From positions 9,183,979-9,247,978 of the forward strand of contig CAJINV010000003.1 in assembly GCA_905178155.1 (NCBI GenBank): 64,000 nucleotides of DNA. Direction: 5' to 3'. Every line of letters starts with the position of its first letter. Position 1 is the stretch's first letter. Made by a program: the position numbers and the translations under genes. This stretch comes from Amoebophrya sp. A120 (taxonomy: Eukaryota; Protista; Dinoflagellata). A model generated the notes under the pieces. The model saw only the letters and a program-made list of their open reading frames with translations, did not search any database and was not told the DNA's origin. Positions 1 through 64,000 of the stretch are shown here, piece by piece.

Positions 1-180
1 GAAGATCGTTTTCGCTGCAGTGCAAGCGTGGGCTTGGAAAAGTAGCACGGGTTAGATAATCACCTCACCCATTTCCACGTTTTTCCAGGTATTATTTACC
101 ATGTGGTTTTTGCTGAAATAAACAATATGAACACAACTGTCGTACGACATGCATCTTCAGGGTCCTCACGCACATTGCAC

Positions 181-3100
181 CTAGAAGTAGGGGCCAGCCT
201 TCCGGACCTCTAGTGGGCACCTGTCGGCATACTCAACGAAGTTGGCACGAAAGAGTTCGTATCCTGAGTAAAAACGTACCCACACCATAGTCAAGATGGG
301 GAATCGGCTAGACAAATCCACAAGTTTTGGCTGTTTTGCATGACAAATTTGCATTCGTAGTGTAGTGCTGTTCGAGCTAGCTCAGCAGCATCACAGATCT
401 AGCATACCATGCTGATTGGAGCATGACAAATTGCCAAACACGACTAGAAAATGCTTCTCATGGGGCTCCGCATGAGAACCATTCTCAGCATGCAGATTTG
501 CATTACAACTATGGGGTGGGGACGTTTTTAAATACGATAGTTCGTAGAGCTTGTTCAAGGACGTGTCGTAGGCCTTGGGGTCGGACCACGACTTTCGCGG
601 ATTCAAGATCTCTATGCTGTGCAAAAGTATCGTACTCGTATTAATGCAGGTCTTGCATTACAAATTTCTTTGTCAAGGCAAATCAGCATTACAAATTTTA
701 TTTCTCATGCTGAGAAAATTTGTAATGCATTTATACGAGTACGATACTTTTGCAGTTCATAATCTCGCTGGGCACGCCCGGGATGCTTTTCGGCATCTGC
801 AGCCCAAAGAGCGGCATCTCTTCAAACTCGGTTTCCAGTATGGGGCTCTCAAACGTTACTACATTCTCAACTGTTACATGGTTTGTCATGCACGATTTGT
901 TACCACCAGGATCGCCACGATTAAGCTGCTTCGCATGACAAATATTTATCCGAAGGGCTAAACAGCATCTAAATCTGTGCCAAATCTGTAATGCAAAAGG
1001 CGCAATCTTTATCTTCCCCCTTTCACTTTCGCCGTTCTTGCATTACAAATTCATGTAACAGTTGAGAATGTAACATTTGAGAACTCCATATCCAGGATGC
1101 TCTCGTTGTGGATCGCGTTCACCAACTTTCGTGTGTGCCTGCAATATCAGCAATAGTAGGAATAAATACTTCGCACGCCTAAGTTTAAATGATCTTTCGA
1201 AATTACAAATTCGGTTGAACTATCTACAGATGGGCTCAGATATGGCAATTCTTCGTTGCACAGCTCAGACTCATTCACTGCACCGGAGGTCGAACCACCA
1301 CCTCCAGTTCCACTATGCCAATTGGTCTTGCTTTTGGTTTTGAGTGACTGACCACAGGGAAAACAATAAGGAGTGGAGAAAAAAGAAAAACTCCTGACAA
1401 CTCGAATAAAAATGGGATCGTACTTGATTTCCATGCGCTTTCCGACTCCGTAGCCGCCACCAGACCAACCCGTGTTCAACAGGTAGGCGTGACAGGTGTG
1501 CTCCTCAAGTTTCTGGGCCAGCATCTCGGCGTACACAATGGGGTGCCACACTAGGAAGGGGGCTCCGAAGCATGCACTGAAGGTGGCGGTCGGCTCCGTG
1601 ACGCCCTGCTCGGTCCCGGCCACCTTCGCGGTGTAGCCCGAGATGAAGTAGTACTGCACCTGGGCCGCGGTCAGTTTACTCACCGGAGGCAACACGCCAA
1701 ACGCGTCGCAGCACAAGAGGATGATGGAGCTTGGGTGACGGTCCACCTTGGCCGGGATCATGGCGTTGGGGATGTAATGAAGCGGATAGGCCGCCCGGGT
1801 ATTCTCCGTGATGCTGGTGTCGTAGTAGTCGATGACCCGGGTGGTATGATCGAACACCACGTTTTCTACCACCGCCCCGAACCGGATTGCGTCGAAAATT
1901 TCCGGCTCTTTTTCGCGGGAAAGGTCGATGGCCTGTAGAGAGAAAAAGAAGCCGCTCATCCTTTTTTTTATAAACTGGTAGTGCTACTGGTGTGTAGGTC
2001 ACTATATGTAAAAAGTACACTACTCATCTTAATCAACGTAGAAAAGGCCCGATGGCCGATCCACGACATTTGCACGCAGAACTGTGGCGCGGAACTTTAC
2101 GCCTTCGGATTTTCCTTTCTTCAGTTATCTCCCTACCTAAAGTTGCGCACTGCATTTTGATTTTTGTATCTACGTGGTAGATACTTGAGTAGCAGGCACG
2201 AAGCGGCCCCGCGAAGCTTCCTTCGAAAGGGTAGTAAAATCAAAAATCTGCACCTTTGCGTAGCACCCGCCCTCGATGTTGAAAACGCCAGTGTCTGTCC
2301 AGACATGCTCATCATCGCCGATGAGGTATCGGTCCGGGTCCGCAGAAAGGGTGGTCTTTCCGGTACCGGAGAGGCCAAAGAAGAAACTCACATCGCCCGA
2401 CTTCCCAACATTGCAGGTGCAATCCACTGCAAATGTATCATGTTCATTTTCCGATCGCACATACGCGCATACGCTGATTCCGACGTGTGCCGGTTGAAGC
2501 AGTGTATTTTTTTAGTTGCAGAGGATGAAAATGTCAAAAGGCTGGCAAATCTCAATGATTTATACAAATATTGCGACTTCTACACATGAGTATGATACTT
2601 TTTCAAAGGATAGGAACTGTGTAGCGGCAGTTGGCGTTGTTGCGGCATCGCATACCTGTTGATGAGTATTTGCATTCTTGCGTGATACTCAAAGTTTTGG
2701 CAGATTTTTTTCTTTTTCTTTGCGAGGATAAGGAGTCATTCAATCATATGACAAGCACTAACTTCTATCAAAAAAAGTTCAGTGCTCTCTTCACCCGCTC
2801 CAACTACTTAACACCAACTGCAAGCACGACGCTCTTCCGTGATAACGATAGAGGAATGGAATGAGCGAGACAGAGGCTGGTACAACCAACAGAAAAAAAA
2901 TCTCGGCTTACATCATGAGGGTGAGGATTCCCTTCTTCATTTCCCCAGCGTACTCAGTGCCCAGGATCACCATCTCCTTCCGGCGAAAGTGCATGCAGAC
3001 GGAGGTGGAGGAGGTCATTCCCTTCTTTTATCATACTGAAACCAGTCCCTGCTCTCAGTCCTAGATTTGCAAAATACTGGCATTCTGAGCTGGAATAGTA

Positions 3101-3499
3101 TGCTTAGAATCCTTGGGCCGTCTTCCAGAAACAGAATGAATACCCTAATAAACATTTTTTAATGCAGAGAAGTACTCCTGTAAACGCGTGGTCAAACTTG
3201 ATGTCAGGGCAACCGTGATGCGAGCGCGCTTCAAACCGCGTCGCGACTGCCATCCCGTTCCCGTGCTTGTAGAAGACTAAACATTCTAAATGTAGCGGAC
3301 GCTTTGCAAAGAAAATTTATATTTATCGCTTTTCAAGTTCTGCGAGCAGGGCGCTTTCCATTTGGATAAGGTGTAGCGGTTGGCGGGAAAGCAGCCGGCG
3401 TTGTAGATGATGAAGTCTGGGCTGCCAAACTCCTCCTTAGAGTCCGGCATGACCAGCATGTTTTGCATGAAAAGTGCGTGGTAGGCCCGAGACGTGATC

Positions 3500-3531
<32 letters not shown>

Positions 3532-4395
3532 CCCTGCGTACGCGTCCACAACGTACACTTTTTTCAGGGAGTTGAGATAGTCCACCGCACGTTCGCGGTT
3601 GATCAGAAACGATTCGTCGTCAAGCTTGATATTCACCTGTCGGTTAGTAGTTGTTCTAATTTCAATTTCTAGAACCAACGCTCCGACACACATGCAGACA
3701 TCGTACATAATGCCTAGAAGGATCATTTTTACCAACACCAGGCTGGCGCGTTCTATTGACGGCACCACTAGCGACGGCAGAAAACTATCATGTGACTCAA
3801 CTTAAGTGGAAGAACGAAACCAGAACGTACCTTTCCCCACCAGACTTCGTTTGTGAACGCCCACCAGCCGATGGGTTCATCAACAATCCGCTTGTCCGCT
3901 GGAGAGCGACCTGTCTTCGCCCCACTTGAAACAACGAGCGCTCCGGTGTTCGAGATGTAGCTACCTTCCTCTGCACGCAGCGCCTCCTCATACCTGTGAT
4001 TTGGACACCAAACATTCTTGGACTTCACCGGCGAAGTAATTGAAGACGTTTATTCAGTTTCTCCATGTACTTCATGAGCAGGTTAGAAACCGGATCCTGA
4101 AACTTGTTACTTAAACATGAAAAATATGTTACAAAATCGCCGGGGACGCGTTGTGCACGATTTGCTTGACCTTGAGCCCGGTGCTCTTGGTGAGTTCCTT
4201 TTCAAAGCGTTTCTGTGTGGAGAACTGCCCCAGGTCAAACTCGTCCTGCTTACTCATCTGAAGCGGTCCCGGGGTCCGTTCGTAGTGTGCCAAGTTCGCA
4301 TCGATCTGCATGCGCAAGGCCTCCAAAAAGTCCTTGCCCGCATCGATCTTCATCGTGCCGGAGGCACGCTTCGGCAATTCTGGAACGGCCGACAT
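181..4395 (-). CDS. PCK1: Phosphoenolpyruvate carboxykinase (ATP), multi-exon
   Basis: Motifs [95 protein letters not shown]. The C-terminus [27 protein letters not shown] is recovered only after removing three TIR inserts. ATG at 4395, stop at 181-183. Confidence 0.95.
260..539. mobile_element. TIR introner-like insert in PEPCK (280 bp), TSD GTTCG
   Basis: TATC...GATA ends; imperfect IR aaaaacgtacccacaccatagt / actatggggtggggacgttttt; GTTCG at 255-259 and 540-544; removal gives LYE-LFRANF. Confidence 0.88.
613..761. mobile_element. TIR introner-like insert in PEPCK (149 bp), TSD ATCTC
   Basis: IR tgcaaaagtatcgtactcgtat / atacgagtacgatacttttgca; TATG...CATA ends; ATCTC at 608-612 and 762-766; removal gives PSE-ILNPR. 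Confidence 0.9.
839..1090. mobile_element. TIR introner-like insert in PEPCK (252 bp), TSD TCCAG
   Basis: About 40-bp IR tatggggctctcaaac..acattctcaactgttacatg / catgtaacagttgagaatgt..tttgagaactccata; TCCAG at 834-838 and 1091-1095; removal gives SIL-ETEFEE. Confidence 0.9.
2421..2612. mobile_element. Degenerate TIR intron in PEPCK
   Basis: Eroded IR aatccactgcaaatgtatcatgttcat / atgagtatgatactttttcaaaggata lying between LPLHSS and CNVGKSG; flanks GGTGC/GGAAC are a degenerate TSD. Confidence 0.6.
3029..3368. mobile_element. Probable highly degenerate TIR intron in PEPCK
   Basis: TATC...GATA ends with residual ccctgctc/gagcaggg IR between NRYT and GMTSSTS; no GT donor visible. Confidence 0.45.
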
Positions 4396-6178
4396 CGTCC
4401 TGCTCGCGGCGCTCCACCCCTCTGTACTTAGAGTATCTATTTACTTAATTTCGATTCAGGTTCTGCAGAAAGTTGCTGCGGACCTTCTCTTCGTAGTTTA
4501 CCACGTGCAACAGACACAGCGTTGTGCTAGCGCCAGTACGGTTGCGAAGATTATCCGACTTCTCCAAACGAGCTCGATGTTCAATCGATGGCACGACTCT
4601 GCTGAAAGAGAAATCGGCACAATTGAAAGAACGAGCGCTACTCTACAAGGATAAGGAAAAAGTGCCTGACTTGGAGTAAGAAAGTAACTGGCACCACAAC
4701 TACATAAAAAAGAAAAACAGCAAGCCAGAGAGAAGAAAATAATCACTGCGGTTGATCTTGGCAGATTTTTTCTAAATGAAATCGCAGTATGTCGATTCGT
4801 AAGTGAAAAATTATTGGGTAGAGTACTGACACAGTGGATTTGAGGCGCCCAAAATGTGCTGACAAAACACGGCCGGTTGCCAAACACAAGAAACTTCACA
4901 AGGCTTTTATAGGTGCAGGCTTCTATGCAAGATATAGTTTTGAATCGAGAGAAGTGGCTCAACAACGCACTCTGCGTGTGTGCCTCTGTCAGTCTGGGCT
5001 ACAGCAGGGGAGTTGTCAATCACTACGCTGACACTTTTCTTCCTGAAGAGGTTGGTTTCGGACAAGATGAAAGTTGAATTATGAGCCGCTGCGGACGACA
5101 ATAAGACTAAAACAGATATCAAGCAATCAATGTCTATTTGCACAACCTCAGACTATATTCAATTCCATACAGCTGTTGCTGTAGGTGCATAGATATTGAT
5201 ATCGCAAGAGCCAAAAAAGTGCAGGTGTTGACACACTGCACTACTTCTATGTTTACACACTTAACAATATTCAAAATGAATCGATACAATTCTCATGCCA
5301 ATATGCTTACACAAGTCACCGCCCCTAGGGTGACCATCCGACTGTGAATTGCTAGTCAATTCCCTCCAAAAAAAGATCTAGAAGTATCTGTATAAATATT
5401 TCAGTTTTTCTTGTTTTTCTTTTTCATTCAACTTTCTTTTTCAGACGCTCAGCCGCTCATGCTCACGCTTTTTCCGATACGTTTTCGCTCAGAATCTGAC
5501 TTTTTCACACTCACATGCAAGGGCATGATACAAAGCTGACCCTGGATAGGCTTGCCATGCTCATGCGCTCCCCCTCGTAGGCAAAGTGAAAACGAGACCG
5601 AGTCTTTGCGTCATACTTTCGTATATCGAAATGGTAGAGAACAATTTACTTAAAAGCTGCATTAGAATCAGCAACGTGACACGTCGTCATGCGCGCAATA
5701 ATGCAGGCTTGAAAGTGAATCTGCAGTTTGCATTTTCTCTAGGCCTTTTGCTGTATTGCCGCACACGCCGGCATAGCATCTCTCGCTTGCGTTTTGCTTG
5801 TTCTTTTACGGAGCGCGTGCACAACCACATACAGAGCATTAAATTGAATATAAAACACACCGACAGCGCAACACTCGCACTACATGTTTATCATCTATGA
5901 ATGGACAAAATAACAAACAGCCGCCAGCTTTTTGCGCTCGCGAAAACGGCTAAGTTGGGCAAACCAAGTCCAAAACGCAATAAAAACAAATTGATTCGCA
6001 TTATTTTCACATGTGTACTGCAAATTAGACTCCAAGAAATCACATGGGCTGGAACGTTTGTAACCTCAGTGCTGCGAGCTACTTTCTTAAATCTTGTGAG
6101 TTTGAGAAGAAGAGCATGAACATATTCAAGCTGCCCTGCGGCGATGATAGATACTTACCACAACCATCGACTCTAGTC

Positions 6179-9100
6179 CTAAAGCGTAACAGTGTTTGTT
6201 GCTTCTGTGAGCATGATTTGGAGCAGGGCTGCAGCTTTCCGCGGGCTCAGTTGGACGAGGTCGGCGAGTGACAGTGAACTCTTTCCCGAGGCTGGCACGT
6301 TTATCGGGAGAACCGATCCTCCTTTAGAGAAGAGCAAGTGGTCCGCGGCTTCGGGACCCGCTCCTGTGGTCCGGACTGACGAGGAAGAAGCCATAGCCAG
6401 CCCTTGGTAAGGATCTGCTGCGGTGTCCATCGACTTGTTCTTTCGGTTGTACCAGTCGCCGGAGGTGGCAACATGTGCGGCCCCGTCTGCCTTGCGTTGA
6501 CTTTGATCTACCTCGCGAAGCAAGCGGGCCGCCCCCTGCAGACAGTCCATATCAAATGCAAAAATGTCTGGGTCTGGAAGATTCTAAACTTGTAATGCTG
6601 TCTCTGGATCCTAAAAAATTTGTATTGCATGACCAGCAAGGGGACTCCAGTTTGTGCTACGCGGAGAGGGCATTTCTCATGCGGTAGAGGCATTGCAAAG
6701 TCCTCTAAAAATCTGTGATGCTAGGGCATGCATCACAGACATCATGGGCCATTCAAAATATGCATGACAAACCTGGCAATCTTCCAGACCCAGACATTTT
6801 TGCATTTGATAGTCCAAAACTGGGAACAATTTTCGCTGGTCATTCGCAATGGCTATTGTGAGGAAAAATCCCCCCTCCCCATATCAAAAGGAAGTCCCTG
6901 ATGCTGGGTTTGCGTATACAAATCCGGTCTGTCTTGCAGTAGAGGACAGCAGGCTCCTGCCAAGCCTGAGTAGAGAGCTTTTGGCCTAGGCGCTTAGCAT
7001 GGCAAACGTTTATGCTGTAGGCCCAACAGCATCACGAACCGCCTGCATAATGCGGCAGAGCCTGTGGAGTTGTCTTCTTGGAAGACAGACGTGATTTGTG
7101 GTCTCAAATCAGCAAGACAAATTTTCGGAAACATACCTTCTCGATATGGGGAGGGGGGATTTTTCCTCTCAGTAATGGCTCGCTGGAACTCAGTGCACAT
7201 TCGCCCGACTTCCTGCAGTTTCTCGAAGGGCGCTCGCCGAGCAGTCACCAGCATTCGACTCAAGAAGTCATATGCGAACTGAATCGGACCCGCATTGATG
7301 TACGACCGCTCGATGGGAGGAGGCATATTTCGGCTCGACAAAAGTTCTCCATCTGAAAAGAGAAAAATTCAAATGCATCTAAGCGTCAAACTATTGGTAC
7401 GAATTGCCATTGCGCACCAGCAGCATTGTAGTAAGTAAATTCATCACATGCGTAGACCTAAAGACACGGTGCCAGTACAAAATCACAATCTTTCTCAGCT
7501 ATCTCGATCGACGCCAGCGCATACTACTTACACGGCTCGCATCATCAACTTTCTGCGAACAAATTCTACCGACGGCGTAAGCGTTTTCAACCCAAAAGTT
7601 GCTAGAAAGAGAAAGCCCTTCAAACAATAGAAATAGATGAAAGTTCAATCGTACAGATGCTGCCCTGCTGGTTGGCGGACGGCATGTAGACTTCTTTTCT
7701 AGCGACCACGTGATCCTGGGTAGCCGCGGGCACAACCCCGTTCTGTAAGCATACCATGGAGGTGAACGGTATTCCGCCTACGGTCCACTGTGACGGAGGC
7801 TCGCATAAGTTTCCTGCATGCACCAGGTACCCAGTCTTGCCTGCGTCCTGCAGGACTCCTGCGGCAAATCCCATAACGGTATCGACTCAAAACCTTAGCT
7901 TCATGGCCTAATTTGTATGTCTATGTCTAAGTCTATGTCTCATCAATACTAAGTATTTCATTTTCGAGAACACGGTAGGTGTTGCAGTCGCGGAAACGCA
8001 GAAAAATAGCAAAAAAATTGAACTTCGTTGCTGCAGCTGCATCCGCAACAAGAAGATCAAGGAGCAACTACATCGCCACTACATAATTATAATCAAAATA
8101 TAGTGCCGCCACAATCAATGTCAGCCATGCAAGGATAATATGGATAGGACCGGAGAGTAATAAAAAATGGAGCTGAGGCTTCCGTCGTCGATAAGTGTAG
8201 GCTAAGTTACAGTCGAAGTTGGTAGGCATGCCTGACCTGGCTTGATAGACCAAGGTGTGCGGCACTGTTTCGAAGTGGCCCTTGAAGAGATCCAGCTTCC
8301 GGCGCCGCTCAATTTCCATCCCCACCAACGTAGCTAGCAGCACCTCTGTGGACACGTTGTTCAGGTCGATCACACCGGTGCTTGGGGAAACATTGCTACA
8401 CAGCTCCTCCTGCACGGTTCGCGGGAAGGCTTGAAACAGGGCCCGAGACCACGTCTTGAGATGGTTGAGCAATTCGTTTCGCTCCTGCGCGGCGCCCGAA
8501 GCTCCGCCGAGTGCCGCCGCTGTCGCGGTCGTTGTGGGATTAGAAGTCGTCGCGGAAAAAGCTGCAGCTGCACTCGATGTCGTACTATGTTGCGATGGTC
8601 CGGAGACGCCACTCTCCGCCGCCTGTCCGAAATTCGACGCACCGTCCGCGGACGAGAGCGATGTGCTGACCTGGATCTGGCGCAGAATGCCTTCGATTTC
8701 CTCGAGGAGGTGCCTCGTTTGCGGCACGGACCGGAGCAACGCCGACGGTAACAAGACGATGCCAAAGTGCAGATTGCGGCTCGCCCGGGCCACGATGACA
8801 TCGCAGATCATCCGGGTGAGATCTAGGAGCGACAGTCGTTTGTGCGCCATCTCTTCCGAAAGCAGCACCAAGTTCGGGTGGCAGAGCAACGCAGTTTCCA
8901 GCGTGACGTGGCTCAGAGCCTGTGACTCCCCCTTAACGCGCACGAAGAACCACTGCTTGCGCGAGGTGGCGGCCTCGCACCACAGGCTCCCGGCGATAGA
9001 CGCGAACACCTTCGTCACAGTGTCGAAGCCGATGCTCTGCTGAATGAAGGGGAAGTCGTTGTCCGAGGCCACGGGGATCCCAAGTACCCGAATGTGGGCC

Positions 9101-12100
9101 AGCCTTGTATGGAACTGGGAGCTTCCTCAAGTGCTACTGTTACATGGTGCTCAACTGTTTCTGTTACTGACAACAAGATAGAACTGCTTTGTCTAAACTC
9201 GTGTCACGTCAGACTCAGAAGAACAACAGAAACAAGTCAAAAAATGAAACAGAAAGGATGACGGCAAGCATCAAGATCAGGCTGTGGCTATCGAGTTCTT
9301 GTGCGTGATCTTTGTTATCTTTTCACCTATTTGTGACCCTCCGCACCGTATTTCAAACAGACACGGCGCCCGCTCTTCGTTAGCGCTGCTATACTTGCAA
9401 ACACCCAACACACAGCGAGGCTGTGGAGGCACGGCGTCACGAGGCCCTCCTGAGCAGTCGCGACATCAAGTGGCGAGCGTTGGAGGAGAAGAGCGCGCCG
9501 GAAATTGGAGCCTTGGCAGGCCGGCTCTTGCGTGGGCTCGCTAGAGTTGTAGCAACAAGAGGGCGCGCACAAGGCGGGCAACACAGAGCGAGTACACTAC
9601 GGCGATAGGAGTACCTGGGCGGCGCCTTTGTATCGAGCCGGGCGCTGTGTGTACTACGTGAAGAGTGGCGCCCTTTTCCAACAACCACCAGCATGCCCCG
9701 CTGAGCGAGCCAGCGCTGTTCTTTGGGCTTCTCAAAATTGTCCGGCGCCATGAAGAAGATGCAAACCAGAATCATCGTCCTTGAGACTTTACACCATACA
9801 TAAAGATAAATCGCTACGCACAATATAGCACGCAGTTGAGGACATTAACGACTGCACAGGCCGTACTCCTCATCGGCGAGACAGGCCTCCGCCAGCAGCG
9901 CTGTATCAAGCTGGGACTTCAGATTCCCCACCACCACGAGCGCATCCAGCTGAAACCTCCGAAGGGTCTGCAAAGCATCCGAGTAGTCTTCGTCGGTTTC
10001 TGTGAAGTTTCTTTTTATTTAATCTACTTGCTTAGCTGTGTCAAGTGGTCGTCTGTGCGCACATTGATTTCCATTGGTTTATTTGCTGCTGATTGAAACT
10101 GTTTCGACGATATCGAGGAACTCGTCTCAGCAATGCATGGCCGTAGCGCAGCAAGTGGAGCAGGAAGGAGCATTTCTATTATTCACATTTTGAATCGTCA
10201 ATCTGTAATTCATCTCTGTCAGATGAAGATGGGATCAACATCATGTCAATGAATTGTATGTATTCTTGTACGCAGCGTGTGTCCGAATTCGCAGAGCAAT
10301 TCTTGTCCGCCAAGGTTCCGGACCGAGGCGATCTTCTGTGCGTCCAAGCTCCGAACCCAACCGTTCTTCAGGCCGACCCAGCCGCCGACGAATCCAACGA
10401 GCCGGCCCGGGGGGTCCATAGACGATACGTAGTCGAACAGTCCGGCGACCACGGAATGGAAACCCGGCGCCTGGTGACTTCCAAACATCACCCCGATACT
10501 CACGGGCGTAGAGTTCGCCACCTATCAAGTTGAGAAACCGAGACATCTTCTTGATCCAGTCAAAACCCACGAGCACCCAGGAGCCTCGGCAAGTAATTTT
10601 TTATCGTATGTAATGCAATTTCATCACGAAGTACAGTTGCGATGCGCAGGCCCTCTTCTGGTCGTGATACCCGTTTTGCTCAACATTTCCAATTTAGGCG
10701 AGCAACTGTAATAGCAAATACAAATTTACATACAGTACGCCAATCACGATCAGAATCAGCGCATTGCCATTACATTTTGGAAAGAGTCTCCTGCATCTCC
10801 TGGATCTGAGGTTTCACTAAGATGTAATCTGCAATTCACTTTCATACCAGCGTGTGCTGCTTCACGAGCTGCGACATTTCTGTTTGCATTTGGGTTGCGA
10901 GATTAGCGGCTCTTATCATGTCAAATGACCACAGTCAGGCTTTCTTTCTATTTCATCGGGATTTTTCGGTAACGCGAAGGTCAAGCACCTTTTCCAAAAA
11001 TGAATCGAACGCACAAAAAAGCACTTGGCTCATTACTCTTAGAAAACCTTTGTAATTCTCGTTTTCCAGGGCGCCCGAGAGATTTCTTTGCTGAAGATTC
11101 CGAGGGGTCCTTCCGACAAGTTCTGCGCCAATTCCAGTGGGAGTCTCCTGCGCTCCAAACAAAGGGTGCAGCTGGTGCACATCGACCGCAGAAGAGGCGG
11201 ATAGATTACGCGAGAGTTCATGTGCATGAAGAAGTGTGGGGCTGCTTGGCTGTTCTGCGTAGTCCTGCAACGCGCTAAAGTTCTTCGCGATTTGCGGCGG
11301 GGGATACTGGTTCACTACATTGGGATCCCGACTGCGAGGCAGGGCAGCTTTGGACCCCAGCAGTCGCAAAACACCATGGCGCTCGCGCTCGGCCAGCGCC
11401 CGTTGTGAGGGAGAACTTCCGGACGTAGATGCGCCGCCGATCGGCTGAAGGAGCTGACCGTCGTGGCTGGGAGTGCGCGGTTGATGCAACGCATCAACAA
11501 CGCCGAACCCTGCACTAGTCCCGTCGACACTGACGGGCGGCCGGGCGACAGGCGCAGACGTCCGGTGGTCCCTCGGCACTGCTACTTTCGAATCTGCGTC
11601 GGCCCCAGCAGCTGAAGGATCTACAAAAGGCACGTTGGATGCCGTCGATGCCTCGATATGACCTCCGCTGTTTACGTGCCTCATAATAGCAGGAGCCTGG
11701 CTAGCTGCGAGCGCCGAATCGGGCAACTCAACATCCCGCCTGGCGAAGGCTGCCTCTACCGTTGTCGAGGGGGGCGCGGCGAGCCCGTCGGCGGCCGTCC
11801 GGTTCCACAGCGTTTCCGAGTCCGCAATTTCGTCCGGGTCTGCCTTCGCGAGCAGGTGTTCCTCCGCTTCGTCGTAGGTCAAAGGGGGCTTTACCGGGTG
11901 AATCGCGATCGCGGGGAGGTGCGCCGTAAGCGGAAGGGCCGCCTCCACCTGGAAAGACATGCGAGCAGTGATCATCTCCTCCACTACTTGCATCGGCTGT
12001 TTCAAAACGTCCGGCAACTCCGGTTCGTACCGCACTCGTTCCTGCTCTAGCGGAGACAAGCAATCGAACCCCCGCACCGAGACGGACACTAGAGGCTGAC

Positions 12101-15100
12101 TTTGTTGTAGCGGGTCAGTAACCAAGTTTTGATTTGCGTCGACATCCGCAGGATGATGATCCTCAGATGCTGGATGTCTTGCGTGTGGTCCAGCACCTGA
12201 TGAAAATTTTTCTTCGCTATTCTTCTTACCGTCATCTATAGGTGGAGGCGCATCTACCGCAGGGATGAACTGCGCACTTTTAGTACTCTCCGAGTTGTAT
12301 ATCCACGCGCCGGATGAAGAAGAGGGAGACGGTAGCTCTGCCGCAGGATTGCGGTCTCGTCCCGTTAACATCCCAAGGGTATCCACAAACTCTTTGACGG
12401 GCGAAGTGACATTCGAAACGCTCGGTAGTTGTGGTCGCAGGGCCAAGTCTTCTACTTCGTTCGGCTGTTCGTCCTCCACTATTTGCGCTGTTGCTTCGCT
12501 ATCGGTGGCCGCGAAAGCAGGTACTTGTCCCCCGGCTGAAGAGCCAACAGCTGTGATTTCGCTTGTTGAAGCCGGGGGGATGCGAAGCGCGTAGCCAGAG
12601 GACGTCAATGCCGATGGCTGGATCAGCTCTGCTAGTTTCTCCGAGGAGAGGTTTTCCGCCAGAAGCGTCAGCGGCAAATCCGCCACAGAAGCGGAGGGAA
12701 TCGTGGCGCTGAAAGTTGAACTTTTTTCCTGTGCCTCCGGAGCGTCCGAACGTCCCGCACTTGTGAGGGCAGCTGTCTTCTTAACAGAACGACCAACGTC
12801 GTGATGGCTTCCTTGGCGAACGAGCAGGTCGAAACTAGGGTGCATCTCGCCCGATGGCGTTGCGCGAAACTGAAGCGGGCCGGGCGCGCGGAAAAAGTTG
12901 TGGTCACGCCACAGGGGTTCGAATCGCGTCTTGTACAGATTCCGGAGATTGGCTCGCGTCACCGTTCCCATAGTGCCGAAAAATCTCGCTTCGGTTCCTT
13001 GCGCAGCCACCTGAAAAGCCGAGGAATCGGATTGCATCGGATTGCGTGCCAGTGTCGCCACAGCGGTGGTATGGTCAAAGTCGCAGAAACGGTCTATGGG
13101 GACCCCGCAAGGCCGCCATTCCCCGACGTCCTGGACCAGCTCTGCGCACGACGCTATGTGTCCGGTAAGACCGTTTGCCAGCAGTGCACCCGCACAGTGG
13201 CCCAATGTCCAGCCTAGGTGACAATCAAAAGGTGTCGGCAGAGCGCCCGCACTCTCCCTGCTTACACTCCAGTAGCGCGGTGAGAAGTGGAGCCGTGCGA
13301 CCTCGGCAGTACGATCCAGCCCGATGTGACTCGCGAGCGCTTTCTGTCCCTCCCCTCCCTCTGAGATGAATGCTGGTGACCTAGTTGTAGCAGCCTCTGT
13401 AGTTGTTCTCAAGCCACCGTCTGACAGAGAAGGACCACGACGTGTTTCTGACGTGACACCAGGCCGCTGTGGCGAAGGTCTGCCACCGTTGACTTTGCGG
13501 AACCGGTTTTCGCAACTCAAAGCAGTCGGGGACCACATGGCCCAATTGATTCTTAATTGCTCTTGTGCCGTCATCCGAGACCGCGCCTCGACAGCCAGTG
13601 CCTCCACACGCCGCTCCAGTATCTTTCGCACGGCCGTGCCGAAAAACTTTTCGGCTCGCAGATCTTCTGGCAACATGGGTTGTCCAAGGGCATCCCGGCG
13701 GAAACACAGCGCGCGTCGCACGTGTTCAGGGAGAATCATGAACAGCTCCTGACTTTTGAAAGATAGTCGCCGCGAGACCCACTCTTCAGTGACCGTGTCA
13801 GGGAGGCAGGCCTTCGTGCTGCCGCGGGGAGCTGCTTCCGCATCGATCGAAAACTGGAGATGCGAAGGCCGCGAACTACCATGTTTGCTCCCCCGAGAGG
13901 GCGTCCGACAGAAAGCTGCCCCCTCAGGAGACGGCGAAGGCAAGGATCCGGTCGTTGTCGGCTGTTCTTGCTCTCGTTTGCTGCTAGAAGATGAGGCAGC
14001 CACGACCGGAGCTGATGATTCTTGTTCCGCCGGCTTTCCAGCGTGCCTTGGTGCGCTCTGCCTTTCGTCTTGATGTTCGAACACAACGTGATCGAGCTGG
14101 GCGATCTCTTGGCGGAGTTGAAACATGTCCGGGTGGCGCTCCAGCAGCCCGTCGGACAGAAGGACAATGCCCGACCAGTGACCGTGCACAATTCGACGAT
14201 ACTCCACGACGTCAGCAAGGTATCGAATGAGTTCTGGGACCGACGAAATGCCGAACACGTCTTCCGTCAGAATAGCCACCGTCGCGCGCACGTTGCACGC
14301 CAGCTCCAAGGTTAGCGCCGCGTCCCCGCAACGAATGAAATGCCAATACTTCCGCGAAGATAGCACATCCACTGCAATGTTCCCTACCACCTCGGAGAGC
14401 ATGCGGCGAGAGGAGTCGAACCCGAGAGTCAAGGGCATGTAGTAGGGAAAGTAGAAGTTCAGATTCTTCGACTTGGGCACAAACACCAACTGAATCCCCT
14501 CGGCGGCTAGAAGCGGTGCCAGCCGCCGTGCCCACAAGACGCACTGCGGCCCTCCTATCATTACCAGGTGCTGCAGGTGGTCTTGTTGACAACGCTGAAG
14601 CACAGCGGCTGGGCTCTCCAAATTTTCCACGGGAGAATACGAAAAGGCCGCACAGCCCCCTTGGTTCAGCCACCGTTTTACTTGAGCCCATTCGCTAATT
14701 CGCTTGCAGCGCCCCTCAATGAAGCCTTTCGGTCCCCCTACATATCCAACGAGTTCCACGGCGCTGCGACGGCCGGGAATTCGAGCTCCGTTGGCCCCGC
14801 GCGTGCAGCCTTCGCCGGGCAGAATGGTAGCGGACGTATCCGGTGGCTCCAGACCGCCACGCGGGGCCCACGTCCGACTCCGCTCGAGAGAATTCTCGCG
14901 CTGCTCCGCCGGGAGGTCGGCATTTTTCTGCTTTTGCGAAGACACAGACCCGCCGCCTGCTCCGGAGTGCGGATGGTGCTGCTGCACAACAACACCAGCG
15001 GAGGACCGCGTCTTGTCCAAATCCAAAGCACCTGCACTACTACCGGTCTCGGCGGAGGCGGGATGGCCGGTGGCCGCTACCGCCAACACCGGCGAAGCGG

Positions 15101-15755
15101 AGAGCAGCAAGCTCGGATGGTTCGCAGCGTGTTGTTCTAGGGCACTGCGTCCTACTTGGCTGTCTGACTCAGCCCGTACCAGGTCACTGCCAGAGCTTTC
15201 CTGGTTTTTTTTGAGGTAGGCAAACAATCCAATTATCACGTTCAGAATGCCTGCCGCGATCGAGTTATTACCGGACAAAACCACGCCCACCCGTCCCCGT
15301 ATCACCTTGTTTGCCAGCACAGTCGCGGCGGGAAGATCGGTAGAAGACAAGTTGGGCTCTTCACCCAACGCCGAGCCCACGGGAATATCGGAAGACGTCG
15401 TCGTCGGACTAGCGGCAACAGCGGCGGCGCCGGCCCGGGTAAAACTATCGCATGGCACCACCTTACGCCCTTCCTCGCTCCAAATTAGTGGCTCCAGGTC
15501 AGAAAAGCTCGGGGCATCGGGTAGGCGTCTCGTTTTGCGTGTTGCCCCTTCTCCTGCGACTGTCGACGGACTGCTGTGCTCGAAAGGAGCATTTGTGGCT
15601 GACGTCGGGGTCGCTGTATCCCCGCCGGCAACACGGTCGAAGCACACGCAGCCAGTGCGGCGATCTCGCACAGCCACAAAGCTGTTCTGCTCGAATTGCT
15701 GGCAGATGCGTGGGATCTGCTCTGTGCGGTGGATTTCTAGGGGACTCTTATTCAT
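6179..15755 (-). CDS. Very large two-domain PPi-type phosphofructokinase-like protein with long low-complexity insertions, multi-exon
   Basis: N-half: VGVVLSG, GYVGGPKG, NQGG, TLGFDS, DVLSSRKYWHFIR, PTPFDCHLGWTLG, FRAPGPLQF. C-half: IGVMFGSHQAPGFHSVVAGLFD, GFVGGWVGL, RNLGG, SIGFDT, SRKQWFFVR, SHVTLETAL, RSGMPTNFDCNLAY, YINAGPIQF. Confidence 0.85.
6550..6811. mobile_element. Introner family A copy 1 (262 bp), TSD GTCCA
   Basis: 31-bp TIR tatcaaatgcaaaaatgtctgggtctggaag / cttccagacccagacatttttgcatttgata; removal gives FPVLD-CLQG. Confidence 0.95.
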
Positions 15756-17861
15756 CTTCCGCACGTAGCAGCGAGACGAGACAGAAGAGAGCGCAACGAA
15801 TTATATTAGCCTACGCTAAGAGGTCATCTAAGTGTGGCCCTCGATCGATCGGCTTTCCATCTTGCTTTTGGTTTTGCCGCAAGAAGAAGGCAGGTGGCCC
15901 ACTGCAGGCGTGGGTCTACAGAGCTGCAAGAACGAAACATTTACATGATTTTCCTTCTTACGTACAAAATTAGAAATACCTCCTGACAAGCGTGTATATA
16001 ATTAAGTAGACGTTAGAAATGATGTAGATCCTCTAGACCCACTACTGTAGGTAGCAGAAGGCGTACTTAAATGCGATTGCGTTTTTTATAAATATATGCA
16101 TTACTGATCGACCATGGCAACGAACCAGTAAGCACGGAAAAGGCATCTACAGAAGATGACGAGTCCGAACAAGCGTCAAGAACGACAGACGAAAACCCGT
16201 TTCTTGAGAGCTAATTTCAGTGGAGCTGTGTGTGTGTCGACCACAGGATATGATCTCGAATTAGGTTGATCCAAATTTAAGTAGTTGCAGTGGACGGAAC
16301 GCACGACCAAAGAGGAAATCCAAATACAAACGAAATATAGAAATCGGGACCGCTCAAAAAAACGCAGGGAGCCATGACGCAAAACAGGATACACCGCTGG
16401 GGATGAAGACGAGCAACCCTGCATACTGCTAAGGTCTTAGAAAAAACACAGAAAAAGCACAAGGAAGCCGGTAAGCAAAGATCCAGCGAAATTCTCTGTC
16501 AATCCGTTCACGTCTTTGGAAGGGTCAGCGCGAGCAGGTTCTGTGCCTTCGCTCGCAGCGTTTTCTTCATAAGTTTCACAGAAGAGGGAACTTCTAGGCT
16601 ACAAAGATGCCGCAAGACAAAGTATCCAAAGATACTACTTGTACGTGTAAGAATAGCACTAAAGCATTAGAATAACAACATATAAGGCTAAGCGTCTATA
16701 TTCTCATACGAAAAACATCTTTCTGATTTTTACTGGAGGCTGGAGCCAGACAGTGATTTAAAAAAGGATATGGCTTTTTTTGGAACTGTCTAAACTGACA
16801 ACGGAACTTTTTCGCGACCCTTGGATCCTTCCCCGCATGTTGTCGTGTTTTTTTAAAAAAAAGGGCCCAGACTGAAAACGGAACCCGAAGCAGTAAATAG
16901 GTGTTGAAATGGAAACACAGAACACCCAGGGAAGCTCCGGCTAGCGCCTAGAAGTAGAGAGACGGCTTCTGTGCGCATGGCTCCCACACAGGTGAGACAG
17001 AGCTTGCGAGGGTGGGAAAGTGATCGAATCGGTTTAGTTACGAAGCGACGCTGTCTGCGAAAGGAAGCGCGTGAGCCGAGACACTCACAGAGCAAGGGCG
17101 CCGGCTTTTGGTTCGTTGGAATTCACGCTCTTTGCCTGGTCTCCTAGAGACGGAAATGCTTGCAATGGGTGCGTATTCTGTCATTAGACAGAGAGCAGAA
17201 GAACTAGTCTGGGCGCCACCGCCAACGGCTTCGCTTTCACTCGGATGGGGCCGGGCGATCTGATCCCTCAGAAACTTCACGAAAATTGCCTCAACTTTTG
17301 TTGGGACAGAACCACCACCCAGCTCGGCAAGTGCTCAACTCCTATCCACATGAAAGGGAAACGATAGGGGCAGGGGGAGGATGATCGAAAGCGGTACCAA
17401 AGCGCCCCACACATAAGGGCCGGCGCTTCATGGCCTAGAACAACCCAGAGCCAACCGATTTCAAGACTCCCACACGATCGGACTACCCGGTGAGGGCGGT
17501 TGATCGTTTTACCCCCCTGATCGTGTAACAATATCGGCCAAAAATTTTCTTTGCCGAGGCCGCGCAGCCACCTCCACATTGTGGAGGCGGTTGCGCGGCC
17601 TCTGCAAATGCCCGTCAATGAATTACCAAAAACCCCAGGCACGAGGAAAAAAAGCCAGGACAAGCCGGGAGCCTTGGTGTGCTCCGCCTTTCGTCTTTCG
17701 CTGGGCGCGACTTGGGACGCTGCCTCACAGGCAGGACAATGGAAACGAAAGACCATTTGGCTGACCGGCGGGGCACACAGGTGGGGAGACAGACAAGAAC
17801 GAACGGTCGGCGGGGCTGCGGCCATTGAACGTGCGCAAATCCCGCAATTTTTGTCCCCCCT

Positions 17862-17995
17862 AGGAAGAGAGAGAGAAAAGAGAAAACAAGATCTATATCT
17901 ATTTTAGATCGAGAAAGAATAAGAAATAGAAAAAGAAGAAGAAAACGAAAGACGAGAAAACAAAAAACAAAAAAGCAAACGAAACGAACAAGAAG
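17862..17995 (+). repeat. A/G-rich low-complexity tract
   Basis: Runs of GAAA/GAA/AAAC units, nearly all purines. Confidence 0.6.
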
Positions 17996-18283
17996 GCGAA
18001 TCGCCACGGTATGGTGAATGTCGGTTCCGTTGTCAGTTTAGGTAGTTCCGAAAAAATCCGATCCCTTTAAAAAAGATAAAGAGAAACAATATGCTAAGGT
18101 GCATTAACTATGTGAGACGGAACTGCTATGTCGTGTTGCTGGCACTGCTTTTGCACGTGTAGTGGTGTGTAAAATATCGAAACGGGAACGAAAACGACAT
18201 CTTTCTGGAGCAAGGGCTCGAACTTCGACAAAATAAATGCTGCGAAAAAAAAAATGCCGGTTAGAATCACAGACAAAGCTGAT

Positions 18284-20589
18284 CTACTTCGGAGTGGTTC
18301 CCACCTCGAGATTCTGGCAGCTGCGCACCATTCCGCGCCACTTTTTGTACTCGCTTCGCAGTTCCGGTACATTGTACTTGAATTCCCAGTCCCCCCATGC
18401 CGGGCCCCAGCTCGGAACGTAGTTGATGTGCGTGACGTTCCGAAGCAGCGCAATGTTGTGGGCGCCCTTGTGTTCCGCAGTGAAAATCTCGACCGAAACG
18501 GAGCAGTTTCCGGGCTTCATGAGCACGGCGCCCAAACCGAATGTAGCTCCGTGCGGGCCAATCATGAGGCGAGCGTCCGCGAATGCTTCCATCTGCTCCT
18601 CCATGGAGAGCACGTCGGGATCGAAGTTTTTCACCGTGCATGCGTCGAGCCCGCGGGGGCTTGTTGCGCGCTGTCCGCCATCCAACGCCAATGCGTTTTC
18701 CTCGGCTTGCAGGGCCTGTCGCGCCTCCTCGTGATTCGTAGCCCTGCGACGATGGTCGTGGCGATTGTAAAACAAGACGGTACATTTTTCATGGGGCCCC
18801 GCCTGAGCGTGAGCGCTACCCCCTTCCGCGGGGTGCTCAAACACATTCAAAATGCGTTGTCTCGTTGACTCGATCAGGGGCGCCCGTCCTCGGCAGCTGC
18901 TAAAACGCGCAAATTCCCCCTGCTTTTGTGCTTGCGCATCTACATCAGGGTCCCCGATCCGACACTGGTCCAAGTCTGTGAGCCATCACAAAGAAAAGCA
19001 CACAACCGGCACCATATTGGTCGACACGATGAAATAAATGCGACGTGACTGTGATACTGCTCAATTGTAGAGCTACAGCTACACTTGCACGACTTGAAAT
19101 TCATAGAGCAAGTACCGCAATTTTTTCTTTCTGATGTATCAATCTAGAAGTGTCGGCTTCTTCACTTCGAATGTACCCATTTCCATTTCGATTTCTCAAA
19201 TCTCAATCTTTCTCTCAGGATATCCATATATAAAGTCGTATTTCCCTCGATGCTCTTTCATCTGCATTATCGTCACTTACATTTTGGTAGACGAATACGG
19301 TGTGGGCGTGATTTTTTCCGAAGTATGTACTTAGGGCGCATATATTTGCAATCCAGTCCAAAGGTGTCTTCGGGCTCAGAGCCGACAACGAAAAACACAT
19401 TTTTTCCCGTGAACCGCTTCTGGCTTGGGCCCTGCTGCTCTGTTTCGACACGACGATCTCCCCCTGCCTGCCCGGTCTGATGCTCTTGGGGAGTATCATC
19501 CCGGATGTACCTTCCCCCCAGCATTTGCCGATACAGGTACGGAACCTTGCAGACGCCTTCACTGCGGCTTTTGAAGTGTTTCTGCAAAACAAGAAGATTG
19601 CCTTCAGGCAGCGCGGGGTGCTGCGACGTGTGCTCGTCTTCTTGTTTCCCCTCCTGCGCGAGCTGCTCGCGCGCCAACAGCTGCGTAAAGTGAACCGAAA
19701 AAGCTTGTGGCAATCCTTGGTTCGGGTTCCAAACGTCTTCAAAATAGCTCAACACGAACAAGTTTTCCTCGACCACGCGCGGCCCATCGGAAATTTCCTT
19801 CCCTGCTGAACGTGCCCCTGCCGAAGGTAATTCTTCCGTTTTTTTGGGAATGCGCACGACTGCCTTTTTGTCGTCGCCGTCGCCGCCTCTCGCATAACGG
19901 TTCACCAACACCAAATCAGAACTCTCGTCCACTTTCCACTCACAGTCTGCATCCAAAGCCCAATCCCAATCGTCCGGAGCTGGTGTTTTCGCCACTTGAA
20001 AAAAACTCAGGTTCTTTCCCCAGCAATACGCACCTTTCCCAAGCGTCTCAATTTTGTTGCCGGTAACATTCAGGTGGGGCCCACTGCACTGCAACCATGC
20101 GGTGGCGTTCCGTCCCGAGGAAAAGTGCCCACAAAGCACGACCGAATTGTGTTTGTACCGTTCCAGGAAGCCGGACCCGAAGTGCGCGTCGCAAAGATCG
20201 GCAACATGCGACTCATGATCCGCTCCCGCATGCAGGCCCCGACGCCCAATACCAGTTGCGACGGCAGTTGTGTGGCCTCTCGTCTTGCTCACCTCACCCA
20301 AGAACGCTGACTTGCCCGGCTGATCGTGTCGCAGTGCTCCGCGACCGCCGGCGAAGTTGCGGCGTCTCACTTCACGCTGCGACTGGCTGACAAGGGCGCC
20401 CGCTGCCCGTTTTTTTATGGCGTCTGTCCACACATACCCAGAAACAGCAAGAATGGTGGCGCCGCGAGCAGCTTCATCTTGCTCCCCAGATGAGAGAAGG
20501 ACACGAGACAGTGCACTCCACTCGGTCGCCAGGGCCAACAAGGCAGGCCCAACACTGCTTCTTCTTCTTCTACCTAGTTTCGACGTCAT
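18284..20589 (-). CDS. Glycosyltransferase family 61 (DUF563)-like protein, multi-exon; may continue to exons near 17040-17280
   Basis: VLFYNR...RRRATNHEE and LSMEEQMEAFADARLMIGPHGATFGLGAVLMKPG..VEIF match the GT61 C-terminal pattern (GxHGA); hydrophobic N-terminal segment. Confidence 0.7.
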
Positions 20590-22031
20590 GACTTTGTCGC
20601 GCCTCTCTTTGGAGCAACAGGACTGAAAAATGCACGAGTAGAAATTGTCGCAAAATCGACTAATCACTATGACAGGGTCGCCAGCTTTGTGCCGCTTTGA
20701 TTCTTGCGTGCGAAACTGAGTAAAAGGCAGGGTGAAAAAGGGTCGTGGATGACGAAAACTACCTTGCTAGAAAAATGATCCCGTCTAAAGAGTGCTACGT
20801 ACATAGTCAGAGTGAAGAAAAGGAAATGACCTAGTTGAGTGCCTTAACGATGATGGGGTCAACAAGCAAACTACGAGTGCGAACGCGTGGGTCGTACCCG
20901 ATGTCGGTAAGGGTAATGAGTGAGCAAAATAGAAATAGATCAACGAGGACAGCCGACCCGCCACACTCACAGGCAAGTTTTTTTCTCGTCAAGCTCAAGT
21001 GCGCAAATAATTTCTTCACTCCGCCGGAATGGGACCCCTGCGCCGGGCGAGTTCGCTCATACTTAGCGAGGGAGGACGCGGCGCCCAGGTACCTCAGACA
21101 TATGGCGCAAACTGTTTGTGCGTGCTGGCAAGCTAGCACTTTTTCCCTGTAGAACAAACATTGCCAGAGTTTCATCTGAGCGAATTAGTAGCCAGTGTCT
21201 CTGAGTTTGAGTTCAAGACTCCTTCTCAACACACCACGGTTGCGCAGGCATATAACAGCGCACAATTTTTTAATCTGATTCGCAACCAAATAAGAATGGT
21301 GGCAACCATTTTATGAGGAAACAATATCTGTCCTTTGAATCAACGACAGGGAGATCTACGCACGCCTTTTATGTTCTGAGGAGGAGCAGAAAGGCCGAGG
21401 AGGTAGCAGGTAGGGCGGGGATGAGAAGCAAATACAAATAGACGAGCGGTTTTACTTTTAGTTTTCTTACGGCTTTGTTCATTACATATTTCTCTTTGCA
21501 ATCAAGGTAGGATGTGAGTAGAGTTGTAGTACAACTCGGTTGTTGACGAAGCGGCGACACACAGCTCAAGCCTACGAGGGCAGACCGTGGTCTCGAGTGG
21601 GCACATAGGCCTGTGACACCCACACGCTCTGTCTCTCAACAGTAAAAATCATTTCATTTTTCCGGTAAATGAATTATCTATTTTCATGTATTCTTGGGAA
21701 GATGGGTTTTGAAGTAAATTGAAGTTGCAACTCTTCCTCTGTCTTGCTCTTGTTGTACAACAATCGGATAATAATAAATCATACATGTTGGTTCATCCGG
21801 TTGGACATAATTTCACGCTGCAGCGAAGAGAGACGTGGTACGTTTTCTTCTACCTGTTTTTACGACTGATTTTGCAAATAATTTTTTTTTCTAGTAATAT
21901 TCTTTTGTCCTACTTGGTGCCTACGGAGAGCGCGATTGTGTGACTGCAGCGATGAGTCTACTCGTTTATCCTTGAAGTTGATTCTCTATTTAGTTTAAAT
22001 CTTACATTTGGTTTTAGTGTTGAAAGAATTT

Positions 22032-22547
22032 TTATAGAAGACACTCGTGCTTGTCTGTAGTGCACGCACTTGAGTTCGCGGAGGTAGCAGCTGTGACGGG
22101 CTCTTCGGCGCGCCGCAGTGCTTCATGAATGGCAGTGCCGTAGTCGCAAACCTGCGCAGTCCAGGATGAAACCGCTTCTTCCTCAGCGTTAGCGGAGTCG
22201 TGCAGTCGGTGCTCAGTAACTGCAACATTGTTGCTTGCATTCATGGTGTCCAAGAAAGAGGCGCTTCCACATGTACGTAACAGCTCCTCCCCGGTCTGCG
22301 GTGTAGTGCGTGAGCAGGAGCTTTCCAATGGATCAAACGCGGTCGACTGGCAGCCGTCAGAGTTGTGTCGCGGCTGGTGCTTATCTCCACCTGGCGTGAG
22401 TTGTTCCTCGTTGTCCGGCTCACAACTTCCGTAGGAATAGAGTGGTTGGGTCGTTCCGCGACCGTTGTAGTCCTCTGCGCGAGCGTATGAAAGTGAGCGA
22501 AGTAGCGCACCCCCCCCCCGGCCGAACAAGATGAAATGCACGCGCAC
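22032..22547 (-). CDS. Hypothetical coding exon
   Basis: 171-codon ORF with coding-like composition on the gene-bearing strand; no recognisable domain. Confidence 0.3.
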   Translation of the reverse strand: MRVHFILFGRGGGALLRSLSYARAEDYNGRGTTQPLYSYGSCEPDNEEQLTPGGDKHQPRHNSDGCQSTAFDPLESSCSRTTPQTGEELLRTCGSASFLDTMNASNNVAVTEHRLHDSANAEEEAVSSWTAQVCDYGTAIHEALRRAEEPVTAATSANSSACTTDKHECLL

Positions 22548-24366
22548 GCCCTGCGAACAAGTAGTTCCACAATGAAACGGACCTTTATTCTGGGCACATC
22601 AACAGCACTGGTGCAAAAGCCGTTCATCTTTGTTGTTACTTGGTCTCACAGTACAACACGGACTGTACCCCATGCAGACATCAGCCCCGCTCGCACTCGA
22701 AGTGGAATCTTTGAGCATTTTATTTTTATCCATCGGAATCTTTCTCGTATCATATCATGTCCACATCGCACTTCATGGAGAGCTTGAGCTTCGCGTTCGC
22801 GAATCAATGCACATATTTCGGCATGGGCGGGGCGGGTGGGACAAATTTCCTCTAGATAGCACTTGCTGGGACTTGTCGTTTACCAACCACTTTCGGAAAA
22901 CATGCGCAACAGTACCCCACACCCCCTATTGTGCAGAAAAGTAAGCCTAGAGCATCGCCAAAGATATGAGTACTCACATCGCGACGCGATTTCAGTATAG
23001 TACAGATACGCGGCTGAGATAGCAGCCATCATTTGCACATGAAAAACGCAGCACGAAACGCTTGCACGGTCCACCGAGCTTCGGGCTAAGAGCGCGCTGA
23101 ACCGAGCCGGTAAGCACACTGCATCAAGCCGGTAGGTACACGTCGAACCGGGCCAAAGTAGTAAATCTATCGGACTGCGCGCCCGAGACGGAAGAAGGGT
23201 TCATGATTTGCTCGGAACAGCCGACGGTCACGCAACTGGCACAGCCACAGAACTAGCACAAAAAAGGAAATCAAAGCGGGATGCCTAGGTGTACTTTTCT
23301 GCGTCGTGATATTACTGCTACCATGTGCCTAATCTGGTCTCCCGACAGGTTGGACTCGTCAGGATTGCCCTTCGCATGGGCTCCGCAGTTTTCGGAGAAG
23401 ATACCTGAGAGTTTCCGAATAAAGTCGGCTGTCGCCGTCTGATCTCTTATCAATGGACCACAACTTTTATTCCTAGTGTAGAAACAGTTGCTTATGCTTT
23501 AACTTTATACATTCATAGATACAACATAAATCAAAGCGAGATCGAGCCACTTCGATAGTTTGGAGGGAATGCAGAGAAACTACCAGGCGAGTTAGGAACT
23601 GTCAGCGCGCTGCGTGTTCTTTTCCTTTTAGTTTGATTAACTGCAGTGATTTGGTCGCCAGCCGCATCACTCGTCTTATGCTTATCAGAACGCTGCCCGT
23701 GAATGAATAAACCAAAATTAATCGGAGCATCTTACTTTTTTTTTTCTCGGCCACGTTCCCCCCAGTCATGGTTCCGTAGGAGCGGGGAAAAAGTTCAGAC
23801 AGGAGCTTCCGCTGGCGTTGTTTAGGTAAATGCTTGGCCCCCGCCGTGACAAGGAGGATTACCGCAAGACAAAGCCAAAAAAAAGTCCTGACCGCGGCCC
23901 CGGAGTCCTTCCGCCGAATCCGGCGTGGTGCAGCGAGACTCGCGGTGGAAGCACCACTCGGGAGCGACTCTTCATCCAGGTCGGGATCCTAATGGGAGGC
24001 GTGAAGTTTCATATGACGATTGATCATGGGTTATTCTTGCTCTAAACTATAGAATTACTGAATTAGCAACTAACACCCTGACAAATCAGAATTCTTCACT
24101 AGTAATTGCTTCAGCAAAAAGAGCATTAGGCGACCATACGAACAGTACGTGCTCGACTTCGACGATGGTTTCGTATGCAGTGCAAGTGTATCTGTCTGAG
24201 TCCCGAAAAGCCACGGAAACTTGCTCGGACATACATACGGCAGTGTGTTTGTGCTCAACTACACAAGACAACAACTTAATGTGTCACATCATGACTAGCG
24301 AAATTCTCCTTGCTCGGCTTTCCATTGATGCGCGCAACCTGGAAAGTGACATTGGAAGAAAAAAGC

Positions 24367-27300
24367 TTAGCTGGTCCAGCAGCCCCGAGAACAACGATGC
24401 AGTGACACAGACGTATCCATACTTGCGTTTGATATTGCAGTATCCCCGACGACGTCCTTGATGTGGAGGCGCATTCTTCCCGACCCCACCTCCGTCTCGG
24501 ACACGCGCGCGCGAATGAAAATTCCCGGATTACGCCGGATCTCCTCGGCTGTGGCCCGAAAGGCGGCGTCCCAGGACACTGTTTTGCCGTCGCCCGCGTT
24601 GATGATGCTTTGCACAAGTGTGTCCAGATCCACCACCTGCAGGAGCACGGGGTCCACGGTGGGCACTCGCCGCAGCATCGTGTTCTCGTTGCTGGAGCTC
24701 CAGATCTTTTGCCGGTCCACCTCGTCTCGGACCATGCCGAGCAGTCGCGCCATGGCGCTTCCGATGCGCGAAAGCGGCGCTTCCTCCGGGAACCGGACCA
24801 CAAACTTCGACAGGATTCGCAGCACCAGTTCCGGTCCCCATAGTTGATTCAGGAGCGTCTTTGTCAAATACAGACTTGTCGGCGGTGAGGCAGGAGCAGC
24901 ACCCGTGCTCGCGACTTCAGCATTGACTGCGGTTGGATTTTTTCCCGCAGCAGTCTTGGTCCACCACCCGCTACAGAGCCAGGCGAACCAGGAGGTGGCC
25001 GCTTGTTGGGAACTGGTTTTGGTCCCCGCGTTGCCGGGCCGTTTCGGGACCAACCGCACGGGTTCCGAGGAGTCCGCAAGGTCGTACACCTGCGTGCTGA
25101 GCAAGACGGTCCCCCGAACCACCTGGGTCACACAGTCGCGTATGGCGGCTAAATTGATATTCTCATTGGACTTTGTTACCGTGCGGCGAAACTGCTCCAA
25201 TGCGTTCTCAAATTCTGTCACAGAGGATCGGTCAAAGTTTGGCATCAGGTTGCCCGCGGCCGCGCTCAGATCCCCCTCCGCGCGACGGTCGCGCAACATC
25301 TTTGGCAGCATTGATGACACCTTCGGGGTCGCAGCCTCGACAGCTCCTCCAGCACCACCCGACGCGATAGCACTCGTCGCCTGGAGTGCCATATCCTCGC
25401 GCAGCTTCTCGTCGTATCACACAGGAAAACTACAACATCGAGTAACATTTCACATCAATCACGTGCTGTTTTTTTTTAGGTGACCACGAAATACTTACTT
25501 AACTCCCCAGGCCCAGACACTGCCACTTCTGCATAAAGGGTGAAGTTCCGGTATGCTTATTTGTAGCGGGTCTACCACGAGTAGCGCTACGTAATTCTAT
25601 TAATTTTCCTGAGTGATACGTCGTCCAAATTAGCCCCAGTTTTCCGCAGTTGTGGTGCTTGCGCGGCTTCGAGTTGCGCTTGCAGCCAGGCCTTGCGACT
25701 CTGTCGATTATGCGTTGCAAATAATGCCTGGGTCTAGAAGATTCCTAGATTTGGCACGCTTTTCTGACGTGACTCTAGACCCTCTGACGCACGGGCACAA
25801 ACAGATCCTGCGGTCTGTCATGCACAAACGCGCTTTCCCATGCGGAACAGGAAAACGCACCACATTGGAACTTCTAAAAAATGTGCCATAATTGGCCGCG
25901 TATAGCATTAGCAGTTCGCCCGTCGTAACTCATCACAGCCCAGCGATATATATTTATAATTACAACTTTCCGACTCAAAAATATTTGCAGGGGATATCGA
26001 TACGCGTAGTGCAGCGTCGCTTCCGGTTGCATTTCCACATACATGTGAAGGAACGCGTTCATTTCGGGATCCAGGCTCTCTGCGTCCGACAAAAAAGTCT
26101 GAAACTGCTGCACCAGCAACCTTATCGCGGCACGAAAGTTGAGATCTGTGTTTCCGCGCGCCAAGAGTTTGATCTTTGTCTATGCTTTGCGAATGTGTCG
26201 GGGTCTGAAAAAAGGCAAACGCGTCCTGTGATATTGGGTGGCTGGTCGCACAATAATAATCTCTGTCGCTGGTGCAGGTTCCACCCTCCACGATCGCGAC
26301 CAGAAGCACGGACAGCAAAAGTTGCCGACTTCTTGTCAGCGAAAGAGACGATTTGTCATGCGAGTACTAAGGCAATGAGACAAAGAACCATTCTCGTCTT
26401 TGAAGTCTGTATTTTACAAGTGCTAGGGCTACTTCCAAGCCAGGTCTTCCGAGTCGCGGTAAAACATCATGGCAAACTAACATCTGCCCTCATCCAGGCC
26501 CAGACATATTCGCAAAAATGCATATTGTCAGCAGCGAAGTGATAGATACCAGGTCCGTGTCGAAGACTTCATTGCCGGATGCCCGAAGCTCGCGCAAGGG
26601 CTTGACGAGTGCTGTGCTGAGCTTGTAGGTCTTCCCGTCCCGTTCCGCAGTTTCGCTCACCGGCCGCAGCTTGCGGCGAGAGGCGAAAGAACTCTCTTCA
26701 TCCTCGAAAATGTCATTTTCCACTCTGCTGTCCGAATTCTTCGCGGATGCCGGTGCGTCCGGGTCCCCAGGGTTCACAATTGCCGCAACATCAATCTTCC
26801 TTGGGCGAACGACATTGGCGAGGGGCAGCTGGGCGGAAGAAGCTCCGGCTGCATCTGTTGCCGCAGCCGCGGACATACCGAGGAGGCCGAAAATAAAGTT
26901 TTTAATTTCGCTGAAGAGTACCGCGAGAAAAGAACTCGACGACGAGGACCGTCCGGCGCTGTTCTCACTGGTGCCGTCCATCTCTTCCTCGTTGTCTCCT
27001 GGTGCGAGATTTGACCTTGCAAAAATGTACGCATCCTCGTCCATGAACAGCTCTTCTTGCTCCATGTCCTCATTCTCATTCGCGATGAGATCCGCCTCAG
27101 TTGGAAAGTAGAGCCGCGACGTGATTTCTACGGCATCAAGCACGCTCCGCATGTCGGTTTTCGGGTACAGCTCGCGCAGCGTCTCCCACGCAGCCAGGAC
27201 CTCCAGGTGAGTGTCCTGTTCCCAGAAAAGACGGCGTACAGAGTTCAGCTCCGTCCACACTTCCCGGAGGGGTGGTACCATCTGACTCTCCGCGGCGGTA

Positions 27301-30300
27301 GCGGACGCCATCAGGAGTCCGGACGAAGAAAGGCCTCCACCCCTGACATTCACGTCCTGCTCCTGATCCTCGCCGTCGTCAGTGGCCGCACCAGCACTAG
27401 GATCACCGTAATAATTGCTGAACGGAGCGTCAAGACGTGAGCTGTAGTCCCTGTCCTCCTTGTTGCTCAACGTCTTGGCGGCGCCAACCGACGAGGACCC
27501 TTGCTCGAGCGACCGTTGCGCATCCACGTCCTCGAAGAAATCTGCCACAGTTTCCGCGACGGCCTGCTGGTCCTGGGCGTGGTCCGTTTGCAGCTTCTCG
27601 AGTTCGTCCTGAAACCCCACCGCAACCTCGTTGTCTACCACGTCGTCGGTCGGTGTCATGATAGAATCCACTATGGAAGCGTCAGGATCGAAATCGTCAA
27701 AGTTGAAATAGTTTGCGATGCACAAAATGCTAGACGCAAAGTGCCTGTCTTGCAGAGCAGGCAACTGAGGCCGATTGTAAGCCTGTTTGGGGTGTGAGAT
27801 AGAGCTGCTAAAATAGCATGACAAAAGCAGTCTGCTCTGCTCAAACAACATTACAAATTGGATTTCCATGCTGCCAAAATTTGTCATGCGCCACCTGGGC
27901 TCCAGCTGGTATCGCTTTTTTGCATTGCAGATTATTTCAACTTTGACGATTTCGATCCTGACACTCCCATATCCACCAGGGAGATGGTAGCCCCGTACTG
28001 CTGCTCCAGTGTGACGGTTGGTGCGGGCGTCGTCGTACCCGCCAACGCGGCCGCCGGAACTGCGCTCAAGTCGTCGCCCCGATTGCCCCACTGCGCCTGC
28101 CCGCCAAACGAATAGAAGTCGTAGTACTGCTGTGTTGTACTAGTTCCCGCCGCGCCCGCCGGGCTTTGAAGAAACTGGTACCGCAGGTGCCCAATCTTCG
28201 CTGATAGACGCAGCGCCTCGTTTGTCGTGCCAACTTCGTGAATCATGCTGCGAAGAACCGCAGTGATCGCAAAGAAGTGGTCTGCCGATTTCTCAAGCGA
28301 GTAATCACTTAGGTTTTCCAGTGCCTGCAACATTTCGGAGAATGAGAAAGGATGATCGCCGAGACCATTGTCGGTGTAGCCCCACGAAAGCATGTTCTTC
28401 ACACTGTCGTCCCGACCAACACGCGACTTCGCGAGCCGACACAGCTCCCGGCCGATATGCAAAGAGGCGGTGCGCATTTTGTCAACCCGGTGCTTCCGCG
28501 TCGCCGATCCGGTGCTTTCGCGGAGTCGACGGCCTTGACTTCCAGTGGCTCCTGCTTGTTGCTGTTGCTCTCCCGCCGGCAGCGGGTAGTTCTCAGCAAG
28601 TTCGGTCGTCGTGCCGCTAGTATCATCTAAACCTCCGCGTACCTTTGGGAACGTCACGCCCGCGAAGTCCCCGAGCAAGTACCCGACCTGAGCCAGGTCT
28701 GTAAGTGATTCCGACGGATAACATAGTTTCAGAGTCGTTAGCAAACGCATCCCATCGGCGATGTTCCGAAACCAGTGTGAATCCACGAACTTTTTGGATG
28801 CGCGAAAGGTCTTGCGCTCCTCTTCGGGAGGAGAGGGACCAAGCAATTCCTCCTCAAGCTTGAGTTGCTCTGCCTGCTCCTGTTGATCACTGGCAGAAGT
28901 TGAGGTTGACCCGTCAGCATCACTGCCAATCGCCTGCGCCACACGAGGACGCACCACCTCGGTCTGCCACTCGTAGTACATGTCCTCGAGGTACTCGTTG
29001 TACTCCTCCGCACGCCTTCGGGCGTACAAACTTCTGCCGTTGTCAAAGTCCTGCTGGTATCCTGTGCGACACAAACGCTCTTCCTCTACTACAGTGTCAA
29101 GGTGCGAGCTCTGGTGCTGTAGCTATACGAGTATTTACAATCCATGGGGCATACTTAATTATGAAGCAAACAGCTTGTGCAGCTTTTTTACCGTGGAAAT
29201 TGCGAACGATAAGTGGACCCGCACTGTCCTCACGAGTAGAAACTAGCCTCGCCGTATCACGGAGCCAGTATTTTTTCCTGGTGACTAGAGTACTACGGGT
29301 GCAGTCCATTTTCACTTTACTTGTCCAGCCCGGTTTTAATTATTTACACTCAAAGCACCTCTCAGCGAGCGGCATATGGACAAAATAGTGCAGGCACGTG
29401 CCTCGCCACATGCGGCTCGCTGCGATGAAATTGATGGAAAAAGGACTTGCAACATAACACGTGTGTTTTGGAGAGAGGCGTCTTTACACAGGATAGCTCA
29501 ACCTTATTGGTTTTTTCAGACTCCTGTAACTGCAGCAGGCGCCGGTATCGCCTGATTGCTTGCTTCTTCAGCAGGCTAACATCCCCAGCGAGCTCCTTCA
29601 GACTCACCCAGCGGCCGGACAGCAGCGGCCCGGTTTGCTTCAGAAGTTCCGTCACTAGTGGCTCCAGGCCCTGCAGGTCGCGAATTTTCTTTACCGACAA
29701 GCTGGCCTCCCCGGTGCTTGTTCGGGCACCACTTGCCTCTGGGACTTCCGGTACAGAGTCAACGTTGCAGTCCTGGTCTCCGTAAGCAGCAAGGAAGTCT
29801 AGAACCCCGTTGACGCCCTCCGTCAGCGAAATCGGATGCAGGGATTTACTTCCGGAGGCATCCGCCAATGCTACCGCAGTGGTCGTAGGGCCAGTCAACG
29901 AACTGAGACTGGATATCAAAGAGCCATCGGTGGCGCCATTCCCGTTCGTCGCAGAAGATGGGTCGGCGGTGGCGGTGGACAATCCTCGCAGCTTCTCAAA
30001 TTCGCTACGAACCACATGAAAGTTCCGCTCCTTGGGGAAGCCTTGGACGAAGCGCTCCATCTCGGTTCTCAACTCCCTGAGTTCGTGCAAACCAAAGGAG
30101 CGCAGCAAACTTGTTACGTCATCGCGAAAACCCGCGCTCGTTGTGCAAGTCGAGGCAGATTGAGGCCATTTCGTCGCTGCCTTAGAAGCGCTTCTTGTTG
30201 TATCCAAGCCGTCAGCTGCACTGTTTGCCGTCGCGGTGGCAGCCGTGCTGTCCTCACGAACCTCACCCGACTCCTGGAAAACCACGCCGACGGCAGCAGA

Positions 30301-32132
30301 ACGGGCAGTGTCAGCAGGAACACATGTCTCCTGCAACGGAAAGGCCTGCAGCAGCCAGGTCAAGTGAGACACTGCAGCCGTCAAGTTGTCGTTTACCGAC
30401 CCGCGCATTTTTACCGCAGAAAGCAGGTCAACTAGTTGCACCAGAGGTTCGCCTTGCGTGGCTCCTCTCAGGGAATCGGCAAGAAACCGTGCGTCGAGAA
30501 GACTTCGGATCAGATCTTCCGGGCGGTCCCGGAAAGCACTCTGAAATCCACTGGCCTTAAGCTTCGCGCACTGGGTGTACAATTGTCGCACGTCTTGCAC
30601 GTCACTGAAGTAGCGGGCAACGTTATCATGAGAAAAAGGTGTTACAGTTAGTACACATCTGTTGGAGTTTCTGCATCGCAAATTTTCTCTGTGTGGCAGA
30701 GAAAACTTGCAATGCGAAGATCATAAGGGAAAACAGGAAGGAAACGAGGCTCCCAAGCATTTCCTGCATGAGAAAGGTTGTCTGTGTTGCCGCTTGCAAT
30801 ACAATGTGTAACTGTAACACTTTTTCCTTGCGATAAACGTCACGATACCCGTCCATCACCGAGGCCAAGTTCGTTCTTTGTTCGAATAAGTTCGAGAAAT
30901 CTGCTAGACTTTGGGCGACCGCCGTCTCAACTTGCGGCGCCAGGCGCTGTCCGTCCTGGGCAGTAAAGTCTTGCAAATACTTCCATGTCCATCCGAGTCG
31001 CAAGTCGTCAAACGGGGCGGTGCGCAGAATCCGAAAGCTCTCCGCGAACGCAACGAAATCAAACGCAGCCGACTGCTGTGCAACAACATCCTCCACCTCG
31101 GCAAATTTCAACCCTGCAATAACGTTTTCAGCTTTTTTGTATCAATGTCAGCGACCGATATGCGCCAATTTGGGTATTGTTACGATGTGCGTGAGGTTAG
31201 CTGTCAGGACAGCTTTGGTAAGTACTCGACCGACACACGAGCTGAACAGCGCTAGCAATGCAACTCATCGAGGCTTTTCGATATTTATACTAAACCAAAA
31301 AAATCAGCATCCAGGCTCCGAATCACATTTGATGATTTAGTGGTCTGTATTTGAGTGGGCCTGAAAATTGTATGTTGTTCTCTACGTACTTTACACGGAA
31401 AATGCAACGTACTCTGTAGTATGTGATTGCGAAGATCGTTGAAATTATACCGGGTAAGGCGGCAGCAAGAGTGCGAAGCCCGTCGGTGAGCTTTTCGAAA
31501 GAAGTGCTGGGAAACTTGGACTGGATCTGGAAGATGTGATGCTCGAAAAGGTCTTCCCGGAAATTGGTCGCGTCGTCGGAACTCCGTCCACCCTGAAACT
31601 CCCCTAGGTTGAAACTGACCTCGGGAAACACGGCCGCGGCCTGTGCCAGCAAGGGGCCCACGGCGCCTGTGCTCTGCTTGCACATGTGCTCTCCAACTGC
31701 AGCCTTCCACCACTGCCCGCAGCGTCCATACCGTTCATCACAGCCCTGGTCGCAACTGCACCAATCCGCGCTGCCCCCACACCACCCGAACGCGCTGCAG
31801 CAACCGTTTTCGCACCGCGTCCCGAACCCCGCACCGCAGCGACCGTCAGTAGATGCAGGGAGTAGAGACAACTTGCTACTTTCTTTGTTCTTGGAAGCTT
31901 TCGCAGCAAGTTTCTCCGCGACCGCTGGGTGGTGATTCGACTGCTCTGCACCCTGAAAGGCGCTAGTTGCAGCATCTCCCTGACCGGCATCCGGTTTGGA
32001 CAATGCAAAATCGGAGATGAGCGCCCACAAAAAAAGCAGTTCCGGCAGAAGGGGGGGATAGATGCGCCCGGGTCTTGTGCAATGCCTCTCAACATTCTCC
32101 ATCTGGTGCAAATTGCGCCTCTGCGACCTCAT
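24367..32132 (-). CDS. Large uncharacterised protein with putative signal peptide and N-terminal hevein (chitin-binding type 1/CBM18) domain, multi-exon
   Basis: GRCGAGFGTRCENGCCSAFGWCGGSADWCSCDQGCDERYGRC at about 31715-31850. Successive long ORFs join in frame on removing TIR inserts at 30624, 27672 and 26181; the link to the 24367-25392 exon is less certain. Confidence 0.65.
26181..26524. mobile_element. Divergent family-A-related TIR introner (344 bp), TSD TTGTC
   Basis: tatgctttgcgaatgtgtcggggtctg / caggcccagacatattcgcaaaaatgcata; TTGTC on both sides; removal gives SLLT-KIKLLARG. Confidence 0.85.
27672..27971. mobile_element. Introner family B copy 1 (300 bp), TSD TCCAC
   Basis: About 39-bp TIR tatggaagcgtcaggatcgaaatcgtcaaagttgaaata / tatttcaactttgacgatttcgatcctgacactcccata; removal gives ISLVD-SIMTP. 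Confidence 0.95.
30624..30835. mobile_element. TIR introner (212 bp), TSD AACGT
   Basis: tatcatgagaaaaaggtgttacagtta / taactgtaacactttttccttgcgata; removal gives YRDV-ARYFSD. Confidence 0.9.
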
Positions 32133-33224
32133 AGACGATGATAGAAGAACTTCACACGAATCATTCAATTCGACACTCACTTCGCATTAGATCTTTACGC
32201 GAAGGTCACTGTATCTATTTTGCTCTTGGCGCCGACCGAATCATTTTTTGTAAGTATCTAGCAAGCTGATACTTTCTTTGTGTTGTCTAGCAAAATCTTC
32301 ATCGGAAAACCATTCTAACAAACATGAAGGTGAGCAAGTATCAACGTAGCATCGGAATTCTTAAAGAGGAAGCAGCAGCAGCAAATAACAATAAGTATGT
32401 ATCGCTCAATCATATAATCGTCGCTCAACCTTGCACAAGTGGCTCTGCACCACGAGACACGAATACCCATATTGGGCTTATCTTTCGTTGGAAAAGCTGC
32501 ACCGCCGCATTTACATATCGTACTCTCTCACAAGCTCAGCACTTCTCAAGATATCTCATCTGCGCACCAGTTGTCAATGAAGATTATGCACAGCACGCAC
32601 GACTCAAAATTTGCATCGACACCAATCACGATGGATAACGAAACGACGACCACTGCTGGCGGAACACTTCTACGGTGACGGCCTTCAGCGTTAGTTGCGT
32701 AGTACATTGACGGTCCTCTATTGCAACCAGTGCTACTGCTAGAGCAGTAGACATGGAGTAAGCATAATGCGCGTAACCCTTAAAATGGGGGGCATACTGC
32801 CAGCATACTGCTCTGTTCTCCAAGTGCAAGTCCTCACGGGAAAACATCTGCGGATGCAATTAACAGGCTCTCGAAACAAAAGAGAGTGTCGTGGAACAGG
32901 GAGGTGCTTTTGAAATTCTACGTACACGTAGAGCGTTGGAAATTCGACTAGAAACTCTCGAAACAAAAGCTCACGAAACGAAACGAGTCTGGTATTTTGC
33001 ATTTGCATCAACCAGACGGACGTAGAGATAATTGCGGCTCCTGCAAAGGAAACTACCCTAGTGCTGCCATTCTCCAGCGGCAAAAGAAAATGCAATCTAA
33101 TGGAACAGCAGCAGCTTCCTGGCAGAGCAGATGAAGTAGGGCAATCCGCTTTGCTTACCTTTTTTTGGTATCAAGCAGGACGAGCAGTACCTCCTCCGTG
33201 TTCAGGATTTCGCGTCATCGATCT

Positions 33225-35749
33225 CTACGAAGCCGCGAAGGGAACGTCATCGAAGACGCTACTGAGCATGTAGCCGATTTTGGGTCGCATCAGAGGCTCC
33301 TCTTGTGTACTCTCTCCGATCATCCACCTCAGTGCCTATGCATTGCAAACATGTCTGCGTCTGAGTGTACTTACCAAAATAGGCATTGAATAAGTCTGAG
33401 ATCTATAATCATCCATGGCATGAGTAGCAACCGAGAGATCCGGTCACGACGGACGCCGGTCCCGTCTTTTGCGATTCCTACACGCGTACGTTCTTGGGAA
33501 AAGGAAAGCGGGAAGAGAAGGACGAAAAAAAAAAACGAGCATACCAGACCTTCTGGGTGACTGTGATACCAGCGCCATATTTATTCTACCAAGCTTCTGC
33601 ACAGTTTCCTTCGCAGACCACATGTTTCGCATTGGATATTGCCGGGTTGATGCTGAAATCCCACGACACTCCTGCGTCTGGATTCCTCGTCCACAGGTTC
33701 AGCGTTTTGCCACAGCTGTAGATGTCGGCGCGAAACCCATCGTATCCCATTTTATTCGGATCCGTGATTTCTGGCGCTCGGAAACCCTCGGTGCCACAAC
33801 TGCACGACTGCAGAAAGCCCTTCCCGGACACTTGAATAGCGCTCCCGAAGTCGCATAGCTTTAACCGATCCTGAAGAAAGTGCATTGAAATGTTGGGATT
33901 TTTTTCAGTAAATAGAAATACAGATCATAAACGCAAACTACTACTACAGTGACGGAATACCATGAATCCTTCTCCGTACTAGTGGAGGAGTTGTAGTGCG
34001 CTAGAAGTGCATACTTCTAACTCATTGCTCGCACAACTTTCTGCCTTGTTGTGCTTGAGTCATCAATATCGTCGCCATCTTCAGCCTCTGCTCTCGAGCG
34101 TGCCCCGAAGTGCTTCTTCTTTGCGTTGGAGTCTCCTCAAACTTCTTCGATGCGCAGTCGGCTTAGGATGTTCGTGCTCCACTTACACTAGCAATGCTAC
34201 ACAAATGAAATTTCTAATTCTATTATTAATTATGTTTTTGGAAGTAGATACGGAAACATTTATTGACCTCAGACACGGCCGCAGAGTGTTCTTCTTGCGT
34301 TCAACAACGCCGTTGGTAGATCAAATTGAAAATTGGACTGCATCGCGTTCGCGATAGCCTGACAAAAGACAGTAAATAAACTGCAGCACCGCAAATAGTA
34401 CCTTCATGTCCACAAGAACGTTGCCCGGCTTCAAGTCGCCATGTACAATTCGTTTCTCCTCGTGCAGGTAATGTAGCGTAAGGAGAAACTGACGCATATC
34501 AAATGTAAAAATGTCTGGGTCCGGAAGAATGCAACCTGTCATGCTTCTAAATCTGAAGCATGCAAGAGTCTGTGTTGCGTGATTACCAAAAGTCGTCCAG
34601 TTTTGACCAAGTCGGGAGGGAGTTTCTCATGCAGGATAGGCATGAGAGAGATCGCACAGAATCTGTCACGCTAGGTCCTGCATTCCAGACCTCATGGGTC
34701 ATGGAAAAGCTGCATGACAAATCTTGCAATCTTCCAGACCCAGACACTTTTACATTTGATAACGCACCAGAGCGAGCAATCTGCGGTTGTACTCCTCCTC
34801 ATTTTCGAATTCCACTGTAAGGGGCAGCGGAAACTCTTTCATCACTTGGATGAGTTCGGTGCGGTGCAGACCCTCCCCGGTGGTCGGGTGGCGACGCAAT
34901 AGCCAATGTGGACGCACCCCAAGCCGCTCGGCTTGGCCGTCGGCGGTTGTGACACGGTAAACAGGGTCGTTTGCATCGCAGTTTATGCCCAGGGGCCGCG
35001 AAAAAAAAGTGATGGGTTGGAGTCGCGTCCACCGCTTCGGCAATTGCTCCGTGTATTCTTGTGAGTCCATCTTGCACAGCTCGCTCAGGAAGTACAGCGA
35101 AAATGGATCCTGTGAAAGTGTATAGTCCGGTTGCTTTGCAATTGCAGGCCTAGTTCACGTAGAGCCGATGGGGGCCATGACTTGACTGCTACGTGTTTCG
35201 TCTCGCCTCGGGTTCGGAAATGACAGTGCTGAGCCTGCTTTTCCTAATCGGTTCTCACTAATTCATGTTCTTTTATCCCAGAAAAAAGCAGACCGCCTTC
35301 AAAATCATATTCCCTATGGATACAAACAGAAACATGGCTACTTGTTTTTAGACATGGAACAAAGAATAAAAGCTGTCCACTCATTGTCAGCATTGCCTAG
35401 GGAAAAGAATAGATCCTACCTCAAGGTACACCCCAAAAAAGCGCACGATGTTGGAATGCTGCAGGTGTGCGAGCATTTGCACCTCTTTTGTAAACGCTTC
35501 CATGTGCGGGCTTCTTTTCGACACTTCCTTCAGAGCAAAAAACCGTCCGTTGTTTACTCCTTTCACCGTGCAGCCATCCCACGGATCCTGTTTAGTGGGT
35601 CTGAAAAAACCAGTCCGGGTCATGGTTCTTGAGAGCTCGTCGCGGAACGTCGCGGACGTGCGCTGCGTGCTGTCCTGTGCACTTCCCCGCAGTCGAGAAA
35701 AACCCTCGCGATCCCGCAGAATCTCCGAAGCTGGATGTGAATTGAGCAT
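33225..35749 (-). CDS. Ser/Thr protein kinase domain, multi-exon; probably the 3' part of a gene starting near 40218
   Basis: FALKEV, FTKEVQMLAHLQHSNIVRFFGVY, IVHGDLKPGNVLV, LKLCDFGSA, GTEGFRAPE, ADIYSCG, PLMRP. Confidence 0.85.
33337..33638. mobile_element. Degenerate family-A-related TIR introner (302 bp), TSD GTGCC/TTGCC
   Basis: tatgcattgcaaacatgtctgcg / cgcagaccacatgtttcgcattggata; removal joins SINPA to RWMIGESTQEEPLMRP in frame. Confidence 0.75.
34497..34761. mobile_element. Introner family A copy 2 (265 bp), TSD ACGCA
   Basis: Family A TIRs; removal gives LLALVR-QFLLTLHYLH upstream of HGDLKP. Confidence 0.95.
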
Positions 35750-36088
35750 GATCCAAAATCTAGTATCAAAATTTGTTTATTTACAAGTTTCCGGGCCGAA
35801 CCTCGTAGACTACTACGGAACAGGCTTACTCAGCTGGAATTGGAACAACTTACACACGTGCCAAGAACAAATCGAAAGCTACCGGCTCCAGATTCTATCT
35901 AATTTAATGGCGACCGTTTTGATTTTACACTTTCGATCTCGTGTCCAGCAGAGAGCGCTGTAACTCTGCATACCAAGCCTGCGTCTCCAGACGCACCTAC
36001 GCCAAAAATGAAGCGATATCGCGGCGTCCATCAGGCTGAAGTAAGTAGAACTGGTCGGTATGTTGGCAATATGAGCCGGAGAATAAAT

Positions 36089-39000
36089 CTAATGCTCGTC
36101 ATACCGCTTGAACAAAACAAGAAACACAATGAACATGCAGGGAATAGTACGAGGTGCTTTGTTGGTATCTACCGTCCTTAATGAGGAGCGGTAGGTAGTG
36201 TGCCCGGCCGGGTCCGGGTTGGTACGTCGCTGTGTAGTACTGCGGTCGTCCGAGGCGTCGGTCTGGTGCTTCTGGCCGGCGCCCTTACTTTGCGGTGCTG
36301 GTGCCTGCATGTCGTACCGCCAAACGCAGCGAAAAACCCGTGAGAAATCGGTCGCCATTAACAACTCAAATTCGCTGCATTGTGTTTGCTATCAAATGTA
36401 GAAATGTCTGGGTCTGGAAGGTTAGAACTTGTCATGCTAAATCTGAATGATGCAAAAATTTGTGTTGCGCGAGTACCAAAAGCTGTCCGCTTTTGACCAA
36501 GTTGAGGGGGAGTTTCTCATGCAGGAAAGGCATGATAGAGACCTCAAAAAATCTGTCATGCTGGGTCTTGCATTCCAGACCTCATGGGTCATGGAAAACC
36601 TGCATCACAAGTCTTGCATTCTTCCAGACCCAGACATTTTTACATTTGATATTTGCACGGGCACCCGCGGAATGCGACGGTCAAGGTTCGCGAAGTCCTC
36701 GCTCGTATCCAGTACCAAAGTGCTATTGCTAGCATACAACAAGAACAATCCGTCTTAACAAGGAAGCTGGTGCGGGCTTCCTGTTCTTTCGCTTCCTTCT
36801 TAGATTTAAATTTATACATACTTGATAATTGATGATAATTATCTCTTGCACGACATATAGGCACGGTAACAAGAAGTGTATGCTAGGAGCGAGGTAACAA
36901 ACCCAAACGAGAACTTCGCGGTTGAGTTCTCATCCGGCCGGCCGGCCGGATGAGAACTCAACCACATCTGTGGCGGATTGAAATCGGCCGGCCGGTCGTC
37001 CGGGTCCCCTTCTTCCCTCCTGGTCGACGGCCTCACTCTTCTTCTTGATTGTCACCCCCCAGCTGCGCAGTTTCACTTCTACGCAAAAAGCCCGAGCTTT
37101 GTCATGCAAAAGCTGCGGCAAGTGCCTAAAGCCAAGAAGCAGAAGCTGCGTTGTTTGCTACTTCTACTGCGAGTCGCCGGAAAAGACGATAAGCCTGGGG
37201 GCCCAGAGGATGGGGGCACAGCCCAACGCGGGCGCGCAGCGCTGGCTGAGTGACCATGCCGGCTGCGGCCGGGCGCCGACGAACCCCACCAGGAAGCAAA
37301 GCAACAGCGTACAACTTGCGCGCGCGGGCCATCCTGCTGCGCCGCCTTCGCGTGTGGGAAACGATAAAGATTGCTAGGGCGCCAGTAGCCCGGCGGAGGC
37401 ACACATAAGCGCGGCCCAGGCCATTTGCATTGTCCCTGCTATCGGGTGGGGGCAGCTTTGGAGCCCGACGCGCCGCAGGATTCGGGCGCCGGCAGAAACA
37501 AAGGGCAGCGCGCGCGGCGCGTCGGAGATTGGTTGCCCGGCGCGCCGAGCGAGGCCCCGCCTCCCATCACGCAAGTCGGTGGACGCGCGAAGCGCGTCCG
37601 ACCCGGATCCGGCGCATCTGCCAACTGTTGCGCCGAAGCAAGCATGAGCCAGCGGAGAGGCGCGCGGACGCGCTTTCTGGGCCGGCGATTGCAACGTATA
37701 GCGGGCGCGCGTTGCGCGCCCCGCGAAATTTTGCCTATTGCGTTTGCGAGCCCCGCGAATGTTTTTGCATTCAATTCTTTCGAATTCCACCCAGAAGCCA
37801 AAAGGCATAGCGCAGTCCAACTATGAAAGCGCGCCCGCGGCGGGCGCGCACAATGCGCCACCTTTAAAATTTTCCAACTTCTGCCCCGCTGCATAGCGTA
37901 GCTTCTCTGTATTCACAGCAGGCGCGCGTAGCGTTTTTGTGTTGCACACGGCCCCCGGCGAAAGTGGAGTGAGGGAAGCGTCGGTCTCCAGCAGGCCGCC
38001 CCCCCCCCCTTTCGCCCGAGCGAATGGCGGGCCAATTGACCAGGACGACCAGCCGGTCGATTTCCGCCGCTGATGTGGTTGAGTTCTCATCCGGCCGGCC
38101 GGCCGGATGAGAACTCAACCGCGAAGTTCTCGTTTGGGTTTGTTACCTCGCTCTAGTTATTGCAAATTTTTCTCTGTGATAGTTGTCCAGCCGAACCCCG
38201 AACAGGCCGCTGGTATACAGGTTGCGCGATTCCGAAGAGCAGCTACGATGATGGCATTCTCAAGCGTTAAATTGATACCAGTTACACGGTTTCTGCTCAT
38301 CTTAGCAGACGCAGAAGTGAGACGCTTCAGCTTGCGCCTCCAATATAACAACTGCAGCACGGATTTCCATGTTGTTAAGCGCGTTGGAAACTTGTCAACA
38401 TGCGAAGTGCTAGCTTGATTGTGAGTGTGACGCAGGTTCTGCATGACTCAATGAATGAAGATGAACAAGAAATCGGCGACTTGTTGTTGCGCGATTCGCG
38501 CTGCAACAGCTATCAATGTAACGCATGAGAGAGCCATAACCAGATGCGTCCGCATCGGACTGGTCCTGTTCATGCTCCGAAAATGGAGTTCTTCCGCCGG
38601 TGTTGCACGCTCCCGAAGGGGGCGGATACTGATCGGCGTAGGCACCGCCTCCCTGCAAATCCGTAGCGAAACCCGTCGCTCGTGCCGCACTTCGTCCCTT
38701 TTTCCGCCACCTCCCGTCCGCTTGCTGGTCCTCGGGGAGCTTAGAAGCGCGCCAGGTGACCTTCTGTCGGGTAGCGGTGCTCGTGCTGTTATTTCCTACT
38801 TTCCTGCCGTCCGGATCGACGCCCGCCCCTGAAGCTGAAAAAAGTATTCCCAAGAAAAATTGCAGTGTGTCACTGTTGCATTTTTCACTGTTCCATTTCT
38901 CACAGCGTAGTTCCAAAAATTCTTCCTCGGGAAGAAACACGATCATGATGAAGACGAACGAGTACAAAGGTGGCCAGCACTTCTCACCCATGCACTACCA

Positions 39001-40218
39001 GGAACTAACACGGACACTGCATGCTCTGGCAGTTTGCTTACCGCCCCTACTAAACTAGGACTTTTATCTATATCACAGTGACCACAGACCGCCTCGTCTT
39101 TGCTTCAATAACGAACGCGCACGGTTTGTTATGATGTAGCTCCTCGGCACTCGTGGACGGTTCGTCCTCTTCCTCGACAACACCCACAAATCCGAGCCAT
39201 ATGCGGGGTAAGAATGTCCCCAAACCTCACCCGATTATGAATGTGCATCTTCCAACATCACGCATAAACTACTGCGCTAGCAGCTCGACGCACGCGTTTT
39301 GCAAATAATCATGAAGGTGAAAAAGAACTCGCTTCTAACGAAATCCGACGGCTGCGAAGAGAAATAATATTTCTACTCTTGCTCTAGTCTACTTCTAATC
39401 CGCATTATAGTGTTCCACCTTCGTAAGGCTTGCTACTCGCCCTTTCACCCTATGCATGAACCTGCCATCATCACAGCACCCTCATTTGTTCGTAGAACTT
39501 GAACATCTGGATTTGTACAGCACAGCTGATCTTGGGGATGTTTGGGTGGGGATGGTCTTCGAGATGATAACCCGGAAGTTCTCTTTTTCCGGAGACGAGA
39601 CACGGCTACTGGAAGGATGGACCTTGTGCGGAGAAGATGCGGCGCCGATCGATATTGGCGAGCCAGCTGGTATCACAGAGAAAGACACATCCATGCCATG
39701 TAGTTCTTCGAGCCATATAATTAGGCGTCCACGTTTTTTGGCTGTCCGTGCTTGCGCCACGGTCCATCCATCTCTAGTTGTCGTATTTTCGGTGGAAAAA
39801 ATGGAATTGCGGTAGCCATTATCACGAATTTGAATTTCGGCGTCAGTAAAAATTAGATAATAGCGATAGCTAGCAAACAAGGGACGCGCACGGTTGCACT
39901 TTTCTGTGTGATAGCTGGTGGCGCCTTTCTGTCGAAAGGAGAAATGTCGCTGGTTCGGACCCGACTTGAGGTCATTTTCATGTCCGCACCGCCGCTGCTG
40001 GGATGAAGGTGCGACTTGGATTTGCCGGTGTGAAGATGCCGCTCTTTGATGTCTTTTTGTGGCGACGACCCGTCCCGCACACTAGTGACCCCTCCCGGCG
40101 CATCTTCCAAGACTGCAAAGGCCTCCAGGTGCCCCACCGTATCCGTCGACGCAGTCTTCTGCAGCTGGCTCGGGCCCAACACGCGCCTCTGCTGGAACTC
40201 CGAATGCGTGCAGCCCAT
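36089..40218 (-). CDS. Probable N-terminal exons of the kinase gene (MGCTHS start)
   Basis: Several ORF blocks on the minus strand; ATG at 40218 gives MGCTHS, an acylation-type N-terminus; exon chain not fully resolved. Confidence 0.4.
36390..36651. mobile_element. Introner family A copy 3 (262 bp), TSD TTTGC
   Basis: Family A TIRs; removal gives open frame RIPRVPVQ-TQCSEFELL. Confidence 0.93.
36887..38153. mobile_element. Non-autonomous TIR transposon/MITE (1267 bp), about 120-bp TIRs, 3-bp TSD TAG
   Basis: gagcgaggtaacaaacccaaacgagaacttcgc... at left and its exact reverse complement at right; TAG at 36884-36886 and 38154-38156; GC-rich interior with no credible ORF. Confidence 0.9.
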
Positions 40219-41719
40219 CGTCTGTGTCAAGACAGAGATAGTCACCGAAAGATTGCAGCGCGGCACTTGCTGAAGGCACAGACCAGCAATGACTAGATCA
40301 ACAAAACTGGTAGCACCCTAAGAAGGCCTCGAGTCCACCATCCTTGGAGAGATCCGGCCTCGGCGTGCATCCATTTTTTTATGATTACCATGTCATATTA
40401 CGCCAAACCGCTTCTTGTCGCCTTACTCCGTTCTTTCATCCCCGTCGCTGATATTTCGGTGATTCCACGTCCGTCCCCCGTTCAGCAAAACTACAAGAGA
40501 GACGCGATCGAACACACGCGGAGACCTGATGACGATTGAGTAGGCAAACAGACACTGCGTCCACCTTGTTGACCCAAAATGAGGCTGGGAGGGCCCGAAA
40601 ATTGGAAACTGAAGCACTAGAAAAGCAAACTCTATTAAGTGGACATGAGCACGCATAGTCAACGAAAAAATCAAAAACAAAAATAATTGATATATGAAAG
40701 ACCAAGTAGATGGCGGGGACAAAGAAAATGGAAAAGCTCAAACTCAATGCGGTCCTGGTGCAATGATTCATTTTGAAACTCAATTTTTGAACGTCTAGAG
40801 GAGTCAAACGCAAAGTGCCTTTAGCTCTTTTGACTCGTAAAGTTTGTCCTCGCTCAGAGCAATGCAGGGCTGGCAAGGTTTGAGTTCCTCGTTATCAGCA
40901 ATCGTGAGTAGAGACGACCGACAACATTGCCACAACTCTGTAGATGCAGAACAACGGCACTACGCATCAACGACGGGAAATGCGGGACTTTCTGATTCCT
41001 GATGTGCTGGGTCTCCGTTCCAGTTCGACACTATGTATTGCACAGCACCTGCGCTTTTTGCTTTCACCTTCGATGGCTGTGACTCTTTTATACCTATACG
41101 ACGCATGCAAAGGCTTGCCGAGCTCTTCTCGAAGAAAATTTCTCTCGTAATATCAGATATGTAATAGTTGAGCAAGCAGGTGCAGAGCCTGCACCTGGAT
41201 TTTCATCTTGTCCGCCTCGACCTCGATGCAGCGTTTCTATTTTACGATGTCCACCCAGACGAATTTCTCTTCTGGTTTTGCGGTGCCAGACGGATGGGGC
41301 AGCTGTCAAATGCAAAAGCCTCGCATTTGTAACAAGGTAGAACAAGGTATACAGAGATTAGACTGCAGGAAGTGGAAGCTGCTTCAATCATACAAGTTGT
41401 AATTCATTTTCATAATCGTGCACGCAACCATTTATCGGCAGACATAGCCTCTTTTTCTTCAGGCTTAGGTGGAAACTTCGCTACATAGCCAGCTGGGCAT
41501 ATGAAGCCCGGGCCTCTGCTTCCTCAGCAAGCTTGCTGGTGAGGTAAGTACCTTCCCAAGCAAAGCAGCCCGTTGGGAAATGCAAATATCCCTGCAGCAA
41601 TAATCCTGCGCACAATTCCCCAGAGGTTTTGAGTACCTGGGTCGGGACCAGCAGAAGCAGGGGTTTTGAGATTATTAACTTATGAGTTCGTTGGGTAACA
41701 GCTGCGAAACTTTTGTGAT

Positions 41720-44700
41720 TCATAGCACAAGGTCGGCAACAATCTCCGCGACAAGATTTTGCTTGAGCAAGTATTCTGTGACGTCGAGCCGAAGCTCCGG
41801 GTTCCATATTATAAAGTGGCCTCGGCCAACGCGCTGTGGCGAAGTGAATCCCACAACCGGACGCGTGATATACCTGTAGTATCGGAAAAGTGGTGATCTA
41901 CTTCGGCTTTCTAGGAAGGCGCAACTCTGTCTCTGCTCATTGCAATCAAAATCCATAGTTCCTATGGCGATCTAGTACATCCGACCAGGCAGCCAGATAA
42001 AGGCGGCCAACCGGTCAGCGGCCGGCCCATTATGCACCGAAAAACAAAGACCCTCCATGAAGAGTCTCACCCTTCTGCACTTCACTTACTGACATAGTGT
42101 ATGGTGAACAATAAACTTCAACGAAATCATGAAGGCAGAGGGAGCTAGCAGCGCACACGGCGTCCTTTAGCAAGCTTATCTTCCTCATCAAGATGAGAAA
42201 CTTTTCGGTGACCTCACTATCGCATATCGGTGACCTCACTACATAAAAAAGTACTCCGTGACTTGAACGTCAAAAGCCCATTGGTGCAGCCCGACTCGAA
42301 ACTCTCCTGGAACTCCCTCGTTCTGGGCATGCCGCAGAAGCACCATCCCCTTTGGGCGCGTGATGTGCAGCATTTCCAAGATGCCAATCAGCGGGTCAAA
42401 AGTGTGATCTAGTGCATTCCTCATGTGCGTCACATATGGCGTTGTCAGAATAGATCAAAAGGCTTCGCTCGTACTTAATTTTTTCGCGCTCCTTCCCAAC
42501 TGCACCGGGCTTGCAGAAACGCGCCATAGCGCGCAATGGCGCCAACACTCGACAATTCGCGCCTTGCTTCGTCGAAATAATTTGGCCTCTGCGCAACGTG
42601 TCGTGCTGCTACTGTGCATGACAATGCTGCGGCGCAACATAGTACCTGCCAAGATCGTACTAGAATGCCTTGCGTGCCGGGTAGTTTGGACGGGCCCGCA
42701 CAAAGAACTTTCCCGCCCCGGTGGGCGCGCCCGCGCGGAAAATTCATGAAACTATGTATACGAAAATTTACGGTGCCTGAACCCTTTGACCTACATGGAC
42801 GACCCCATATAATGTCGAAGTAGTTTACGGGGAAGCAGTTGGACAGCTGCTCGACGTGACACTGCACCGGCAAGTTGGTGGGAGGCGTCATGTCGAATCC
42901 ATCATAGAGCTGCAGGTAGTACTTCCCCAGCCCGTCCGCCGACGTTATCGGTATTTTTAAACTGACCCTATTGACGTGTGCATGGCGTGACCCGTCGTGA
43001 CTTTTAATCGAGTGTGCACTTGCCTCGTGATCCCCAGCACTATCCTCTTTCGTAGTGTTCGTGCCAGCGCGAGTCGTGTCCGTTGCATTGTTTTTTTGCT
43101 GCAGTGCGACTGACGGACCCTCGAGAATAACCTGGTCGCCATCTCCGGCATGGGGCTGATCACCCGCGTCCGCATCACCCGACATGGACGCCCAGAGGCT
43201 ACTCATCCAGGAGGAGCCCCCGGACCCGCTGCGGTCCAGGTCGCGAGAGGGGGCGCTCAGATCGTCGGCAAAGGGATCATAATCATTTCCGTCGGTAGCT
43301 AGTACCAGATCTGAATCCCTGCGACAGCTCCTCTCTTTCCCGCCGCCGCCGAACCCCTCCTCCACGCCGCCCGAGCAGAGCGGTAGGTCCCGGTCCTCTT
43401 CCGGGCTACTGAAGAATCGCAGCGCGCTCGTCTTCGAAATTTTGGTAAGATCCCCTGGAAAGCGCAGATTATCGCACTGCAGCTCTTTCGGCGTAAAGGG
43501 GCCACTGCCCGTGTTTAGGATATGCAGGCTGGTCCTGTTCCCGCGGCTTCCGGCGAGGTCCACGTACACACACATATCGTCGTACGCCCACGGTGCCTAT
43601 CAAACAGAAAAAAACCAACCCTTAGTACTACTCCAGCACCTCCTTAGATAGAAAACTTACTATGTCACTGCAGGAACGTGCAAGAAAATGCATACACTTC
43701 TGACTCAAAATGTATGCTTATTGCGCACCATTGGGCGGCATTTGCTTTTACTTTCATAACGCTGCGCCAGTCTTGAGCCACTCGCGCAGACGGGCCCGGC
43801 TGTCAGTCCGGGTGTTTATTTCCGGGTCCGGGTTCAATCGGCCAAACCAAAACCCCACCTCACTGTCTATCGCCCGGGTCCACCGAATTCGAAACTTCTC
43901 CAATGCCCACTCGTGCCTCAGCTGTGTCACGGCCGCGTCCCCCATCTTCTTCGCGTCCTTCAAAGAATATACGCCGGGCGCCACATCCACGGCGCGCAAG
44001 CCGTTTTCTCGCTCCGATGTCGAAGGACGATCCGTCTCTTGTTCAACATCGTGACGACCCCCTACCGCTCCCACGACCCCACTGTTAGGACCCCCTCCCG
44101 CAGCGGAGGTGTCCTCGTCGCCCTCGCTGTCAGCGTCTTCGAAGTTGCGGTGCAGTTTTTTCTTTCTGTTTCCCGAGAGCAGCGAGGCGGGTCGCCAAGT
44201 CCAGCGGTAGCGATCCTCCAGGAAAGATGCGTAGTTTTCCCGCACTTCGGTGAGCGTGAACGGCCACTCGCTATCGTCCAGACAGTGTAGGCAAAATTCC
44301 GTTGTGCGGATCACGAACAGCATTAGATTTGCGAGCTCCTCCTTTTTCTCTTGCGGGAGAGAGGGATAACGATCGGCCCCGCCGACGAGGTCGAATGACC
44401 TCTTTTTTGGTCGTCCGGAAAAGTTTGGAAGCCCAAATGGCAGCGACGTTTCTTCCTCGAGCTTCTTGTCTGTTTTTTCGTCGGCTGAAGATGCTATTTA
44501 ATCATATCTAAATACGTCTGGGTCTGGAAGATGATCGAGTTGTGATGCAGTTTTTATATGAATCTTGAGGGGAATAGCAGGGTCGTGCCTTTCGTTACGT
44601 AACAGATTTTTCGAAGATGGCCTGTGCTCATTCTCTTCCTCCATGCGTATCCTGCATGAGAAATTTCCCCTGCGTATGACGAAAACTGCGCAGCTTCCGC

Positions 44701-45323
44701 TGCTCGTGCAAATTTTGATTTTGATAGTGACGCATCACGAAAATGCACTCTTTCAGAGTCAGACTCAGACATATTCGCAATGCATATTTCTCTTGTTGCG
44801 CCGATTCCTGTGCGTGAGGACACCGGTCTGTGTCTGCAAGGTAGTGCGTTTTGTAAAGCTCGGAGTCGGGGACGTCTTGAAAAAGGGAAGCATCTGCTAA
44901 TTCTGTGTGCTCATTCACACACCGCTGTTTCAGGTGACACCTTCGATGTGGTAAGCGTAAGTTAATAGATACATGCCTTCCAAGTAACTACAAGACAACC
45001 TTCAGCGCAAGCAAGAACAAGTGTATTTGTATTACTGTGAGGCAAGAGGAACATAGGGAAAAGTATATCCTACCACTGCACAATTACCCGTATGGCCCGT
45101 GAGCGACCGACTTGCAGTCCGGGTTCTCTTCGCAGAGTTGGCGGCAGGTCCGGTAATCCATTGGCTGGAGAACATCGTCCACGCTCGGGCCTTCGTCTTT
45201 AACTACTCGCGGCATCTCAGCCCATCGCTCGACCTCGGGTTCCGCACGGCCCGCAAGGGCGGTGGAGCGCGCGCACGTCACCAACATCGACAATAGCCCA
45301 GCGCTGCAGTCTGTGTTCAACAC
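41720..45323 (-). CDS. PAN/apple-like domain plus class I SAM methyltransferase-like protein, multi-exon; ends uncertain
   Basis: CRQLCEENPDCKSVAHGPYG (PAN-like); ILNTGSGP (motif I-like); FPVNYFD..THMRNALDHTFDPLIGILEMLHITRPKG (Methyltransf_11-like). Confidence 0.55.
42435..42809. mobile_element. Degenerate TIR introner (375 bp), TSD eroded
   Basis: tatggcgttgtcagaatagatcaaaagg / ccctttgacctacatggacgaccccata; removing element plus 5 bp joins NYFD to THMRNALDH in frame. Confidence 0.7.
44495..44783. mobile_element. Degenerate family-A-related TIR intron
   Basis: gtctgggtctggaag near 44517 and cagactcagacatattcgcaatgc near 44760-44783; joins QQEKYA to SSADEKTDKK; exact ends uncertain. Confidence 0.6.
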
Positions 45324-45999
45324 AAAGGAGTCAGTGTCATCGTAATCCTATCAACAGCTGCAAATATGTGTATGTCTGAGCCTGGATCTACAAATGATAA
45401 TAATCGCTGACGGTGTGTCAGTTTTTCTTTATTCCTATCGTGTCGCTCTATATATGAAACAAACGCAACCCGCCCAGACGCCATGTTTTTCGCGCCCCCC
45501 ACCCTTCCGCAGACGCCCGGCCCATAATGTTACGGGGTCAGACGGACAGAATCTGGAAAACTTTCGGCCAGCATTGGTCTGGCCCTGATTTTTTATCATT
45601 AAGTTGTATCCATCGTGACCACCTTTGTTTTCGCGGACGCTTATTCCTATTCCTATTTCGCATTATAGTGGCTCCGCCACGAGAGAAGCGCGGGAGGAGC
45701 AGAACTCCGTGCGCCTTTTTTAGAATCAATTGAGATTCTACAAGAAGCGCTCCAGGCAAGGTGATGGAACGAATTTTGATCGGTCGAAGCTAGAAGGGAA
45801 GCCCCAACGCGCATAGCTTCTAGTTGCGCAAGAGCAAATTGTTAGATGTGATATCATGCGGAAGCGTATCGCAAACTACAAATCTTCCAGCCGCAGACAC
45901 ACTGGTTTGGAGTGCGTAGAGAGACCATTTTGAATATGTAAGGATAGGCCTTGGCGCAGACGCCGTGCACCCAATGGGGATTTGCTTCTTCGTGCTCCA

Positions 46000-46260
46000 T
46001 ATCAAATGTAAAAATGTCTGGGTCTGGAAAAAAGCAACTTGTCATGCTGCATTTGGATTCCAGAAAAATCTGTATCGCATAAGTACCAAAAGGAGTGCAG
46101 TTTTTGCTACGCGGAGAGGGCAATTGTCATGCGGAATAGGCATCAAGAAGCTCTGAAAAATCTGTGATGCTAGGGCATGCATCACAGACATCAGGGCTCA
46201 TGCAAAACGTGCATAGAAAGTGTCAGAATGTTCCAGACCCAGACACTTTTGCATTTGATA
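46000..46260. mobile_element. Introner family A copy 4 (261 bp), TSD CTCCA
   Basis: Family A TIRs and interior similar to copy 1; host gene not identified. Confidence 0.93.
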
Positions 46261-48743
46261 CTCCATGTCATCACAATGAAAAGCGCCCCAGCCACGAAAT
46301 CAAAATTACGTCGAGACCGCCATTGAATGACAAAATAACGGCCCGAAACACCTATTTGAATTGCCACTTATCTGCTACGTGTAAAAGTACATTTAAAGTT
46401 TCTATTGAGTACGAATATCGTTCATCGCATACTTCTAAACGGAAGATTTGCATTTTCTCGCTCAGGTTATCTTTATTCCTGGCGTGGAAGGCTTTTCAGT
46501 GTGATACACGCCGGCCTTGATTTGCAGCAACATGGTATTCCAAAACGTGCGCGTTTCTTTATGAGAGCGTCAGACACTTATTTGCAAAAAAACTTGACCA
46601 ACTTCCTGAATGCAATTCTAAATGGCAGCGCAAAGCTTGCCATTGAATTGCGCAAGCAGGGGTATGCGTAGGGGTTCAGGCTGCAACTACCCTTTGGCGT
46701 GCGTGGAAGCCTCGGCTTCTGTGCCGATCGCTGTTCTGTGTGGTCGTCTCCTTTCGCAGGGTACTAGGTAGTTGAGAATCGCGACAAAAAGGTCACGCAT
46801 TTTCCACAACTGCTTGGAGAGACCTCTTTTGCAGGGGGCTGCAAGTAGATGCCAGTTGCGAAAAGAAACTCTGTCCGCAAGTTTTCATTGCAAAAGGTAT
46901 AATTGGGCTGACGGTCCAGTATAGCTATAGCCGAAATCAGCACGGTCGAGCTGGCTTTACCCTGGACGCTTCGGGTTTTGCGTAACTGGGAAAGTTGCAG
47001 TTTTTTTGCGATGTAGTATCTGACGCCCTCATATCCTTCATGCGTATTATATTGCACAAATCTCCCAGCCCCTCTTACTTTATTCAGTGTTCGAAGAACA
47101 TCGTGAGCACAAACAGGACGATCAGTGCCAGGAATCTAGTTAAGCTTAGTGTTAGCCTCCGCAAGACAACATCCAGCTCACCAACATGTCACTGCTTTTT
47201 ATTGCTTATTTGACTAGTACTCTTCGCCAGCTCCATCCGTGATTTGTCACGAACGCCACGCAGTATTGAAACGCAACGACGGAAGGAGTGCGTGATGGTA
47301 CTTTATTTCGGTCATCCCAGACCATGAGGGGCCGGGGGATTCGTGCACGCTGCATACCGCGAGTCGCACCAGCAGTCCGTAGCGGACCGGGACCCATCAT
47401 GCTTGGTTTCCGTGGCCCACGCCTGATCATATTTAGCTGGGTCCTTCCTTGTATATGGCGATGCAGCAACGCGAAGCTTCCAACAGCTCCCGAAGACGAG
47501 AACCAGATAAGGCGTTCTCCAGAACAGGGAACGCGCAAGATCAAGTGCTAACATGATCCTATGGCTGCTAGCATCTATCAACACTGCAACCAGACTCTTC
47601 GCTAGGACCTTAAGTCTTAATGCTTCGCGCAATTGAGGAAATAGATGACATCGATTCTCTTCGCGACACGTAGGACGAAAAACATGCAGTGATATGCTGC
47701 TGTCTTATACGTTGCACCTCGATAGGGGTCAAGAAGTATTTTCCTAGGTACGGAGGACCTACGACCAACCCGGCCGGGTGAACCTTAGGCCCTCTGATCC
47801 AAAAGTTAATCTGTGATACTACAGCAAACCGTCCTAGTTTCGTCCAACCGGAGAAAAGTCTTTTTTAGTTCTGTTTGCGATTTTCTTAAAATTTCTTTAA
47901 CACTCATTTACTCGAGGAATATTACGAATAGAGGACACAGAGACAGATCTCACTACTACTAGCTGTAGCTGCTACCATGCGTGTGCACGTCCATGGCGAT
48001 GGCTCCAACAAAATCAAAAAATAGAAGACGAGCGATGGCAATCGGCAATGATCTCCGTCTCCGTGCCTCAACAAAATCAAACGGCAAGGGCACGGGCACG
48101 GCCGACGCGTAATATTACAACGAATTACGTCAAAGAAAGTGGACCAGGCACAGACTTTGAGAGCGTCTATCTTCACTGGAAACCGAATTTAGTGCAGAAA
48201 GCCAGCACTTTGGTCCTCCATACGATCTTTGTTCTGTTGTGGGTTGAGCAAGCCACGCGTGTGGGCAAGTCCAGACACGGAACGAGAAAGAAACAAATCT
48301 TCCACTCCGAGCAAAATCAATCAAAAAGCTCCCGAAAAAAACGTGCGTCTTTGATCGTCCCTTGTGAGGTCAGCCCAAAAATTTCGTGGGCGTTGTCGAT
48401 TTCCTGCTAGCTATTGATATGCGAACACGATTAGGGTCGCCGTCGTTCGACGTTTGGATGACGCAGTCGCTATTTCCCCCAACGGTGCTCCTGGGCGGGA
48501 CCCCCTATCTCGCACGACATTTTTCCGCCCCTGCGCAAAGTGTCACTTTTAAAGTTATCAATATTCTCTTGTTAATGTCATACACGTACAGGTTCATCAT
48601 GGTCGCTGTCACAGGCTGGTTTGAATTCGCAATCAAGTCGCTCATCTACTGCCAAGAAACTTCAACATAGTGTGCTCTTTCCGGCGTCTTGTTCTCTCGT
48701 TCCAAACAGAACATCAAACGCCATTCCTGCAGGTCGCTACTTT

Positions 48744-52655
<3,912 letters not shown>

Positions 52656-53654
52656 TCTAAGAAGCAATCCCCGCGGCGCAAGGAAGCTTTTGTTTTTTTG
52701 CAGTACGTCGCTACAGGTACAGATGATTTTACGCGTACTGGATGTACGTTGTCCAGTACATTATCTTTGCATGTGATTCGTGCTCGTTCTGCTAAAAAAG
52801 CGCGCAAGCACTAGACCAATCATCATCAGACCAAAGTTGCGACTTTGTCCTGTTCAACTTCGCATGCATGACGATGGTTTCAGGACCTGCGCCTGACTAT
52901 CATATTCAACATACGAAAACGAAAACGAACAGGAAGACGATTTGGACACCCAGTGTTCTATTCAAAACTTCCCTACGCCTGTGTCGATCATGAATTATGA
53001 TCGGACAAAAAAAACAACGCCGGCGCTGATCCCCAGCAAGCAAATAAGATCGCCAATGAAGGAAATTCCGTGGAAAAGTAAGGCAAAAAGTGGAGTACAT
53101 TGATCTTCGCAAAGTGAACAAGTTCTTGCTTTTGACAACACCATCCAAAGTTTTTTTCGAAGAGCGTCAAGTGATCAGTGAGACGGACCGGGCAGAACAT
53201 ACTTGCAGAACAAGATCAAAATAATGCACGCATTTTTGTTCCTGAAGATTCGTATTCGTTGGTTCCACAAAAGCCGCCACCGACACATGACCACGATCCA
53301 TCTTTGCACGCTTCGATCAGGAGCAGATTACACACCTTCCACCTGGAACACATCATCGAGAAGACGAGGAGAAGCTCTAGCGTCAGGATTTTTCCTACTC
53401 ATGGCAAAAAGTACGCTTCACTTTTTCCGCACTAAGGCTTGCAAATGTACGGGTTCGAATTTGCCAGCTAGGGCCAGTTATGGGTAGAAAGTTAGATTCT
53501 AAACCCGTAAACCGTGCAAAACCCTTTCTAAACGCAGATTGGCGTTGTGCTCCGTGGGCAGCCGGTAAAACACGATACCACTAGCACCATCACTTCTTCC
53601 CGTCTTAGAATTGGGAACAGCAGACGACTGTGCTTGCGTATACGCGCTTTAAGC

Positions 53655-56600
53655 CTAAATTTTCCAGCTCTCGGTCTCTTCTTCTTCCGAGACAGCTATG
53701 AAGGGCCGTACGACAGCGTCGATCATTTGGTAACCGCAGCTGGGACAGTCCTCTTGTGTCTTCAAACCGAGTTTCTCGGCACACTCCAAGTGAAAGGCGT
53801 GGCCACACAAGAAACAGACGAACTTCTGCTCGAGGATGCTTCCCCCGCACAATTCGCACACGGCGTCCAGCCGGAGTTCGATGGTCCGCTCAGAAACATA
53901 CAGCTATCAAAATGAAAAGCTCCGGCCCTTGAGGGAGAAGTCGTGCACTCCTTGAGGGGAAAACAAATGCGCCGCGTTTTGATTAGGCCAGCCTGTGAAT
54001 CTTCATATCGGTGCTAAGTTCGCATGAGATGAAGCATCAGCGTCTACTGATGGATTTCCATTTATTCTGGGAGTGCATTTGCAGGAACAATTCTTTTCAT
54101 CATGATAGCTGCAAATCTTTCTTCAGAACCTGCGCGGCTTTACGATGCTCTCGCATCTCGGTTCGCAGCTCATCGATGGAACGCTCGCAGTTTTCCAGGT
54201 ACTGTGCGATCTCCTCCTGAAAGCCAGACACCACCAGAGGCTCCGGAACGAACGGCAAAAGGTCTCGAATGGTCACCAGATGTCCACTATGCTTGTGAAA
54301 AAAAAAGAATAAGAAACGACCTCGTGCCCACCGGAAAATATTCGGGCAACGTCGCTAAGCGTGGTAAATACGACTATGCGGTTACATTCTGCCGCACTTA
54401 CTTTCGCGACGTGCTATCATGAACAACAACAAAAGTTGTCGGAGTCAGGGCTAGCGAGTCATGACATAGGAAACTCAAAAAACAGTACCGTCGGACGTTG
54501 ACTCTTCAAATTAATACAGGAGCAGCTTTTTGATTTTGACAAGAACTTGAACAAAGCATGACAAAGAGGCGCTTCAACAGCTTCAGCTCGTACTACGCCA
54601 TACCTGCCATGTAAAGTCATTTATTTGCGCATCCATGAGGCGCCGTTGAGTTGTTGGGGAGGCGTGTTTCAATTTCAATTAACACAGGATACCCGTGAGA
54701 GCTCAGGAGGCTGCGGAAGGTGCTCAGCTGTTCTACGGGAGGCAGGGAAGCAACCCGATCCGCCTCGTACTCGACAACCTGCAAAAACAGTCGCATCATA
54801 TGAAAGACTCCATCCAACACAGTTAAAGGAAAAGACCTAGATCTGTTCGACGGCGCGAACAGCCTGTAGTCTCGGACGGCACGATGAAAGCGAGAGCCTG
54901 ATAAATTGGCCTGTATTCAAAGACGAGTCGCGCATGCTCAGTAGCTAGATTGGTACTAACGTACTTCCTCAGGATTGGGATTCGCCTGTTGTGCTGGCGT
55001 TCGTGGGTCCTGATGGAGAAATGACAAGACGATTGACGTACAGGATGCTTTCTGTACACTTACTGCACAAGTGGTCGAACAAATCGATGCAAGACAAACT
55101 GCTTTTCTGTATCCATCGTGATGGTGGTATAGAAGCTTGAGTCATTCTGATAAGCCGCGTTCGTTCCTCTGGGTGCGCAGGCCTCGCAGCGTGCTCTTTT
55201 GCTAGTTCTACGTTTCCGCTCGCCAAAGCCGCCTCGACAGCCTCCTCGTGATGTCCCAGCATCGCAAAAAGCAACACCTGTGCGGTCTGGTGGATTGCTT
55301 TCCGGTCGCGAAGATGATCCGCTTGCGCTGTTGTAGCACTGTTTACTACGATAGAGCGCGCTCCTGCAATTTCGGCCTTGTGGTCAGGAGACCAGTTTCC
55401 TCCTGTCTCGTCCAGGCTGATACTTTCGTCTGACAGAACGCGTAGAGCAAAAATGAGATCCAGGCTCCGTGCCACGTCGTCACTCTGAAGAAAGCGCAAA
55501 AGAATGTCGCCTTCCCACTGGCGCGCGTAAAATACGAACAGCAGCTTCAAGTACTCTCCGCGCTCGAGGTCCGACATCTCCAACTTGCGGAGTGCAAATT
55601 CCAGGTACCGGATCGCTTCATGTGCGTGTGGTGTTTTTGTCGTGGGCCCCCCGCCTGTTCAACAATCGAATCAAGTCGCAGCATGTTGCTGCTGCACATT
55701 TTTCGTATTCTAGTTTTTTTTAAATATCTACGCATCAGACACTAATCACGAAAATTGCTTTTTGACTTCGTCCAAGTCAGTTGAGTCGGATGTGGTGGCG
55801 CGCCTTGTAGTTACTTATTCCACTCGTTTCGAAAATGGAGGCTTGCTCGTGGCATCTTGATTCGTCATGATCTGCATCTGCAAATACGAGCTGAGCTGAG
55901 CGATTACTTTGTATGTGCGAGACGTGATTAATGCAGCGAAGTGAACTTCAAATTGCAGCGATCCTGATCTCGCAAAGACAGAACAAACAGAAACAACAGC
56001 AACAAGTAAACTGATACGTATGTAAGTGATTTTCCTATAGGAACGCAGTCTGTAAAAGGGCAAAAAGTTGAAAAACTCAATCGCATAATCACACACGATA
56101 AGATCCAATTCGCAAGTAGCTGCGTGCCCCCTCGTCAAGGCCTGCACGCTCAAAATTCCAACTCAAGCTTAATGGCGCTCGACGCACCCTTTCCATGCAG
56201 AAGTTGCAGGGGAAAAGCGAGGTAGGGTGAGTGCAACGCAAAATGTAAATGAAAATATCGAAAGCGATATATAGGAGGAGTCTTTCCCAGAAAGCGCACG
56301 GAATGGAACGGGGTAGACAGTCAAAACAATCAGAGCTATGCTACTTAATTTGAAAAAAAAGGACCTGCAGTGTCGTCCGGTGTGGGCGAGTCCCGATACG
56401 CGTACGACGCCAAGAGACCGAGACTCAGTTCGACATTGGCCCCATTAGATTCATTCACTGCAAACATCTCACTGCTCGTGAAAAGGAAAAGGAAAACGCA
56501 AGCGCGAGATTCTCTTCCATGCATCATCTGCCCGCCTAAAATCATCTGCGTTGGTTGCTTCACATGGCCGTGCAGCACTGTACTTGAGTATATCAGGCAA

Positions 56601-59600
56601 GGCGACTAAATATTTTGAGCGACGAGCACAGCGCAAAAAAACCCCGGGTACCTCCTCCCTAACCTGAGCTGCCTGCTCCAAAACTTCGAGGACGTACCCC
56701 CCCCCCCCACATTCCGCCGCCTCTCCAACCGCGACCACCTCCGTTCCGACCCAAACCCACGTCTCCAGGCTCCAAACTCCTCTTCCACACGTCGGATCAC
56801 CTCTTCCACAATCCACACCACCTGCCTGCCAATCGAAGCAACCTCCTTAACAGGAGCCTCAACCGACTTCTCCCCGGCCCAGGCAACCTCGTCTCCCGCA
56901 CCTCGACCTCCGCAGCCACAACGCCCACTCTCCGGAGCAGCTCCCCTCCTCTGCAGGTCCACGCGCGGCCACCCCCCCACCATACCCAAAGGCAAGCTCT
57001 AGACAGAAGAGAAGGTGGTGGTCTGCAGGTTGGAGAAGGAAGTCCGGTTTGACTTTTTTAGGCATGATCATACATGGCCCCGGCGTTCCAACAGCTGATC
57101 TCGATGCTTTCTTTGGGCTGCTTTGGAAACATACAGGTTCAGATTGCTGGAACCTCGGCCGAGCATCCATGTGACAAATGCAAATCGAAATCTAACGAGC
57201 GACAGAATCTGCGTTTTCGTCCACCTTCGTGTTTGTTCCAGGTATCATGTAACCTTGACATGTTTGCAGATCATAAAATTCAGGTTTTCGCAACAGTGAC
57301 ACAAGCTCGACAGGCGCTGCTTCAAAGAGTATGGGAGCGTACTGGCCGAGAATCTGCACAGCGGCCTCCTCCGACTCTTCAACCAAGACCCGTTCGATGC
57401 ATTCTAGGAGTTCCGGGTACTCTCGCCGAGCGACGTAGTGTCGTGCGAGCATCGCGAAATCGCGGAGGCGCCAGGCGAAATACAGAAATTCATCGGTGCA
57501 GTCGTAGCTTAGAAGCAGTTGGTACACCGTGGCGGCACAGTCCAACCGCGCTGCCTGATTCAGAAAAAATAACAGCAAATTTCGGGCGGGGACAAATACC
57601 AAATATAGCCGCCGGGGCGGGGGTAGTGAGGTCGTGGGCGTTTTTTTGCCGACCGCCGCCTTGGCCGCGGCTTTGCTTTTTATGGGCTCGCCATACCACC
57701 GCGCGTAACGTTATGCCGCACGGTATGGCGCCCACTTGGGAAACGTCGCAAATTTTGGCACATTTCCAAAATTCCTTTCCGAAAGCCAGCCCCGATGCTA
57801 TGGGGCCGATCCGGGTGCCACGGGGGGCGCCCAAAAAGCGAAGAAAAACCGGGCCCATAGCATGCGGATTGGCTTTGCGCGTCTGGGGCGCTTTTTATTT
57901 TTCGCGTTTTTATTTTTCACGCCGGCGCTTTTTGCAAAGCTTCCCAGGCTCTAAAACCGGCGAAAAGGCGGCCGCTTTCGCGACCGCCCAAAATGCTCCG
58001 AAATCGCGGCCGTGCCATGCTGTTTCGCTGTTCTGATTTTGGGCGCGTTTTTTGCGCGCCCCTTTTTGGGCGCCCCAAATCGCCAGAAACCAAGGCGGCG
58101 GGCGCCTCAGAAGGGCGCCCCTTTTGCCGGCTCCCCTGCGTCGTTTTATCAAGCGGGAATCGATAGTTTTCGACCGGGCTTGTTTGTTGGCAAAGCTCCG
58201 GCCGCTTGATAATTGCCAATCTTTTTCGTCAAAAAACACTCCCGCCCGCTTGAAAACTGCCGGTCGTTTTTCAGGGGAGATGGCAAAAAAACTCCCCGGT
58301 TAGAACCGTTCGGTGACCTCACTACATACAACCTCCTCGAGCTTTGCGCCGTCACTTGTTCTCGACGAAGCCGCAGGCTGCTGGCCGCCGCATGAGCCAG
58401 CTTCTCTGCCCGCTTGCGCGTCGTGCCCACAAAGAATGTTCAAGCAGAATTCGATACCCCAGACGCCGAGGAGGACCATCTGAGTCTGGGGCTCGGGTGT
58501 CCCCTTGGCTAAGTTCTGCATCTTCAATTTCAAATAGTCCAGCAGAGCGAGCGCAACAACAGCAGCGGAAGCTGGGGAGGACATGCTCGCCACATGCTGC
58601 CCGTCATAGACCCGAACGGACTCTGACTGCACCCGGTCACTGGTGGGGTGGCGCTGGTGTTGAGCTTCCTTCTGCCGACCGTCTGTGGCAGTTCCCGTTT
58701 TCCCCCGCAGACGGGCCACCGAAGAGCTCACGGCCCCGAGCCTGGCCCCCTTGGGGGAGGATCGCATGCACTCGAGAAACGCCAAACAGATTGACTCGAA
58801 GCTGCGGATCCAGGATGGCAGTTGGCTGAAAAAGATCGCAGCGCGGCCGTAGTCGCCTTCCCGGAACAAAGCCTCCGCGTGGCTCTCGATCACAAAAAAC
58901 TTGTTCTGCCCGTCACAGAGTTTCAGAGCATTGGAGAAGTCCTGCTTCTTCAGCAGTAGCCGCCAGACGTTGGCCTTTTCCTGATTTACCGTGACATCGT
59001 ACACAAAGGCGTCGCATACCAGCAAAATCTGCCCGCTAAACTGGTCCGCTCGGGGAAGGTCGCACAGAAGTTTGCCCGTCCGGAACACGCTCACCAACTC
59101 GCCGTACCGCGTAACTGGCAGGCTTTCGGCATAGACCACCTCGGCGGTAACGCGAGAAAACAGCACCAGGCTGCGAGCCGGCTCCCCGAACAGTACCAGA
59201 AAATGGTACTCGGTGCTGGCAAAACCCAGTAATTTGCTCGATGGCATGCTCGCTCCGAGTGAACTCACAACACCCTCAGTGTCAACCTACACAAGTAAGT
59301 TGGGATTTTCAGAACAAGGAGAACAGTACGACCACTACGACAACTCCATGATGCTGCAAACTACCTGCACCCAACAGAAGTTACTCCACCGAATTGAGCC
59401 TATCAGCAACATTGGAAATACCAGGGCGCTCCCCGGGAGCGTGCTGGAGGAAATCGTGGTCGGGCCCGCGTAAGGAATGACAACGTGGGTAGTGGGGTCC
59501 TCTATCCGGAGTACTACCAGTCCAAATGTCGTCACCCACGCCATGGAATCTTGTAAGTACAGGGCAGATTGCTGTTCGTTTTTGATTTCATATAATTTAC

Positions 59601-61268
59601 GTTCTTTATTCTCTTCAAAAATTCAAGCCATACTAAGGCGCCCTTCACGTTCCGTCAAACAAGCCCGCAACCCAACGGGGCCGACACCCCATTGCTCGTG
59701 ACTACTACGGTAGCATCAATCTACTTAAGTTGATGAACAACTCCTCGCTACCAGTTCATGATTGAAATTAGTAGACAGCAAAAAAACTAAAAAGACACAC
59801 TTCGGTACCGCAGGCGTATTAGCACTTGCCACCGCAGCCGCCCCGCCCTCCCTCGAAGCCAGAACCGAAGCAGGCAAATGATGCACGCGGCTGTACGAAG
59901 TCGCTGCCGGCACTTCCTTGGCGGTTTTTTCGACAGAATCGAAGAAGTTGACAAAATATCGGTCAAAGTTGCGCACGAAGCTTTTGTCTAGGAACAGAGG
60001 AGTCGGGTTATTGTAGACGAGCAGCCGCTTCTGAGTGGCGAGCCACAAGGTGTAGCGCACGACGCTCACGGTATTGCTCTGGTCGCCGGAAGCGCTGCTG
60101 GCTTGACGCTGGGGACTGAGGGTGTGCATCACACGAAGATCCGTGATGGGTTTGCGCACATCTTCGGAAGCTTGCCGCACTTGGACGATGTTGAAGTCGT
60201 GAAAGTTGGACACGAGGTACAGTGCGCCCGACTCGAGTCCGACAAACGCGTGGCAAGAAGAAATCTCTGTGCTCCCGGCGAACGGGACATCGCACCATCC
60301 CACAGCAGTGACCGACAGCTTGCGCAGGCCTTTGACCTCATTTAAGATCACGGCCGGTGTTGACGAAGAGGCACCCTCATTCACCGCCGAAGAACCACCG
60401 GTGGCGCCGCGTCTGGTGCTGCCCACACCCACATAGTAATGGTGAAGCTGCTCCGTTTGCACGAGGCAGTGACGGTGGCAGTCGCTGGGGAAGAGACGGC
60501 GAATAACGTCATTGTTACCACCCCCGCCACGGCCTCCCCCATCCCCGGGCGCCTGCGCTACAATCTTGTTGGTGTTCGGATCGCGCCACTGCAGCACTTC
60601 CAGTGGTTCCCCCGGGCCGCTGCACCTGAAGATCTGTTCGCCGAAGGATACCACGAACCCGTTCTCCAATGGTGCTACCGCGTGCACTATCAAATGTAAA
60701 AATGTCTGGGTCTGGAAGAATGCAAGACTTGTCATGCATATTTCTCATGACCCCTGATGCCTGTAATGCATGACCTAGCATCACAGACCTTTAGAGGGCT
60801 TCCTGATGCGCCTTCCGCATGAGAAATGCCCTCTCCGCGTAGCACAGGCTGGACCTTTCTTGCTGGTCATGCAACACTAATTTTTTTAGAATCCAAAAAC
60901 AGCATCACAAGTTGCATTCTTCCAGACCCAGACATTTTTACGTTTGATATGCACCCGCTTGCCACGACTGCTGAGGTCGGGCGAGATATCAAATGTAAAA
61001 ATGTCTGGGTCTGGAAGAATTCATGTTTGTCATGCTTGTCTGGCATGACTCTTAAATCTGTCATACACGTTGCCCAAGAGCTCCGTTTTTCTGTGATGCA
61101 GAAGCGCAGTTTGTCATGCAGAATAGGCAACACCTAGAAGCTCAGAGACTTGTCATGCTGAGCCAGCATTTGAAGTCTCATCATGAGACGCCACCCAGCA
61201 TCACAAGTTTCCAGACCCAGACATTTTTACTTTTGATACGAGAGTCGTAGGGACAATGAGGGCGCCAT
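53655..61268 (-). CDS. VPS18: Vacuolar protein sorting 18 (Pep3/Vps18) homolog, multi-exon
   Basis: TEYHFLVL, EKANVWRLLLKKQDFSNAL, SFESICLAF, AIRYLEF, C-terminal RING-H2 CELC...CGHAFHLEC...CPSCG..IDAVVRPFI...SW. Confidence 0.85.
60688..60949. mobile_element. Introner family A copy 5 (262 bp), inverted relative to copies 1-4, TSD TGCAC
   Basis: Family A TIRs; interior ccgcatgagaaatgccctctccgcgtagca is the reverse complement of copy 1; removal gives GKRVH-AVAPL. Confidence 0.95.
60987..61238. mobile_element. Introner family A copy 6 (252 bp, divergent interior), TSD CGAGA
   Basis: Family A TIRs; removal gives MAPSLSLRLS-PDLSSRG. Confidence 0.92.
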
Positions 61269-63560
61269 CCTCGGACAAAAAGGTTCTGCAGTCAATTTGA
61301 TCCATGATCTAGGACGAACGGACCGCGAGATTCATCACCCGGCGGCGCCTACTTTTTCCGCCCGGAACGCACACCAATAAACCATGATCAGTTAGAAGGA
61401 TTGGCTCCCACCTCCTGCGCTCAATCCTCATGCTGTGTGAAGATCGTCTTCGTCGCTGTGCCACATTCATGGTTTCTTACGATTCGAATCAAAAGTATGA
61501 TTTCAAAAACTTCTTGAAGAGATCAGGCAGGATAACACTAGTTGAGGTGGTTGCAGAAATCCAAATTTCAAAAACTTGTCAGCTGTCGCAAGCTCAGTAG
61601 ACTTCCGAGGTTCAGAAGTGTCAAAAATCTAGCTGGCACTTTACAAATTCAGACTTTCCGTATGCAAGCTGCGAATTCTGACACCGCCAAGACGTCGCAC
61701 CAAGTTTACAACAACTTTCGTGGCTTAGCGTTCCAACTGTCCGTAGCAAAACTGCAAAATTTGCAGTTCTTTTTTCCACCAGGCCAATATTAAAATATTC
61801 CAGCAGTACATTATCTGAATGCCGGACCATCCGATTGCAATTTCAGACGTCCATATCAGACGCCGAAGCTCCATGCATTCCGACCTCACGGTGTGCAACA
61901 AAGTTCTTGGCGCGTCTAAGTCATGTCACTATTCAGACCCCCGCAATGCCAGCGCTTCAGTCGCCCGGTTCGAGGGCTTCAAGCTTGAAATAGGTCGGCG
62001 CCGGGTAGGGCGCGCCGGGAGGGGGCTCGAGGGCGGCGTGGGCGCCCGGGACAATTCGAAATCACAGACACGCCATCGCCAGAATGCAAAAGCGACACAC
62101 TACAGAGCAACGCACAAGGTGCGCTGCCATACGGTATCACACGGTCCAGCGCACCCTAGTGCTCCAGGGAACACGTGGGAAGTGCGCTTCTCTCCGCCCG
62201 TCCTCGTGAGGAGCTGACTAATTAGGACGAGGCGTGTGCTGGTCCAAAAGCCCATTTTGTGCATTTTGTCGCGCCTCCTCCACCTAGTGGGTAGAGAGGG
62301 GGGCTGATGAATGTTCGCGCTTTCTAAGTGCTATTCTTAGCATCTAGATGCGCTTGCGCATGACATTTAAAGCTTCGAAATACCGAAATCGAACCTACGT
62401 ACAGGCAACGGTGGCTTTGCTCATGTACCAGCAACTACACATGCACCGTCAAAACTAAGCTGCTTTCATTGTCACGCAACATGGCGAATCATCCACAAAG
62501 TCCTGCTGAGGCCTTGTTATTCATCTAGCCAAGATCATATCGCATACAGTCAAAAATTGATCCTGATGCTGCACGGGACAGATCTATCATGATGTCACCA
62601 AAGCACGATGGAACCATATTACACAGGATCCTGGTCGTTGATCTTTGAGATTTGCGTGAAGTACTAACTACATCGCGACGTGGCAGGATCTAGTAGTGTG
62701 CTGGCAGTAGTGCTTCATGGTGCTTCTATGGAGTCAGTATGTAGTACTAGCATTCGTAGTCTACTCGCAGGCTGAAAAAACGTCTCCCGCGATGTATTTG
62801 CGTTGACGCTTGTGCTTCCTCCGCCAGGCAAAACAGAGTAGAAAGATGGACGACGGGGGAAGAGTGAGCCGAGGAGCAACCGAGAAGGTCAAACTACAGC
62901 AGAGAACGATCCGCGCCTACCATCGCACCAACCTCATCAATACGACCCGAACTTTTTGCCAAAACCAGAAACGTGCCTGGTCCTACCAGCTACGGCTATG
63001 CATCATGGCTGCACAGCCGAGCCCTTCCCTTTTCCACTTCCTCATGCCCTCAATATATAATGCGCGAGCCACCTTGGAGTTAGATTATCGCAAGGGAAAC
63101 ATTAGCGCCCGCTGTTCATCTAACTGTTGCAATAAAACGCGCGATCGGTGTGTAGGTCCGCTTCTTCACGCTAAAAAACCGCATACCCAAAAAATGCCCG
63201 AACCTCACCTCGCGAGACCCTACAGAGAAGACACGAAGATAGAGAGGTCAGCGGGAAACCAGGACGGAGGTTAACGAGCACTACGTACATTGACTCACGT
63301 CATGCCGTCAAACGGGAGCCGCGGGCTTACATCTCTTTCGCGACCTCGAAAGCTACAAGCATCATAGCTGTCCTATGTATCTATAAAGCTATCAAATCCG
63401 AGGCATCTGCAACTTCCTTAGTGCGATGTTTTGGCGCAACCCTTACGGCGCCGCTGCAAAAATACCGACTCCAACGATTTGGGTGACAACAGATTGAAAA
63501 CTCCAGCCTATCCCAAAGAAAAAAGCCGGCAGGTCAGAAAAAAAATAATTAAATAATAAT

Positions 63561-64000
63561 TGTTATTGTGAACAATAAAAGCAAAACGAAACAACAGAAA
63601 AAATTGCCGCCATACCATGCGGATTAGCTTCAGAGCAGATCAGCAATCCGCGCGAATCCAGGTGGGACTGTTATTGACAACAATAAAAGCAAAACAAAAC
63701 AACAAGAACAAATTGCCGCCATACCATGCGGATCAGCTTCAGGACAGATCAGCAATCCGCGCGAATCAGGGCGGGACGGTGATCGCCTGCGTTTTTTATT
63801 TTTGTGACGAATTTCGCCCATTCGCGCCATACCGTGCGGGCTGGGCTTCGTAGGGGGTTGCCGGCTTCGCCAATCCGCACGGCACGGCGCCCGCAGTCGG
63901 TTTTGCGGCTTTTTCCAGATTTTTTATGTTCGCGCCATAGCGCGCGGGCTGGCTTTCTGGCGAAGCTGCCGGCTTCGCGAATCCGCACGGCGCGGCGGTC
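63561..64000 (+). repeat. Degenerate 108-109 bp tandem array, at least 4 units, runs off the window
   Basis: GCCATA anchor at 63609, 63718, 63826, 63934; units 1 and 2 nearly identical; units 3 and 4 share gccggcttcgc.aatccgcacggc. Confidence 0.8.

Follow-up and report, generated by a model that had tools for sequence, protein, structure and literature searches.

The stretch of DNA analysed here raises the question of how introns that carry no splice-site sequence can be removed by a cell in their tens of thousands. The window, meaning the whole stretch of 64,000 nucleotides from contig CAJINV010000003.1 of Amoebophrya sp. A120, had been given a preliminary description in which short inserts with inverted-repeat ends were seen to interrupt genes, and that observation as a whole is real and was confirmed in the window. 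The best explanation of the inserts taken together, which we hold with good confidence, is that they are the published introners of A120. These are likely non-autonomous DNA transposons, which make a 5-bp duplication on insertion and can face either way; their removal is likely by splicing of the pre-mRNA, with cut sites that the hairpin likely positions for a remodelled spliceosome. The elements themselves are already in print, and finding them is a rediscovery. What is added is that the duplication has a fixed length of 5 bp, that orientation does not matter, that the register is likely 3-4 nt, that the repeat need not be intact, that the families recur in a second assembly and that an internal motif is shared. 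These points narrow the options for the mechanism and make the removal question testable.

Hairpin inserts in the window

Seventeen TAT...ATA hairpin inserts of 149-344 bp with a perfect (5/5) duplication were found, and four block shuffles of the window gave no element with a 5/5 repeat. At least ten decayed elements were also present, four with a 4/5 duplication (10523, 33337, 46560 and 51698) and at least six more (2421, 3029, 24174, 29058, 46269 and 53905). All 15 duplications named in the preliminary description (at 260, 613, 839, 6550, 26181, 27672, 30624, 33337, 34497, 36390, 46000, 48893, 51698, 60688 and 60987) sit at TAT...ATA element ends, and four further perfect ones were added (6854, 25415, 25709 and 39671). 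A scan that dropped the TAT assumption gave 117 rows, compared with 67-87 after shuffling, and TAT elements make up most of the excess. The elements are listed without strand; k is the register of the cut.

260..539, introner of 280 bp, duplication GTTCG; last PEPCK coding stretch; fold z -5.6; 95.6% identical copy in locus L045
613..761, introner of 149 bp, duplication ATCTC; PEPCK; copy in locus L065 at 98% identity
839..1090, introner of 252 bp, duplication TCCAG; PEPCK
2421..2612, decayed introner, duplication 3/5; PEPCK; k at least 3
3029..3368, decayed introner, duplication 1/5; PEPCK; k 3 or 4
6550..6811, introner of the main family F1, duplication GTCCA
6854..7174, introner of 321 bp, duplication ATGGC; one arm TAC (element end reads GTA)
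10523..10846, decayed introner, duplication 4/5, weak TIR; PFK-like gene, PFK domains on both sides
24174..24434, decayed F1-like introner, duplication 3/5; 2,140-aa gene; k at least 3
25415..25618, introner, duplication CGTCG; 2,140-aa gene; deposited intron 209 = 204+5
25709..25996, introner, duplication TCGAT; 2,140-aa gene; deposited intron 293 = 288+5
26181..26524, introner, duplication TTGTC; 2,140-aa gene; deposited intron 349 = 344+5
27672..27971, introner of family F2, duplication TCCAC; 2,140-aa gene; deposited intron 305 = 300+5
29058..29495, decayed introner, duplication 3/5; 2,140-aa gene; k at least 2; deposited intron 443 = 438+5
30624..30835, introner, duplication AACGT; 2,140-aa gene; deposited intron 217 = 212+5
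33337..33638, introner, duplication 4/5 (GTGCC/TTGCC); protein kinase; GC-AG readable at k=1
34497..34761, F1 introner, duplication ACGCA; protein kinase
36390..36651, F1 introner, duplication TTTGC; upstream of the kinase domain exons
39671..39913, introner, duplication GCTGG
46000..46260, F1 introner, duplication CTCCA
46269..46506, decayed introner, duplication 3/5; 8 bp from the 46000 element, with a predicted 3-nt exon in between
46560..47033, introner of 474 bp, duplication 4/5
48893..49199, F2 introner, duplication GTGGT; DEAD-box helicase
51698..52004, F2 introner, duplication 4/5 (ATGCG/ATGTG); same DEAD-box gene, inverted relative to 48893; k at least 2
53905..54107, decayed introner, duplication 3/5; VPS18; k 3 or 4
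60688..60949, F1 introner, duplication TGCAC; VPS18; inverted relative to 6550, 34497, 36390 and 46000; fold z -13.3
60987..61238, introner with F1 ends, duplication CGAGA; VPS18; 257 = 252+5

Host genes and reading frame

The source of the DNA was checked through the PEPCK, VPS18 and 2,140-aa proteins, which match Amoebophrya sp. A120 models at 100%, with their exons mapped exactly.

181..4395, minus strand, PEPCK (ATP) gene; hosts five elements; the deposited A120 model P0002 is without the last three exons
23313..32132, minus strand, 2,140-aa gene as far as mapped (residues 1-1970); hosts seven elements; identical to deposited A120 model P0244
53655..61268, minus strand, VPS18 gene; identical to deposited A120 model P0122

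The hosts had been described as conserved genes (PEPCK, the PFK-like gene, the kinase, the DEAD-box helicase and VPS18), but not all of them are: seven elements, including the already named ones at 26181, 27672 and 30624, lie in the 2,140-aa gene, whose protein has no Pfam match and only three matches among 1.84 billion representatives. The claim that deleting an element with one repeat restores the frame was borne out in all eight elements with a homologue, where, of deletions from +0 to +10, the one that takes out the element plus 5 nt scored best against the homologue. Deposited models, which count as indirect evidence, excise the same length in 7/7 elements of P0244, in the three clear elements of P0122 and in two of P0002, which misses three others. 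PEPCK rebuilt without its elements reaches the same stop as P0003, and removal of the 6550 and 6854 elements together leaves one open frame. At two old VPS18 junctions (residues 789 and 1016) the deposited model retains 6 nt beyond the prediction of the rule. At the level of gene sequence, precise removal of the element and one duplicate was shown to be needed for the reading frame, and the elements are likely cut precisely out of the RNA.

Relation to the published introners of A120

The inserts of the window are almost certainly the published introner elements of this strain. Farhat et al. (2021, PMC7789003) describe for A120 66,565 RNA-seq-supported introns, more than 60% of them non-canonical, with inverted repeats that begin with TAT, continue with seven loose bases and then at least three As, and with direct repeats of 5 bp (range 3-5 nt) across the exon/intron boundary. 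Of the 40 ends belonging to 20 window elements, 39 start with TAT and 26 show TAT-N6-8-AAA; these 26 come from 14 of the elements, and the A run was absent at both ends in the other six, five of which are of the TATGG/TATGA type. Junctions other than GT-AG were found both here and in the second assembly. Copies of F1 and F2 recur inside the window, and for 14 of the 20 elements the fetched loci contain copies of nearly full length (82-98% identical). A 2025 PNAS survey of introners (PMC12130899) gives 58 families for A120, and the window lengths agree with family lengths of 149, 214, 252-260, 278, 305 and 319-321 bp among the 22 of 58 rows of its supplement that were compared. Set beside the introners of Farhat et al., by description and length rather than by family sequence, the window elements share the organism, the inverted repeats with a TAT start and an A run, the 5-bp direct repeats and the non-canonical junctions, and differ in nothing of kind. 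The link to Amoebophrya introners made earlier therefore holds as an identity and not as a mere analogy, the window being A120 and the TAT start and 5-bp repeats being in print. Orientation independence, the 3-4 nt register and the shared internal motif were not found in the main text of Farhat et al.

The same families in a second assembly

A sample of a second assembly (142 loci, 621 kb) carries the same element families. With elements called blind to the repeat, the exact duplication was 5 bp in 294 of 391, 4 bp in one and 6 bp in one. The 294 elements have 206 distinct duplications with a flat base profile, in agreement with the lack of target preference proposed before. The end profile is TAT-S-N6-AAAA. 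When frames were called separately for each flank, one retained duplicate was implied in 78 of 90 cases; this two-flank test was used in place of a six-frame longest-ORF test, which was weak (removal of 5 best in 95, of 4 in 62 and of 6 in 46 of 241).

Junctions and cut register

Canonical junctions had been said to be lacking, and indeed neither GT-AG nor GC-AG was available in any equivalent register of the perfect window elements (17/17). In the second assembly they were reachable in 7 of 137, with chance estimated at about 6%, and the junction bases had no information content. Two diverged elements of the window can be read otherwise, 33337 as GC-AG and 46560 as GA-AG. Six decayed duplications confined the register, to k=3-4 at 3029 and 53905, at least 3 at 2421 and 24174, and at least 2 at 29058 and 51698; the cut likely lies 3-4 nt into the repeat. 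The duplication at 3029 has decayed to 1/5 and still requires removal at the same length (element plus 5), and because elements of this sort still need such excision, an intact repeat is unnecessary for removal. Mismatched duplications (43 elements) showed no flip in AT/GC polarity, and scores of codons by register (32 elements) were flat over k=2 to k=5. Mismatches between duplicate copies were synonymous in 19/34, 26/45 and 21/46 under three settings. This synonymous excess confirms coding constraint, and in two of the three settings it exceeded the fixed-register expectation, a weak hint that the register may vary.

Orientation and stem

The host strand was called in three ways, and the orientations of F1 relative to it were then 20:16, 9:9 and 19:19; in the strict set, strand calls agree in 47 of 51 same-locus pairs. 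Two F2 copies lie in opposite directions within one DEAD-box gene. Insertion inside coding exons thus occurs in either orientation. The stems fold at z -13.3 (60688) and -5.6 (260). On the sense strand no robust excess of G.U over A.C pairs was found (0.51-0.58, with p from 0.04 to 1.0 depending on the subset). The idea that the 5' arm mimics a donor site (N-UAU-S, like GUAUG) had come from several decayed 3' arms of the window; at scale, TAT was broken in the 5' versus the 3' arm in 10 versus 9 of 252, and this equal breakage lends the donor-site idea no support. The structure-guided removal inferred in the preliminary description fits the data, but no robust signal came from either test for selection on the stem that is specific to the RNA strand.

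Origin of the elements

That these are non-autonomous TIR elements with a 5-bp target duplication, as first described, is supported, that length predominating in the second assembly. They are likely non-autonomous (defective) DNA transposons, and the 5-bp staggered insertion would be the work of a DDE transposase of the integrase/IS3 type provided in trans. As a point against this reading, the search for long transposase-encoding copies recommended earlier found no such copy: of 13 long TIR pairs whose flanks match in the 621 kb, seven were examined in detail and six shorter ones (457-666 bp) listed only. The most promising candidate for an autonomous partner (L057, 6001-10208, with an 871-aa frame) was rejected as a host gene that lies between independent short elements with duplications that agree by chance; each of the six others was a series of short elements or had no coding interior. 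The TIR pattern had no match in viral contigs, and Farhat et al. (2021, PMC7789003) report no transposase found in A120.

IS3EU/GingerRoot transposons, as described in PMC10045372 and PMC12730594, resemble the window elements in their TA..TA (TAY..RTA) termini and TIRs of at least 30 bp, but their duplications are usually 6 bp, a length seen once among the 391 elements of the second assembly. The introners of Micromonas and Aureococcus and the non-canonical introns of Fritillaria are, as described, also MITE-derived with a target duplication that restores the exon, but they keep canonical or fixed alternative dinucleotides, and the A120 elements have none.

Mechanism of removal

Removal at the RNA level, guided by the hairpin, is very likely. 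In the transcript the two arms would pair whichever way the element faces, and each cut would lie at a set distance from the stem on its outer side, 1-2 nt ahead of UAU and 3-4 nt past AUA. The two distances would sum to one duplicate, so that under this proposal the exon would be restored even after the duplication has decayed. The catalyst would be the spliceosome, with the hairpin in place of U1 and of dinucleotide recognition, and we give such spliceosomal chemistry, by a remodelled spliceosome, an even chance. In A120, U2, U4, U5 and U6 are reported and U1 was undetected (Farhat et al. 2021, PMC7789003), whereas another Amoebophrya, which has GT-AG introns, has U1 (PMC12005148), so that loss of U1 accompanies the hairpin introns. 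The uninformative junction bases, in turn, are hard to fit to a spliceosomal active site.

Ciliate internal eliminated sequences are bounded by TA, and one TA remains after their excision from somatic DNA. Similar DNA excision in transcribing nuclei, put forward as an alternative in the preliminary description, would suit the transposon origin, the TA-like ends and the exact restoration, but it is very improbable. The A120 elements lose both TA ends and keep a variable 5-mer, so that the boundary is a variable 5-bp duplication and not a single retained TA; copies decayed to 1/5 need removal at the same length, and microhomology is therefore not required; and Amoebophrya is not known to have a separate somatic nucleus. 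The published junctions, moreover, come from RNA-seq mapped to a genome in which the elements are still present, and no transposase is reported for A120 (Farhat et al. 2021, PMC7789003). Of the earlier interpretation, the non-autonomous TIR elements, the lack of target preference, the precise removal and the absence of canonical sites stand, and DNA excision is given up. A hairpin with a short direct repeat is also the classic substrate for template switching by reverse transcriptase, and the junctions could be artefacts of this kind in genes that are really pseudogenes. This is scarcely credible, since the intervening exons have clean frames and remain highly identical to homologues derived from transcripts (the PEPCK stop is that of P0003), the frame logic holds in 78 of 90, and elements with decayed repeats still require removal.

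The alternative to the spliceosome that deserves most weight, although we think it rather less than an even prospect, is a structure-specific RNA endonuclease that would cut at fixed distances from the stem, with an RNA ligase such as RTCB joining the exons. Such a system would be the analogue, with exact cuts, of SOS splicing in animals or of nonconventional intron removal in euglenids. Junctions without base preference and with GT-AG at chance level, orientation-blind removal, arms that are conserved symmetrically, highly stable stems (z -13.3 and -5.6) in which both ends lie buried, and the predicted 3-nt exon between two hairpins all favour it; the U1 that was undetected in the two strains having these introns is left unexplained. 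SOS splicing in C. elegans and human cells, as described in PMC12779559, is triggered by paired inverted repeats, requires AKAP17A, CAAP1 and RTCB, and likewise takes a transposon out of mRNA at non-GU-AG sites, but it is imprecise and leaves indels, and the alleles are mostly purged. As judged from deposited models and homology, removal here is exact, at element plus 5 and, minor isoforms aside, without variable cut sites, and insertions persist in large numbers. Euglenid nonconventional introns, according to a review (PMC11282704), share terminal pairing, non-canonical junctions, TSD-like repeats and a likely MITE origin, and are released as circles without lariats; they belong to an unrelated lineage and have a consensus CAG/CTG at +4 to +6, whereas the A120 end profile is without that motif. 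An endonuclease-ligase route, if true, would be a scar-free RNA excision system with a bearing on intron origins and RNA engineering.

A120 may run a precise, spliceosome-independent splicing that reads RNA shape only, 1-2 nt before and 3-4 nt after the stem and in any orientation; if true, tens of thousands of transposon insertions would have been made harmless. The internal motif YSTVATGC, which is about 19-fold enriched, common to families with different ends and directed inward from both ends, would then be a candidate binding site of the missing transposase or of a splicing factor.

Hairpin elements and their host genes

A scan of the whole window for TAT...ATA pairs whose ends are complementary picked up each element named in the preliminary description; the observation is real and was correctly described. 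A perfect 5-bp duplication was found at 17 elements (149-344 bp), while four block shuffles of the window gave no 5/5 repeats. Four further elements had a 4/5 duplication and at least six more were more decayed. As previously claimed, no GT-AG or GC-AG junction was reachable at the intact duplications (0 of 17 perfect elements, any equivalent register, minus strand); a GC-AG reading is possible for the diverged kinase element at 33337. The two elements folded gave z-scores of -13.3 and -5.6. Other inserts observed were:

46261-46268: interval of just 8 bp between two introners, whose duplications overlap by 2 nt; deletion of both, plus the element at 46560, leaves a single open reading frame in which an exon of 3 nt is predicted
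43598-43758, 44501-44786 and 45349 onward: further TAT-ended elements that have decayed, located in unnamed genes; the segment 44501-44581 is similar to the main family, F1

These elements are already known, and their detection here is a rediscovery. In strain A120, Farhat et al. 2021 (PMC7789003) report 66,565 RNA-supported introns, more than 60% of them non-canonical, and sort 29,850 repeated introns into 1,954 families, with inverted repeats starting in TAT and ending in an A-run, hairpins and 5-bp direct repeats. U1 was undetected, no transposase was found in A120, and the mechanism was left unresolved there. The window elements show each tested sequence feature of that definition. The terms orientation (for elements), subterminal, CATG, RtcB and excision are not used in that sense in its main text; the register may already be shown in its figures, and the additions made here may already be in print. 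Our search, in which subscription journals were thinly covered, found no paper resolving the mechanism or linking these introns to SOS splicing, the removal from mRNA of DNA transposons with paired inverted repeats; "amoebophrya" does not occur in the accessible text of the SOS splicing paper (PMC12779559). The rediscovery brings with it a question of mechanism, together with a small number of additional constraints.

One exon each of PEPCK, VPS18 and a 2,140-aa protein was 100% identical to an A120 protein (for PEPCK, one named Amoebophrya sp. A120). Every VPS18 exon mapped exactly onto the minus strand, as did residues 1-1970 of the 2,140-aa protein; this is the strand of every gene identified in the window, in line with the co-oriented gene blocks reported for A120. 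Of 35 frames scanned with Pfam, 8 confirmed PFK, kinase, DEAD-box and Vps18 domains. The hosts had been called conserved genes, which does not hold for all of them, because the 2,140-aa gene has no Pfam match and its protein had just three matches among representatives, every one in Amoebophrya-named clusters. The PFK-like gene (8068-15800) contains a 1,615-codon open stretch and two PFK domains.

Register of removal

The splicing of window elements rests on deposited models, homology and literature. The element plus exactly 5 nt is removed at 7 of 7 elements in P0244, the model of the 2,140-aa protein, at 60987, 60688 and 53905 in P0122 (VPS18), and at 2421 and 3029 in P0002 (PEPCK). Among deletions of +0 to +10, +5 gave the top score against homologues from other strains at 8 of 8 elements having one. 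The frame is thus restored by deleting the element and one repeat, as first proposed. At 181-1431, P0002 reads on into an intron, so that it misses the last three PEPCK elements and the real C-terminal exons; these exons align to a transcript-derived homologue, and the tail rebuilt by the +5 rule aligned to that protein without gaps and reached the same stop. This defect of P0002 counts against the rule, as do two old VPS18 junctions in P0122 (introns 54290-54692 and 56448-57276), which retain 6 nt more than predicted and suggest junction drift or misannotation. The intron 54290-54692 can alternatively be read in frame as GT-AG.

Where the duplicate copies differ, the protein tells which copy stays. 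Taking k as the count of upstream-copy bases that are retained, we obtained 3 or 4 at 3029 and 53905, at least 3 at 2421 and 24174, and at least 2 at 29058 and 51698. A k of 3-4 fits all six decayed duplications, which is suggestive only, with n = 6 and five based on deposited models; three extensions of the analysis to the second assembly gave no clear k. Since the copies at 3029 match at 1 of 5 bases, an intact repeat is not required for removal. A 730-nt GC-rich non-canonical VPS18 intron (57602-58331), with TAT/ATA ends and an interrupted inverted repeat, has a 284-bp match at 82% identity in loci L049/L050 of the second assembly and possibly represents a separate long family.

Elements in a second assembly

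A scan of 21 of the 64 parts of the collection for the main terminal motif gave 145 matching stretches, all on JACKZZ01... contigs and none in viral contigs; the resulting set comprised 142 loci (621 kb). BLAST matches between window and loci were confined to elements, with no empty orthologous site among them, and 14 of 20 window elements had near full-length copies at 82-98% identity. Among 391 elements called blind to their flanks, the exact repeat was 5 bp in 294, 4 bp in one and 6 bp in one. The 294 carried 206 distinct duplications with a flat base profile, bearing out insertion without apparent target preference. Under a codon model for which the exons of the window served as training set, both flanks had confident frames in 90 of the 294, and one retained duplicate was implied in 78 of these 90 (p about 1e-25). 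GT-AG or GC-AG was reachable in 7 of 137 confident coding elements, near our own chance estimate. Rare direct repeats of 8, 8 and 7 bp instead of 5 occurred at L045 6329-6608 (95.6% identical to window element 260-539), L071 6365-6573 and L105 71-325.

Relative to the host strand, F1 copies split 20:16, 9:9 and 19:19 between the two orientations under three strand-calling rules, and smaller families 10:14, 4:10, 2:7 and 13:5 under the last. Counts cover elements assignable to a window family: 100 of 166 by the first rule, 44 of 72 by the second and 111 by the third. Pairs of strand calls from one locus were in agreement in 171 of 212 cases in the loose set and in 47 of 51 in the strict set. 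Within the window, one DEAD-box gene holds two copies of the second family, F2, facing opposite ways, and the F1 copy in VPS18 points the other way from the one in the kinase gene. Both orientations are tolerated; therefore, the removal signals should lie in the symmetric ends. The motif YSTVATGC, picked after k-mer inspection, occurred at 10.1/kb within 20 window elements, compared with 0.53/kb outside them, and was absent from 4 of the 20. In the second assembly, 275 of 294 elements contained two or more copies, forward ones lying in the first fifth of the element and reverse ones in the last fifth. It is a putative protein-binding site.

Origin and removal mechanism

We infer that the elements are non-autonomous DNA transposons, because the duplication length is fixed, the ends are inverted and families are present. 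The long transposase-encoding copies with the same TIRs that this reading had called for were not found in the 621 kb. The single promising autonomous candidate, of 4.2 kb, proved to be a host gene flanked by distinct short elements. IS3EU/GingerRoot elements share the TA..TA ends, but membership is not claimed because their duplication, as described in the text of PMC10045372 and PMC12730594, is usually 6 bp rather than 5. A 2025 introner survey (PMC12130899) describes one A120 family that has TIRs and shows integrase-like homology, a lead to the mobiliser. Two F1-ended copies with perfect duplications, L049 6001-6972 (972 bp) and L032 3862-4492 (631 bp), have low-copy, non-coding interiors, possibly captured DNA.

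Removal very probably occurs at the RNA level and is positioned by the hairpin. A remodelled spliceosome is the favoured remover, at roughly even odds, because A120 has the other parts of the spliceosome (text of PMC7789003) and because U1, which a GT-AG strain does have, went undetected in the two strains that carry these introns (texts of PMC7789003 and PMC12005148). Ranked close behind, as a more tentative reading, is an endonuclease-ligase route, for which SOS splicing (PMC12779559) and euglenid intron removal (PMC11282704), as far as those texts describe them, are precedents; junctions that carry no information and the symmetry of the elements speak for it. Two tests meant to discriminate between the mechanisms, G.U versus A.C on the sense strand and TAT breakage on the 5' versus 3' arm, were null. 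The IES-like DNA excision offered earlier as an alternative fits poorly and is highly improbable, and an artefact, likewise a poor fit, is more improbable still.

Other repeats in the window

36887-38153: 1.27-kb GC-rich stretch between 120-bp inverted repeats (92.5%), each containing an identical perfect 44-nt palindrome; TAT ends are absent and no duplication is obvious; likely another non-autonomous element
16762-16807 and 18024-18068: inverted pair of 46 bp, spaced by about 1.3 kb, that encloses a GC-rich region containing a 59-nt hairpin (17550-17608)
50752-50794: near-perfect 43-nt palindrome within a DEAD-box intron
63561-63997 (window end): tandem duplications of about 108-115 bp and 69 bp
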